Source: a virus | Lineage: Duplodnaviria; Heunggongvirae; Uroviricota; Caudoviricetes | Length of the DNA stretch: 38,544 nucleotides | Reading direction: 5' to 3' (one strand) | Virus record (IMG/VR): IMGVR_UViG_3300017917_001353 | Coordinates: 1 to 38,544 of that record | Part shown: one piece after another, positions 1 through 38,544 of the stretch | Layout: each line of letters starts with the position of its first letter | Position numbering within the stretch: the first letter of the stretch is position 1 | Position numbers and translations under genes: made by a program | The notes under the pieces: generated by a model | Seen by the model: only the letters and a program-made list of their open reading frames with translations | The model's database searches: none | Told to the model about the DNA's origin: nothing

Positions 1-89
1 CCAATGTAGTTCTTGCCATTGACCACAAGCTCATAGATGATGTGGTTGCGGTCTGCTCGCTTCTTGCGGGGAGTGTTTTTTGCTTCCAT
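1..89 (-). CDS. GIY-YIG-like endonuclease, N-terminal fragment (runs off the window edge)
   Basis: Hand translation from ATG at 89: MEAKNTPRKKRADRNHIIYELVVNGKNYIG. IIY-x9-YIG fits a GIY-YIG motif. The ATG is 6 nt after a TATAAT box. Not in the ORF track. Confidence 0.65.
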   Translation of the reverse strand, partial: MEAKNTPRKKRADRNHIIYELVVNGKNYI

Positions 90-95
90 GTGTGT

Positions 96-124
96 ATTAT
101 AGCAAGGTTTTGCCAAACGAGCAA
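96..124 (-). promoter_or_regulatory. sigma70-type promoter, probably making a leaderless mRNA
   Basis: TTGCTC (124-119), 17 bp spacer, TATAAT (101-96), then ACACAC-ATG with no Shine-Dalgarno. Confidence 0.75.
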
Positions 125-159
125 CCAAAGACCCTACACTGGGCAGGGCCTTTGATTAT
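121..159. repeat. 39-bp direct repeat, copy 1 (stem-loop plus start of the -35 box)
   Basis: gcaaccaaagaccctacactgggcagggcctttgattat is identical at 499-537. On the minus strand it folds as AAAGGCCCT-9nt-AGGGTCTTT. Confidence 0.9.
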
Positions 160-162
160 ATA

Positions 163-444
163 TTACATATACGGATTTGCCTCTCCAATAACGTCCCAAT
201 ATGGCACTTTAAATGCCTCTGCAATATTCCTGCACATATTATCTGCACCCGTTAAAGTCCACGGGCATACTTTAACTTTAAGTTGAGGCGGATTAACTGC
301 AAAATATGCCCTCATTATCTCACGCACATTATTAACAGCCGTTTTATAATCCGCTGTTTTACGTGCGTTAATAGCAGGCCTATTTGCCTCAATATACTGT
401 AGCAGGGCTTTTACTTGCTGTTTGTTTTGAGGTGCGTAGTGCAT
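163..444 (-). CDS. hypothetical early phage protein (93 aa)
   Basis: ORF with AAGGAG SD and its own promoter at 474-502. No recognisable motif. Confidence 0.75.
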   Translation of the reverse strand: MHYAPQNKQQVKALLQYIEANRPAINARKTADYKTAVNNVREIMRAYFAVNPPQLKVKVCPWTLTGADNMCRNIAEAFKVPYWDVIGEANPYM

Positions 445-473
445 ACTAGGGCTCCTTGTTGCGTTAAAAATGT

Positions 474-502
474 ATTATAACACAGTTTGGACAGAAGCGC
501 AA
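474..502 (-). promoter_or_regulatory. sigma70-type promoter with extended -10
   Basis: TTGCGC (502-497), 17 bp, TGn-TATAAT (479-474). Leader TTTTAACGCAACAAGGAG is shared with the promoter at 900-928. Confidence 0.8.
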
Positions 503-537
503 CCAAAGACCCTACACTGGGCAGGGCCTTTGATTAT
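499..537. repeat. 39-bp direct repeat, copy 2
   Basis: Exact match to 121-159. Like copy 1, it begins just after a stop codon on the minus strand. Confidence 0.9.
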
Positions 538-540
538 CTA

Positions 541-870
541 TTATACAGTGGCAAAATGCTGTTCAATAACATTTTTTACAATGTTAGCACTTTGTTGACT
601 GCGTCCACCAATATGCCAACAAGTAATATTTTCTTTATCTAAGCCCTGTGCGCCTAGATAATTTTTACCATCTTTATAATTGTATATAGTGCAAACTACA
701 CCATTAATAACTACGTCCCAAGCGCAGTCGCTTTTATAAGGGTCAATACCCCCATTAGGGTTTCCAAATACATTAACCAGCGTTGCATAATCGCAGTTAA
801 TATAACCTTGCAAACAAGTGCCATTAATTTGTCGCCAATCGGTAACTTTTGCAATTTTAAATTTAGGCAT
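541..870 (-). CDS. hypothetical early phage protein (109 aa)
   Basis: AAGGAG SD and own promoter. The pattern GTCLQGY..LV..FG.P..W..TIY..K..WHIGG resembles a small-protein family common in large phages (recognition only). Confidence 0.8.
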   Translation of the reverse strand: MPKFKIAKVTDWRQINGTCLQGYINCDYATLVNVFGNPNGGIDPYKSDCAWDVVINGVVCTIYNYKDGKNYLGAQGLDKENITCWHIGGRSQQSANIVKNVIEQHFATV

Positions 871-899
871 ATTGAAACTCCTTGTTGCGTTAAAAGTGT

Positions 900-928
900 A
901 TTATAAGCCCAAAAGCCCAAATCTGCAA
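900..928 (-). promoter_or_regulatory. sigma70-type promoter
   Basis: TTGCAG (928-923), 17 bp, TATAAT (905-900). The -10/leader block 878-906 matches 452-480 at 28 of 29 bp. Confidence 0.8.
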
Positions 929-1018
929 GAATACCCAGCCAAACAGAGTGTGTATTTTACGCCACAGGCCCGGCACTTCCGCCCTCATACTTTAGTACTA
1001 CTGTATATACATATAGTC

Positions 1019-1058
1019 AAAAAAAAGTACTAGGCCAAATACCTCCTAGTACCTTTTT
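1019..1058 (-). terminator. intrinsic terminator of the tRNA transcript (possibly bidirectional)
   Basis: 8-bp stem GTACTAGG/CCTAGTAC (1027-1034 with 1045-1052), 10-nt loop, T8 on the minus strand and T5 on the plus strand. Confidence 0.75.
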
Positions 1059-1088
1059 AGTACTGATGTTCTGCAAGTCACAGCCACC

Positions 1089-1262
1089 AGTCCCGATCCC
1101 CATGTTCCTACTACTTTCGTAGTGAGCCTTAACCACTTGCCGCCTATGGTCGGGGACTCGAATCACACTGCGCTCAGTCTAAGACATTTTGCTCAATACA
1201 GTTTACTAGGATCTCTCAGCCGGCAAGCACCTGACCCGTTCACTGTACATATACTGTGATTC
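1089..1262 (-). ncRNA. candidate structured, pseudoknotted ncRNA in the tRNA 3' trailer
   Basis: No ORF. Hand-found helices: 1255-1262 with 1160-1167 (8 bp); 1242-1248 with 1196-1202; 1233-1237 with 1209-1213; 1146-1158 with 1089-1103; GAAA-tetraloop hairpin 1110-1123; crossing helix 1221-1228 with 1135-1142. No family assigned. Confidence 0.5.
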
Positions 1263-1286
1263 TACGGTTTCTCTATATAGTGTAAG

Positions 1287-1364
<78 letters not shown>

Positions 1365-1385
1365 ACTGTACACATAACACTAGTT

Positions 1386-1414
1386 ATTATACAGTCTAAC
1401 CCTAGGTTGGACAA
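1386..1414 (-). promoter_or_regulatory. sigma70-type promoter of the tRNA/ncRNA transcript
   Basis: TTGTCC (1414-1409), 17 bp, TATAAT (1391-1386), about 20 nt upstream of the tRNA 5' end. Confidence 0.75.
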
Positions 1415-1635
1415 TGGATTTACCGTGAAAAATGGTGGTTTTTCTGGCCATTTTTGGCCTAGAATGAGGTCAGAATAGGCCGATTTTCTAGGATTTTGGG
1501 GCACAATTGACGCAATTTGGCCACCGTTTTCTAGGGTCTACACTGTGATCTAGGCTGTGGTGGAGAGAGGTTATAGTCAAATACTCTCCCACAATCTCTC
1601 AGGTTCTCCACCGTAGTCCACCACCCCCACGGGGC

Positions 1636-1790
1636 CCCTATAGCGGGGTTTTCTACACACACCCTACAGCGGGGTATTTGGCTGTATATAGTGTATAGTG
1701 TGCTTAGGCTGTCTTCCTGTGTGCGTTCGCTACGCTCACTTATGGCGCTGCGTAAAGAATCTCTGATCTGCTACAGCGGGGTATTTGGCT
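1636..1790. repeat. dispersed 20-bp direct repeat in non-coding DNA
   Basis: ctacagcggggtatttggct at 1664-1683 and 1771-1790, with a degenerate copy ccctatagcggggtttt at about 1636-1652. Confidence 0.8.
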
Positions 1791-1898
1791 ATATGTAGTG
1801 TTGATCTATAGTCTCTATACTGCTATAGTTGTTCTATACAGTCTATGTGTACACAGTGATCTAGTCGCTCTTTATAGTAGCATGTGCAGTTTCACTAG

Positions 1899-1925
1899 TG
1901 TATATGTATATGTATATGTATATGT
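1899..1925. repeat. (TATATG)4 microsatellite
   Basis: tg-tatatg-tatatg-tatatg-tatatg-t, directly after the stop codon of the minus-strand gene ending at 1925. Confidence 0.9.
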
Positions 1926-2638
1926 TAATCCCAGTTTAAGATCTGTGGAGGAACTCGTGTATGTTTGGGTTGAAACACTCTGGGCACGTAGTCAGCATTC
2001 TCTATGTAGGGTGTAAGTAGCTCTTTGTTAAAGTCGAAAGCCATAACCAGTCTGGGTTTCGTGCCTAGATGTCGTACTCCGTGATATACGTTACTGTCAT
2101 CAAAGGCCATTAAGTCGCCGTCACTCCAAGTATAACGATCGTTTTCTAGATCAAACTCTGCGGCTGGATCTGTGCTTAGTCCTAGATGACAGCGTAGGTT
2201 GTGCTGATTAGTTTCGGGCCCGTAGTGGTGATTGATCCTACTGCCGGGTTGATTTAGGTAAAATACTAGGCTACCCAGGTGTTCTTCATTGGTTTTTGCC
2301 CAATGACCTACAGTGGGCATTAGATCGTAGAGTTTATGCAGGAACAGTGGCTGTGTCTGATCCTTCCATATATAGATACGCTGTTTGTCCGCAGGGCTAG
2401 CAGATTCTGGGCGTACCATTAGGGGTACTGCGTGTATGCGACCCTCGTAGATCAACCGCTGTTCGTGTAGCGTAGTAACCTGGGGTTTGGTACTGGTTTC
2501 TGTAGGGTTGGGTTCTAGACAGTTAGCAATGCCGTGTATGTTACGGCGTAGTGCAGCATATTCATCACGGATCTTTGTCCAATTCTCGGTGAGGTAGTCA
2601 GTGTAGGGGTTACTTTTTAACTTTAGTACGAGGCTCAT
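1925..2638 (-). CDS. aspartyl/asparaginyl beta-hydroxylase-family 2OG-Fe(II) dioxygenase
   Basis: Motif series PGSRINHHYG, LRCHLGL, YTWSDGDLMAFDDSNVYHGVRH, RLVMAFD is typical of the Asp_Arg_Hydrox family. Confidence 0.8.
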   Translation of the reverse strand: MSLVLKLKSNPYTDYLTENWTKIRDEYAALRRNIHGIANCLEPNPTETSTKPQVTTLHEQRLIYEGRIHAVPLMVRPESASPADKQRIYIWKDQTQPLFLHKLYDLMPTVGHWAKTNEEHLGSLVFYLNQPGSRINHHYGPETNQHNLRCHLGLSTDPAAEFDLENDRYTWSDGDLMAFDDSNVYHGVRHLGTKPRLVMAFDFNKELLTPYIENADYVPRVFQPKHTRVPPQILNWD

Positions 2639-2858
2639 CTCTAGGGTTGTCCTTGGAATTCTGCTCAGCCAAATGCTCTAGATGCTGCCATACTTCATAT
2701 TGGTTCTGGGCACTGTAGGCCAAGAGTTCGCGGACCAATCCGTAGGCATAGACCCAACTGGCTGTGCCCTTGTAGTTATCCATGCCCGGTTGTACCGCAC
2801 GATCAATTAGACTGCGTAACCTGGCCTGCCTAGTTTCTGCCTTTTTATCACCGTTCAT
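2610..2858 (-). CDS. hypothetical protein (82 aa)
   Basis: ORF starts 4 nt after an exact TATAAATA box and overlaps the start of the dioxygenase gene. Confidence 0.65.
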   Translation of the reverse strand: MNGDKKAETRQARLRSLIDRAVQPGMDNYKGTASWVYAYGLVRELLAYSAQNQYEVWQHLEHLAEQNSKDNPRDEPRTKVKK

Positions 2859-2862
2859 GAAA

Positions 2863-2870
2863 TATTTATA
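2863..2870 (-). promoter_or_regulatory. T4-type late promoter consensus TATAAATA
   Basis: Exact octamer, followed by TTTC-ATG. Related boxes precede other genes (see findings). Confidence 0.6.
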
Positions 2871-2925
2871 GATCTGGACAGTGTCTGTAAATACTGGACC
2901 AACGTAAAGAATCTATTTTATATAC

Positions 2926-3738
2926 ATGCAGAACAGAGCAGCACCCACAATAGTCACAGGCACACGACCCGGGCGTGTGAACACAGTATTCCGTATGAGC
3001 CCCTTGGCTACTTGGTTCAAGGTTCTGGCTCGACAGCCCGGTATAGAACACTATGCGATCGGTAATACCCGCAAGAGCCTGGTGGGTACAGGCACTGTAC
3101 AGCGTTTCCCTAAGGTACAGATACAGGGTCGTTGGCTGATACCCCTGCTCACACACTGTCATGTATACCCCCTGGGTCGTGGGGGTCAGTTTGCGGGCTT
3201 TACCAGCACGGGCTATTGGTTTGATGCTGGCTCGGGGGCCCTACTGGGCAACTGCCGCTACAGTGACAATCGCAGCCTCACAGCCATGCATGAGGGCATG
3301 GGCCCCTGGGACTGGGTTACCAATGATCGCGTAGAACTGGGCCTACCCAAGGACCCCGTCACAGTGGACTTCGGCCTCAGTGAAATAGCCTACGTGAGCG
3401 CTTGGACACAGTGTGGTACCAGCATGAGTGCGGCCTCTGGGGGTATTGGGCAGGGCAACGCCTACGTCATGGGCCCTGCTTACAGCCTACCCGAACTAGA
3501 GATCAAGCGCCGTGTCAGTATTGAAACGGGCAACAGACCCGGGCAGGTCTGCTATACTTGGACCACCCAGACACAGCAGGGCCAGGGTCCTATTCAAGAA
3601 GAAAACATTAGGTTTTGGATCAACACGGGTCAACACACTATAGAGGGGGTTGAGTGTTCAGTGGATGTGGTCCACGTGGACGAAGCACGGGTTCACAGTT
3701 GGATACGTGAGCCCAGCACGTGGCGTAGGCTGACTTAA
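2926..3738 (+). CDS. hypothetical protein (270 aa)
   Basis: Long open frame, convergent with the next gene with a 4-nt overlap. No motif recognised. Confidence 0.7.
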   Translation: MQNRAAPTIVTGTRPGRVNTVFRMSPLATWFKVLARQPGIEHYAIGNTRKSLVGTGTVQRFPKVQIQGRWLIPLLTHCHVYPLGRGGQFAGFTSTGYWFDAGSGALLGNCRYSDNRSLTAMHEGMGPWDWVTNDRVELGLPKDPVTVDFGLSEIAYVSAWTQCGTSMSAASGGIGQGNAYVMGPAYSLPELEIKRRVSIETGNRPGQVCYTWTTQTQQGQGPIQEENIRFWINTGQHTIEGVECSVDVVHVDEARVHSWIREPSTWRRLT

Positions 3739-4454
3739 ATCCAGGTCCAGTCCTGTCCGTGTACGGGGGTCAGGCCAATATGACTGCGCTGTATAAAGTA
3801 ACGGTCCGAGCCCAGGCCCAGTTGATCCACTAAATTGGCGTAGACGCTGTCCACACAGATGATGCTCTGGGCACCCTCAATAACACTGATCCAATCCCAA
3901 ATGGTGTAGCCCTTGATAGGCCGTATTTCCACAGTCTGCCACTCTGGGGGTACAATGCTGGGGTCAAATGACGCCCGAACATCACTGCCCTCTAGGTGTG
4001 CTACCACATAGTTAGGGTTGGTAACGACCTGTGCCATAAGGGCTCGTTCACGTTGTGGGTTACGTGTGATGCACCGGGCTAGATTCCATTTTTCCAAGAA
4101 GGGTACACCTGCCCTGATGTATTTGTACTGATCAAAACTGGTATATTGGAAATACTTTTCTTCTGAAAACTTATGATTGGTCAGATGCTGGTACAAGGGC
4201 AACAGTTCATCTACCTTTAGGTTACGTAGACGCTCAACGGGTACGTCATAGAAATAACGTCCCGGAGGGTCGTAGGGCACGGGCACCCAATTAACCCAGG
4301 GTGCGCCTTCCTGCATATCCCAAAGGAATCGTTCATCAATGGGCCAATAGATGTCCCAGTCTCGATCAGCGTACCAGCGGGCAATGGGGAGAGCGATCAC
4401 TAGATCGCCCAGGCCCCTACTTTGAATAATACCTAGTTTTTGTCGTTTGCTCAT
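3735..4454 (-). CDS. GT9 (heptosyltransferase)-like GT-B glycosyltransferase
   Basis: N-terminal SRGLGDLVIALP and C-terminal WISVIEGAQSIICVDSVYANLVDQLG, matching the GT9 pattern L..li..a..fig.DSg..hlA.alg. Confidence 0.7.
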   Translation of the reverse strand: MSKRQKLGIIQSRGLGDLVIALPIARWYADRDWDIYWPIDERFLWDMQEGAPWVNWVPVPYDPPGRYFYDVPVERLRNLKVDELLPLYQHLTNHKFSEEKYFQYTSFDQYKYIRAGVPFLEKWNLARCITRNPQRERALMAQVVTNPNYVVAHLEGSDVRASFDPSIVPPEWQTVEIRPIKGYTIWDWISVIEGAQSIICVDSVYANLVDQLGLGSDRYFIQRSHIGLTPVHGQDWTWI

Positions 4455-4597
4455 GCAGTCAAATAAGTGATAACATTGCCCCGCCCGTATTGGGCTTCGG
4501 CTAGAGGAATAACGTCAGTAGCATAGTCTGCGTGAATTTGGACCCAGGCAGTACGGCCACGATCGCCACCAACAGCAATAAGAACTCGGTACAGCAT
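4451..4597 (-). CDS. small conserved-looking phage protein (48 aa, below the ORF-track cutoff)
   Basis: MLYRVLIAVGGDRGRTAWVQIHADYATDVIPLAEAQYGRGNVITYLTA. It has a GAAAGGGG SD and a consensus promoter, and its TGA overlaps the next ATG (ATGA). Confidence 0.75.
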   Translation of the reverse strand: MLYRVLIAVGGDRGRTAWVQIHADYATDVIPLAEAQYGRGNVITYLTA

Positions 4598-4627
4598 GTT
4601 AGACCCCTTTCAATTAAGTATGTATAT

Positions 4628-4656
4628 ATTATACAGCGGTTTTACCTATAGGTCAA
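4628..4656 (-). promoter_or_regulatory. near-consensus sigma70 promoter
   Basis: TTGACC (4656-4651), 17 bp, TATAAT (4633-4628). Confidence 0.8.
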
Positions 4657-4686
4657 CCTATTTTTATGTTGTAAAATTACAACAGT

Positions 4687-5466
4687 TTAGAAGTACTCAA
4701 TGTGGCTTCTAGCAGGGAAATAGCACTCATTACGTTCTAGAGGCATGTCTCTGCGTGTTTCACAGCGTATATCTCCTACACCCAGGCCTACTGCCAGGGC
4801 GTAACATTGGCTTTGGTTGCCAATAAAGCATTTGGCTCCGGCAATAACTTCTGCTAGTTCTAGCATGTCCGAAGTCTTGTGATGCGGTACTGTCCAGCCC
4901 GTTAACTGTCTAAAATAGGCGTACTCATCTTCTAGGCCTACAAACACAGCACTGTCTTCCCAACGTCGCTTTTCTTTCCAAAACGCCCAGTGCTTGGGTA
5001 GATCAGGCGGTAACCAGCGTGTGGTTCTATTGATAACGATCTGACGACCTAGGATCTGTCTGGGTTTAGGCACAGACAGCCAAGGGCGTGTCTTAATGAT
5101 CTTTGCAGTTTCTGGACTGGTATACAATCCAAAGATGTCTGCGTAGAGATCTATGTAATTGGTAGGGTGATGCACAAAGGGAGGCCTAAAGCGATCAAGG
5201 TTATGACTGATCGCTGTTTGACGCTCATCTAAGACATCAAACTTGGTAATGTATTCTTGTGCTTCCATAAAGGGCCGCATGTACTCAAAGTCTTGTAGAG
5301 TCATGCGTCCTTTGTGAAACTCACTAGGAGGACTGTTATAATAGTGCAGTCCTACCCAGTCTAACTGGTTAAGGTGTAGATAAAACTCGCCGCCGCCTGT
5401 ATACTTGGCCACGACCATACCATAGATTAAATCACCTAGGGCACCGGAATGTTTGTATGTGTTCAT
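4687..5466 (-). CDS. GT9-like GT-B glycosyltransferase
   Basis: HSGALGDLIYG at the N-terminus and MLELAEVIAGAKCFIGNQSQCYALAVGLG near the C-terminus. Confidence 0.7.
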   Translation of the reverse strand: MNTYKHSGALGDLIYGMVVAKYTGGGEFYLHLNQLDWVGLHYYNSPPSEFHKGRMTLQDFEYMRPFMEAQEYITKFDVLDERQTAISHNLDRFRPPFVHHPTNYIDLYADIFGLYTSPETAKIIKTRPWLSVPKPRQILGRQIVINRTTRWLPPDLPKHWAFWKEKRRWEDSAVFVGLEDEYAYFRQLTGWTVPHHKTSDMLELAEVIAGAKCFIGNQSQCYALAVGLGVGDIRCETRRDMPLERNECYFPARSHIEYF

Positions 5467-5558
5467 GTTGCGAATATTTACAGTCTTGCTGGATCACCAC
5501 TAAATTTTTTCTAACTAAATACGATTTAACGGAATCTCTCTAGGAAATCTATAAAGTT

Positions 5559-8500
5559 ATGAGTGAAAAAAAGTATTATACGATAGGTGCAACCACCCCT
5601 GAAGCGTGGGAACGTATTCATGCAGTGTTGACTCAGGATGGTACCCTAGACGATAATATACCACCTAGATCAGTTGAATGCGTGGACCTAAAGGAACACA
5701 GTCCCACAAGAGCAGTTTATCTATTAGATGATAACGAAGCCGCACAATTAAGTCAACACCCAGATGTAAAGTTTATTGAGTTAGATAGATCCAAATATCC
5801 AGAACTATTTCCTTCTCCGCCTAACGAAGATTTCCATTACGGCAATAGATACACCGCACCAACTAAGAATCACAGAGATATTATAGCAGGCGGCTATCCA
5901 AATCCTGTAACCACAGCCGACATCAACAGATCGGGCTTTCAGGTACTACGCGGCTCTACTCGTAAGAACCCGTGGGCTACTGCAACTTCTGTTGTTTCGA
6001 GCAGAATTCCAAACGTAACAGGCACAGGTAAAGATGTAGACGTTATCGTTGGGGACGAGGGCTGCTGGTTCGGGCACGTAGAATTTGCCAACAACACAGG
6101 TACAGGCCCTGCTGACTACATTGGCGGTAACCCTTTACCAGGTAACGGAACCTGTGACCTACTGGACCTAGTTCTAGACGGTCCTTATTATATTGACCCT
6201 GCGTGGTTCAATGCAAACCCTGGTACACGATTAATGACACGTTGGGATGGAACGATTGTCCCTACAGAAACAGCAGCCAGAGCTTGGTGGAGTAATGCAG
6301 CACAGCGTTCTGCACAGTTTGCCAGTGCAGGTACTGTGGCAATTCCTAGTTACTACACAAGAGCAGACTGTAACGGATCTAACACAAGTAAGCCTACCTA
6401 TCCAGACGGCGTACACGGAACACCTTGTGCCGGACAGACCTACGGAAGAACACACGGCTGGGCCTACAATGCAAACAAATGGTTTGTAAATGCCTACGGT
6501 AATTATGGACTTTGGCCAGTTGACAATTACTTTGATGTGATGAAAATATTCCATCAAACAAAGCCCATTAATCCTACATACGGTAACAAGAACCCTACAA
6601 TATCTAGCAACAGTTGGGGATATCGTGCCACTCAGGGCAGCACAGGTTATTATTATTTTAGACAAGGTACATCGGGCACAGGCGGAGTTGCTTATAGCTC
6701 TAAGCCTGCGTTCATGCAGTATCTAGGCAGTACAGGTGACGGCGGCCGATTCAAAGGCGAAATGATTGACAACGGATTGACCACAGCAGGCGATGAAATG
6801 ATTGCTGCCGGTGTTATCTTTGTTGCAGCCGCAGGAAACAGTAACCAACAACAGGTAACTTCAGATCATCCTAACTACAATAACTATTGGAGTTCTAGTC
6901 CATCTACACCACTGACAAGTGCAACACACAACGAGTTCGGCGAGTCCTGCTACAACACAACTAATCGAAGAGGTTTCCCTCAGCACATCGGAAAATACTA
7001 TTCTGGAACAGCAACAATATACCCTGCGATTAATATCGGTGCGTTAGACGACGACTATGCTCCAGGTAGTAAAGAGCGCAAGGTAAATTACAGTGACATG
7101 GGTAATGACATTGATGTCTTTACACCAGGAGATGGAACAATTTCTGCAAACTACGGCTCTGGTCTACTGATCCCTCGTTATGATCAGCGCACTGAGCCAG
7201 GTAGTATAACATCTTATGATGCAAGATTTAACGGAACTAGTTCAGCATGTCCAACCGCTACAGGTTTAATTGCAACTATCTTAGAAAACAATAGAACATG
7301 GACATGGCAGAATGTAAGAAATTGGTTACACGATCTAACTCCTCACACTTCTTCTACATTCTATATCGGAGTAGAACCAAGCACGGCAACAGATCCTTCT
7401 TGGTCAGACCTAAACAGCCTTCAAGGCGCTGCTCCTCGTGTATTATATAATGCTAGTCTGGTTGCTACAACTGCAATTAATTTTGTATCCTTAAATGCAT
7501 ACAGTCCAGCGTCTACTCAAATTCCTGTAACTGCATCGGGTGGCACAGGAGTTTACTCTTACTCAATTAGTCCTGCACTACCTGCAGGGCTGTCATACAG
7601 TTCGACTGGTACACTATCTGGTACGCCAACGGTTCTTTCGTCAACAGCAACTTACACAGTTACCGTAGATGATCAAGACGACGTAGCATCTGCTACATTT
7701 AGTTTAAACGTTTATGCAACACCCCTAGTATCGCAGTTAACAACATCAACTGTAAAGATACAGCCGTTAACAACTACCACAGCATTTACGCCTGTAACAG
7801 TTACCGGAGGTAACGGCGCAAAGACCTTTGGTATATCACCTGCATTGCCAGGCACACTAACAATCAACGCAGCCACTGGTCAAATCAATCCAGGTGTTGT
7901 AACAACATTGTTTACAACAACCTTTACTGTAACAGTATCGGATCAAGTAGGACAGAGCACTTCGAAACAGTTTACACTGATTTCTGAAGCACCTCCCCTA
8001 TCTTTATCAGTTGACTACCCTACAGTAAGAATTAACCCATTTGTTACAATATTGCCTATCGCTCCAGTCTCTACCGTTGGAGGATTTGGTACAAAGACTT
8101 ACAGCATCAGTCCGTCTTTGCCCGGTACACTGACTTTCAATACAGCGACCGGCGAGATTGGAGCAGGTGTTGTAACAACATTGTTTACCACGACATTCAC
8201 GATTTCTGTAAGCGACCAAGTAGGTCAAAGTTCTTCTACGCAATTTGATTTAGTATCGGAGATTGTACCGTTGTCCGTTAATACACAGGTTGCCTCTAGA
8301 ACCGTATTAGCATTACAACCAATATCTCCCTATGTGCCTGTTGCAGCCGGCGGCGGTAGTGGTGTCCTTACATATTCTGTAACTCCTGCACTACCAGCAG
8401 GAATTGTATTCAATACAGCAACTGGTCAGGTATCTGGTACTCCTAGTGTACTAGTTAACAACTCTACACATCTAGTTACAGTTAGCGATCAGTTAGGACA

Positions 8501-11015
8501 AAGTCTTAGTGCAAACTTTTCTATCACGGTTCAACCTGTTCCTATTGTAATCAATACTGGGACCAAACGAGTTGTATATCTTAGAAATCAAACTATTACT
8601 CCATTCGTTCCGTTATCTGCATCTGGCGGCAGCGGAGTGCTAACGTATTCGATTAATCCTCCTCTGCCAGAAGGACTAACCCTTAACCCTAGCACAGGCG
8701 CATTGTCAGGAAACACTGGACTGTATATGAAGTCTACATTGTTTACAATGACAGTGGCAGATCAATTAGGACAATCGAAAAACTATCAGTTCTCAATTAA
8801 GATAGCATCAGAACTGAACTTAATTGAATCCGAAGATCAAAATCTTGTACATGATGCTTTATTCAGCATTATGGGTACGACTGCTACAGGCTACGGTGCA
8901 GTATTAATTGGCGACCCAGTTGACCCCGGCCAACTAGTTGAAGCAGATGAATGGAATGAGTTGTTGATGGACGTTGAAAGATGTCTAATACATCAGAATG
9001 GTACTTCAACAAATAACATCATTGCTGCGAGTACAGGTAGCATTGTAGACTTTGCTACACCTGCTAGGATGTACACCACAATTCAGTTCTTACAAAAGAA
9101 CATTGATCAAGTACACCCAAGTCAATTAGATTCGTTTACCTACAACACAAATCAATTGAGTCCTGTTTATTGGACATCTACTAACTATTCTAGTACCGCT
9201 ACTATGGTCGCCGGTAATGGTTACATGACAACCATTAACTGGACATGGTTCTATGAAAATCAACTTCGTTATTTCTTTAACCTAGGTGGCACACTACAAC
9301 CTCAAATTAAGATTGCAGAACCAACTGGGGCAAATGCTAAGAAAGGTTGGAAAGACCTAATTGCCGCTGCCAACCAAGTTGTATTTGGAAAAGAAGAATT
9401 CCTTCAAGCACTGTCTAACCCTAACAAGACATTTATCTACACTGTGGTAGGCAGTGGTGCAGCAGGCGACGCAAAAGGAAAGGTTATAGAAACCAGAAAG
9501 ACAAAGATCATTAGTGAGAAGTACGGCAAACGAATTATCTATAAGAATAAGGATGCTAAAAACTACTCTGCTAATGCACTAACTGTTACATTCAGAGTAA
9601 TGGGTAGTACCATCGTAGGTTCTATGAACTTCGTTGCAGGTCTAGCACTTAAGAAGGCAGGTCCTAAGAAAAAGACTGGTAAAGAAATTATCAAGTACAA
9701 TAAGAAAAATAACAAGAAACATATTTTCTTTGGAAAGAAAGTTATTGATATCTTTACCAAGAAGATCATTGGTAAGTACATTGGTGTTAGAGTTAGACTA
9801 GAAACAGACTTCAAGACAACATACTCTACCGGTGCGAATGGAGGCATCGCTGCACAGATTCCACAGACACAATTGATTGGTAATTATGTTAGTGCGGCGC
9901 CTAGCCCTGTGCCAGAGTTCGTGATGGGCGTAGGAGATACAGAATCGCAGATGATCGTGTTGAGAAACAACAGCACATTTACCTGTGAAGTTTCTGACAT
10001 TGTTCTTAGCGGCTATACGACAGGAACGGTTACCCCTACAACATTAACAATACCTGCGTTCAGCAGCGGCACATTTAGTTTATCCTACACAGGATCACAT
10101 GCTGGACATCATAAAGGTCTAGTTGACGTCTTATGTAACGTAAACAGACTGACACTGTTTACAGAAGTTAATGTTGGTAGCACCAATCCTCCGAACCTAG
10201 TACTGACCACATCTACCTACGATGTTATCAGTCAAGACTTCGTTGTTGACCATGCGGGTGGGTATTTCAAGAGCTTCGACTTGAACTTTGTTCCTGGCCC
10301 AGGATTTACCCATACTCCAAAACTTCCAGATACCATAGATTCATTTAATGTTACGTTTAATCCTAAAAATCTAGTGAATGGTGTTTATACTGCGGGTGTA
10401 GAAGTTACAGTTACTCCGTTAGACAGCAGTCAAGAACCGACAGTGTGGACAGTTCCTGTGGCCATTACACTGGCTGTTGAAAATAGACACATTGCAGATT
10501 GGACAAGTTGCAAACTAGGCAATAACACGAAACTAGGTTTGAGTTATGATATCATCGGAGGCAGAACATATCTAACAGCAGGTATTGGTCTGGGTTCTCC
10601 GTCTATTGCAGAGCTAGGTGTTGCTGAGTCTAATTTTGATTCTTGGAGCGAAGTCTATAGAATTCCTCTCGAAGCAACTACACGAAGGATTTATTCTAAA
10701 GACTATAGAATAAAGGCTGCTGAAGATTTTGTCTACGGCGAATACTTTGGTGTTGGAAGTGCAAGAGGTAGTATACTAACCTGCAACTATGATGGTAAAG
10801 GAAACCTCGAAGTGCTAATGAACACAGTCTATACAGTTCCTGGACAAAATACCAACGAAGTGTTAGACCTAAGTACAGCATTTAGATACTATGACAGCAG
10901 ACGCAGTGCTCAGTTACAGCAGTTGAGCGGACTAACACAAGGTGGCCAGTGCTATGTGTTTAATGGATTTGAAAGATCCGGCGATCTGATGCTAAACCTA
11001 GTGCTACCAAATTAA
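5559..11015 (+). CDS. 1818-aa subtilisin-like (S8) protease with five putative-Ig repeats and a virion-protein-like C-terminal half
   Basis: Intact catalytic set: D166 (VIVGDEG), H286 (GVHGTPCAG), oxyanion Asn (AAAGNS), S561 (FNGTSSACP). About 90-aa prodomain-like N-terminus. Five repeats of GG.G..TYSI.P.LP.GL..N..TG.ISG...FTVTV.DQ. No signal peptide. Confidence 0.85.
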   Translation: MSEKKYYTIGATTPEAWERIHAVLTQDGTLDDNIPPRSVECVDLKEHSPTRAVYLLDDNEAAQLSQHPDVKFIELDRSKYPELFPSPPNEDFHYGNRYTAPTKNHRDIIAGGYPNPVTTADINRSGFQVLRGSTRKNPWATATSVVSSRIPNVTGTGKDVDVIVGDEGCWFGHVEFANNTGTGPADYIGGNPLPGNGTCDLLDLVLDGPYYIDPAWFNANPGTRLMTRWDGTIVPTETAARAWWSNAAQRSAQFASAGTVAIPSYYTRADCNGSNTSKPTYPDGVHGTPCAGQTYGRTHGWAYNANKWFVNAYGNYGLWPVDNYFDVMKIFHQTKPINPTYGNKNPTISSNSWGYRATQGSTGYYYFRQGTSGTGGVAYSSKPAFMQYLGSTGDGGRFKGEMIDNGLTTAGDEMIAAGVIFVAAAGNSNQQQVTSDHPNYNNYWSSSPSTPLTSATHNEFGESCYNTTNRRGFPQHIGKYYSGTATIYPAINIGALDDDYAPGSKERKVNYSDMGNDIDVFTPGDGTISANYGSGLLIPRYDQRTEPGSITSYDARFNGTSSACPTATGLIATILENNRTWTWQNVRNWLHDLTPHTSSTFYIGVEPSTATDPSWSDLNSLQGAAPRVLYNASLVATTAINFVSLNAYSPASTQIPVTASGGTGVYSYSISPALPAGLSYSSTGTLSGTPTVLSSTATYTVTVDDQDDVASATFSLNVYATPLVSQLTTSTVKIQPLTTTTAFTPVTVTGGNGAKTFGISPALPGTLTINAATGQINPGVVTTLFTTTFTVTVSDQVGQSTSKQFTLISEAPPLSLSVDYPTVRINPFVTILPIAPVSTVGGFGTKTYSISPSLPGTLTFNTATGEIGAGVVTTLFTTTFTISVSDQVGQSSSTQFDLVSEIVPLSVNTQVASRTVLALQPISPYVPVAAGGGSGVLTYSVTPALPAGIVFNTATGQVSGTPSVLVNNSTHLVTVSDQLGQSLSANFSITVQPVPIVINTGTKRVVYLRNQTITPFVPLSASGGSGVLTYSINPPLPEGLTLNPSTGALSGNTGLYMKSTLFTMTVADQLGQSKNYQFSIKIASELNLIESEDQNLVHDALFSIMGTTATGYGAVLIGDPVDPGQLVEADEWNELLMDVERCLIHQNGTSTNNIIAASTGSIVDFATPARMYTTIQFLQKNIDQVHPSQLDSFTYNTNQLSPVYWTSTNYSSTATMVAGNGYMTTINWTWFYENQLRYFFNLGGTLQPQIKIAEPTGANAKKGWKDLIAAANQVVFGKEEFLQALSNPNKTFIYTVVGSGAAGDAKGKVIETRKTKIISEKYGKRIIYKNKDAKNYSANALTVTFRVMGSTIVGSMNFVAGLALKKAGPKKKTGKEIIKYNKKNNKKHIFFGKKVIDIFTKKIIGKYIGVRVRLETDFKTTYSTGANGGIAAQIPQTQLIGNYVSAAPSPVPEFVMGVGDTESQMIVLRNNSTFTCEVSDIVLSGYTTGTVTPTTLTIPAFSSGTFSLSYTGSHAGHHKGLVDVLCNVNRLTLFTEVNVGSTNPPNLVLTTSTYDVISQDFVVDHAGGYFKSFDLNFVPGPGFTHTPKLPDTIDSFNVTFNPKNLVNGVYTAGVEVTVTPLDSSQEPTVWTVPVAITLAVENRHIADWTSCKLGNNTKLGLSYDIIGGRTYLTAGIGLGSPSIAELGVAESNFDSWSEVYRIPLEATTRRIYSKDYRIKAAEDFVYGEYFGVGSARGSILTCNYDGKGNLEVLMNTVYTVPGQNTNEVLDLSTAFRYYDSRRSAQLQQLSGLTQGGQCYVFNGFERSGDLMLNLVLPN

Positions 11016-11050
11016 ATTTGTCACAAGCGTACTCTAAGATAAATTAGAGT

Positions 11051-13066
11051 ATGCTTGACAACATTCCACGAGTACCCCCAGAAAAAGTTAAATCAGCCAA
11101 ATGGAACGGTGATCCATTAGAGTATGATCTACAACTCTATACTCTAGGAGAAGGCGAGGATGAGTTTTGGGTACTAAATCCAGAATTTGAACAGAGCCAT
11201 ATTCCGTTCTTCATTGATCATATCCCAGACAGTAGAAAGTGTGTAGTCTTTAACTATCAAGGGCAATGGGTCGCCAAAGTTTTTAAAGACGGCTGGTATC
11301 CTTATCACGGCTATGAAAGTATAGAAATATCTATTCCAAAACTAGCATGGTCTCGAAATCCTGATATTGACAGTAGAATGAATTTCAATATCGATCCTAG
11401 GACTACATACAGTCTTGACTTCTGGGATCAAAATTATGAAATGTATTGGGCTATAGATCCGCGTTTCTTTCCTCACGAAGGCGAAGTATGGGTCTACAAA
11501 GCGTCAGTTATCGGTAAAAAAACTACCGGCACAAAGTTTATGGGATACCTAACACCTAACGTCGTTGTTGAACGTAACGACTCTTTGGACTTTCTAGAAC
11601 TAGATCAAGACGAACTATATCCTCCATACTATGATTTAGATAATGAATGCGTATTCATACTAGATAAAAACTTTACAGGCAACGAGATAGTAGAAGTAGC
11701 GTCAATTAAACCTGCATACAAAAAAGTGTCAGGTCGAAGAATAATTGGTACAGTTACTCCGGAAGTCAAAATTAAAATTAATCCAAAGTTAAAAGACATA
11801 AACTTTGACATATCCGATACGATCATCTATTACGACAATCTAGCAAAAGAAAACATTTGGATGTTAGATCACAAATATCTAGGACCAGACGACACTGAAC
11901 TGTGGGCAGTAAAACTTACACTAGTAGATAAGCCTAAAGGAAAAGTAATCGTGGGGGAAATCTCTCCGCAGTTTACACTAGAGTATAATCCAGATCTTCC
12001 TGAATTAATCTATGATCTAGATTTTAAAGCACCTTGGTATGACTTAAAATATGAGCACATGTGGATGCTAGACTCTGACCACACTAGAGATTTACAAGAG
12101 GAAATGTGGGCTGTTAAAGTTAAGGCAACAGATGAGCCAGTAGGAACAAAAATTGTAGGTAGCATTGAACCTTGCGGAGAACTAGAGCTCAACGGTGATG
12201 TGACAGTTCCTTTCGAGTTACCAGAAAACTTTGCAGTTCAATACTACGATCTTGCATATGAACATGTTTGGGTATCTAGAGAAGGCGAAGAAAAGATTCA
12301 GGTCGCTCGTTTATGCTATGTAGAAGAACCGCGCGGCCGAAAAGAATTTGACGTCACTGAAGAACTCAACGAAGATCAGTTAGATGTTATCTTTATCAGT
12401 TACAACGAACCAAATGCAGAAAACAATTGGAATCGCGTAAAAGAAAAAGCACCCTGGGCTCAGCGTGTTGACGGCGTAAAAGGCATCCTAAACGCACATA
12501 AAGCCGCAGCCAAAAAGTCCAGAACAGACATGTTCTATGTAGTAGACGGTGATGCACATTTAATAGACACTTGGAAATTTAACTATCGTCCTAGTATTTT
12601 TGATAGAGACTGTACCTATATTTGGGCAGCAGTTAATCCATTAACTAATTTGACTTATGGCCACGGCGGTGTTAAACTGTTTTCTAAAGAGAAATTATTA
12701 AAATTAAAAAAGTGGAGAACTTTGGACATGACTACCTGCGTCTCTGAAAAAATCAAAGTAATGAGCGAAGTAAGCAACGTAACAGAGTTCAACACAGATG
12801 AATTCAGTGCTTGGAAGACTGCATTCAGAGAATGTGTAAAACTCTCTTTGAATGTCCAAACAGATCATGCAAATGAAAACCACAAAGTGCGATTAGATGC
12901 ATGGCAACATATTGATGCTAACTTATCTTTCTCCCGTGCTGCCATGGCGGGTGCTCTGCAGGGTATGGAGTTCTTTAAAGAACACGAGTTTGATGCAGAT
13001 GCTTTAACTAAGATCAACGACAGAGAATGGTTAGAGCAAAGATATAATACAACCTATAAGAAATAA
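11051..13066 (+). CDS. five ~68-aa tandem repeats fused to a C-terminal GT-A-like domain
   Basis: C-terminus DVIFISYNEPNAE..VDGVKGILNAH..FYVVDGDA (DxD)..YGHGGVKLF. N-terminal repeats follow NP.L..(Y/W)YDL..EH.W.LD..W(A/V).K..G.K..G.I.P. Confidence 0.65.
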   Translation: MLDNIPRVPPEKVKSAKWNGDPLEYDLQLYTLGEGEDEFWVLNPEFEQSHIPFFIDHIPDSRKCVVFNYQGQWVAKVFKDGWYPYHGYESIEISIPKLAWSRNPDIDSRMNFNIDPRTTYSLDFWDQNYEMYWAIDPRFFPHEGEVWVYKASVIGKKTTGTKFMGYLTPNVVVERNDSLDFLELDQDELYPPYYDLDNECVFILDKNFTGNEIVEVASIKPAYKKVSGRRIIGTVTPEVKIKINPKLKDINFDISDTIIYYDNLAKENIWMLDHKYLGPDDTELWAVKLTLVDKPKGKVIVGEISPQFTLEYNPDLPELIYDLDFKAPWYDLKYEHMWMLDSDHTRDLQEEMWAVKVKATDEPVGTKIVGSIEPCGELELNGDVTVPFELPENFAVQYYDLAYEHVWVSREGEEKIQVARLCYVEEPRGRKEFDVTEELNEDQLDVIFISYNEPNAENNWNRVKEKAPWAQRVDGVKGILNAHKAAAKKSRTDMFYVVDGDAHLIDTWKFNYRPSIFDRDCTYIWAAVNPLTNLTYGHGGVKLFSKEKLLKLKKWRTLDMTTCVSEKIKVMSEVSNVTEFNTDEFSAWKTAFRECVKLSLNVQTDHANENHKVRLDAWQHIDANLSFSRAAMAGALQGMEFFKEHEFDADALTKINDREWLEQRYNTTYKK

Positions 13067-13068
13067 TT

Positions 13069-14463
13069 ATGAGCGAAGACTCGAGCCTGCACAGCAGGAT
13101 AAGAACTGTCATACCTATTATTAACGAAGTTAGTCAAACGTTTTGTCTAGCCAAGTGGTATCACACAACTCTGTATCTACAGACTGGAGAAACACACAGT
13201 TGTTATCATCCTCCTCCACATAAGATCAGCATCAAAGAGATCAGTAAAGATCCTAGCGCATTGCACAACACCTTGGCTAAGAAAATAGAACGCCAGGAAA
13301 TGTTAGTAGGTGTGCAGACAAAAGGTTGCCAGTATTGCTGGAACGTTGAAAACCTAAAAGGCGATCACCTAAGTGATAGACATCTGCGAAGTGCTGCGAT
13401 CTATACAGAAGATAGGTTCAACACTGCGAGTAGAGGCCCATGGGATCAAAATATTAATCCCGAATACGTTGAAATCAGTTTCGGTAACGAGTGTAATTTT
13501 AAATGCGGTTACTGCCATCCTAAGGCCAGCAGCCGTTTTTACAACGAGATTAAACAACACGGTCCTGTTGAAACAGTAAAGAATCATAGATGCGATATTG
13601 ACTGGCTCAAAATCTACGAGCGTGAAGAAGAAAACCCCTATGTTGATTCTTGGTGGAAGTGGTGGCCAGAACTGCGTAAAGAGTTAACCATCCTTCGCAT
13701 TACAGGTGGGGAACCGTTAATGCATTCTAGCACATGGAAGATGTTTGACAGCATACAAGAAGAACCTCTACCTTGGTTAGAATTAAACATCAATAGTAAC
13801 CTAGGTGTAAAGCCTGCTCTAGTTGATAAAATGATCAGCAAGGTTAACAGTATTATTGATAACAACGGAATCAAAACATTCAAACTGTTTACCAGCATTG
13901 ACACTTGGGGTCCTCGTGCCGAGTATATTCGCACAGGACTAGACTTATCTATATGGGAACGCAACCTCGATGCATACCTAACACAGACCGGCCAGCCTAT
14001 TAGTTTTATGATTACGTTCAATATTATGTCTGTTACGACATTTAAAGAATTGTTATCTAAGATATTAGAATGGCGCGGCAAGTATAATGCTTACAACAAA
14101 ACAGAAAAGCCTCAGATGATAAGGTTCGATACTCCGTATCTAAAAGAGCCGTTGCAGTACGACATTAACATTCTTCCTAAAGATGCGTTCATGCCTTATA
14201 TGGAAGATAGTCTACAGTTTATGAAAGACAACTTAGACGACAACGATCTTTCTAAGTTTACCACTGTAGAATACGAAAAGTTTAGACGGGTCGTCGACTA
14301 TATGAAAAGTGCAACATACTCTGACGAACAGTTGCTTGAAGGACGTCGGGACTTTTACAATTGGTTCAATGCATTAGATTCAAGACGAGACACAAACTTT
14401 ACGCAGGTGTTTCCGGAGATGAAGGACTTTTACAATCAGTGTGGATTACTAGCCAATGAGTGA
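13069..14463 (+). CDS. radical SAM protein with N-terminal twitch-like Cys module
   Basis: CNFKCGYC (CX3CX2C), ITGGEPL. N-terminal FCLAKW..HSCYH..CQYC. Confidence 0.9.
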   Translation: MSEDSSLHSRIRTVIPIINEVSQTFCLAKWYHTTLYLQTGETHSCYHPPPHKISIKEISKDPSALHNTLAKKIERQEMLVGVQTKGCQYCWNVENLKGDHLSDRHLRSAAIYTEDRFNTASRGPWDQNINPEYVEISFGNECNFKCGYCHPKASSRFYNEIKQHGPVETVKNHRCDIDWLKIYEREEENPYVDSWWKWWPELRKELTILRITGGEPLMHSSTWKMFDSIQEEPLPWLELNINSNLGVKPALVDKMISKVNSIIDNNGIKTFKLFTSIDTWGPRAEYIRTGLDLSIWERNLDAYLTQTGQPISFMITFNIMSVTTFKELLSKILEWRGKYNAYNKTEKPQMIRFDTPYLKEPLQYDINILPKDAFMPYMEDSLQFMKDNLDDNDLSKFTTVEYEKFRRVVDYMKSATYSDEQLLEGRRDFYNWFNALDSRRDTNFTQVFPEMKDFYNQCGLLANE

Positions 14464-15670
14464 TACGAATAAATTATTAACTGAAAGTAAAGTGTTTTGC
14501 ATGGCTCCGTGGATTCATGCACACACTAATCCTATCGGTGATGCACATCCTTGCTGCATTGCAAAGGGTATCTTTGCACGGCAAGCAGACTTAAACGGTA
14601 TTGTTAATTCCGAAGGCATGAAGTCTCTAAGACAAGACATGCTTAACGGTAAGGAAAACTCTGCCTGTGTTGCTTGTTACAAACACGAAGAACAGAAGTT
14701 AGACAGTTTCCGCCAATGGTTCAACAGAGAGTACGGAAGCCATGCTTCTTATTCTATCGCAAACACACGTAAAGACGGAACGTTAGATCATTTTAAAATG
14801 CGTTACTTTGATCTACGGTTCAACAACATCTGTAACTTTAAATGCAGGACCTGTAACGCTAGTTTTAGTAGCCAGTGGGAACAAGAGGACCTTAAGCGTA
14901 AGGTGCCTTGGGCAAGAGTGTTACCTCGTAATACTGAAATACTCAGTGAAGTATTAGAACATGTTCCTTACATGGAACATGCTTACTTTGCAGGCGGCGA
15001 GCCTTTGATTACAGAAGAACATTACATCTTACTAGAAGAAATGATTCGACTAGGTAAAACTGATATTAAACTAAAATACAATTCTAATGTCAGCAACCTA
15101 AAGTTCAAGAACAAAGACATTGTCGAGTTGTGGTCTAAGTTCAGTAACCCTATTGAAATGGCAGCAAGCATTGATCACTTTGGTGCTAAGGCCGAATATA
15201 TTAGAACAGGTACTAACTGGGAACAAGTTGAACGCAACCTATTGAAGTTGCGTGACACACCAAACGTTAAGTTACAATTAAATTCTGTTGTAAGTATCTT
15301 TAACTATGTGTCCTACGGCGAATTTGTATCTTACCTAGATATGGTAGGCATACTTGCACCGGAGTCTAGAATTGAGCTTACTCCTTACAACATGGTAGAC
15401 CCACTGCACTTAGCAGCACAGGCTCTACCGATTGATTTAAAACAGCAGGGAAAGCAGAACCTGCTATCTGTAATTGCCAAGATGCAGGGATTAGGTTATA
15501 GAAGTTTCCAGACTGGTATTTTAAAGCAGGCAATTGATTGGGTCGAGGCCGCGAATACCTGGGATCAAAACAAAGATAAATTTAAGCAGGAAATTAAGGA
15601 TATTGACACAGTCAGGAACGAAGACTTTGTCAGCGTATTCCCTGAACTGAAAGGACTGTTAGATGATTGA
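14456..15670 (+). CDS. N-terminal twitch radical SAM protein
   Basis: FCMAPW..HPCC..CVAC, then CNFKCRTC and FAGGEPL. Confidence 0.9.
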   Translation: MSDTNKLLTESKVFCMAPWIHAHTNPIGDAHPCCIAKGIFARQADLNGIVNSEGMKSLRQDMLNGKENSACVACYKHEEQKLDSFRQWFNREYGSHASYSIANTRKDGTLDHFKMRYFDLRFNNICNFKCRTCNASFSSQWEQEDLKRKVPWARVLPRNTEILSEVLEHVPYMEHAYFAGGEPLITEEHYILLEEMIRLGKTDIKLKYNSNVSNLKFKNKDIVELWSKFSNPIEMAASIDHFGAKAEYIRTGTNWEQVERNLLKLRDTPNVKLQLNSVVSIFNYVSYGEFVSYLDMVGILAPESRIELTPYNMVDPLHLAAQALPIDLKQQGKQNLLSVIAKMQGLGYRSFQTGILKQAIDWVEAANTWDQNKDKFKQEIKDIDTVRNEDFVSVFPELKGLLDD

Positions 15671-16919
15671 TAAGATACCAGAGTCTCCTGTATTCTGTAT
15701 TTTGCCTTGGTTACATTTTCACGCCTTACCAAACAAAAAGGTTCTTCCCTGTTGCATGGCTAACAGCGATAAGCCTGTAAGTTCTACAGATAAGGGTAGC
15801 ATCATTGAAATGATGAATACCAAAGAATATAAGCAGTTGCGTAAGAACATGCTATCAGGTACATTCAGCGATGTTTGTAACAGGTGCTATGATGTCGAAC
15901 GAGTAGGACAATGGAGCCTTCGTCAAAGTGCAAATGCTGTTCGAGGTAACAAGAATCTGGATTTGGTTAATTCTACCAAAGAGGATGGCAGCATAGATGA
16001 ATTTAAACTACAATATGTAGATATACGATGGAGCAATATCTGTAACTTCAAGTGTCGCAGTTGCGGACCGGAGTTTAGTAGTCTACACGCAAAAGAGTTT
16101 ATTGATAACAAGGGCGGTGTTGAGAAGTTGCAGCAATACTTCAAAATGGATAACATGGTTGTGAGCTGTAATGAAGACGGCTCCTTCTTTGATAAAGTTG
16201 TTCCATATTTGAAAGACACTGATGAAGTTTATTTCGCAGGCGGCGAAAGTTTAATTACTTCTGAGCATTACAAGATGCTAGACGAATGGATTAGATTAGG
16301 TAACGATGACATACGTCTAACCTACACTACAAACTTCAGCGTATTCAAACACAAAGGTAAAGATGTTATTGAGTATTGGAAAAAGTTTAAGAACATTGCT
16401 ATATTTGCTAGCCTCGATGGAATGGGTAAGAACCTTGAATACCTACGCCACGGTGCAGATTGGACAGAAATAGAAAACAATATCAAGATGCTCAAAGAAC
16501 AGGTTCCACATGTTAAGTTTAATCTAACGCCGACGATCAGCGTTTGGAATGCATGGCATTTCCCTGACTTCTTTGAGTACATGGTAAAGAACAATTATAT
16601 TGATCCAACCAGTGAAGATTGTCTGCGTCTAAACATGTTAACCAATCCTTGGTGGGCCAATGTAGCCATATTACCAAGTTTCTACAAAGACAGATTGTTC
16701 TTAAAGTGGAACAAGATAAAAACTAATTCCAACTATAGTGTAAGTGTTCGTAACGCGGCTGCTATGGTTCAAGAAGCACTAAAAGGTGAAACAAGAGTCG
16801 AAGGTCTAAAGGAGTTTTTTGATATTCAAAAGGAAACCGATGAACTCAGAAAAGAAGATTGGATTAATTCGATACCAGAACTAGAGGACGTATACGAATG
16901 GGTGGAAGAAAACTCTTAA
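15663..16919 (+). CDS. N-terminal twitch radical SAM protein
   Basis: FCILPW..LPCC..CNRC, then CNFKCRSC and FAGGESL. Confidence 0.9.
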   Translation: MIDKIPESPVFCILPWLHFHALPNKKVLPCCMANSDKPVSSTDKGSIIEMMNTKEYKQLRKNMLSGTFSDVCNRCYDVERVGQWSLRQSANAVRGNKNLDLVNSTKEDGSIDEFKLQYVDIRWSNICNFKCRSCGPEFSSLHAKEFIDNKGGVEKLQQYFKMDNMVVSCNEDGSFFDKVVPYLKDTDEVYFAGGESLITSEHYKMLDEWIRLGNDDIRLTYTTNFSVFKHKGKDVIEYWKKFKNIAIFASLDGMGKNLEYLRHGADWTEIENNIKMLKEQVPHVKFNLTPTISVWNAWHFPDFFEYMVKNNYIDPTSEDCLRLNMLTNPWWANVAILPSFYKDRLFLKWNKIKTNSNYSVSVRNAAAMVQEALKGETRVEGLKEFFDIQKETDELRKEDWINSIPELEDVYEWVEENS

Positions 16920-17881
16920 AGATTGATCATAACGAGCCATACTTGGATGTAGTATGGCAAGTAAGCAATTTTTGTAATTACAAGTGCAGTTATTGTAATC
17001 CCGGTAACTACTGTGGTGATAGTCGTAACGACGATAACCTAATCACCTACATCAATAACCTAGAAATTATTACAGACAAATATCTAGAACTAGGATATAA
17101 GAACTTTAAGTTCTTCTTCAGTGGAGGAGAACCTACATTATGGCGTAACCTTATTCCTATCATAGAATGGCTGCGTGAGAAGTTGCCGAATACTGTTGTA
17201 GCAGTTAACACTAATTTCTCTAGACCTCTAAGTTGGTGGAAGCGACACTATCATTTGTTTGATGATGTAGTCGCCAGTTTCCACGTAGAATATGCTGATA
17301 AGGAAAAGTATCTAGAGAATGCTAAATTTCTCTGCGATAAGTTTAATTACTTTAGTTGCAAGATGCTTATGCACGAGGAGCGTTTCTGGGAAGTAGCAGA
17401 GTTCGGAAAGAAACTAAAGGACGAACTGCCTAACTATTTTATTGAGTGGACTCCGTTATTTGATGAAATGAGTTTAAATGCAGGCCCTTGGGAATACAAA
17501 GATCCTAATAAGACACAGTTCTTAAAAGAACACTCAATTGATCAGCAGTTCACTATTCCTAAGCCTTACCTTAAGAAACCTTTTTACTCAGAAGCCTACT
17601 GGGATAACGGAGAAAAGACCGGAGTATACAGTAACGAGATTATCTTAGAAAGACAGAACTTTTTTAAAGGTTGGGAATGTAGCATCGGTGACAGTATCTG
17701 GATCAACCAGATCGGACAGGTCAGTATGGGAACCTGCGGACAGATAAAAGTCTTAGGTAACATACTGTGGGACACACTAGACATCGGACCTAAGAAAATA
17801 ATCTGTCAAAAGGATCACTGCCACTGCGGAACAGATATTTTGATTCCAAAAAGAAAAGTAATAGAAATTGTTAAGGAGTAA
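16898..17881 (+). CDS. radical SAM protein with C-terminal twitch/SPASM-like cysteines
   Basis: CNYKCSYC, FSGGEPTL. C-terminal WECSIG..GTCG..ICQKDHCHCGTD. Confidence 0.88.
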   Translation: MGGRKLLKIDHNEPYLDVVWQVSNFCNYKCSYCNPGNYCGDSRNDDNLITYINNLEIITDKYLELGYKNFKFFFSGGEPTLWRNLIPIIEWLREKLPNTVVAVNTNFSRPLSWWKRHYHLFDDVVASFHVEYADKEKYLENAKFLCDKFNYFSCKMLMHEERFWEVAEFGKKLKDELPNYFIEWTPLFDEMSLNAGPWEYKDPNKTQFLKEHSIDQQFTIPKPYLKKPFYSEAYWDNGEKTGVYSNEIILERQNFFKGWECSIGDSIWINQIGQVSMGTCGQIKVLGNILWDTLDIGPKKIICQKDHCHCGTDILIPKRKVIEIVKE

Positions 17882-17883
17882 TT

Positions 17884-20109
17884 GTGGATTTTGGTTTACA
17901 GGCGCTCAAGAAAAATAAAATAGAAATACCGGAGCGTCCTTCTACTGATGTTGAAGATGCACGCCATCGAGCAATGATGGATGCTATCGCACCTTATGCA
18001 AAAAAGGTACAGCAGTCTAACGCAACACCGGTCTACATAGATTATAAAACAAGAAAGACAAAGTTAGTTTTAGTTATGTGCCCTGAGTGGGCGCCTGACA
18101 TGCCTCCTTTCAACCTAGCAAGACTAAGTGGTATTGCAAAGACTGCGGGCTATGAAACAAACATATTAGATCTCAATATCAGAGCCTACAACGAGTTTGA
18201 AAAGGTTTGGTGGCCTGAACGTAGGATTCCGTTCAGGCTTTGGAATCCCAGTGCCACATGGCATTGGTTAGGAGATAACTATTACAAATACATACATCCG
18301 TTGTTAGGACCGTTGCTTGAACAAGCAATCGAAGAAGTGCTGGCGTTAGAACCCGATGTTGTGGGGTTTACACAATACTACACTAGCGAACAACCTACCA
18401 ACTGGATGGCCGCTGAAATAAAGCGCAGAGCACCCCACATTAAAATTGCCGTTGGCGGAAGTAATGTACAAAAGGATTGGTTCTCCGCACCGGACTGCTA
18501 TGACTACGTTGTAGTAGGAGAAGGCGAACAGGCCCTTTTAAACATTCTAGACGAGATTGAAGAAAGCAAAGCCGAACCGGGGCAGAAACTAATTAAGCAA
18601 CCTGAAGATCAACGTATCAGCATTAACGATCTGCCTATGCCTGATTACGAAAGTATCGACTTTAGTCAATACAAAGTTCCTAACGGAGTTAACAGTGAAA
18701 TCAGCAGAGGTTGTACAGCAAAGTGTACATTCTGTGAAGAAACACACTTCTGGAAGTATCGTCAGCGTCAAGCAGTTGATCTTATTAAAGAAGTAGAATG
18801 GCTCTACTACAATAAAGGCACAGATGTTATTTGGTTCATTGACAGTCTAGTGAACGGTAATCTTAAAGAACTACGTGCATTCTGCAAAGCAGTTGAAGCA
18901 AAGAAGTTGCCTATACATTGGACAGGCTATGCTCGTTGCGACGGCCGTATGGACCTAGAATACTTCAAGGATCTAAAAGCAGGTGGTTGCATTATTCTTA
19001 ACTACGGTATTGAATCGGGTAGTCAGAAAGTACTCGACGATATGGCCAAGGGCGTAACTATTGCAGAGATGGAACAGAACTTCCGTGACGGTAAGTCTGT
19101 AGGAATCTATGCTGCAACTAACTGGATAGTTGGGTTTCCTACGGAACAGCATCAAGACTTTGCCGACACAATGACTCTTTTGTGGCGCATCAGGAATATG
19201 AATGTTAATAATATTGGCGCTGGCATGGGCTTTGGTCTAGGCCCAGAAACTATTGTTGGACAGAATCCTGCTAAGTTTAACCTGAGTGACTTCAGTTACA
19301 TGAATCACTGGATTACCAAAGATTTCAAACTAGGCGGTACACACGTTATGTCTAGAGTCAAAGCATTCTATACATTCATTGATATGATGCGCGGCACAAC
19401 TGCATTAGACTTTGGATATCCTATTCGTGACAATCTAGAAAAGGAACATTACAAGATTACACTAGATAGGCCCGGAAGGTTAAATGAAAATGTAAACTAC
19501 GAAAAGTTTGACTATAACATTATCAAACCTAACATCAATCCGTTTGCAGATAGTCTTGTAAATGAGATGTGGCCTTTCTTTAGATTGCTGTGGAGAGCCC
19601 GCGGCGGTTATGAAGCAGAAATTTACTTTAATCCTGAGATAGATCTAAAGGAGTTTGGTAGCCAGTACGGTCCTGGAATGTACAATGCCGTACTTAAATT
19701 TAAGATAACAGAAGATGGCAAATGGACTGCTGACTTTAAGTTTAAGTTTGAACAGGTTAAACTACCGCCGTATCAAGAAAAAGATCCAGACCGTTGCGGT
19801 CCTTTCTACTTTCAAGACTTTACACGTCTAAAGAGTAATACAGCCGCTCGTGCTAGAAAACTAGCCAAGCCCGAGTGGTCTACTGAACATGGTCGCAGCG
19901 ATATGGAGTTCTGGGAATTGATACAGGAAGAATTTAAGTTGAACAAAGAAATTGACTTTAGTTTCGAACATCACTATCAGGATACAGGGGATTGGGGTAA
20001 CTGGAAAGACTATGAAGTAGAAGTGTCTAATGTTTCTGCTATGGCTGTTCCTGAGCGCCCATCAGTATTTTCAATTCCGTTAGATAAGATCAAAAGGGCT
20101 AGTCAATGA
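17884..20109 (+). CDS. cobalamin-binding radical SAM enzyme (class B methyltransferase-like), GTG start
   Basis: B12 domain motifs MPPFNLARL, DVVGFT, IAVGGSN, DYVVVGEGEQ, LPMPDY. Then SRGCTAKCTFC, GIESGS, IVGFPTE, and a ~250-aa unassigned C-terminal extension. Confidence 0.88.
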   Translation: MDFGLQALKKNKIEIPERPSTDVEDARHRAMMDAIAPYAKKVQQSNATPVYIDYKTRKTKLVLVMCPEWAPDMPPFNLARLSGIAKTAGYETNILDLNIRAYNEFEKVWWPERRIPFRLWNPSATWHWLGDNYYKYIHPLLGPLLEQAIEEVLALEPDVVGFTQYYTSEQPTNWMAAEIKRRAPHIKIAVGGSNVQKDWFSAPDCYDYVVVGEGEQALLNILDEIEESKAEPGQKLIKQPEDQRISINDLPMPDYESIDFSQYKVPNGVNSEISRGCTAKCTFCEETHFWKYRQRQAVDLIKEVEWLYYNKGTDVIWFIDSLVNGNLKELRAFCKAVEAKKLPIHWTGYARCDGRMDLEYFKDLKAGGCIILNYGIESGSQKVLDDMAKGVTIAEMEQNFRDGKSVGIYAATNWIVGFPTEQHQDFADTMTLLWRIRNMNVNNIGAGMGFGLGPETIVGQNPAKFNLSDFSYMNHWITKDFKLGGTHVMSRVKAFYTFIDMMRGTTALDFGYPIRDNLEKEHYKITLDRPGRLNENVNYEKFDYNIIKPNINPFADSLVNEMWPFFRLLWRARGGYEAEIYFNPEIDLKEFGSQYGPGMYNAVLKFKITEDGKWTADFKFKFEQVKLPPYQEKDPDRCGPFYFQDFTRLKSNTAARARKLAKPEWSTEHGRSDMEFWELIQEEFKLNKEIDFSFEHHYQDTGDWGNWKDYEVEVSNVSAMAVPERPSVFSIPLDKIKRASQ

Positions 20110-20846
20110 AAGAGAAGTTGCTGCTAATATCAGGGTGTAGTCATGCTGCCGGATCTGAAATCGACGGAACCTCTGATAGCGCATACAATAGACAACACAG
20201 TTTTGGTAATCTACTTGCAGGTAAACTTGGACGCAGGCCTGTTAACATTGCATTGAGCGGCTCTACCAATCAAGGAATTGCAAGAACTGTGTTAGAGTGG
20301 ATGGATAAGAACTATGATCCAGACACACAGGATCTTATGGTGCTAACTTCATGGACCGAAAGCACACGTATGGAGATTCCTATGACTCGTCCAACACACT
20401 ACGAGCAATGGAATACCTCTAGTGACTTCCTGTCAGAGCAGTCTAGAGGATTCTTTAGAGTCAACTTTGGCTATAAAGGAACACACAAGGATGAACAAGA
20501 GATCATAGCACGATGCCATTCCTTTATGGTTGATCCTATGAATCAAGTGTATCTTGAAATACTCAGCGCCTCTATTGTTTTGAAGATGCAATACTTTTTC
20601 AAATTGCACAACATACCTTATCTAATGTGCAACACCATGCACATGTTCAGTGACGACGATCATCTTAGATTTTATCTAAGCCTCATTGATCAAACTACCT
20701 ATTTCAATATGACTGATGGCAAGGAAGATTTTTATTGGAAGTACGATCGTCTGGGATATAAAAACACAAAGGCAACCTACTGGCATCATGGAGAAGAGCC
20801 GCACAGTCTCTATGCAGACGAACTGTTTTCCTTCATCAATAAATAG
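20106..20846 (+). CDS. SGNH/GDSL-like acyl hydrolase or transferase
   Basis: Block I ISGCSHAAG, block II SGSTN, C-terminal YWHHGEEPH. Confidence 0.65.
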   Translation: MKEKLLLISGCSHAAGSEIDGTSDSAYNRQHSFGNLLAGKLGRRPVNIALSGSTNQGIARTVLEWMDKNYDPDTQDLMVLTSWTESTRMEIPMTRPTHYEQWNTSSDFLSEQSRGFFRVNFGYKGTHKDEQEIIARCHSFMVDPMNQVYLEILSASIVLKMQYFFKLHNIPYLMCNTMHMFSDDDHLRFYLSLIDQTTYFNMTDGKEDFYWKYDRLGYKNTKATYWHHGEEPHSLYADELFSFINK

Positions 20847-20853
20847 GTATATA

Positions 20854-22284
20854 ATGAAACACAGAATACCTTTCTTTTACGATTACGTTTTACCTAACAC
20901 AGTTTTACCAAATGCCCTTCCACTCGAAATGGGCATTGTAAACTTTATTCATACACACTATTCAGATAGATTAGATACTGAAAGTTTCTTTGACGAAGAC
21001 TTAGACATACCGTTAAACCCTTTTAAGCGCATGTTCGGCGACAGAATGGGCGATATGCCTCAAAGCCTACGCATGAATGGTTCTTACCTTAGAAATCCCT
21101 GCTTCAATGATCGAGTAGACATCTACGAAAATAGCCTTTACTTTGGTAAAAGAGATCTAGTACAGCAAGGGTACAATCGTTATGTTTACCCTATTAAGGT
21201 TACACTACACTTCTCTAGATTTACCGGCACGGACGATGTAGGCAGCAAGTTAAACGGCGAGTACTTCTGGAAACATATCAGTGAAGAAGCACTCAAAGAT
21301 CTACGTGCGGGCCATGCTGTTGCTTTCTTAGACTGGTCTAACGAAAACTTCATTGATCAAACAGACTATGCTAATCTACACTACGCTATTAGATCTAGCG
21401 GCATTCCAAAAGAGAATATCATTCTTTCTGTGAACAGTTTTAATGCACAGCAGGTCTACGAGTCTTGGTTCGCTCCTCACGAACAGCGCCTACAGGTACG
21501 AAACTTGCCTTATATTATCAATCAGATATCCTACTTCTATGCTACAAACAAAGAAAGTAGGCTCGATGAAAAAACATTTAGAGAAAGCAAAGATAGAATT
21601 AGAGACAACTACTTTGTATTTCCTATGCGCCGAGGTAGAGATCATAGATTTGCAATGCTGTTCAAGTTCGCATCAGACGGAACACTAGACAAAGCAGATT
21701 GGTCCTGTTTAGACAACTCTGGTAATTTCGATTCTGCATTTTCTAAAGCAAATTGCTTTCCTCTAGGTTACGATATTGATGCCTGCAGAAAAGCCTACGA
21801 ACATACTCCTAAGACTCTAAACACAGAACAGGGCAGTACATTTTATACTGTTCACGGATGGAACGATAAACACGCACAGCCTAGTGCCAACGCCTACTTC
21901 TATGTTGCAACTGAAACCTATGTTCACGGTATCTACAAGTCAATGACTGAAAAGGTATTCAAACCTGTTGCAAACTTTAATCCTTTCTTGTTAGTGTCCT
22001 TCCCGGGTGCTTTAGAAGAACTTAGAAACTTAGGCTTTAAAACATTTAGCGGCTTCATTGACGAAAGTTATGATCTAGAACAAGATCCTACTAAACGTAT
22101 GGAAATGATTGCAGCAGAAGTTAAGCGCCTTTGCAGTATGAGTAAGGAAGAACTACACAACTGGTATTGGCAGATGGAAGACATCCTAGTACATAACCAT
22201 AATCTTATTATGACTATCTACCAGACTGAAAAGCACAGTACAGAGTTTATTAACTTCTTGCACAATAGAGTAAGGAACCCCTAA
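20854..22284 (+). CDS. putative GT-B glycosyltransferase (ET..TEK..KP..GFKTF..IDESYD family); start revised from 20716
   Basis: C-terminal YFYVATET..SMTEKVFKPV..LRNLGFKTFSGFIDESYD. ATG 20854 follows the upstream stop and an ATAAATA box. The 20716 start would overlap the previous gene by 131 nt. Confidence 0.65.
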   Translation: MKHRIPFFYDYVLPNTVLPNALPLEMGIVNFIHTHYSDRLDTESFFDEDLDIPLNPFKRMFGDRMGDMPQSLRMNGSYLRNPCFNDRVDIYENSLYFGKRDLVQQGYNRYVYPIKVTLHFSRFTGTDDVGSKLNGEYFWKHISEEALKDLRAGHAVAFLDWSNENFIDQTDYANLHYAIRSSGIPKENIILSVNSFNAQQVYESWFAPHEQRLQVRNLPYIINQISYFYATNKESRLDEKTFRESKDRIRDNYFVFPMRRGRDHRFAMLFKFASDGTLDKADWSCLDNSGNFDSAFSKANCFPLGYDIDACRKAYEHTPKTLNTEQGSTFYTVHGWNDKHAQPSANAYFYVATETYVHGIYKSMTEKVFKPVANFNPFLLVSFPGALEELRNLGFKTFSGFIDESYDLEQDPTKRMEMIAAEVKRLCSMSKEELHNWYWQMEDILVHNHNLIMTIYQTEKHSTEFINFLHNRVRNP

Positions 22285-22829
22285 TGAACTACAAATTAAA
22301 TCAGTGGGACCACTTTGATACCTCGTATCTAAAAACCTTTGGGCAGGAAGTACCTGTCTATAGTCCCAGTGTCTATAGAGAATATAGAGGAGAGATCTTT
22401 ACTACATTCCATAGCACAGCACACCCTGTTATGCAGTTATTACCAGAACAGGTAAACGTACACGGCCGCTTTAGTAAATCATTCAAAGGTGTCTTAAGGG
22501 GATTACACTATGACACAAAGACTTGGAAGTTAGTACAGGCTCTAGTGGGAGAAATATATCTTGTGGTGCTAGATGTTAGACAAAACAGTCCAACATATGG
22601 AAAGTGGGAGTCCTACATTATCAGCGAACGTACTCGAGATCAAGTGTTGGTTCCTCCGGGCTTTGCCAACGGACACTTTGCACTTACGGATTGTATATTT
22701 CATTATAACCTTTTCTACGAAGGAGACTATGTAGACGAAAATGCACAGGGTGTAGTGAAGTGGAATGATATTAGATTTGAAATTGAATGGCCTACAGACA
22801 CACCCATTCTGCAACGGAGAGACAGATGA
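22284..22829 (+). CDS. rmlC: dTDP-4-dehydrorhamnose 3,5-epimerase-like cupin
   Basis: GVLRGLHY (catalytic His), WKLV (Lys), DVRQNSPTYGKW, VLVPPGFANGH, FHY. Confidence 0.88.
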   Translation: MNYKLNQWDHFDTSYLKTFGQEVPVYSPSVYREYRGEIFTTFHSTAHPVMQLLPEQVNVHGRFSKSFKGVLRGLHYDTKTWKLVQALVGEIYLVVLDVRQNSPTYGKWESYIISERTRDQVLVPPGFANGHFALTDCIFHYNLFYEGDYVDENAQGVVKWNDIRFEIEWPTDTPILQRRDR

Positions 22830-23452
22830 TTAATTTAAAGCATTACAGCATAGTACGGGATCATGGCATGACAGCAGATGATCTAATAAATTTTGAAAAC
22901 AAAATAGTTGAACATTGGGAAAATGCTAAAATTAGAGGCCCGGTGCACCTTTCTAACGGAAATGAAGGGCAACTGATAGAGATATTCAAACGCATTAGAA
23001 CAACAGATTGGGTATTCAGCACATGGCGCAGTCATTATCATGCATTGTTAAAGGGCATAGATCCTAACTGGATCGAAAGCGAAATCCTTGCAGGTCGTTC
23101 TATTACACTGTGCAACATTGACGAAAAGTTTTATTCTAGCGCCATTGTAACTGCGACACTGCCTATCGCTCTAGGCACCGCTCTTTCGATTAAAAGATCC
23201 GGCGGTACTGATAAGGTGTGGGTGTTTGTAGGCGATATGAGTTTTGAAAGTGGTATATTCTATGAAGTACACAAGTATGCGAGAAACTTTGATCTTCCCC
23301 TTTATTTTGTTGTGGAAGATAACGGTGTATCTACATACACACCTACTGAAATAACATGGAATATTAAAAGAGATATTCCTAAAGATGTAATTTACTACAA
23401 CTACAAATCAAAATATCCTCACTACGGCTCAGGTAAATGGATAGCGTTCTAA
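22826..23452 (+). CDS. minimal TPP-dependent E1 alpha-like subunit; start revised from 22787
   Basis: PVHLSNGNE, STWRSHYHAL, and TPP-binding motif VGDMS..VVEDN. ATG 22826 overlaps the rmlC stop as ATGA. Confidence 0.85.
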   Translation: MINLKHYSIVRDHGMTADDLINFENKIVEHWENAKIRGPVHLSNGNEGQLIEIFKRIRTTDWVFSTWRSHYHALLKGIDPNWIESEILAGRSITLCNIDEKFYSSAIVTATLPIALGTALSIKRSGGTDKVWVFVGDMSFESGIFYEVHKYARNFDLPLYFVVEDNGVSTYTPTEITWNIKRDIPKDVIYYNYKSKYPHYGSGKWIAF

Positions 23453-24762
23453 CAGCAGTATATTCAAATTGGTATACCGCAAACGGAACAGATTATCCTT
23501 TACCTAACGGAATGTCTGCAGATTTGCTACACTGGGTCACACAGGTAGCAAAATTAAATCCTCAAGGCCCATTTGATCGTTTAGATGATTTGGAAACTAG
23601 ATTCTTTTACAACGATCCTAATTCACATTATTACTTTAGAAATTCTAACTTTTATTTTCATTGCTTGAGAAATAATATTCCTTTTGTAAATGAAGAAGAA
23701 GTAAACAATGGAAACTATGTTTATCCTATTGAGATAGAATCAAACACAATTCAGTTTATTATAAATCCTCCTGCTTCTTATAACTTTGCATCTACTTTGA
23801 GCAGCAGGATGTTATCTCTATTAAGGTCTGGTAAGGTAAAACTGTTACTAGTTAATATGGTAGATCCTTCACTAGAACCTTCTGTGATTAAAGAAGTAGA
23901 AACTTACTTTGCTAATTTAGGTATCAACAAAATAGTTTTATTACAGGGAAATGTGCGTAAAGATATTAACACAGATATTCTTCAATTAGAATCAGTGTTA
24001 GCAGCGTATCAAACAGCAGAAGAAATGCCCAGATATCCTTATCAAACATCGCTAGGATATGTCAGCGATTACGTTAGGGTACAGGATTTAGATAATACTC
24101 TTAGAACAAAAAAGTTTCTATCGTTTAATAGATTTTTAGATAGGTCAAATAGATCCGGTCTCGCTTACCTTGCGGTTCGTTATAATCTCTTAGAACAGGG
24201 TTATTTTAGTTTTCTATGTAATTCAAAGGACGATTACGCAGACAGACTGCGCCGTTTGGATTTACCAGAAGAGTATGCTGAACAGATACGATCAATCGTG
24301 CCTTACCAAATAGACACACACCATTTACCGCAGGACGATTTATCTAAATTTTTTACAGTTACAAACTACAGAAAAGATCTGTACATAAACTCGTATGTTC
24401 ATATAGTTACAGAAACACAGTTTGAAGAAACCGCTAGCCCATTCTTTAGTGAAAAAACATTTAGACCCATACTTAACCTACAGCCTTTTATACACCTTGG
24501 TAACAGCGGATCATTAAATACACTGAGAATGATGGGGTTTAAAACATTTGCTCCGTTTATTAATGAAGATTATGACAGCGAACAAGATCCGGTAAAACGC
24601 TTTAAGTTAGCAGCCGAGGAAATATTACGCCTAGCCGATATGCCTATAGAACAAGTGCATGAATGGTACTATTCTATGAGAGACATATTAATACATAATC
24701 AACAAACATTAGAAACATTTAGAACATACAATCCTTTATGGCAACTTCAAAATATAAGTTAG
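23437..24762 (+). CDS. putative glycosyltransferase, paralog of 20854-22284
   Basis: YVHIVTET..FFSEKTFRPILNLQPFI..GFKTFAPFINEDYD. Confidence 0.65.
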   Translation: MDSVLTAVYSNWYTANGTDYPLPNGMSADLLHWVTQVAKLNPQGPFDRLDDLETRFFYNDPNSHYYFRNSNFYFHCLRNNIPFVNEEEVNNGNYVYPIEIESNTIQFIINPPASYNFASTLSSRMLSLLRSGKVKLLLVNMVDPSLEPSVIKEVETYFANLGINKIVLLQGNVRKDINTDILQLESVLAAYQTAEEMPRYPYQTSLGYVSDYVRVQDLDNTLRTKKFLSFNRFLDRSNRSGLAYLAVRYNLLEQGYFSFLCNSKDDYADRLRRLDLPEEYAEQIRSIVPYQIDTHHLPQDDLSKFFTVTNYRKDLYINSYVHIVTETQFEETASPFFSEKTFRPILNLQPFIHLGNSGSLNTLRMMGFKTFAPFINEDYDSEQDPVKRFKLAAEEILRLADMPIEQVHEWYYSMRDILIHNQQTLETFRTYNPLWQLQNIS

Positions 24763-26141
24763 TTTATTCAACTTGGGTTAATTGTGCCCAAGGCCATCTT
24801 CCCGTTGCCAACGGAAATCATTTAACCGTAGCAAAATGGATAGAAAGTACGATAAATGAAACGGCTAATCCATTCAGCATCTACGATAGATTTTCAGAAT
24901 TAGAATCTACATTTCAAGTCAAGGACTCGGGAATAGTATACAGACATTCAAACCTGTATTATTATTTTAAAAAGCACTACGGCACTGAAAATATTATTTC
25001 ACATGACCGGATTGCCGACGACGATAGTTTATATTTTTATCCTTACGAAGTAGAAGGACAGAATATCAATTACTTCTATTCTGGATTTAAGTTTACCCAA
25101 GACGGACAGCAGATAGAATATAATTTTGTTGATTCATTACCTCCAGTAGTGCTAGAACATTTGCGATCCGGTAAATTAAAGATCTTAATAGCCAGTACGA
25201 CAGAACCAACATATGGTAAAGATACATTAGCCTATATTGAAAAAGGATTAAGTAGTATCGGGATTGATCCCTCGAACATATATGTGGCGTTCGGTAACAC
25301 GCTTACCAACTACTCGGGTAGATTAAAACAGGTAACTGCCCATGCTTCGCTGCAACAACAAGCAGAGATTGCAGACAAGTATCCTATAGAAAGAAGTTCT
25401 CTAGGTTACCCTTGCGACTATCCTCGTGTACACGAATTAGACAATACTAGGATTAGACCTAAGAGATTCCTGTGCTGGAATAGAACAATGAATAGACCTC
25501 ATAGGTTAGCCATTGCTTATATAGCACTCAAGTACGACCTATTAAGTGATAGTACGTTTAGTTTCATACACGGGGTATCTCGCCATCATATCGATGACCT
25601 GCGTTCTCTAATTGATGACTCGTACAATGACATCTTAATACTTGCGTCGAAGATAGTAAGCATGATCCCGTATGAAGTAGATACACAGGATCTAACACTA
25701 GATGGCAAGCAAGGCTTCCAAACAAACGAAAACAACAAGAAAGAATTTTATGCAGACTCTTATCTGCATATAACTTCGGAAACTTGCTTCGATGCACACG
25801 GTAGTCCATTTATGTCAGAGAAGACCTTCCGACCTATTTTAAACCTGCAACCGTTTATCTATATAGGAAACTATAAGGGACTTGAAGAACTACGACGGTT
25901 AGGATTTAAAACATTTGATGGTTATATAGATGAGAGTTACGATCTTGAACCTGATCCAAAAAAGAGATTTGCTATGATTACAGCAGAGATTCTACGCTTT
26001 GCAAAAATGTCAAAGGAAGAACTACACAATTGGTATCATTCAGTTACTGACATACTGATCTATAATCAACAACACTTCTTAACATTTAAAGATTTTAATC
26101 CATTACAGAATATATTTGAAGGGCACGATCATGGAGTTTAA
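24738..26141 (+). CDS. putative glycosyltransferase, tandem paralog
   Basis: YLHITSET..FMSEKTFRPILNLQPFI..GFKTFDGYIDESYD. The N-terminus also aligns with 23437-24762. Confidence 0.65.
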   Translation: MATSKYKLVYSTWVNCAQGHLPVANGNHLTVAKWIESTINETANPFSIYDRFSELESTFQVKDSGIVYRHSNLYYYFKKHYGTENIISHDRIADDDSLYFYPYEVEGQNINYFYSGFKFTQDGQQIEYNFVDSLPPVVLEHLRSGKLKILIASTTEPTYGKDTLAYIEKGLSSIGIDPSNIYVAFGNTLTNYSGRLKQVTAHASLQQQAEIADKYPIERSSLGYPCDYPRVHELDNTRIRPKRFLCWNRTMNRPHRLAIAYIALKYDLLSDSTFSFIHGVSRHHIDDLRSLIDDSYNDILILASKIVSMIPYEVDTQDLTLDGKQGFQTNENNKKEFYADSYLHITSETCFDAHGSPFMSEKTFRPILNLQPFIYIGNYKGLEELRRLGFKTFDGYIDESYDLEPDPKKRFAMITAEILRFAKMSKEELHNWYHSVTDILIYNQQHFLTFKDFNPLQNIFEGHDHGV

Positions 26142-27111
26142 AGACAAACGAGTTGTAATTACTGGCGCTAGTGGGCTAGTCGGATACCCTACTGTAGTTA
26201 AGTGCTTGGAAGAAGGCGCCAAAGAAGTTATTGCAGTTGATATTAAGATCAGCGACGAACTACATCAATTAAAGTCAAAGTATCCTATCGGTCAACTTAC
26301 CCTACGACAGTTAGATCTAACCTACTTCAACAACTGCGAAAGTCTCTTCTCAACCGAAGTGGATATTTGTTTACACCTTGCAGGTATCAAAGGCAGTCCT
26401 AGCCGTGCCGCAAAACAACCAGCAGACTATCTGTTTCCTATGATGATGTTTAATACTAACATGATCAAAGCAGCATTTGATGCAAAGGTTAAATGGTTTG
26501 TCTATACATCTTCGGTAGGTGTTTATCAGCCTGCAGATGTTATGGAAGAAGATACTGTTTGGTCTACAATGCCCAGCAAGAACGATTGGTATCCTGGATG
26601 GAGCAAGCGCATGGGCGAACTAGCAATAGAATCTTTACAGGTTCAACACGATTGGCATAAGTGGACAGTAATTCGCCCCGCCAATATTTACGGTGTTAAA
26701 GATAACTTTGCACAGGACGCAACAGTTATTGGTGCTAACGTATGGAAGGTGTTTAACACTGAAGGCGATGAAATTGTTTGTTGGGGGAACGGATCTGCCC
26801 GCAGGGATTTTGTATTCGGTGACGATGTTGCACAAGCCGTAATCGATTCAGTTAAGAAAGAAGTTAACGATGTTATTAACTTTGGCTGCGGAAAAGCAGT
26901 TACAATCAAGGAAACTATTGAAACAATAGTTGATCTATATCAAGAACAAACAGGCAAGACAAAAACTATTGTTTGGGACGAAACAAAGCCTAATGGTGAT
27001 ATGCTTCGTTGTCTAAGCTCTAAAAAGCAAAAGAAGTATGGAATACTACCTACTACAACTTTACGAGAAGGACTGCAAAAAGTTATTGCTGCCTACGGAA
27101 ATAAGAAATGA
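26131..27111 (+). CDS. extended SDR NDP-sugar epimerase/reductase with non-canonical active site; start revised from 26116
   Basis: ITGASGLVG Rossmann motif, HLAGIKGS, TSS, WYPGWSKRMGE, RPANIYG, RDFVFGDDVA. Confidence 0.85.
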   Translation: MEFKDKRVVITGASGLVGYPTVVKCLEEGAKEVIAVDIKISDELHQLKSKYPIGQLTLRQLDLTYFNNCESLFSTEVDICLHLAGIKGSPSRAAKQPADYLFPMMMFNTNMIKAAFDAKVKWFVYTSSVGVYQPADVMEEDTVWSTMPSKNDWYPGWSKRMGELAIESLQVQHDWHKWTVIRPANIYGVKDNFAQDATVIGANVWKVFNTEGDEIVCWGNGSARRDFVFGDDVAQAVIDSVKKEVNDVINFGCGKAVTIKETIETIVDLYQEQTGKTKTIVWDETKPNGDMLRCLSSKKQKKYGILPTTTLREGLQKVIAAYGNKK

Positions 27112-27812
27112 TTGACTACGATCAATATCACAACACAGGTTACGGAATCTACAACCTTGCTGATCTCCTTAGCAAGGAAGACCTTGCTGAGTTTGAACAA
27201 CTTGCAGAAAGCGCATGTTCTGTTCCTATCAACGACGACACCTTTAGATATGTTTGTTCTGTTGTAGGATTCCATAATGATCCAGAGTGGCCTTTTAAAA
27301 GCCCTGCAAGTGAAAGAGATCGCCTGTTGCAAAAAGCCAAAGATGCAGGAGTACACATTTCTCAAAGATGGTACGAGTCAAACTCGAACTCAAAATTAAT
27401 AGAAAATTTTAGACGAGTAGTTAATAAATTTTTACCTAACTTCTACCCAGAACTAAAGAACATTCATCATCAGGATGCTATATCTGCATACTTAGACGGC
27501 GATCATACTGAATTTCACAGGGATGGACAAAACCAAGGACGAACCTGTGTTGTATTACTTTACTTAACACATGAAGACCAGTATAATAGTTCTGGTGAAC
27601 TCGCAGTTATGGGCGACGAAGAAACAAAAGATATTGATCGGGCAATCAAGTGCCCGCCAGTTAGAGGCAAAGTGGCTTTGCTAGACTTTAACAACCATAA
27701 TCCGTTTCACGGAGTGTTGCCAGTAAAGGATAAGTTCGACAGACGATGCTATATCTCGTTTGTTTGGAACATAGATAGAATGCCTAACGATATTAGACCA
27801 AAGGGATATTAA
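27108..27812 (+). CDS. 2OG-Fe(II) oxygenase (prolyl-hydroxylase-like)
   Basis: FHRDG (HxD), VVLLYL, NPFHGVLPV (distal His), RRCYISF (2OG-binding Arg). Confidence 0.8.
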   Translation: MIDYDQYHNTGYGIYNLADLLSKEDLAEFEQLAESACSVPINDDTFRYVCSVVGFHNDPEWPFKSPASERDRLLQKAKDAGVHISQRWYESNSNSKLIENFRRVVNKFLPNFYPELKNIHHQDAISAYLDGDHTEFHRDGQNQGRTCVVLLYLTHEDQYNSSGELAVMGDEETKDIDRAIKCPPVRGKVALLDFNNHNPFHGVLPVKDKFDRRCYISFVWNIDRMPNDIRPKGY

Positions 27813-28783
27813 TGAAAGACTTAAAGATTTTAATCACAGGGGGCTCTGGACTAGTAGGACAGAACCTAACAAACCGTTTAGTAGACGACGGTTACAGTAA
27901 CATTAGAGTACATATTCACACACGCCAGCCTAGAATTAAGCATGACATCGTTGAATATGTAACAGGAGATCTAACAACCTATAAGGATTGTTTAGCAGTT
28001 ACTAAGGATGTTGATATTGTAATTCATGCTGCCGCTAGTACCAGTAACGCAGTTGATACAGTACAAGATCCGTTAGCACATGTTACACCTAACGTTGCTA
28101 TGAACAACTTTCTAATCGACAGTGCTTACCGTAACAAGGTTAAGAAGTATATCTTCATTAGTAGCAATACAGTCTATCCTCCTAAGGGCGACGAACCGGT
28201 TGTAGAAACAGACTTCCTATTCGATGAGCCTTATCCTGTATATTTTCCTGTAGGATGGATGAAGCGTTATGCAGAAGTACAGTGTGAACTATATGCTAAG
28301 TATCTGCCTAATCCTATGACCACAGTGGTTATTCGTCCTGCTAACTTATACGGACCTCATGACAAATATGACTTTGCTAAGTGTCACGTGACTCCTGCAA
28401 CTATCCGTAAAGTTGCAGACAACATGAATCCTATCCCCGTATGGGGTGACGGTACTGAACTACGTGATCTATTGTACATCGATGACTTTGTTGAAGCACT
28501 TCAACTAGTGATCGAAAAGCAGGACTCTTACGATGTTTACAATATTGGAAGTAATGTTGTTTACTCAGTTAACGATGTATTGTTTACTATGAAACAACTT
28601 GTTGATAATAACAATCCTATTGAATATGTAAAAGGTAAGCCTAGCATGATTCCAACTAGAAGGATTGATTCTAACAAGATTAAAAACAATCTAGGTTGGA
28701 GTGCCAAAACGCCATTGCACGTAGGTCTACAAAAAGCACACGATTGGTACTTGGCAAACAAGGACGAATTTAATAAAGGCTAA
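27812..28783 (+). CDS. GDP-fucose-synthase-like extended SDR with non-canonical active site
   Basis: ITGGSGLVG, ISSNTVYP, YFPVGWMKRYAE, RPANLYGPHDKY, CHVTP, VWGDGTELRDLLYIDD. Confidence 0.85.
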   Translation: MKDLKILITGGSGLVGQNLTNRLVDDGYSNIRVHIHTRQPRIKHDIVEYVTGDLTTYKDCLAVTKDVDIVIHAAASTSNAVDTVQDPLAHVTPNVAMNNFLIDSAYRNKVKKYIFISSNTVYPPKGDEPVVETDFLFDEPYPVYFPVGWMKRYAEVQCELYAKYLPNPMTTVVIRPANLYGPHDKYDFAKCHVTPATIRKVADNMNPIPVWGDGTELRDLLYIDDFVEALQLVIEKQDSYDVYNIGSNVVYSVNDVLFTMKQLVDNNNPIEYVKGKPSMIPTRRIDSNKIKNNLGWSAKTPLHVGLQKAHDWYLANKDEFNKG

Positions 28784-28785
28784 AG

Positions 28786-29718
28786 ATGAATAAGGTTTTG
28801 ATTACAGGTGGCGCAGGCTATTTAGGATCTGTGTTAACAGGATTCCTGCTAAACTCTTTCGAAGTTACAGTATATGATAACCTAATGTACAAGCAGACTT
28901 CTCTACTGCATGTGTTCAGAGCGGGCTTTAAATTTATTAAGGGCGATGTTAGAGACAAAGAAAGATTGCAGGCTCTAGTAAAAGAGCATGACATTATCAT
29001 TCCTCTAGCAGCAATAGTAGGAATGCCTGCCTGTAAGGATAATCCGCAGTTAGCCGTTGATGTTAACTATCAGCACATTGTTGATATTGTTGATGTACTG
29101 CGACCTGATCAAAAACTTATCATTCCTAATACTAACAGTCAGTACGGATCTAGTGATCAAATCATAACAGAAGAAAGCCCGTTCAATCCTCTAAGCCTGT
29201 ACGCTAAAACTAAGTGCGATGCAGAAGACTACGTTCTTAAAAATGGTAACGGTGTTGTCTTGAGACTAGCAACAGTGTTTGGTGTAAGTCCTAGAATGCG
29301 ACAGGATCTATTAGTTAATGACTTTGTCTATAAGGCAATGACAGACGGATACCTTGTACTGTTTGAGCCACATTTCAAACGTAACTATATTCACATCGGT
29401 GATATTGCTCGAGTATTTGGACACATGATACAGGAATACAATACTTGTCGTGGGCAGGTATTTAACGTGGGACTGAGTAATGCGAATCTATCCAAATTAG
29501 AGCTTGCTGAGAAAATTAAAGAGTACATACCAAACTTGGTAATCAAGACTGACGATTATAAGCAGGACTTCGACAAACGTAACTACATTGTTTCTAACGA
29601 AAAAATAGAAAGCAAAGGGTTCAAACCGATGTTTAGCCTTGACTACGGTATCAAACAGTTGATCAACGCTTATCCGTTGATAATAACTAACAACAACAGG
29701 AGTTTTACAAACCTATGA
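28786..29718 (+). CDS. NAD-dependent NDP-sugar epimerase/dehydratase (canonical YxxxK)
   Basis: ITGGAGYLG, LAAIVG, SLYAKTK, RLATVFGVSPRMR, RNYIHIGD. Confidence 0.88.
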   Translation: MNKVLITGGAGYLGSVLTGFLLNSFEVTVYDNLMYKQTSLLHVFRAGFKFIKGDVRDKERLQALVKEHDIIIPLAAIVGMPACKDNPQLAVDVNYQHIVDIVDVLRPDQKLIIPNTNSQYGSSDQIITEESPFNPLSLYAKTKCDAEDYVLKNGNGVVLRLATVFGVSPRMRQDLLVNDFVYKAMTDGYLVLFEPHFKRNYIHIGDIARVFGHMIQEYNTCRGQVFNVGLSNANLSKLELAEKIKEYIPNLVIKTDDYKQDFDKRNYIVSNEKIESKGFKPMFSLDYGIKQLINAYPLIITNNNRSFTNL

Positions 29719-30149
29719 GCGAACGAAGATATCAGCACACACTAGGCGATCTTATTGATCGTTTAAGTATTGTGCAATTAAAAGAAGTGTTTATCCCTGA
29801 ACACAAAGCAGAATATAGTCAAGAAATTGCAGACATTGTACATGACATACAGGTCATACTAAACGATACGAATGCAAAAATTACAGCAGAAACTATTCGT
29901 GCTATTGTAGTTGTTAGTCAAATGAATTTACATATTTGGCACAACGAATCCGCTTATCGTCGAGGTATGAAGGAAGGTGACCTAGCGTTAACACATGGCC
30001 TCAACGGAATTCGAAATACAGGAAAGAACAAGATTCAAGAAATTGTCGGAGGCCGATTAGATTACAAAGTTGATTGCCTAGCAGCGGATTTTAAGGACTG
30101 GGAAATTAGTTGGACTAACAAAGATGAAGATAAGAGCGGACAAACCTAA
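29715..30149 (+). CDS. small helical protein, DUF4254/DUF6165-like
   Basis: N-terminal TLGDLIDRLSIVQLK, then a LHIWHNE..R..N..RN..K..I pattern (recognition only). Confidence 0.55.
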   Translation: MSERRYQHTLGDLIDRLSIVQLKEVFIPEHKAEYSQEIADIVHDIQVILNDTNAKITAETIRAIVVVSQMNLHIWHNESAYRRGMKEGDLALTHGLNGIRNTGKNKIQEIVGGRLDYKVDCLAADFKDWEISWTNKDEDKSGQT

Positions 30150-31026
30150 GACTAAGGCAATGGTGTTTGCTGGTTGTAGTTTTACTTGGGGACAAGGTCT
30201 TTGGTATTACTCTAACATCGATTCTCTCCAAGAGGACGGTAACTATGGTTATAATGCAGCCATGCACGGAGTAGTACATCATGCCTTTAGAGAAAAATGG
30301 CGTTGGCCTACAATAGTAGCCGACCACTTTAATACTGTGCCTATTACACACTATGAGAATGGTGGTGCTAACGATCAGATAGTAGAGTTCTGGAAAGGAT
30401 CATTTAGTCATCCTCGTCCTTACAAAGTGCGTTCATTTAATGAAATAAACAAAACCTGTTTAACAACACCGATACATGAAGGTGAAGTTTCGCATTTTGT
30501 ATTTCAATTTACACAGTGGTGGCGTTCTTACTTTACAATTACAACTAATACAGGCGAAACATTAACTAAGTCGGTGCAGGAACTAAGTCATCCAACTGGA
30601 CCTTTCAAGCAATACTGGGAAGATTGGTTTGAGAATAGATGTGATCTGCAGGGAAATTTTAATAGTCCTAAGATGGGTGTGCTACACGAAACGATCATGA
30701 GACGAGATGTAGAGACTGTGAAGTCGTTCTTACAAACTCTAGAAGGCAAAGGAATAAAGACTTCGATATGGTGTTGGCCTTTTGAATTGATTCAATTCAT
30801 CGAAAGTGATCCCTGGCTTAAAGAACGATTCATTACCTTTGACTATAAAGGAAAGAATTGGAAATGCCTCGAACAGTTATTGGCAGACAATAAACAAGAT
30901 GGACTCACTTTAGAAACTGACACAGAATACTTCGAAGTTCCTCCTGCAGATCAACATCCTAGTCTAAAGTGTCATAGATTAATTGCTGATACTGTTATTA
31001 AACACATAGAAAGACAAAATGGCTAA
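30124..31026 (+). CDS. SGNH-like protein
   Basis: FAGCSFTWGQG, NGGAN, DQHPS. Confidence 0.7.
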   Translation: MKIRADKPKTKAMVFAGCSFTWGQGLWYYSNIDSLQEDGNYGYNAAMHGVVHHAFREKWRWPTIVADHFNTVPITHYENGGANDQIVEFWKGSFSHPRPYKVRSFNEINKTCLTTPIHEGEVSHFVFQFTQWWRSYFTITTNTGETLTKSVQELSHPTGPFKQYWEDWFENRCDLQGNFNSPKMGVLHETIMRRDVETVKSFLQTLEGKGIKTSIWCWPFELIQFIESDPWLKERFITFDYKGKNWKCLEQLLADNKQDGLTLETDTEYFEVPPADQHPSLKCHRLIADTVIKHIERQNG

Positions 31027-31717
31027 TATACTAATTTTAGGTGACACCTGGGGAATAGTTCCCTGCCACTCTTGGTCTCACAACAGAGGCATTACTGAAT
31101 GGTTTGAATACCAGTTCCTTAAGAAAGGACACCCTACGTTTAATAAAGCCTGGGGCGGAAACCAAAACATTTATCAATTAACACAGGCTGAAGTTTTCAT
31201 GAACGCAGTCAAAGGTACGCAGTTTGAAATTGATTTAGTTATCTGGTTCCATACTGAACTAGTTAGAGACCTTATACCCCCTGAGACTAAGTTATTTGAA
31301 ACAATGGATTTTGATTCTGTTATAGACATAACGGCAGAGCGGATGTACAATTATGTGTCTGATCTAAAGAAACAATTTCCTAACACCAAGTGGGCTATCC
31401 TCGGAGGTCATGCACCTTTACGTGCAACTAAGAAACATTTGTTAGATTGGGCAGAGTTTAGGATAGATAACCTACGTGCTAAGATAGCAGGAGTTGATAT
31501 ACCTGAGAGTCAAGCGTTTGAATTCCTAGAGCAGGGCAAGGGGTCTTTATGGGACTGGCCTGCTATATCTAACGAGATTATTGACCGAGAACTAAAAATT
31601 AAAGAGCAGATAATTGCAGCAACAAAGGATACTCAGAAATTCTATAATGGAAAGCACCCAGCAATGTTGCCTTTAAAATCTCTAGCATTTGAAATTATGG
31701 AGCACTTTAATCTATGA
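31019..31717 (+). CDS. SGNH-like protein with Thr at the nucleophile position
   Basis: ILGDTWG (GDS to GDT), WGGNQN, GKHPA. Confidence 0.6.
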   Translation: MANILILGDTWGIVPCHSWSHNRGITEWFEYQFLKKGHPTFNKAWGGNQNIYQLTQAEVFMNAVKGTQFEIDLVIWFHTELVRDLIPPETKLFETMDFDSVIDITAERMYNYVSDLKKQFPNTKWAILGGHAPLRATKKHLLDWAEFRIDNLRAKIAGVDIPESQAFEFLEQGKGSLWDWPAISNEIIDRELKIKEQIIAATKDTQKFYNGKHPAMLPLKSLAFEIMEHFNL

Positions 31718-32589
31718 AAAGCAAACCGGATAGCCGTGTAATCAAAGGCATGGTTTTTGCAGGCTGTAGTTTTACTTGGGGACAAGGGTTATACTACTAC
31801 AGTAACCTGAGCACCCTAGGCGAGCCGTTACCAGACCATTACGATAAAAATTTAGTCAAGCATTCCCACATTAAGTTTAAAGAAAGTGTACGCTATCCTA
31901 GGCTTGTAGCAAATCATTTCAATACCTACGAATTTGTACACCCAGAGAACGGCGGGTCTAATCAGGGAGCAGTACATTGGTGGGAGAATGTTTTTACAAA
32001 CAAAGATCCTAATGCTTGGTACGGTGGCCACACTATTCCAAAGGTAGAATATTCAGATGTGTCGCATGTTGTATTTCAATTAACACAGTGGCAGCGTGAT
32101 AACTTTGAAATGATCTTAGAAGGAGATCCCGAAAAGCACAACATACCGTTCCATTGTACGCATCAAGAACAGTATAGAGATAAGTTCTTTAAATGGCTAG
32201 AAGTGCAGAAACTAAGTTTAGGTACATGGATTCAGCAGTACATTCAGGGCGGACTAGATAATGTAAAGAGGTTCCTGCAGGACTGCGAAGCACACGGCGT
32301 AAAAACTCTATTGTTTACTTGGCCTAGCGAATACCTTCCCTACATTGAAAAGGATCCTTGGCTCAAAGAACGGTTTATTACCTTTGACTATAAGGGTATT
32401 AACTATAAGAGTATTGAAGATCTCATGAGCCCAGGTACCATGCAGAATAAAGGATACAATCCTGAGCTAACCATTAAGTGGGACGAAACAGAGTTTGTCG
32501 AGACTCCAAAGGATCACCACCCTAGTTTAACATGCCATCAAGTAATGGCCGAAAACGTTATTAAAAGAATTGAAAGAGATATGCAATGA
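31714..32589 (+). CDS. SGNH-like protein, paralog of 30124-31026
   Basis: FAGCSFTWGQG, NGGSN, DHHPS. Shares DPWLKERFITFDYKG exactly with 30124-31026. Confidence 0.7.
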   Translation: MKSKPDSRVIKGMVFAGCSFTWGQGLYYYSNLSTLGEPLPDHYDKNLVKHSHIKFKESVRYPRLVANHFNTYEFVHPENGGSNQGAVHWWENVFTNKDPNAWYGGHTIPKVEYSDVSHVVFQLTQWQRDNFEMILEGDPEKHNIPFHCTHQEQYRDKFFKWLEVQKLSLGTWIQQYIQGGLDNVKRFLQDCEAHGVKTLLFTWPSEYLPYIEKDPWLKERFITFDYKGINYKSIEDLMSPGTMQNKGYNPELTIKWDETEFVETPKDHHPSLTCHQVMAENVIKRIERDMQ

Positions 32590-33128
32590 GCGGACCTCAA
32601 CTTAGTCCTTACAAGGATGCACTAACTGAAGCAATGACTTTCTTAGGAGAGCAGGATAATACAGTGTTCATAGGACAGCAGATTGTTTATGCAGGCAATC
32701 CAATGAGTACTACGCTAGGCAACGTATCTAAAGATAAGATGGTAGAACTGCCTGTAATGGAAGAAACACAAATGGGCATGACTCTAGGCATTGCAATGAC
32801 AGGAAAAACTGTTATCACATTCTACCCTCGTTGGGATTTTATTGTGCTGGCTGTTAATCAACTTGTTAACCATATAGACAAGTATGAACTAATGACTGGC
32901 AAACGTGCAAACATCTTAATCCGTTTGGGAAAAGGCAGCGACAAGCCGCTTGATCCCGGACATCAACATAAGGGCAACTACCTTGACGAGTTCAGGTCGA
33001 TGTGCCCTAACATTAAATTTCATGATCTAAAAGATACAGCACATATTCTCAAAACCTACAAGGATGCATATCATACCGGTGGTGTTCATGTTCTTGTAGA
33101 GTATCCAGAACTATACTACGTACAATGA
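32586..33128 (+). CDS. TPP-dependent E1 beta / transketolase pyrimidine-binding domain only (180 aa)
   Basis: VFIGQ, ELPVMEETQMGMTLGIAMTG, AVNQLVN, PGHQH. Lacks the C-terminal transketolase domain. Confidence 0.85.
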   Translation: MSGPQLSPYKDALTEAMTFLGEQDNTVFIGQQIVYAGNPMSTTLGNVSKDKMVELPVMEETQMGMTLGIAMTGKTVITFYPRWDFIVLAVNQLVNHIDKYELMTGKRANILIRLGKGSDKPLDPGHQHKGNYLDEFRSMCPNIKFHDLKDTAHILKTYKDAYHTGGVHVLVEYPELYYVQ

Positions 33129-33694
33129 CCTACTTGTTTGATCTTCCTTTTGAGACCGATGCATTTAGCAGCGGCCAGATAGGTAGCAAACTCTGGCTCT
33201 GCGAAGAAGTAGAGAAACTATTTGATAGGATTGATCAGATTTGGCTCTACGGCGGATGGTACGGTATGACCGCATTCTTACTCCGATCTCGAAATAACAT
33301 CAAGATAGATAAAATACGTAGTTGGGATATTGATCCCGAGTGTGAGCGCAAAGCAGACATGCTTAACGAAAATTGGGTTTGGAGAGAATGGGCCTTTAAA
33401 GCATATACACACGATTGCAATCTTCTACAGCCCGCTCTAATGTGCCCTGACATGATTATAAACACCAGCACAGAGCATTTTAAAAGCATGGAATGGTGGC
33501 ACAACATACCCAAAGGTATGATTGTTGTTCTACAAGGAAACAACATGCTGCACGAAGATCACTGTGTAGATTTCGATTGTCTTGAAACCTTTGAGAAAAC
33601 ATTTCCCCTTAGTCAAACTCTTTACTCTGGCCAACTAGATTTCAAATACGATGTCGGTGGCTTCTCAAGATACATGTTAATTGGTAAAAAATAA
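33125..33694 (+). CDS. class I SAM-dependent methyltransferase-like protein
   Basis: DAFSSGQIGSKLWL, LYGGWYG (motif I-like), SWDIDPEC, INTSTEH. Confidence 0.7.
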   Translation: MTYLFDLPFETDAFSSGQIGSKLWLCEEVEKLFDRIDQIWLYGGWYGMTAFLLRSRNNIKIDKIRSWDIDPECERKADMLNENWVWREWAFKAYTHDCNLLQPALMCPDMIINTSTEHFKSMEWWHNIPKGMIVVLQGNNMLHEDHCVDFDCLETFEKTFPLSQTLYSGQLDFKYDVGGFSRYMLIGKK

Positions 33695-33713
33695 TGTATT
33701 TTTACCAAAAAAC

Positions 33714-33742
33714 TTGACTTTTGTACCTCTTTTCGCTAAACT
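33714..33742 (+). promoter_or_regulatory. sigma70-type promoter with an upstream palindrome
   Basis: TTGACT (33714-33719), 17 bp, TAAACT (33737-33742). Imperfect inverted repeat ttggtaaaaaata-atg-tatttttaccaa at 33681-33708. Confidence 0.65.
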
Positions 33743-33793
33743 TATGGCTTAGTTGAATAACTATTCTTACCGCTAACGAAAAAGGAGGTCTTT

Positions 33794-34372
33794 ATGACTG
33801 AAATTACGCTAGAAAGGAACGATAGTGATGTTGAGGTCAACTCAGTTGCTGTCAAAGCCATTAGTGCATGTTTAATGGCTTTAGGTGTATTCCTAACTGT
33901 TTCTTTACTATTGTGGGCTATCAATTTTAAATTAGATGGTCCTGCTGATGTGGAATCAAGCCACGTTACAGCCAAAGTGAGAGAAAGGCAATTGGCCTGT
34001 CTTGCTAAAAATATCTACTACGAAGCCGGGAACCAACCCTTTGAGGGTAAGGTCGCTGTGGCACAGGTAACTCTGAATAGAACAGAGAGTGGACAGTATC
34101 CTGAAGATATCTGTCAAACTATCTACCAAAAGAACATAGTCTACGAAAAAGTACTATGCCAATTTAGTTGGGTCTGCGATAGGGCACTGCTAACACGCCC
34201 TATGCATAATGCAAATTACAATGAGAGTATGGAAGTAGCCAAAAAAGTTCTGCTAGAAGGGTTTAGACTGCCTAGTCTAAAAGAAGCCATGTACTTTCAC
34301 GGTGACTATATCAATCCGGGCTGGAAACGCGAACGCATCGCTAAAATCGGCAATCACATTTTTTACAAATAA
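33794..34372 (+). CDS. SleB/Hydrolase_2 cell wall hydrolase with N-terminal membrane anchor
   Basis: CLAKNIYYEA..GKVAVAQVTLNR, CQFSWVC, YFHGDYINPGW, IGNHIFY. Hydrophobic segment ISACLMALGVFLTVSLLLWAI. GGAGG SD. Confidence 0.9.
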   Translation: MTEITLERNDSDVEVNSVAVKAISACLMALGVFLTVSLLLWAINFKLDGPADVESSHVTAKVRERQLACLAKNIYYEAGNQPFEGKVAVAQVTLNRTESGQYPEDICQTIYQKNIVYEKVLCQFSWVCDRALLTRPMHNANYNESMEVAKKVLLEGFRLPSLKEAMYFHGDYINPGWKRERIAKIGNHIFYK

Positions 34373-34380
34373 GGAAAATC

Positions 34381-34713
34381 ATGAAACTTTTAGTCAATAT
34401 GTTTAACGTTGTTTCGGTGCCAATTAATCATGTGATTACGTTTGCTAAAACCCATCTCGGGCATGTTAGTGCAAATACGCTAGGCTGGATTACAATTATC
34501 CTATTGCATCTGGCCAGCGTACCTACCCTAGTTGCAGTCTTACTGGCTCAGAACGACAAATTACCATCAATTGATCTTATGATGTTTGTTTGGGCCGCGC
34601 TAACTACGCTGTTCTTCAAAAGTCTTATTGAAAAGAACTATTTGTATATCGCAACTAACTGTATGGGCTTTTTGGCACAGACAGTACTGATGGGGTTCAT
34701 CTTGTTCAAATAA
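34381..34713 (+). CDS. 3-TM membrane protein, SemiSWEET/PQ-loop-like
   Basis: Three hydrophobic helices. The spacing G-x12-P-x14-S-x29-N fits the SemiSWEET pattern. Confidence 0.55.
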   Translation: MKLLVNMFNVVSVPINHVITFAKTHLGHVSANTLGWITIILLHLASVPTLVAVLLAQNDKLPSIDLMMFVWAALTTLFFKSLIEKNYLYIATNCMGFLAQTVLMGFILFK

Positions 34714-34724
34714 TAAATACGTGA

Positions 34725-34973
34725 ATGCGTATACAAGATCTTTTAGAAAAGAAACTCAAAGCGCCCACAGCCAGCCAATGCTCTGTGGGCCATTCTCGCC
34801 TTAGCAATGTTCGTTATTCACAATGCGTTAGTTTAGGTTTGCTTAAACACGACAGCGATCACACCGATGGCACCGGCAAACAAGGCGTTAAGGGTAGTGG
34901 TAAATCCTTAAAAGGACGCAGAGCAAAAAGCGAGATCCATGGCGGCCCTGTAAAAGACTATGACGGAAAATAA
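34725..34973 (+). CDS. small basic protein, probably late
   Basis: ATAAATA at 34713-34719, 5 nt before the ATG. Starts MRIQDLLE. Rich in Lys, Gly and Ser. Confidence 0.7.
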   Translation: MRIQDLLEKKLKAPTASQCSVGHSRLSNVRYSQCVSLGLLKHDSDHTDGTGKQGVKGSGKSLKGRRAKSEIHGGPVKDYDGK

Positions 34974-35115
34974 TCTTTCTTTTGAAAACTATAAAAGGTA
35001 TACAAGAAAGTGCAAATGCGGGTGCGATATGCACTGCGGTCATAGTTGTCTAGAATGTGATTATTGTACAGAATGTGAGTGCGAGTATTGTTTAACTTCT
35101 AACGAAAAGGACTAA
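34960..35115 (+). CDS. 51-aa cysteine-rich, metallothionein-like mini-protein (not in ORF track)
   Basis: MTENNLSFENYKRYTRKCKCGCDMHCGHSCLECDYCTECECEYCLTSNEKD has 10 Cys and 2 His within 27 residues. It fills the gap between 34973 and iscU, ending 2 nt before the iscU ATG. Confidence 0.7.
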   Translation: MTENNLSFENYKRYTRKCKCGCDMHCGHSCLECDYCTECECEYCLTSNEKD

Positions 35116-35117
35116 AC

Positions 35118-35507
35118 ATGGCATACAGTGATAAAGTTGTAGATCATTACGAAAACCCTAGAAATGTTGGCTCTTTTGATAAGAACGACACTGATGTAGG
35201 CACGGGTATGGTCGGAGCCCCCGCTTGCGGAGATGTAATGAAGTTACAGATAAAGGTTGATGAACATGGTATTATTAGAGATGCTCGTTTTAAGACATAT
35301 GGTTGCGGCTCCGCAATCGCCAGCTCGAGCCTGGTCACTGAAATGGTTAAAGGAATGCATCTGGATGATGCTAGTAACATTCGTAATAGCCAGATTGCTG
35401 AAGAACTAGCCCTTCCGCCAGTTAAAATTCATTGCAGTATTTTAGCCGAAGATGCTATCAAGGCCGCAGTAGAAGATTATAAAAAGAAACATGATCTCAC
35501 TAACTGA
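35118..35507 (+). CDS. iscU: Fe-S cluster scaffold IscU
   Basis: YSDKVVDHYENPRNVG, GAPACGDVM, KTYGCGSAIASSS, LPPVKIHCSILAEDAI. Confidence 0.95.
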   Translation: MAYSDKVVDHYENPRNVGSFDKNDTDVGTGMVGAPACGDVMKLQIKVDEHGIIRDARFKTYGCGSAIASSSLVTEMVKGMHLDDASNIRNSQIAEELALPPVKIHCSILAEDAIKAAVEDYKKKHDLTN

Positions 35508-35811
35508 GTCTGCTTCTAAAAAAATAAACCAAACTCTAAAGAAACGCGGACGCGGTCTTGGAATTAGAATTGGTGTCAAAACTACAGGTTGTAGTGGTCT
35601 AGCCTATGTGCTAGAATATGTAGACACACCTGGCCCAGATGATAAATGTATAGACTGCGGAGAATGTAAAGTTTTCGTAGATCCAAAGAGTTGTCCATAT
35701 TTGCAGGGCATGACTATTGACTATGTCAAGCAAGGACTAAATGAAGGATTTGAATTTAAGAATCCAAATGAACGCGATCGTTGTGGTTGCGGGGAGAGTT
35801 TTAGAGTATGA
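35491..35811 (+). CDS. iscA: A-type Fe-S carrier IscA
   Basis: [32 protein letters not shown]. Confidence 0.92.
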
Positions 35812-36131
35812 TCGAAGTTACAGAAACAGCCGTTAAAAAAATTACTGATCTTCTAGCAGAAGAAAACAATCCAAAACTTAAACTTCGTACTTTTGTACAA
35901 GGCGGAGGATGCAGTGGATTCCAATACGGATTTACATTTGACGAAGAACAGGCCGAAGACGACTTTGTAATCGAACGTCCGGGCATGACTCTGCTAGTAG
36001 ATGCAATGAGTATGCAGTACCTTTCTGGCGCAACAATTGATTATAAAGAAGAACTTATGGGCAGTAGTTTTACTATAAACAATCCGCAAGCCCAAAGTAC
36101 CTGCGGTTGCGGCAGTAGTTTTAGTGTATGA
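35808..36131 (+). CDS. erpA: A-type Fe-S insertion protein, ErpA-like
   Basis: [51 protein letters not shown]. Confidence 0.88.
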
Positions 36132-36148
36132 TTTTGGTAAAAAACTTC

Positions 36149-36177
36149 TTGACATTTGGCTCAATTTCCCATACAAT
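36149..36177 (+). promoter_or_regulatory. near-consensus sigma70 promoter of the ligase transcript
   Basis: TTGACA (36149-36154), 17 bp, TACAAT (36172-36177), with an upstream A-tract. Confidence 0.8.
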
Positions 36178-36196
36178 ATTAATATTGTAAACACAC

Positions 36197-37507
36197 ATGG
36201 GAACACACATGAATCCTTGCGAACGAGTTATTTCCGACCTGGAAACTCATTCCAGCCGTATCAACAAAGAACAAATTATCGAAGCCAATTTGGACAATGC
36301 AGAACTGTTCGAAGGCTTTGAACTAGCACTTAGTCCCTACATCACATTTGGTGTTAAAAAGGTCCCAAGCCATAGCGGACCCGACGGACAGGGACTTCCC
36401 TGGGTTGCCTTTAAAGAACTGTGTCATCTGTTGAGCACACGCCAACTCACCGGTGACGATGCCCGTTCAGCAATTGAACTAGCACTTATGGCTAGCCGCA
36501 AGGACCAATGGAACAATTGGTATCGTCGTATCCTTATCAAGGATCTGCGTTGCGGTGTAAGCGAAAAGACTGTTAACAAGGTTAAGAAAAATGCTGTACC
36601 TGTGTTCGAGTGTATGCTTGCACACGATGGTGCCAATCACGAAAAGAAAATCACAGGCAAGAAACTGCTCGAACCCAAACTAGACGGTGTTCGTTGCATC
36701 ACTGTGGTTGACTGCGAATCACAGACTGTGACTCAGTACACCCGTAACGGTAAGGTGCTAGAGAACTTTGGTCACATTACAGAAGGCCTGCTGGCTAACA
36801 TCGATCTAATCGGCCGCAGTTACGTTCTTGACGGCGAAGTTGTTTCAAAGAGTTTTCAAGATCTTATGAAGCAGGTTCACCGTAAAGATAACGTGCAGGC
36901 TCAGGACGCTCGTCTCATGCTGTTTGATATCCTTCCTCTTAGCGAGTTTAAGAAGGGCAAGAGTATTATGGGACAGCGCCGTCGTACTAATCTACTCAAA
37001 ACACTCAAGCCTGTTTTTGATAAAGCAGGGCACATCGACATCATTCCGCAGATTGAGATTAATCTAGACGAATATGTTGGCGAACTCCAGTTTAAAGAAT
37101 TTAACAAAAACGCCATCGAACAGGGCTTCGAAGGCATTATGATCAAGGATCCTGAAGCAGTATATGAATGCAAGCGAAGCACAAGTTGGCTCAAGCAAAA
37201 GCCTTTCATTGAAGTCAGTTTGGCTGTCACAGCCGTTGAAGAAGGTACAGGCAAGAATGAAGGTCGCCTCGGTGCTCTTATCTGTGAAGGTGAAGATGAT
37301 GGAAGAAAGATTCGCGTCAATGTTGGCTCGGGCTTTACCGATGATCAACGTACCGAATACTGGGCTGGCAAGGACGATCTGGTTGGTCAGATTATTGAAA
37401 TCCGAGCAGATGCGGCAACTCGGAGCCAAGATAGTGAAGATGTATACAGCCTACGGTTTCCGCGTTTCCTCCGATTCCGTGGTTTTAAAGCAGGTGAAAA
37501 AATTTAA
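36197..37507 (+). CDS. phage ATP-dependent DNA ligase (start may be 36209)
   Basis: Motif I EPKLDGVR, motif III VLDGEV, FDIL, motif IV EGIMIK, WLKQKP, and OB domain VNVGSGF..SLRFPRF..FR. Confidence 0.93.
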   Translation: MGTHMNPCERVISDLETHSSRINKEQIIEANLDNAELFEGFELALSPYITFGVKKVPSHSGPDGQGLPWVAFKELCHLLSTRQLTGDDARSAIELALMASRKDQWNNWYRRILIKDLRCGVSEKTVNKVKKNAVPVFECMLAHDGANHEKKITGKKLLEPKLDGVRCITVVDCESQTVTQYTRNGKVLENFGHITEGLLANIDLIGRSYVLDGEVVSKSFQDLMKQVHRKDNVQAQDARLMLFDILPLSEFKKGKSIMGQRRRTNLLKTLKPVFDKAGHIDIIPQIEINLDEYVGELQFKEFNKNAIEQGFEGIMIKDPEAVYECKRSTSWLKQKPFIEVSLAVTAVEEGTGKNEGRLGALICEGEDDGRKIRVNVGSGFTDDQRTEYWAGKDDLVGQIIEIRADAATRSQDSEDVYSLRFPRFLRFRGFKAGEKI

Positions 37508-37508
37508 T

Positions 37509-37751
37509 ATGGACAAAAGTGCATTAAAAGATTTTACGTATGGTGGCATAACAGAGATATTGCATAACCGTAAGTATTATTATCATAGCACAGTAGGGGC
37601 CGAATACAGTCACTTTACAGATGAAGGTAAAGAGGTTCTTAACGAGTTTATGAATTTGATGGCATTCAAAATGCTACAGGCAGAGGAGGCCGACCTTAGA
37701 GAACGGTCAAAACAAATGGTTATTAACGGTTTGAAAGGAGATAAAATTTAA
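37509..37751 (+). CDS. hypothetical protein (80 aa); start revised from 37164
   Basis: ATG 1 nt after the ligase stop. The longer ORF call would overlap the ligase by 344 nt. Confidence 0.7.
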
Positions 37752-37753
37752 TC

Positions 37754-37972
37754 GTGGCCAAAGAAGAAGCAATTCAGATGGAGGGTAGGGTTGAAGAAGT
37801 CCTACCTAACGCTATGTTTAGGGTTAAGCTCGATCACGGAGCAACAATCCTTGGACACATTTCGGGCAAAATGCGTCAAAACAAAATTCAGATCCTTGCA
37901 GGCGATGCTGTGCGAGTTGAAATGAGCCCATACGATCTAACTAAAGGTCGTATTGTATACCGTAGCAAATGA
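37754..37972 (+). CDS. infA: translation initiation factor IF-1 (GTG start)
   Basis: [64 protein letters not shown]. Confidence 0.95.
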
Positions 37973-38238
37973 AACGGCGTTTTAGAACTTTTGTGCGGTC
38001 AGGCTGGTACCTGGCTGAAGTGCCTAGAACCAACCTTTGGCGTTGGCAAGAGGCAGCACAATCTAACAATGATATCGAATGGGGTTCAGAAGCCCACTAT
38101 AGACATATTAGATCTTGGTGCCACGGTACATTCGGAAAGAATACCTGGGAAGGCAGAATGTTGCCCACCGGATGCAAAGAATTTGTTTTCCAGAAAGAAA
38201 AAGACAGAACCCTATTTTTACTAAAATTTGGGTCATAA
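37969..38238 (+). CDS. hypothetical phage protein (89 aa)
   Basis: ATGA coupling to infA. C-terminal [16 protein letters not shown] resembles a motif common in small proteins of large phages (recognition only). Confidence 0.65.
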
Positions 38239-38263
38239 AAAAAGGACCTTTCGGTCCTTTTTT
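38237..38263. terminator. bidirectional intrinsic terminator
   Basis: A7-GGACC-TTTC-GGTCC-T6 (GAAA loop on the minus strand), between convergent genes. Confidence 0.85.
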
Positions 38264-38544
38264 ATTCTAAGTAGTTTGCCCAACTTGGATGTTGTAGATC
38301 CCACTTCATCCGCTTACGTTTGTCAGCCAGTTGGAAGTAACTAGGCTTGTAAGGCTTGTTCTTTGGGACAATCTTCTTGTTGTTACCTTTGCTTGCGTTG
38401 CAAGGACCACAGGCCGTAACACAGTTCTCCCAAACAGTCTTACCACCGTGGCTAGATGGTAGAACGTGGTCGAGAGTAGCAGTCTTACGGTTCAGTTCTG
38501 CTTCGCAGTAGACACAGCGGTATCCGTCACGAAGGAACACGTTC
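38262..38544 (-). CDS. HNH endonuclease (McrA/HNH_5-like), 5'-truncated by the window edge
   Basis: NVFLRDGYRCVYC..TLDHVLPSSHGG.T.WEN.VTAC..CN..KGN. The frame stays open to the window end. Confidence 0.88.
   Translation of the reverse strand, partial: NVFLRDGYRCVYCEAELNRKTATLDHVLPSSHGGKTVWENCVTACGPCNASKGNNKKIVPKNKPYKPSYFQLADKRKRMKWDLQHPSWANYLE

What the first reader, a model, noticed from the sequence alone, without database searches (positions are those of the whole stretch)
1059..1286. Candidate novel pseudoknotted RNA co-transcribed behind the tRNA
Seen: a promoter (1386-1414) and terminator (1019-1058) bound a ~360-nt minus-strand transcript. The tRNA explains only 78 nt and the rest has no ORF. 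The trailer folds by hand into two domains. Domain 1 is closed by GAAUCACA/UGUGAUUC, with nested GUACAGU/ACUGUAU and GGGUC/GAUCC helices. Domain 2 is closed by AGUCCC(C)GA-CCAU / AUGG-GGA-UCGGGACU and contains ACUAC-GAAA-GUAGU. The loop sequence GCUUGCCG (1228-1221) is complementary to CGGCAAGU (1142-1135) inside domain 2, which gives a crossing 8-9 bp pseudoknot. Established: phage tRNA regions host large structured RNAs (GOLLD) and tRNA-associated ribozymes (theta). I cannot match this one to either. Inference: a functional RNA such as a ribozyme, processing element or protein sponge.
Basis: partly seen in the sequence, partly recalled or inferred. Interest (0 to 1): 0.72.

Follow-up and report, generated by a model that had tools for sequence, protein, structure and literature searches.

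The report
New double-pseudoknot RNA of jumbo phages
Behind this giant phage's tRNA gene lies a real gene for a roughly 215-base, tightly folded RNA that dozens of related uncultured phages preserve through compensating mutations, that matches no catalogued RNA family, and whose job (most likely binding a host protein early in infection) is still untested.

Summary
The trailer is a real structured non-coding RNA gene: window 1272-1057 (minus strand), followed directly by its terminator. About 49 contigs (33 distinct sequences, 206-223 nt, about 44-99% pairwise identity) carry it. 51 modelled pairs hold in 98.9% of cells, and 42 show compensatory changes. I found a second pseudoknot (3 bp, covarying). 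No Rfam family matches; GOLLD, raiA, theta/HDV, RNase P and Y RNA fail their tests. It is not a tRNA-processing element: spacing to the tRNA varies (3-63 nt), six members have no tRNA, and relatives keep the tRNA without it. A stand-alone GIY-YIG nuclease gene always follows it but shows no co-evolution. One pair of phages with near-identical flanks carries different alleles. Best reading (about 0.45): a stable early trans-acting RNA that binds or decoys a host protein; a new ribozyme class is the main rival (about 0.2). Expression and function are unshown. A published list of 10,006 viral candidates could not be checked.

The parts
1057..1272 (-). Conserved core of the new ncRNA (216 nt), from just before the invariant AAACC to just after the invariant ACU
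   Evidence: CM hits of 120-203 bits in 33 distinct sequences, 206-223 nt; 29 invariant positions
1386..1414 (-). Sigma-70-type promoter driving tRNA plus RNA
   Evidence: 10/12 consensus match; near-consensus 17-nt-spaced promoters at the same place in most relatives
1287..1364 (-). tRNA with CAU anticodon and encoded CCA; probably Ile2 rather than Met (C4-G69, C5-G68, G27-U43; identity rules from my own knowledge, not tested)
   Evidence: ARAGORN and Rfam; sequences
1273..1286 (-). Variable AU-rich spacer between tRNA and RNA, a likely host endonuclease cut region (inference)
   Evidence: 3-63 nt from tRNA end to AAACC in relatives
1093..1267 (-). P1 closing helix, 1267-1265 with 1095-1093, preceded by invariant AAA (1270-1268)
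   Evidence: 33/33 paired; third pair GC 18, CG 14, UA 1; significant in tree-aware test
1160..1262 (-). Domain 1: P2 (1262-1255/1167-1160) opening a three-way junction with the P3 arm and the P4 hairpin
   Evidence: 4-9 bp helix in every member, mean 6.5 against 4.3 for shuffled partners
1196..1248 (-). P3 arm: P3a, loop-E-like internal loop (1241-1238/1208-1204), P3b, purine bulge (1217-1214), P3c, and the loop that forms PK1
   Evidence: P3a, P3b, P3c 96-98% paired with compensatory changes; 5' arm length fixed at 21-24 nt; a loop-E-like pattern in 18/33 (loose pattern)
1136..1227 (-). PK1: 7-bp loop-loop pseudoknot, 1227-1221 with 1142-1136
   Evidence: 33/33 paired, all 7 pairs with double changes, 12 sequence variants, 3 pairs above every null
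1172..1192 (-). P4 hairpin with an invariant UA in a 3-nt loop (1182-1180)
   Evidence: 100% paired, all 5 pairs covary; U92 and A93 invariant
1097..1156 (-). Domain 2: P5 (1156-1152/1101-1097), P6 (1150-1147/1135-1132), variable P7 hairpin (1126-1108) and near-invariant J7/5 (1107-1103)
   Evidence: P5 and P6 100% paired; P5 5/5 pairs covary; P7 insert 10-20 nt
1075..1130 (-).
   Evidence: 33/33 paired; AAG/CUU 22, AGG/CCU 10, CGG/CCG 1; middle pair E about 0.1 in tree-aware test
1062..1091 (-). P8 3' hairpin of fixed length carrying the PK2 loop; followed by invariant ACU (1061-1059)
   Evidence: 97-98.5% paired; 4 pairs above every null; strand lengths only 13/12 or 14/13 nt
1019..1058 (-). 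Intrinsic terminator that begins directly after the invariant ACU
   Evidence: a strong hairpin with a U-rich tail lies at this position in all 27 members examined
3..89 (-). 5' part of a 112-aa stand-alone GIY-YIG nuclease-fold gene, running off the contig; constant neighbour, not shown to be a partner
   Evidence: 88% identity over residues 6-29; AlphaFold model pLDDT 85.8 matches GIY-YIG endonucleases

Best explanation
An independent gene for a stable, compactly folded trans-acting RNA of about 215 nt plus terminator stem, in an uncultured jumbo phage of roughly 350 kb that probably infects Betaproteobacteria. Shown: the secondary structure (P1-P8, two pseudoknots), its conservation, a promoter ahead and a terminator right behind, independence from the tRNA, and one allele swap. 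Inferred: host sigma-70 polymerase makes it early, usually joined to tRNA-CAU; host nucleases free it in the AU-rich spacer; the terminator sets its 3' end. The long P3 arm folds back to kiss the P6 loop and the 3' hairpin folds back to clamp J6/7, giving side-by-side helical stacks within one molecule. The invariant unpaired bases (5' AAA, junction G, J7/5, the UA triloop, 3' ACU) form a binding surface. My committed mechanism: it binds and occupies a host protein that acts on RNA or translation, most likely a defence nuclease or a translation-linked factor, as a decoy or scaffold that supports the neighbouring phage tRNA in keeping translation running.
For: Structure. Out-of-sample members picked through the neighbouring protein fit both pseudoknots. 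Fixed arm lengths match an intramolecular fold. Own transcription unit, also without a tRNA. Accessory pattern typical of counter-defence genes: present in some relatives, absent at the same site in others. L165 and L173 share 100% of promoter plus tRNA and 96% of 300 nt downstream but only 59-65% of the RNA. Location at the head of a run of small genes with strong promoters. Precedent for tRNA-plus-GIY-YIG loci as anti-defence cassettes in T-even phages (PMC13096335, PMC2330249). No conserved reading frame. Betaproteobacterial-type permuted tmRNA in the same genome.
Against: No partner identified. Twenty-nine invariant bases fit a catalytic or ligand pocket equally well. The L165/L173 mosaic is one case from one sample series and could partly reflect assembly. 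Patchy absence may be phylogenetic loss or divergence beyond the model. The T-even precedent is an analogy only.
Confidence: 0.45

Rival explanations
1. A ribozyme of a new class: PK2, J6/7 and J7/5 form an active site, and the RNA cuts or joins itself at the 5' boundary or acts on another RNA.
For: 29 invariant positions, many unpaired and predicted to cluster; sharp 5' (AAACC) and 3' (ACU) boundaries that lie close together; two pseudoknots; fixed helix lengths. Phage tRNA regions hold ribozymes (PMC10879173).
Against: No core motif of any known ribozyme and no Rfam hit. It is larger than the known self-cleavers. Nothing conserved lies upstream or downstream that needs a precise cut. L264 changes J7/5 and PK2 yet keeps the fold (alignment).
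Confidence: 0.2
2. A self-assembling RNA: PK1 and/or PK2 form between molecules, giving dimers or rings as in ROOL and GOLLD, with the variable kissing sequence acting as a self-recognition code.
For: In GOLLD and ROOL some covarying kissing loops proved intermolecular (PMC12286853). PK1 has 12 variants. Covariation cannot tell intra- from intermolecular pairing.
Against: Arm lengths add up for an intramolecular fold (geometry is my inference). No conserved palindromic loop. It is a third or less of the size of the cage-forming RNAs.
Confidence: 0.15
3. The RNA partner (inhibitor, scaffold or guide) of the 112-aa GIY-YIG nuclease encoded downstream.
For: Every RNA locus with enough downstream sequence has the gene about 120-980 nt away on the same strand. 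The protein is a bare catalytic domain with a basic N-terminus and invariant Y, R, H, E, N residues.
Against: The protein occurs without the RNA (L265, L266, L284, L286, L287, near-complete G008). RNA and protein identities do not correlate (Spearman 0.12, p 0.22, n 17). L165 and L173 have identical proteins but different RNA alleles. The RNA has no variable guide-like segment of fixed length.
Confidence: 0.1
4. A riboswitch or attenuator: the fold is an aptamer that controls read-through of the adjacent terminator into early genes.
For: The terminator abuts the conserved domain in every member; aptamers also have invariant junction bases.
Against: The next gene has its own promoter-like site (window 928-900, read). 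The genes in between vary, and some lie on the opposite strand (L165, L173, L381). The terminator stem varies freely and barely overlaps the conserved part.
Confidence: 0.06
5. A cis element that processes the tRNA 3' end, as theta ribozymes do.
For: 27 of 33 members lie behind tRNA-CAU.
Against: Distance from the tRNA end is 3-63 nt, sometimes with tRNA-Leu in between; six members have no tRNA; at least six relatives have the tRNA without the RNA. Theta sites lie within 5 nt of the tRNA end (PMC10879173). No conserved HDV fold.
Confidence: 0.04

Closest known systems
GOLLD RNA (Rfam RF02032; Kretsch et al. 2025, PMC12286853)
   Same: Phage-encoded, ornate, function unknown; GOLLD env-38 was also found downstream of a Met-tRNA; kissing loops.
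   Different: About 215 nt against more than 800. No hit to the GOLLD model, my model does not hit the phiCbK GOLLD region, and the invariant motifs are not seen in order in env-38 (by eye). The Rfam model covers only 416 positions, so variable GOLLD 5' domains were tested only against env-38.
raiA motif RNA (ModT; PMC12968392)
   Same: Similar size (about 204-253 nt), up to eight stems, two pseudoknots, length-conserved helices, unknown function, binds general RNA-binding proteins.
   Different: Different topology: raiA PK1 and PK2 use one linker and P1 is long, while here PK1 is loop-loop, PK2 uses the 3' hairpin loop and P1 is 3 bp. The raiA linker motif is absent (0/33); no Rfam hit; raiA is bacterial.
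Theta (HDV-like) ribozymes (Kienbeck et al. 2024, PMC10879173)
   Same: Pseudoknotted RNA behind phage tRNA genes, often tRNA-Met or tRNA-Leu.
   Different: Four times longer, not fixed at the tRNA end, no conserved HDV nested double pseudoknot or catalytic C pattern.
T4 tRNA-cluster small RNAs (rnaC, rnaD) and the SegB tRNA locus (PMC2330249, PMC13096335)
   Same: Stable non-tRNA RNA of unknown function co-transcribed with phage tRNAs (rnaC/rnaD from my own knowledge); a free-standing GIY-YIG gene nearby.
   Different: Longer and of different fold; no sequence match in 50,697 GenBank phage records. The GIY-YIG here is a highly conserved bare 112-aa domain, unlike mobile homing endonucleases.

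Membership tests
GOLLD | Match to the conserved 3' domain model RF02032 | tested here: not met
   No hit at E<=10 in the window region or G000, none in 23 homolog loci
GOLLD | Length of about 800 nt with 5' and 3' domains | tested here: not met
   206-223 nt, bounded by promoter/tRNA and terminator
GOLLD | Phage location downstream of a Met (CAU) tRNA | tested here: met
   27 of 33 members
GOLLD / ROOL | Assembly into RNA-only multimeric cages | not testable with these tools
   Needs mass photometry or cryo-EM
Theta / HDV-like ribozyme | Nested double pseudoknot with conserved P3/L3 and catalytic C in J4/2 | tested here: not met
   A rough descriptor hit 2 of 33 near-identical sequences and not the window; no Rfam HDV-family hit
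Theta / HDV-like ribozyme | 5' end within 5 nt of the tRNA 3' end | tested here: not met
   3-63 nt, 16 in the window; six members without tRNA
Theta / HDV-like ribozyme | Mg2+-dependent self-cleavage | not testable with these tools
   Bench assay
raiA motif RNA | PK1 and PK2 formed by one linker with the conserved linker sequence; long P1 | tested here: not met
   Topology differs; linker motif 0/33; no Rfam hit
RNase P RNA | Conserved regions CR I and CR V forming the P4 pseudoknot | tested here: not met
   CR I 0/33, CR V 1/33; no Rfam hit; the look-alike stretch forms the covarying P4 triloop hairpin instead
Bacterial/phage Y RNA (YrlA/YrlB) | Ro60 (TROVE) gene nearby and a tRNA-like domain | tested here: inconclusive
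   No TROVE gene in five RNA-bearing records, but they are only 25-44% complete; T-arm motif 4/33; no Rfam Yrl hit
Hammerhead, hairpin, twister, group I, group II | Conserved catalytic core sequence motifs | tested here: not met
   0-2 of 33 for each rough motif; no Rfam hit
Riboswitch / attenuator | Lies in the leader of the controlled gene with an alternative anti-terminator pairing | tested here: inconclusive
   Terminator adjacent, but downstream genes vary and have their own promoter-like site; ligand response not testable
Viral csRNAs of Fremin et al. 2023 (PMC10690425) | Listed among the 10,006 candidate models | not testable with these tools
   No supplementary files held

The most novel reading that the evidence does not exclude
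A new class of natural ribozyme (or of RNA that directs the adjacent stand-alone GIY-YIG nuclease), carried and swapped as a cassette by an abundant clade of jumbo phages and used early in infection against host RNA or DNA.
Probability: 0.25. Interest if true: 0.92.

Novelty: new variant of a known kind. Interest (0 to 1): 0.7.

Why it matters
Structured RNAs above 200 nt with two pseudoknots and many invariant junction bases are rare, and the known ones are ribozymes, riboswitches, core machinery or long-standing puzzles (GOLLD, ROOL, OLE, raiA). This adds a distinct family with a covariation-supported model, exact ends and natural variants, small enough to synthesise and assay directly. The neighbouring gene family has about 2,500 clusters, and two of three lineages sampled through it carry the RNA, so it may be common in nature. 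It offers a compact test of why large phages keep ornate RNAs in their tRNA operons.

Tried and rejected
Rfam scans of the window and 23 homolog loci: only tRNAs. BLAST of three subtypes against GenBank phages: nothing meaningful. Two early loose patterns gave only chance hits. Relatives of the 109-aa downstream ORF lack the RNA. Five cultured phages nearest by a NrdA fragment (GAP32, XbC2, RaK2, X1, BF) had no hit (that call had no positive control, though the same model hits). The one scan of cellular genomes gave two Lachnospiraceae pattern matches that are not full-length homologs, so cellular copies are not excluded. Folding energy against shuffles is uninformative. Resemblances I recalled and dropped: TPP J3/2 T-loop (the bulge is not conserved in divergent members), cobalamin B12 box (only one subtype), RNase P, group IIC intron domain I, T-box pairing of UGGU with the tRNA CCA end (it pairs inside P6 and becomes AGGU in one subtype), codon-like reading of the UA triloop by tRNA-CAU (first base varies). 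A candidate GAG/CUC pseudoknot was dropped because L185 keeps P4 by a compensatory change instead. No twister or other ribozyme near members. One row of alignment A3 (L358) had wrong coordinates and was not used. Literature searches found no description of this family; most subscription journals are not covered.

Full report
Setting. The window is the first 38.5 kb of a 102.5-kb virus record, about 29% complete, so a genome near 350 kb. A NrdA fragment is about 50% identical to those of GAP32/RaK2-like jumbo phages and Xanthomonas phages. A betaproteobacterial-type permuted tmRNA points to a betaproteobacterial host (inference). The finding lies on the minus strand between a tRNA with CAU anticodon (1364-1287) and a run of small ORFs.

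Checking the observation. On the single sequence they do not exceed chance: MFE z = -0.22, six promoter-like sites against 5.8 expected. Rfam has no match beyond the tRNA even at E<=10, and GenBank phages have none. The question therefore rested on homologs.

Finding homologs. Relatives of the upstream hydroxylase ORF led to syntenic contigs, five of which carry tRNA-CAU followed by a clearly related trailer. Patterns built from its invariant bases, a syntenic marker protein and two covariance models extended this to about 49 contigs. There are 33 distinct full-length sequences of 206-223 nt; pairwise identity among the first 27 is 44-99.5%, mean 59%. No reading frame is conserved.

Structure. 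On an unfitted MAFFT alignment of 18 sequences, 44 pairs were 99.7% paired with 28 showing double changes, above all 500 shuffles and all slid controls. On the model-fitted alignment of 33, 51 pairs were 98.9% paired and 42 covaried (this alignment leans towards the nested helices, but the pseudoknots were not in the model). My own tree-aware test (G-test with APC against 150 null alignments that re-place the same substitutions on the tree; not R-scape itself) gave 18 pairs above every null value, all in proposed helices, three of them in PK1. The fold is: a 3-bp P1 closing a central junction with P2 and P5; domain 1, a three-way junction with the long P3 arm and a UA-triloop hairpin P4; domain 2, a three-way junction with P6 and a variable P7; then a 3' hairpin P8, an invariant ACU and the terminator. 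PK1 (1227-1221/1142-1136) pairs in 33/33 in 12 variants. PK2 (1130-1128/1077-1075) pairs in 33/33 as AAG/CUU, AGG/CCU or CGG/CCG; its middle pair reaches only E about 0.1 in the tree test, so it is well but less strongly supported. The P3 arm (21-24 nt on its 5' side) and P8 (13/12 or 14/13 nt) have fixed lengths while P7 varies from 10 to 20 nt. These lengths are what P3 needs to reach the P6 loop and P8 needs to reach J6/7 within one molecule (my inference). Twenty-nine positions are invariant, many of them unpaired.

Transcription unit. Near-consensus sigma-70 promoters precede the tRNA in most relatives, and a terminator hairpin starts right after the invariant ACU in all 27 members examined. 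The distance from tRNA end to AAACC is 3-63 nt, twice with tRNA-Leu in between. Six members (L270, L276, L281, L375-L377) have no tRNA; most of these show a promoter-like site about 60 nt upstream. At least six syntenic relatives have tRNA-CAU without the RNA, and four near-complete relatives lack it. It is thus an independent, optional gene and not a tRNA-processing appendage. Expression could not be tested.

Neighbour and mobility. Every RNA locus with enough downstream sequence also carries a conserved 112-aa ORF, including this window, where it starts near 89 and runs off the contig. It has no Pfam or PHROG match, but its model (pLDDT 85.8) matches the I-TevI and UvrC catalytic domains (weak E-values, probability up to 0.99) and viral GIY-YIG proteins at E<0.001, with invariant catalytic-type residues. 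The family has about 2,500 clusters. It also occurs without the RNA, and RNA and protein identities do not correlate (r 0.12, p 0.22), so linkage may be plain synteny. L165 and L173 have identical promoter plus tRNA, identical proteins and 96% identical downstream DNA but RNAs only 59-65% alike: the RNA allele has been exchanged as a unit, in this one case.

How it most likely works. Shown: fold, boundaries, independence, patchy distribution. Inferred: early transcription by host polymerase, release from the tRNA by host nucleases, a compact doubly pseudoknotted monomer that resists decay and presents its invariant junction and end bases to a partner. Its place beside a phage tRNA at the head of an early-type region, its optional presence and the allele swap fit a host-interaction role. 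In T-even phages a tRNA locus with a GIY-YIG gene serves counter-defence (PMC13096335). I therefore commit to a decoy or scaffold for a host RNA-acting protein (0.45). A new ribozyme (0.2), a self-assembling RNA (0.15), a partner of the nuclease (0.1), a riboswitch (0.06) and tRNA processing (0.04) are the rivals.

Comparison and novelty. It works like the ornate, tRNA-linked phage RNAs of unknown function (GOLLD, ROOL; PMC12286853) and resembles raiA in size and complexity (PMC12968392), but it fails the defining tests of GOLLD, raiA, theta (PMC10879173), RNase P and the small ribozymes. I found no paper describing it. It could be among the 10,006 unvalidated viral candidates of Fremin et al. 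2023, whose tables were not available. A similar-sized double-pseudoknot RNA (e1-5408790) did not come up in four sequence look-ups, and a one-word overlap with e1-4469687 looks unrelated. Verdict: a real, new family of structured phage ncRNA, of a known general kind, with unknown function. Interest 0.7.

Noticed in passing
window 3-89 (-); full copy L165:5695-6033: A highly conserved stand-alone 112-aa GIY-YIG nuclease domain with no Pfam or PHROG match and about 2,500 clusters; a hallmark early-type gene of this phage group with unknown target.
   Followed up: partly
window 1557-1800 (-): Gene-free stretch upstream of the promoter with 1-4 copies of a 12-nt repeat (AATACCCCGCT.., window 1785 and 1678) and a conserved pyrimidine-rich element; kept across the clade, also where the RNA is absent. 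Possibly an origin, packaging site or protein-binding array.
   Followed up: partly
window 1287-1364 (-): The tRNA called Met has Ile2-like features (C4-G69, C5-G68, G27-U43), so it probably reads AUA after lysidine modification (from my own knowledge, not tested).
   Followed up: no
G000 76142-76536 (+), L162:18142-18509: Betaproteobacterial-type two-piece tmRNA with tag ANDNVYALAA.
   Followed up: partly
G000 89231-89303 (+), L164:1231-1303: tRNA with CUA anticodon (amber suppressor-like; 34 bits in Rfam) in a genome whose long ORFs read in the standard code.
   Followed up: no
G006, G009, G012, G018, G024, G043-G047 and G000: Most RNA-bearing contigs end within about 1-6 kb downstream of the RNA, which suggests a genome terminus or a hypervariable region that breaks assemblies.
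   Followed up: no
L264:12813-13028 (+): Natural variant with altered J7/5 and a compensated CGG/CCG PK2; a useful construct for functional tests.
   Followed up: partly
window 1925-5466 and 5559-11015: Cluster of an Asp/Asn beta-hydroxylase-like gene (PF05118) and unannotated ORFs next to an 1818-aa protein whose homologs carry Peptidase_S8 and He_PIG repeats.
   Followed up: no

What the first reader, a model, noticed from the sequence alone, without database searches (positions are those of the whole stretch)
11051..33694. 22-gene phage operon that looks like a complete pathway for a tailored glycan, probably on the virion
Seen: 22 same-strand ORFs over 22.6 kb, nearly all overlapping or abutting. 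They encode 4 putative glycosyltransferases, RmlC, 3 NDP-sugar SDRs, a TPP E1 alpha/beta pair, 5 radical SAM enzymes, 4 SGNH proteins, a 2OG oxygenase and a methyltransferase. By eye none has a signal peptide or TM helix. I recognise no nucleotidyltransferase, flippase/polymerase, or DNA-base-modification hallmark (thymidylate-synthase-like hydroxymethylase) in the window. Established: giant viruses and some mycobacteriophages glycosylate their virions. Inference: a cytoplasmic pathway makes an unusual sugar from host NDP-sugars, tailors it (C-methylation, hydroxylation, acylation, radical chemistry) and transfers it to a cytoplasmic acceptor. The adjacent Thr/Ser-rich Ig-repeat protein is the obvious candidate. 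This much radical SAM chemistry in a phage glycan cluster is not something I can match to a characterised system.
Basis: partly seen in the sequence, partly recalled or inferred. Interest (0 to 1): 0.88.

Follow-up and report, generated by a model that had tools for sequence, protein, structure and literature searches.

The report
Phage sugar-tailoring operon with radical-SAM enzymes
An uncultured large T4-like water phage carries, right behind a tail or baseplate-type gene, a conserved 22-gene operon of soluble sugar-transferring and sugar-editing enzymes, five of them radical SAM enzymes, that most likely builds an unusual glycan whose target is still unknown.

Summary
22 same-strand, overlapping or abutting ORFs (11051-33694) are real genes, collinear in five related phage contigs, and under purifying selection.

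- **Confirmed by family or fold:** five radical SAM enzymes (three N-terminal-twitch NF033640 paralogues, one generic, one B12-binding), RmlC, three NDP-sugar SDRs, a 2OG oxygenase, a minimal split TPP E1 alpha/beta pair, and four glycosyltransferases (one GT-A, three GT-B, by predicted fold only).
- **Weaker:** two of the four "SGNH" proteins are well supported, one by motifs only, and one is doubtful. The "methyltransferase" is unverified.
- **Core:** GT-A, 3-6 N-twitch radical SAMs, another radical SAM, GT-B and often a B12 radical SAM recur in 65 IMG/VR contigs, always downstream of Ser/Thr/Gly-rich fibre-like genes. The accessory sugar enzymes vary between phages.
- **Absent:** no nucleotidyltransferase, membrane protein or hydroxymethylase hallmark. 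Relatives carry a true ThyA.

Best reading: a cytoplasmic pathway tailors host NDP-sugars and transfers them to a soluble acceptor, probably a virion fibre protein. The acceptor is not shown, and the neighbouring Ig-repeat region is not conserved in the closest relatives.

The scan found the core module before on other DNA. One paper mentions such cassettes only in passing.

The parts
5559..11015 (+). Upstream 1818-aa protein with a subtilase S8 domain, five He_PIG Ig-like repeats (28% Ser+Thr over residues 601-1100) and C-terminal domains. It is a putative virion (baseplate or fibre region) protein and a possible but unproven acceptor.
   Evidence: Pfam Peptidase_S8 and He_PIG. phrog_9158, E 1.7e-93. 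Cyanophage homologues lie between baseplate wedge and tail-fibre connector genes or are annotated as virion structural protein. Composition.
11051..13066 (+). g01: five tandem ~66-aa repeats (residues ~126-449) followed by a conserved C-terminal GT-A-like glycosyltransferase domain (residues ~444-671) with an invariant DxD.
   Evidence: AF2 model pLDDT 88.4. Foldseek hits are GT-A enzymes: PcManGT, SunS, GtrB, ppGalNAcT, PBCV-1 A64R. Invariant D60 and D62 in the alignment. Repeat HMM finds 1-8 copies in relatives. Present in 62 of 65 loci.
13069..16919 (+). g02, g03, g04: three paralogous radical SAM enzymes with an N-terminal twitch auxiliary-cluster domain (NF033640).
   Evidence: NCBIfam N_Twi_rSAM, 307-361 bits against a cut-off of 170. 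Invariant Cys15/33/71/74 plus CxxxCxxC. The twitch domain matches the BtrN twitch at E 1.7e-9 and the core matches viperin. 274 copies in 65 loci.
16898..17881 (+). g05: radical SAM enzyme with a C-terminal Cys-rich segment, not assigned to a named subfamily.
   Evidence: Pfam Radical_SAM 31.7 bits. Only sub-threshold NCBIfam hits. Present in 56 of 65 loci.
17884..20109 (+). g06: B12-binding radical SAM enzyme, likely a C-methyltransferase type.
   Evidence: Pfam B12-binding and Radical_SAM. Best NCBIfam hits are RiPP or PhpK-type radical SAM methyltransferases, all below cut-off. Present in 41 of 65 loci.
20106..20846 (+). g07: SGNH-like protein, supported by motifs only.
   Evidence: Invariant Ser12 (GCSxAAG), G52..N55 and C-terminal His/Pro-His. 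No family hit. A 47% homologue lies in the G001 module.
20854..22284 (+). g08: GT-B-fold glycosyltransferase, paralogue of g11 and g12.
   Evidence: BLASTP paralogy. Family alignment A1. Fold inferred from the g11 model. Start codon revised.
22284..22829 (+). g09: RmlC-type NDP-4-keto-6-deoxyhexose 3,5-epimerase (cupin).
   Evidence: Pfam dTDP_sugar_isom, E 3e-33. TIGR01221 at 115 bits, below the equivalog cut-off of 155.75.
22787..23452 (+). g10: minimal E1 alpha-like TPP (PP-domain) subunit with a GDM...EDN cofactor motif.
   Evidence: Pfam E1_dh, E 6e-14. TIGR03182 at 84 bits, sub-threshold. Sequence. Complex model with g21.
23437..26141 (+). g11 and g12: GT-B-fold glycosyltransferases of a virus-only family.
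   Evidence: AF2 pLDDT 88.6. Ninety Foldseek PDB hits at E<=1e-3; all 50 listed are GT-B. VIA Z 9.3-11 to T4 BGT and AGT, EXT1, and GT10 fucosyltransferases. ESM Atlas shows only viral clusters, some fused to an SDR or a methyltransferase.
26116..27111 (+). g13: extended SDR, closest to GDP-L-fucose synthase, with a non-canonical Tyr/Lys spacing.
   Evidence: Pfam Epimerase, E 5e-33. NF047922 at 128 bits, sub-threshold. Motif check.
27108..27812 (+). g14: 2OG-Fe(II) oxygenase of the prolyl-hydroxylase-like type.
   Evidence: Pfam 2OG-FeII_Oxy_3 at 34.3 bits. It is the least conserved gene of the operon, 30-58% identity.
27812..29718 (+). g15 and g16: two extended NDP-sugar SDRs. g15 resembles GDP-fucose synthase or a 4,6-dehydratase. 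g16 has the canonical YxxxK.
   Evidence: Pfam Epimerase, E 1e-46 and 4e-29. NCBIfam sub-threshold hits. Motifs.
29715..30149 (+). g17: 144-aa protein of unknown function and the most conserved gene of the operon.
   Evidence: 77-92% identity in relatives. More than 8000 homologue clusters, none of the 120 listed carrying a Pfam domain. Only a faint DUF4254 hit.
30124..32589 (+). g18, g19, g20: SGNH/GDSL-like proteins. g18 and g20 are paralogues with full Ser/Gly/Asn/His motifs. g19 is divergent, with Thr in place of Ser.
32586..33128 (+). g21: minimal E1 beta-like TPP (Pyr-domain) subunit, the predicted partner of g10.
   Evidence: Pfam Transket_pyr at 30.7 bits. phrog_34187 matched at positions 238-401 of 405, which I read as a possibly fused form in other phages. 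NF006667 sub-threshold. Complex ipSAE 0.89 against a best control of 0.00.
33125..33694 (+). g22: 189-aa conserved protein of unknown function. It has a Rossmann/methyltransferase-like motif pattern only, and its link to the pathway is uncertain.
   Evidence: No family or PDB hit. 788 or more homologue clusters. In the complete relative G001 the homologue lies about 80 kb from the module.
35118..36131 (+). IscU, IscA and ErpA: an Fe-S cluster assembly and delivery set 1.4 kb downstream, probably supplying the radical SAM enzymes.
   Evidence: Pfam NifU_N, E 2e-53. TIGR02011 IscA at 148.6 bits (cut-off 150.6). NF010147 ErpA at 168.6 bits (cut-off 117). ErpA-like and IscU-like genes follow the operon in all five relatives; the IscA-like gene was detected in four of them (not in G008).

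Best explanation
This is a phage-encoded, cytoplasmic glycan tailoring and transfer operon in the host-recognition (tail-fibre) region of a large T4-like aquatic phage. The steps below are marked as shown or inferred.

1. **Input (inferred).** Host NDP-sugars are the starting material, because neither this phage nor its relatives carry a nucleotidyltransferase.
2. **Keto-sugar formation (inferred).** The three N-terminal-twitch radical SAM enzymes are relatives of the sugar-oxidising dehydrogenase BtrN in their auxiliary-cluster domain. With g05 they abstract hydrogen atoms from sugar carbons to make keto-sugars, epimers or C-C linked sugars.
3. **C-methylation (inferred).** The B12 radical SAM enzyme adds a methyl group to carbon.
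4. **Epimerisation (inferred).** The RmlC-type epimerase inverts C3 and C5 of a 4-keto intermediate.
5. **Two-carbon branch (pairing supported by a model; activity and order inferred).** The split minimal TPP enzyme (g10 + g21) adds a pyruvate-derived two-carbon branch, as the Plm8/Plm9 and AviB1/AviB2 pairs do for branched deoxysugars.
6. **Reduction and further edits (inferred).** The three SDRs reduce or epimerise keto groups. The 2OG oxygenase hydroxylates. The SGNH-like proteins add or remove O-acyl groups.
7. **Transfer (inferred).** One GT-A (g01) and three GT-B enzymes (g08, g11, g12) transfer the sugars to a soluble acceptor.
8. **Acceptor (inferred, least certain).** The most likely acceptor is a Ser/Thr-rich virion fibre or baseplate protein made from the same gene block.
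9. **Cofactor supply (inferred).** The neighbouring IscU-IscA-ErpA genes supply the many Fe-S clusters.

Shown here: gene content, folds, conservation, synteny and the listed absences. The acceptor and every chemical step are untested.
For: **Enzyme identities**
- Searches give the family assignments.
- The GT-B fold of g11 rests. The GT-A fold and DxD of g01 rest.
- The N-twitch domain matches the BtrN twitch domain at E 1.7e-9. BtrN acts on an aminocyclitol.

**The TPP pair**
- The g10:g21 complex model gives ipSAE 0.89 against a best control of 0.00. That mark was reached by 51 of 78 solved complexes and 2 of 108 mismatched pairs. Partner pLDDT is at least 90, and contact agreement between runs is 100%. 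The pass may reflect memory of solved E1 alpha/beta structures.
- E1 alpha/beta-like pairs that attach two-carbon branches to 4-keto deoxysugars after a 3,5-epimerase step are documented (PMC4802897). Here RmlC and E1 alpha overlap by 43 nt.

**Conservation and context**
- The full operon is conserved and under purifying selection in five relatives.
- The core is present in 65 IMG/VR loci.
- The accessory enzymes in a complete relative are again nucleotide-sugar enzymes: a UDP-Glc/GDP-Man dehydrogenase, a DegT aminotransferase and a carbamoyltransferase. This ties the conserved core to glycan chemistry.
- The module always lies on the same strand downstream of Ser/Thr/Gly-rich fibre-like genes. 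Here it lies behind a protein whose cyanophage homologues are in baseplate or tail-fibre modules.

**Absences**
- No TM proteins in the module.
- No nucleotidyltransferase.
- ThyA in a relative is a true thymidylate synthase.

**Cofactor supply**
- Fe-S assembly genes are adjacent and conserved.
Against: - No acceptor is identified.
- The He_PIG repeats of the neighbouring protein are absent from the upstream protein of several close relatives. Their copy number does not covary with the g01 repeats.
- No 4,6-dehydratase or other recognised entry enzyme was found. g13 and g15 lack a canonical YxxxK, so the order of steps is conjecture.
- Twitch and SPASM radical SAM enzymes more often act on peptides than on sugars.
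- The best structural neighbours of the GT-B family include the T4 DNA glucosyltransferases, at the same Z as many other GT-B enzymes.
- Peripheral GTs that act on lipid-linked host glycans are also soluble. The lack of TM proteins therefore does not exclude host-surface modification, which is the reading given in the literature for pelagimyophages (PMC7029224).
- No late promoter or other timing signal was found.
Confidence: 0.5

Rival explanations
1. **Host-surface conversion.** The same enzymes make unusual NDP-sugars and add them, at the cytoplasmic face, to host lipid-linked O-antigen, capsule or S-layer glycan intermediates. Host machinery then exports these. The infected cell's surface changes and competing phages are excluded.
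For: - This is the published reading for glycosyltransferases in the host recognition cluster of pelagimyophages, where radical SAM cassettes were also seen (PMC7029224).
- Many LPS-core and O-antigen GT-B and GT-A enzymes are soluble or peripheral. WaaG, WbnH and WaaB are among the structural neighbours.
- The accessory enzyme set varies between phages, like O-antigen clusters.
Against: - No Wzx, Wzy or ABC transporter, no polyprenyl-phosphate GT and no TM protein is found in the module, here or in a complete relative.
- Placement is invariably co-directional behind fibre genes.
- For a lytic T4-like phage, remodelling the surface through a multi-enzyme radical SAM pathway within one infection cycle seems costly (inference).
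Confidence: 0.2
2. **Radical SAM modification of a structural protein.** The N-twitch radical SAM enzymes act on the polypeptide of a fibre or virion protein (cross-links, epimerisation, C-methylation), as RiPP-type maturases do. The transferases add sugars to the same protein.
For: - Most characterised SPASM or twitch radical SAM enzymes are peptide or protein maturases. SkfB is among the PDB matches.
- The best NCBIfam hits of the B12 radical SAM enzyme are RiPP C-methyltransferases, all sub-threshold.
- The g01 GT-A model resembles the peptide S-glycosyltransferases SunS and ThuS, among others.
- Fibre-like proteins lie directly upstream.
Against: - The strongest specific match of the twitch domain is to BtrN, a carbohydrate-type dehydrogenase.
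- The core always co-occurs with glycosyltransferases, and the accessory genes are nucleotide-sugar enzymes.
- No small precursor peptide, RiPP recognition element or Cys-repeat target was seen.
- The upstream proteins differ between phages while the radical SAM array is conserved.
Confidence: 0.12
3. **DNA hypermodification.** The sugars are attached to modified bases in phage DNA to block restriction.
For: - T4 alpha- and beta-glucosyltransferases and a phage HY126 transferase are among the top structural neighbours of g11, at Z 9.9-10.9.
- The phage is T4-like.
- A 2OG oxygenase is present.
Against: - No hydroxymethylase is found. The contig has no PF00303 match.
- Three near-complete relatives have a single PF00303 protein each. 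The one scored against NCBIfam, from G001, passes the thymidylate synthase equivalog cut-offs (336.8 bits against 327).
- The 2OG enzyme matches the prolyl-hydroxylase-like family. Tet_JBP did not appear in the Pfam-wide scan.
- The Z-scores to the DNA transferases are tied with dozens of unrelated GT-B enzymes.
- The module sits with the fibre genes, not with the nucleotide-metabolism genes.
Confidence: 0.06
4. **Free metabolite.** The operon makes a diffusible glycosylated small molecule (aminoglycoside-like or nucleoside-like) used against the host or competitors.
For: - The closest characterised analogues of several steps come from antibiotic pathways: BtrN, the Plm8/Plm9 and AviB1/AviB2 pairs, and B12 radical SAM C-methyltransferases.
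- A cyanophage paper has read a radical SAM, AHBA-synthase and amidinotransferase gene set as "antibiotic synthesis genes" (PMC12801897).
Against: - No aglycone-forming enzyme (PKS, NRPS, cyclitol synthase), no exporter and no resistance gene was found.
- Four glycosyltransferases and a repeat-bearing GT-A suggest a polymeric or protein acceptor.
- The linkage to fibre genes is constant.
Confidence: 0.05

Closest known systems
NCBIfam NF033640, N_Twi_rSAM (twitch domain-containing radical SAM protein)
   Same: g02, g03 and g04 score 307-361 bits over the full 398-position model, against a cut-off of 170. They have an N-terminal four-Cys auxiliary-cluster domain ahead of the CxxxCxxC core.
   Different: The family has no assigned function, and I found no paper on it. 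Here it occurs as a tandem array of 3 copies (3-6 in relatives) inside a glycosyltransferase operon.
BtrN (butirosin 2-deoxy-scyllo-inosamine dehydrogenase; PDB 4M7S/4M7T), a twitch radical SAM dehydrogenase
   Same: It is the best solved-structure match of the auxiliary-cluster domain, at E 1.7e-9. Both have a four-Cys twitch domain, and BtrN's substrate is carbohydrate-like.
   Different: The domain order is permuted: N-terminal here, C-terminal in BtrN. The radical SAM core matches viperin better than BtrN. The proteins are about 150 residues longer. No activity is known.
Two-carbon branched deoxysugar pathways using PDH E1 alpha/beta-like pairs (paulomycose Plm8/Plm9; eurekanate AviB1/AviB2)
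   Same: An E1 alpha-like and an E1 beta-like protein sit in a cluster with a 3,5-epimerase, SDR ketoreductases and glycosyltransferases. The pair is predicted to bind.
   Different: - The subunits are truncated to the PP domain (221 aa) and the Pyr domain (180 aa).
- Their genes are 9 kb apart.
- No 4,6-dehydratase or 2,3-dehydratase was recognised.
- The system is encoded by a phage, not an actinomycete.
Virion glycosylation systems: mycobacteriophage capsid and tail-tube glycosylation (Freeman et al. 2023, cited in PMC12619734), and chlorovirus and mimivirus capsid or fibril glycosylation
   Same: The virus encodes its own soluble glycosyltransferases and sugar-nucleotide tailoring enzymes. 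The PBCV-1 A64R capsid glycosyltransferase is among the fold matches of g01.
   Different: - I know of no radical SAM, B12 or TPP chemistry in those systems (my own knowledge).
- Virion glycosylation is not demonstrated here.
- The GT families are different and virus-specific.
Glycosyltransferase and radical SAM cassettes in the "host recognition cluster" of pelagimyophages and cyanomyophages (Zaragoza-Solas et al. 2020, PMC7029224)
   Same: The genomic setting is the same: a hypervariable tail-fibre region of aquatic T4-like phages holding glycosyltransferases, LPS-type sugar genes and radical SAM cassettes. The marine loci L058-L071 share the core at about 30-40% identity.
   Different: The paper only mentions the cassettes. 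It interprets the transferases as host O-chain modifiers and does not analyse the radical SAM family.

Membership tests
NF033640 N_Twi_rSAM | Full-length match above the curated cut-off (170 bits) | tested here: met
   g02 scores 307.4, g03 360.6 and g04 357.2 bits, covering 1-397/398 of the profile.
NF033640 N_Twi_rSAM | N-terminal Cys-rich twitch domain preceding the CxxxCxxC radical SAM motif | tested here: met
   Invariant C15, C33, C71 and C74, then C126/C130/C133, in 28 sequences. Pfam SPASM matches residues 12-76. BtrN twitch match.
Radical SAM superfamily (all five enzymes) | CxxxCxxC motif and a Pfam PF04055 match | tested here: met
   The motif is at residues 142, 126, 127, 26 and 277 of g02-g06. 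PF04055 hits: g03, g05 and g06 are above the gathering score, g02 and g04 just below, and both are rescued by NF033640.
B12-dependent radical SAM methyltransferases | N-terminal B12-binding domain plus a radical SAM core | tested here: met
   g06 matches PF02310 at 45.2 bits and PF04055 at 61.9 bits. No equivalog cut-off is reached, so the substrate class is unknown.
GT-B glycosyltransferases (g08, g11, g12) | Two Rossmann-like domains with fold similarity to solved GT-B enzymes | tested here: met
   The g11 model has pLDDT 88.6. Ninety Foldseek PDB hits at E<=1e-3; all 50 listed are GT-B. VIA Z 9.3-11 over about 250-305 residues. g08 and g12 are included by paralogy.
GT10 alpha-1,3-fucosyltransferases | Match to the Glyco_transf_10 model | tested here: not met
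   No Pfam hit even at E<=10. PF00852 found nothing in the contig, but the control genomes were also silent. Only leads remain: an ESM-Atlas feature score of 0.77-0.78, Z 9.3-10.5 to FUT9, H. pylori-type FucT and FUT13, and a TEK-like motif seen by eye.
GT-A glycosyltransferases (g01 C-terminal domain) | Single Rossmann-like GT-A fold with a DxD metal and nucleotide-sugar motif | tested here: met
   Model pLDDT 88.4. The top Foldseek hits are GT2-type enzymes at probability 0.93-1.0, with only modest E-values (5e-4) and TM 0.3-0.47. D60 and D62 are invariant. Nucleotidyltransferases (HddC, IspD) also appear, but no GxGxR motif is present.
RmlC (dTDP-4-dehydrorhamnose 3,5-epimerase) | Pfam dTDP_sugar_isom and the TIGR01221 equivalog cut-off | tested here: inconclusive
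   Pfam 115.2 bits against a cut-off of 27, so the family is met. TIGR01221 at 115.3 bits is below the cut-off of 155.75, so the exact substrate and nucleotide are not established.
PDH-type E1 alpha/beta TPP enzyme | PP domain with a GDG-X-N cofactor motif, a Pyr domain with the activating Glu, and a heteromer | tested here: met
   E1_dh at 52.1 bits and Transket_pyr at 30.7 bits. GDM...EDN in g10 and a Glu-rich loop in g21, by eye. Complex ipSAE 0.89 against control 0.00 (it may come from likeness to solved E1 structures). All equivalog cut-offs are missed and both subunits are truncated, so this is not a bona fide PDH E1.
SGNH/GDSL hydrolase superfamily (g07, g18, g19, g20) | Conserved blocks I (Ser), II/III (Gly, Asn) and V (Asp-x-x-His), plus a family-model or fold match | tested here: inconclusive
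   The motifs are invariant in g18 and g20 and present in g07. g19 has Thr for Ser and no Asp. No Pfam, NCBIfam or PDB profile hit. ESM-Atlas neighbours carry Lipase_GDSL or DUF6071 in 10-18% of members. hhalign between the groups gives probability 11% and 0.3%.
Class I SAM-dependent methyltransferases (g22) | Match to a methyltransferase model or structure | tested here: not met
   No hit in Pfam (E<=10), NCBIfam, PHROGs, or PDB by sequence or 22-sequence profile. Only a GGxxG / acidic-residue pattern is seen by eye. The fold was not predicted.
Virion protein glycosylation system | Glycan demonstrated on virion proteins | not testable with these tools
   This needs virions. No cultured phage carries the module closely: only Ralstonia RsoM2USA and Vibrio K566/K567 match, at 22-40% identity.
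DNA base hypermodification (glycosylated hydroxymethyl-pyrimidine) systems | Thymidylate-synthase-like hydroxymethylase or a TET/JBP oxygenase | tested here: not met
   No PF00303 match in the contig. The single PF00303 protein of the complete relative G001 passes the ThyA equivalog cut-offs. g14 matches 2OG-FeII_Oxy_3 and not Tet_JBP. The window's own genome is only about 29% recovered.

The most novel reading that the evidence does not exclude
The N-terminal-twitch radical SAM paralogues are a new class of carbohydrate-editing radical enzymes. They act as NAD-independent dehydrogenases, epimerases or C-C bond formers, each specific for one position. They work on a glycan that the phage attaches to its own tail fibres. 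Aquatic T4-like phages would then diversify a radical-tailored, branched and C-methylated sugar coat on their host-recognition apparatus, much as bacteria diversify O-antigens.
Probability: 0.3. Interest if true: 0.88.

Novelty: new variant of a known kind. Interest (0 to 1): 0.68.

Why it matters
- **A new kind of phage glycobiology.** Virus-encoded glycosylation is known from giant viruses and mycobacteriophages. As far as I know it relies there on ordinary sugar-nucleotide chemistry. Here a widespread, conserved module couples virus-specific glycosyltransferases to an array of radical SAM enzymes of an unstudied family. It was found in 65 IMG/VR contigs, and one paralogue has more than 2000 homologue clusters. 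In this clade it also carries B12, TPP and 2OG chemistry.
- **Enzymology.** If the enzymes edit sugars, NF033640 would gain a function and the known repertoire of radical carbohydrate chemistry would grow.
- **Phage biology.** If the glycan sits on tail fibres, it would be a new layer of host-range, stability or anti-defence biology in abundant aquatic phages. The variable accessory genes would be a phage counterpart of O-antigen diversity.
- **Cost to the phage.** The phage carries its own IscU-IscA-ErpA next to the operon, which shows how much it invests in this chemistry.

Tried and rejected
- **Near-identical DNA in cultured phages:** none.
- **g11 against viral contigs:** a single-protein query found nothing because the word-based search needs closer relatives. 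The family was recovered through synteny instead.
- **Bacterial context for the N-twitch family, all without result:**
  - the genome-contig scan with g04 found nothing;
  - "relatives" is not available for virus records;
  - cluster members carried only generic names.
  
  The cellular context of NF033640 was therefore not examined.
- **Cultured-phage hits** (Vibrio K566, Ralstonia RsoM2USA): neighbours are all hypothetical proteins.
- **The look-up of encoding contigs:** g12 is not on record. For g03 it added no new families.
- **Covariation of g01 repeat number with He_PIG copy number:** none. The pairs (He_PIG, g01 repeats) were 5/5, 6/5, 4/6 and 4/1, and several relatives have no He_PIG at all. 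I dropped the idea that the g01 repeats are a matched ruler for the Ig repeats.
- **Promoters and terminators:**
  - the T4 late-promoter motif TATAAATA occurs once in the window, on the other strand, fewer than expected by chance;
  - sigma-70-like promoter and terminator scans inside the operon match the shuffled expectation;
  - no statement on timing can be made.
- **SGNH groups:** profile-profile links between them were not significant. PDB profile searches for g18/g20, g22 and the GT-B family gave nothing useful.
- **PF00852 (GT10) genome search:** uninformative, because the controls were also silent.
- **Literature:** searches for "N-terminal twitch" and "twitch domain-containing radical SAM" found no paper on this family.
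- **g01 C-terminal domain as the missing sugar nucleotidyltransferase:** considered because HddC and IspD appear among the fold matches. Rejected because the GxGxR signature is absent and a DxD motif is invariant.

Full report
**What the window is.** The window is the first 38.5 kb of a 102,544-base linear IMG/VR virus contig with a CheckV completeness of 29%. That fits a genome of roughly 330-360 kb, like the related near-complete records G001-G003. Earlier notes of this scan call it a freshwater T4-like phage. I did not test the habitat.

**The observation.** One search lists exactly 22 + strand ORFs between 11051 and 33694.
- Junctions run from +2 to -43 nt.
- The listed start of the 8th gene (20716) would overlap its neighbour by 131 nt. 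An ATG at 20854 agrees with the relatives.
- No product has a 19-residue window with mean hydropathy of 1.7 or more. The only TM-bearing + strand genes nearby are the two lysis-type genes after the operon.
- The genes are real. All 22 are collinear in five related contigs (G005-G009) at 30-92% protein identity.
- Synonymous sites are saturated. dN/dS is 0.03-0.37 wherever it can be computed.

**Components confirmed by family models.**
- g02-g04 are full-length members of NCBIfam NF033640 (N-terminal twitch radical SAM), at 307-361 bits against a cut-off of 170.
- g05 is a radical SAM enzyme of no named subfamily.
- g06 combines a B12-binding domain with a radical SAM core.
- g09 is RmlC-type.
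- g13, g15 and g16 are extended NDP-sugar SDRs. The best models for g13 and g15 are GDP-fucose synthase, far below the equivalog cut-offs.
- g14 is a 2OG-Fe(II) oxygenase.
- g10 is a 221-aa E1 alpha-like TPP-binding protein.
- g21 is a 180-aa E1 beta-like Pyr domain.

**Components without any family hit.** Ten proteins hit nothing in Pfam (even at E<=10), NCBIfam or PHROGs.

*Glycosyltransferases.*
- g08, g11 and g12 are paralogues.
- With 44 homologues, AlphaFold2 gave a confident g11 model (pLDDT 88.6).
- Its structural neighbours are all GT-B glycosyltransferases. There are ninety Foldseek PDB hits at E<=1e-3, and VIA Z reaches 9.3-11 to T4 BGT and AGT, EXT1 and GT10-type fucosyltransferases.
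- g01 is composite. Five tandem ~66-aa repeats precede a 230-aa domain.
- That domain is the only part conserved in distant relatives. It folds as a GT-A with an invariant DxD.
- So "four glycosyltransferases" is supported by fold, not by family membership.

*SGNH-like proteins.*
- g18 and g20 are paralogues with invariant Ser, Gly-Gly-x-Asn and Asp-x-His-Pro. A minority of members of their nearest ESM-Atlas clusters carry Lipase_GDSL or DUF6071.
- g07 shows the motifs only.
- g19 has Thr for the nucleophile and lacks the Asp.
- Profile-profile comparisons do not link the groups.

*Unassigned.*
- The g22 "methyltransferase" could not be verified by any search. In the complete relative G001 its homologue lies far from the module.
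- g17 is a 144-aa protein. It is the most conserved gene of the operon and belongs to a very large unannotated family.

**A conserved core with variable accessories.** A search with g03 returned 65 viral loci. Local comparison shows a shared core on one strand.

| Core element | Loci with it (of 65) |
|---|---|
| N-twitch radical SAM genes (3-6 in the loci examined; 274 ORFs in all) | 65 |
| g01 C-terminal GT-A domain | 62 |
| g05-type radical SAM | 56 |
| GT-B family | 53 |
| B12 radical SAM | 41 |
| SDR | 23 |

- RmlC and E1 alpha were seen only in the seven closest loci among the stretches fetched.
- g13-g22 were checked, and found, only in the five extended relatives.
- The complete relative G001 (364 kb, terminal repeats) shows the same architecture. 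A 3169-aa Ser/Thr-rich protein and smaller Ser/Thr-rich proteins come first. About 29 kb of soluble enzymes follow, with no TM protein.
- The G001 block contains a UDP-Glc/GDP-Man dehydrogenase, a DegT-type sugar aminotransferase and a carbamoyltransferase in place of the RmlC and TPP set.
- The accessory genes are nucleotide-sugar or glycan enzymes in both lineages. This is my main reason to place the conserved radical SAM core in glycan chemistry.

**What the radical SAM enzymes resemble.**
- A 28-sequence profile of the N-twitch family matches, with its N-terminal 90 residues, the C-terminal twitch domain of BtrN (E 1.7e-9). With its core it matches viperin (E 4e-7).
- Four Cys are invariant in the N-terminal domain. 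This fits a fully ligated auxiliary cluster as in BtrN (my recollection of the BtrN structure).
- BtrN oxidises a secondary alcohol of an aminocyclitol without NAD. No 4,6-dehydratase is recognisable here, and g13 and g15 lack a canonical YxxxK.
- Radical dehydrogenation is therefore an attractive source of the keto-sugars that RmlC, the TPP enzyme and the reductases need. This is inference only.

**The TPP pair.**
- g10 carries a GDM...EDN cofactor motif. g21 is a bare Pyr domain.
- Their genes lie 9 kb apart. A complex model nevertheless scores ipSAE 0.89 against a best control of 0.00.
- That mark was reached by 51 of 78 solved complexes and 2 of 108 mismatches. Partner pLDDT is at least 90, and the runs agree in 100% of contacts.
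- E1 alpha/beta structures are solved, so the pass may reflect likeness rather than new information.
- E1 alpha/beta-like pairs attach a pyruvate-derived two-carbon branch to 4-keto deoxysugars after a 3,5-epimerase step in the paulomycin, avilamycin and kosinostatin pathways (PMC4802897). Here RmlC and E1 alpha overlap.

**Where the product goes.**

*For a virion protein:*
- The operon starts 35 nt after an 1818-aa protein gene, and no terminator was found between them.
- That protein's S8 domain has homologues at 24-46% identity in T4-like cyanophages. In S-SSM7 the gene lies between baseplate wedge and tail-fibre connector genes. In S-TIM54 and S-SCSM1 it is annotated as a virion structural protein.
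- In distant relatives the upstream genes are Ser/Thr/Gly-rich. One family shows tail-fibre intramolecular-chaperone and virion-protein signatures.

*Against the specific acceptor proposed:*
- The He_PIG region is absent from the upstream protein of several close relatives that keep the part of the operon compared there; L008 lies in G006, which has all 22 genes.
- Its copy number does not follow the 1-8 repeats of g01.

*Against DNA:*
- The contig has no thymidylate-synthase-family gene.
- The single one in the complete relative G001 passes the ThyA equivalog cut-offs.

*Host-surface modification remains open:*
- There is no export or polymerase gene and no TM protein. Peripheral host-glycan transferases are also soluble, however.
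- The one paper that mentions these cassettes favours host O-chain modification (PMC7029224).

I therefore give the virion-glycan reading about 0.5 and the host-surface reading about 0.2. Protein-directed radical chemistry gets about 0.12. DNA and a free metabolite get about 0.05 each.

**Supporting context.**
- IscU, IscA and ErpA lie 1.4 kb downstream. ErpA and IscU follow the operon in all five relatives, IscA in four. A phage supplying Fe-S assembly factors fits an operon that needs at least nine [4Fe-4S] clusters.
- A Hydrolase_2 cell-wall hydrolase with an N-terminal hydrophobic segment and a small TM protein follow the operon directly.

**Novelty.**
- Cultured phages almost lack the module.
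- The literature search found only a passing mention of such cassettes. It found nothing on the N-twitch family.
- This scan has reported the same core module on other phage DNA several times, and my results agree with those notes.
- This window adds the extended clade-specific tailoring set: RmlC, the split TPP pair, three SDRs, the 2OG oxygenase and the SGNH-like proteins. It also adds the copy-number-variable repeat on the GT-A protein.
- Phage and giant-virus glycosylation and NDP-sugar tailoring are known kinds of system. I rate this a new variant with uncharacterised enzymology, not a categorically new system.

Noticed in passing
window 35118-36131: IscU (NifU_N), IscA and ErpA genes in a row, 1.4 kb after the operon. 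ErpA and IscU follow the operon in all five relatives, IscA in four. A phage-encoded Fe-S cluster assembly and delivery set probably serves the radical SAM enzymes.
   Followed up: partly
window 11426-12400 (g01 residues ~126-449): A ~66-aa tandem repeat (W.LD...W.VK...G.K..G...P) is present in 5 copies here and in 1-8 copies in g01 homologues of related phages. It is found in no other ORF of the contig, the 65 loci or G001, and matches no family.
   Followed up: partly
window 29715-30149 (g17): This 144-aa protein has more than 8000 homologue clusters in the protein collection, many at 80-99% identity. It is far more conserved than its neighbours. It has no Pfam family beyond a faint DUF4254 hit and is absent from the complete relative G001.
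   Followed up: partly
window 33794-34713: Directly after the operon come a Hydrolase_2 (SleB-type) cell-wall hydrolase with one N-terminal hydrophobic segment and a 110-aa protein with one TM segment. They look like a lysis cassette and sit behind a sigma-70-like TTGACT-17-TAAACT site at 33714-33742.
   Followed up: no
window 11030-11052: An 8-bp inverted repeat (TACTCTAA / TTAGAGTA) with a 6-nt loop ends 1 nt before the g01 start codon. It could occlude the ribosome-binding region or mark an RNA processing site between the 1818-aa gene and the operon.
   Followed up: no
window 26116-27111 and 27812-28783 (g13, g15): Both GDP-fucose-synthase-like SDRs lack the canonical YxxxK spacing. They read YPGWSK and Y...VGWMK, yet are among the most conserved genes of the operon (63-89% identity). 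This may be an atypical active site.
   Followed up: no
window 1925-2638 (- strand): An aspartyl/asparaginyl beta-hydroxylase family gene. The pelagimyophage paper (PMC7029224) lists this family, with ribosomal protein S21, among the genes core to those phages.
   Followed up: no
L115:15361-16836, L115:7697-8875 and L115:11189-11776 (relative G001): The homologous module of a complete 364-kb relative carries a NodU/CmcH-type carbamoyltransferase, a UDP-Glc/GDP-Man dehydrogenase and a short DegT-type aminotransferase in place of the RmlC and TPP set. The accessory content is therefore modular.
   Followed up: partly
window 32586-33128 (g21): g21 matches only positions 238-401 of the 405-position phrog_34187. 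This suggests that in other phages the PP and Pyr halves of this minimal TPP enzyme are fused in one protein.
   Followed up: no

What the first reader, a model, noticed from the sequence alone, without database searches (positions are those of the whole stretch)
34960..35115. Unannotated metallothionein-like mini-protein directly upstream of iscU
Seen: a 51-codon ORF below the track cutoff with the core CKCGCDMHCGHSCLECDYCTECECEYC (10 Cys and 2 His in 27 aa, CxC and CxxC motifs). It overlaps the previous gene's end and stops 2 nt before the iscU ATG, with the iscU SD inside its last codons, which is operon-like packing. Established: CxC/CxxC-dense short peptides with His are typical of bacterial metallothioneins (SmtA/BmtA). 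Inference: it is a phage metal buffer (Zn/Cu scavenger protecting Fe-S assembly) or an Fe/Fe-S donor. An alternative is a Cys-rich substrate for the SPASM/twitch radical SAM enzymes.
Basis: partly seen in the sequence, partly recalled or inferred. Interest (0 to 1): 0.76.

Follow-up and report, generated by a model that had tools for sequence, protein, structure and literature searches.

The report
Phage cysteine-rich mini-protein beside iscU
The 51-codon reading frame is a real, conserved gene for a tiny, probably metal-binding protein of an uncatalogued phage family; it is made together with the phage's iron-sulfur scaffold IscU, but it is optional and is not a relative of known metallothioneins.

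Summary
ORF 34960-35115 (+) encodes 51 aa, with 10 Cys and 2 His in 27 residues. It overlaps the upstream ORF by 14 nt and stops 2 nt before the iscU ATG.

It is a real gene. I found about 70 protein clusters and 118 IMG/VR phage contigs (78 distinct peptides), all with intact stand-alone ORFs of 43-88 aa, nearly all 44-64. C18, C20, H25, C26, C30, C33, C36, C41 and C44 are invariant, and position 22 alternates Cys/His. Synonymous sites are mostly saturated and dN/dS is about 0.4. There is one copy per genome.

No Pfam, PHROG, NCBIfam or PDB relative exists, so it is not an SmtA/BmtA homologue.

The gene lies directly beside iscU or iscA in at least three separate branches of the family, often with a TAATG stop/start overlap. 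Only 16 of 78 peptides are isc-linked. 79 of the 80 phage iscU loci closest to the window's lack it, including one with identical gene order. Five other iscU-carrying jumbo phage genomes have none. Its commonest partner is an unknown 206-aa protein.

Best reading: a mobile, optional mini-protein built around a metal-thiolate cluster, probably zinc, that may serve the phage's metal and Fe-S economy. The function is untested. First readers of this scan noted the same family on other DNA.

The parts
34960..35115 (+). 51-aa Cys/His-rich mini-protein gene (the HCGHSC family); a self-contained cassette of about 156 bp
   Evidence: homologues; clean presence/absence against L163
35011..35091 (+). Conserved ligand core C-x-C-x-[C/H]-x2-H-C-G-H-S-C-x2-C-D-x-C-x-E-C-x-C-x2-C (residues 18-44)
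   Evidence: Invariant columns; TGT/TGC codons mixed at every Cys, and position 22 is 52 Cys / 27 His,
35104..35111 (+). Shine-Dalgarno-like AAAAGGAC for iscU inside the last codons of the mini-gene
   Evidence: In 5 of the 8 distinct loci where the mini-gene precedes iscU, its stop overlaps the iscU start as TAATG
35118..35507 (+). IscU scaffold (NifU_N)
   Evidence: Pfam PF01592, E 2.4e-53
35491..35811 (+). A-type Fe-S carrier 1 (IscA/HesB type)
   Evidence: Pfam PF01521, E 6.5e-20
35808..36131 (+). A-type Fe-S carrier 2 (ErpA/IscA type)
   Evidence: Pfam PF01521, E 1.2e-20
34725..34973 (+). 82-aa ORF of unknown function whose 3' end overlaps the mini-gene start. In relative L163 its homologue ends 2 nt before iscU
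34381..34713 (+). 110-aa ORF of unknown function, syntenic in L106, L163, L077 and L102
33794..34372 (+). SleB-type cell-wall hydrolase, first gene of the tightly packed block
   Evidence: Pfam PF07486, E 1.9e-23
36149..36177 (+). Sigma-70-like promoter (11 of 12 matches) ahead of the DNA ligase; likely downstream limit of the isc unit
   Evidence: consensus match only

Best explanation
The ORF is a real, translated gene for a 51-residue protein of a previously uncatalogued family found on phage contigs, including T4-like jumbo phage genomes. The family signature is C-x-C-x-[C/H]-x2-HCGHSC-x2-4-C-[D/E]-x0-1-C-x-[E/D]-C-x-C-x2-C. The protein has no hydrophobic core, and I infer that it folds around a metal-thiolate cluster held by 11-12 Cys/His ligands, most likely 3-4 Zn-type ions. 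In the window it is a cassette of about 156 bp placed exactly between an 82-aa ORF and iscU, and it is translated from the same message as IscU and two A-type carriers. My committed mechanism, which is inferred and not shown, is this: it is an optional metal-handling helper for a phage that encodes 6-16 radical SAM enzymes and IscU/IscA but no cysteine desulfurase. It would buffer or hand over thiophilic metal (Zn, Cu or Fe) around the Fe-S scaffold and other metalloenzymes. It is not an obligate IscU cofactor and not a homologue of SmtA/BmtA.
For: Real gene: 70 clusters at 90% identity and 25 clusters at 50% identity, all 43-88 aa and stand-alone. 118 IMG/VR contigs give 78 distinct intact peptides. 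Median dN/dS is 0.40 over 216 pairs with unsaturated dS, and most pairs have saturated dS. Each genome tested has one copy.

Metal ligands: 9 invariant Cys/His, plus C39 at >=90%, and Cys/His exchange at position 22. Loop lengths vary (x2-4 and x0-1), which suits a thiolate cluster better than a ferredoxin fold; this is read directly from the alignment. AlphaFold2 gives only pLDDT 61 despite 86 sequences, as expected for a fold that depends on metal.

Link to isc: the gene lies directly upstream of iscU or iscA in several gene orders. A TAATG stop/start overlap occurs in 5 of the 8 distinct loci where the mini-gene precedes iscU. Well-supported branches of the family tree force at least 3 separate isc associations.

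Other contexts with a metal theme: radical SAM, fatty-acid desaturase, heme oxygenase, Dps/ferritin.

Genome background: all five mini-carrying genomes have IscA, four have IscU, each has 6-16 radical SAM genes, and none has IscS; the one weak Aminotran_5 match, in G003, is not clearly a desulfurase.
Against: Only 16 of 78 peptides are isc-linked. The commonest partner is an unknown 206-aa protein (27 of 78), and 21 of 78 sit at structural-gene junctions or in another non-isc context: 11 at gp14|gp15 and 10 in the L004-type setting. Among 80 loci carrying the nuclease gene, the mini-gene and the 206-aa gene are either both present (9) or both absent (65), with few exceptions. 79 of 80 close iscU loci lack the mini-gene, as does L163 with the same gene order. 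Five iscU-carrying jumbo genomes lack it entirely. No metal binding has been measured and no usable structure model was obtained. The iron-themed neighbours could simply reflect the clustering of accessory genes in variable regions of T4-like genomes.
Confidence: 0.4

Rival explanations
1. A zinc-structured mini-domain whose job has nothing to do with Fe-S assembly. It would be a small adaptor that binds another protein or nucleic acid, for example the 206-aa partner, a tail-fibre or virion assembly factor, or a host-takeover target. Under this reading its place before iscU is one of many landing sites of a mobile cassette.
For: The strongest co-occurrence is with the 206-aa protein, in either gene order (L091/L093) and sometimes next to fibre-like proteins (L005, L055). 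11 peptides sit between gp14-like and gp15 tail genes. The gene is dispensable for iscU-carrying phages. Cys/His exchange is typical of zinc sites.
Against: Direct adjacency to isc genes arose or persisted in at least 3 separate branches of the family. My rough estimate is p of about 0.002-0.03 if insertions hit gene junctions at random. Translational coupling to iscU is tight. The 206-aa partner has no known fold or family, so it gives no function.
Confidence: 0.3
2. A miniature iron or Fe-S redox protein (rubredoxin- or ferredoxin-like) that supplies electrons to IscU-based assembly, radical SAM enzymes, desaturase or heme oxygenase.
For: Several neighbour types are enzymes that need a small electron donor: IscU, radical SAM, FA desaturase, heme oxygenase. 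CxxCxxC spacing is present in the window's protein. The phage genomes carry no fdx next to isc.
Against: Spacing between the Cys residues varies among members. There is no CxxCxxCxxxCP motif, almost no hydrophobic shielding, and Cys/His interchange. No Fer4, rubredoxin or any other Pfam match appears even at E<=10.
Confidence: 0.15
3. A ribosomal peptide precursor (sacti- or ranthipeptide-like) that the phage's radical SAM enzymes cross-link.
For: The size and Cys density resemble SCIFF-type precursors. In one subgroup a radical SAM gene lies directly upstream (L066) or divergent (L021, L036, L071). The window has five radical SAM genes at 13-20 kb.
Against: Only 3 of 78 peptides are next to a radical SAM gene. 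That enzyme reaches no RiPP-maturase cut-off. No SCIFF or RiPP NCBIfam match was found for 86 members. The invariant His and the Cys/His exchange argue for metal ligation. In the window the nearest radical SAM gene is 15 kb away.
Confidence: 0.05

Closest known systems
Bacterial metallothioneins SmtA/BmtA (Pfam PF02069, Zn4Cys9His2 cluster)
   Same: Small (about 50-56 aa), with about 11 Cys/His ligands including His, no sizeable hydrophobic core, and CxC motifs. The cluster stoichiometry is from my own knowledge.
   Different: No detectable sequence relationship and different Cys spacing. The protein is strongly acidic, with an invariant HCGHSC block. It is phage-borne and is not linked to a SmtB/ArsR-type metal sensor in any locus examined.
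Eukaryotic tri-zinc CXC / pre-SET / tesmin-type Zn3Cys9 clusters
   Same: The pattern starts with CxC and ends with CxCxxC, with about 9 Cys in about 30 residues. This resemblance is recalled from memory, so it is a lead and not a test.
   Different: Those are domains of large chromatin proteins. No Pfam match was found. The His ligands and the phage context differ.
Small accessory proteins of isc operons (IscX/YfhJ, CyaY/frataxin, Fdx)
   Same: Small and acidic, and encoded in the same operon as IscU.
   Different: There is no homology. IscX and CyaY have no Cys cluster, and Fdx is a 4-Cys [2Fe-2S] fold of about 110 aa. The mini-protein is dispensable for most phage iscU operons.
SCIFF / ranthipeptide precursors
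   Same: About 45-50 aa and many Cys.
   Different: SCIFF genes sit next to their radical SAM/SPASM maturase. Here that holds for 3 of 78 peptides only, and no NCBIfam match was found.
Other unannotated Cys-rich phage mini-proteins noted by this scan (e1-5324563, e1-4775430, e1-5336191)
   Same: Tiny, uncatalogued, Cys-dense genes on marine or T4-like phage contigs, read as probable metal binders.
   Different: They have different lengths (21-40 aa) and signatures. I did not test whether they are related to this family.

Membership tests
SmtA/BmtA metallothioneins (PF02069) | Sequence match to the family profile | tested here: not met
   No Pfam hit at E<=0.1 for the window protein and none at E<=10 for any of 86 members. 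No PDB sequence hit at E<=10.
SmtA/BmtA metallothioneins (PF02069) | Ligand set of about 9 Cys + 2 His forming a Zn4 cluster | tested here: inconclusive
   The count is compatible: 9 invariant Cys/His, plus C39, plus Cys/His at position 22. Cluster topology cannot be derived, because the AF2 model has pLDDT 61.
SmtA/BmtA metallothioneins (PF02069) | Binds Zn/Cd/Cu in vitro or in vivo | not testable with these tools
   Needs ICP-MS or native MS of purified protein.
Isc operon accessory proteins (IscX, CyaY, Fdx) | Homology to PF04384, PF01491 or PF00111 | tested here: not met
   No Pfam match.
Isc operon accessory proteins (IscX, CyaY, Fdx) | Consistent co-occurrence with iscU | tested here: not met
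   Adjacent in 16 of 78 peptides. Absent from 79 of 80 close iscU loci and from 5 iscU-carrying genomes.
SCIFF / radical-SAM-modified peptide precursors | Match to precursor models and an adjacent radical SAM/SPASM maturase | tested here: not met
   No NCBIfam match. The window's nearest radical SAM gene is 15 kb upstream. The adjacent radical SAM gene in L066 is far below every RiPP-maturase cut-off.
Ferredoxin-type [4Fe-4S] proteins | CxxCxxCxxxCP motif and a Fer4-family match | tested here: not met
   The motif is absent from the sequence, the spacing varies, and there is no Fer4 hit.
New 'HCGHSC' phage mini-protein family (defined here) | Stand-alone protein of 43-64 aa with C-x-C-x-[C/H]-x2-HCGHSC-x2-4-C-[D/E]-x0-1-C-x-[E/D]-C-x-C-x2-C | tested here: met
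   The window protein carries every invariant column of the 86-sequence alignment. The profile hit in its own genome has E 1.2e-17.

The most novel reading that the evidence does not exclude
The mini-protein is a new kind of phage-encoded Fe-S assembly factor. It would be a highly acidic metal-cluster module that docks on host IscS and/or phage IscU/IscA and diverts sulfur, iron or electrons to the phage scaffold. The phages lack their own desulfurase and ferredoxin, so this would replace the IscX/CyaY/Fdx layer of control.
Probability: 0.12. Interest if true: 0.85.

Novelty: new variant of a known kind. Interest (0 to 1): 0.55.

Why it matters
Phage iscU and iscA genes are known auxiliary genes of T4-like environmental phages that are rich in radical SAM enzymes (PMC5332604). 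How such phages supply metal, sulfur and electrons to their own scaffold is not known. This work defines an uncatalogued family of about 50-residue Cys/His proteins, with more than 100 instances on phage contigs, several of them jumbo genomes of 278-364 kb. The gene has repeatedly ended up translationally coupled to iscU or iscA. If it handles metal for Fe-S assembly, it would be the first phage-specific accessory of that pathway. If it does not, it is still a compact new metal-binding module and an example of a mini-gene cassette that inserts precisely at gene junctions.

Tried and rejected
- tblastn of two family members against GenBank phages found nothing. BLAST's low-complexity filter may contribute. 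Cyanophage S-RIM32, which shares the neighbouring virion gene, has unrelated small ORFs at that site.
- The PHROG scan gave no family.
- The ESM Atlas feature search gave only unnamed clusters at scores of 0.82-0.84, below the useful range.
- AlphaFold2 of the mini-protein gave pLDDT 61, so I made no fold search with it.
- Complex prediction of the mini-protein with IscU returned no verdict (score 0.02). This is not evidence either way.
- The 206-aa partner folded at pLDDT 81. It has no PDB fold match (Foldseek E>=0.24, VIA Z<=3.4), no Pfam or PHROG family and no PDB sequence relative.
I replaced it with two degenerate DNA patterns.
- Literature searches for the motif and for phage metallothioneins found nothing relevant.
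- I did not attempt a genome-level co-occurrence table with isc-negative genomes, because most related contigs are fragments.

Full report
**1. The observation**

The sequence is exactly as described.
- The ATG is at 34960 and the TAA at 35113-35115, giving 51 aa.
- The 27-residue core, residues 18-44, has 10 Cys and 2 His.
- The start overlaps the 82-aa ORF 34725-34973 by 14 nt.
- The iscU ATG follows the stop after 2 nt, and an AAGGA motif lies in the last codons.
- It is the most Cys-rich ATG-started ORF of at least 40 aa in the 102.5-kb record.

**2. The setting**

- The window is the first 38.5 kb of an IMG/VR virus record that CheckV estimates to be 29% complete.
- Relatives that carry the same mini-gene are phage records of 278-364 kb.
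- They have T4-type tail genes and a virion protein shared with T4-like cyanophages.
- Downstream of the ORF lie IscU, two A-type carriers and an ATP-dependent DNA ligase.
- Upstream lie a SleB-type hydrolase and two small unknown ORFs.
- Further upstream are five radical SAM genes, three of which pass the NCBIfam N-terminal-twitch model, along with sugar-nucleotide enzymes.
- No promoter-like or terminator-like site clearly separates the ORF from iscU. A strong promoter-like site appears only before the ligase.

**3. It is a real gene and a new family**

- A first scan of viral contigs found 9 loci with the same Cys pattern.
- A profile search of 5.8 billion proteins gave 70 clusters of 44-88 aa.
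- An exhaustive HMMER search of 1.84 billion representatives gave 25 clusters of 43-88 aa. None was a longer fusion; the single 88-aa hit is probably a start called too far upstream.
- Two degenerate DNA patterns for the core found 118 IMG/VR contigs. Each carries an intact small ORF, giving 78 distinct peptides in all.
- In the 86-sequence alignment, which was not pattern-selected, C18, C20, H25, C26, C30, C33, C36, C41 and C44 are invariant. G27, S29 and C39 are at least 90% conserved.
- Position 22, which was outside the DNA pattern, is Cys in 52 and His in 27 coding sequences. Every conserved Cys uses TGT and TGC about equally.
- Most pairs are saturated at synonymous sites. The 216 unsaturated pairs have a median dN/dS of 0.40, and 99.5% are below 1.
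- Each of five genomes tested has exactly one copy.
- No Pfam match (E<=10, all 86 members), NCBIfam match (E<=1), PHROG match or PDB sequence match exists.
- No paper in the searched library contains the motif.

**4. What the protein probably is**

- The core has almost no hydrophobic residues and many acidic ones.
- The loops between ligands vary in length among members (x2-4 and x0-1).
- One ligand position swaps Cys for His.
- AlphaFold2 cannot fold it with confidence despite a deep alignment (pLDDT 61).
- From established knowledge of zinc sites and metallothioneins, these are the marks of a fold dictated by a metal-thiolate cluster.
- Eleven to twelve ligands would hold about three mononuclear sites or a bridged cluster of 3-4 ions. 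This step is inferred.
- The variable spacing and the lack of shielding argue against a classical Fe-S ferredoxin, but they do not exclude iron.

**5. The link to iscU**

*In favour*
- The mini-gene lies immediately upstream of iscU or of an A-type carrier in many different gene orders:
  - hydrolase-110-82-mini-IscU-IscA-IscA-ligase (window, L106, L087);
  - IscA-mini-IscU-IscA (L002);
  - mini-IscU (L041, L089, L095, L126, L134);
  - divergent from IscA and the ligase (L077, L102, L124);
  - mini-IscA (L078, L030/45/46);
  - mini-206aa-IscA (L082).
- In 5 of the 8 distinct loci where the mini-gene precedes iscU, its stop overlaps the iscU start as TAATG.
- On a tree of the family, well-supported branches force at least three separate isc associations.
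- My rough estimate of chance is about 0.002-0.03, assuming random insertion at gene junctions.
- All five mini-carrying genomes encode IscA, four encode IscU, each has 6-16 radical SAM genes, and none has a clear cysteine desulfurase.
- Other neighbours include radical SAM, fatty-acid desaturase, heme oxygenase, Dps/ferritin and isocitrate lyase.

*Against*
- Only 16 of 78 peptides are isc-linked.
- 27 of 78 precede, or in two cases follow, a conserved 206-aa protein of unknown family and fold.
- Among 80 loci carrying the neighbouring nuclease gene, the mini-gene and the 206-aa gene are present together in 9, alone in 4 and 2, and both absent in 65.
- 11 of 78 sit between a gp14-like gene and the gp15 tail-sheath stabiliser, and 10 sit in another non-isc setting.
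- Of the 80 IMG/VR loci whose IscU is 81-92% identical to the window's, only one has the mini-gene within 3 kb.
- L163 has the window's exact gene order, but the 82-aa ORF ends 2 nt before iscU. The difference is a clean indel of about 156 bp.
- Five further iscU-carrying jumbo genomes, one of them complete, have no copy. The same search found the copy in all five positive controls.

The mini-gene is therefore a mobile, optional cassette and not an obligate IscU partner.

**6. Mechanism**

Shown:
- the gene is real;
- the ligand-type residues are conserved;
- the gene is packed against iscU as for coupled translation, and in relatives its stop overlaps the iscU start;
- it is a precise cassette.

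Inferred:
- it binds metal, most likely zinc-type ions;
- it takes part in the phage's metal and Fe-S economy.

I commit to an optional metal-handling helper at a confidence of 0.4. It would buffer or hand over thiophilic metal near IscU/IscA and other metalloenzymes. The rivals are:
- a zinc-structured adaptor with an unrelated partner, such as the 206-aa protein or virion assembly (0.3);
- a miniature iron or Fe-S electron carrier (0.15);
- a radical-SAM-modified peptide (0.05).

**7. Comparison with known families**

- It works like a metallothionein in composition and probable ligand count, but it fails the membership test for SmtA/BmtA.
- It matches no isc accessory family, ferredoxin family or RiPP precursor family.
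- The resemblance to eukaryotic Zn3Cys9 CXC clusters is from memory only.
- First readers of this scan had noted members of this same family on other DNA, behind a tail fibre and before the 207-aa ORF (e1-1840379, e1-1864918) and as a 49-aa ORF (e1-5364462).
- Follow-up reports exist for other, shorter Cys-rich phage mini-proteins.

**8. Verdict**

- This is a new family of a known general kind, the small Cys/His metal-binding proteins.
- It has a real but facultative tie to phage Fe-S assembly genes.
- Its function is untested.

Noticed in passing
L013:6162-6779, L011:6186-6779 and about 27 other loci: A conserved 206-aa protein is the commonest neighbour of the mini-gene. It has invariant H/D/E/C motifs such as LDHSMFLCR, KWGFDFALDAV, EVLHVEYD and VRHTDW. 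The AF2 model has pLDDT 81. It has no Pfam, PHROG or PDB fold relative. It may be an uncharacterised metalloenzyme.
   Followed up: partly
window 13069-16919: Three tandem paralogous radical SAM genes pass the NCBIfam model for N-terminal twitch-domain radical SAM proteins (E 1e-91 to 1e-107). They are followed by a fourth radical SAM gene and a 741-aa B12-binding radical SAM gene (17884-20109).
   Followed up: partly
L163:2756-3387 compared with window 34725-35507: A relative with identical gene order lacks only the mini-gene. Both states keep a 2-nt gap before the iscU ATG, so the cassette was gained or lost with base-pair precision.
   Followed up: yes
window 22787-23452 and 32586-33128: Short ORFs match pieces of thiamine-dependent enzymes (E1 dehydrogenase component; transketolase pyrimidine-binding domain). 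They flank a run of NAD-dependent sugar epimerase/dehydratase genes and a 2OG-Fe(II) oxygenase gene.
   Followed up: no
G000:C1:45679-47387 (outside the window): The virion structural protein shared with T4-like cyanophages (for example S-RIM32) is followed directly by a staphylococcal-nuclease-like gene that is 85% identical to the copy in relatives. In those relatives a 140-aa gene, the mini-gene and the 206-aa gene sit between the two.
   Followed up: partly
L107, L071, L038, L022, L033: In other phages the mini-gene lies beside fatty-acid desaturase, heme oxygenase, Dps/ferritin-like or isocitrate lyase genes. This is a loosely iron-themed set of auxiliary genes.
   Followed up: partly
window 5559-11015: An ORF of 1818 aa that I did not examine.
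   Followed up: no
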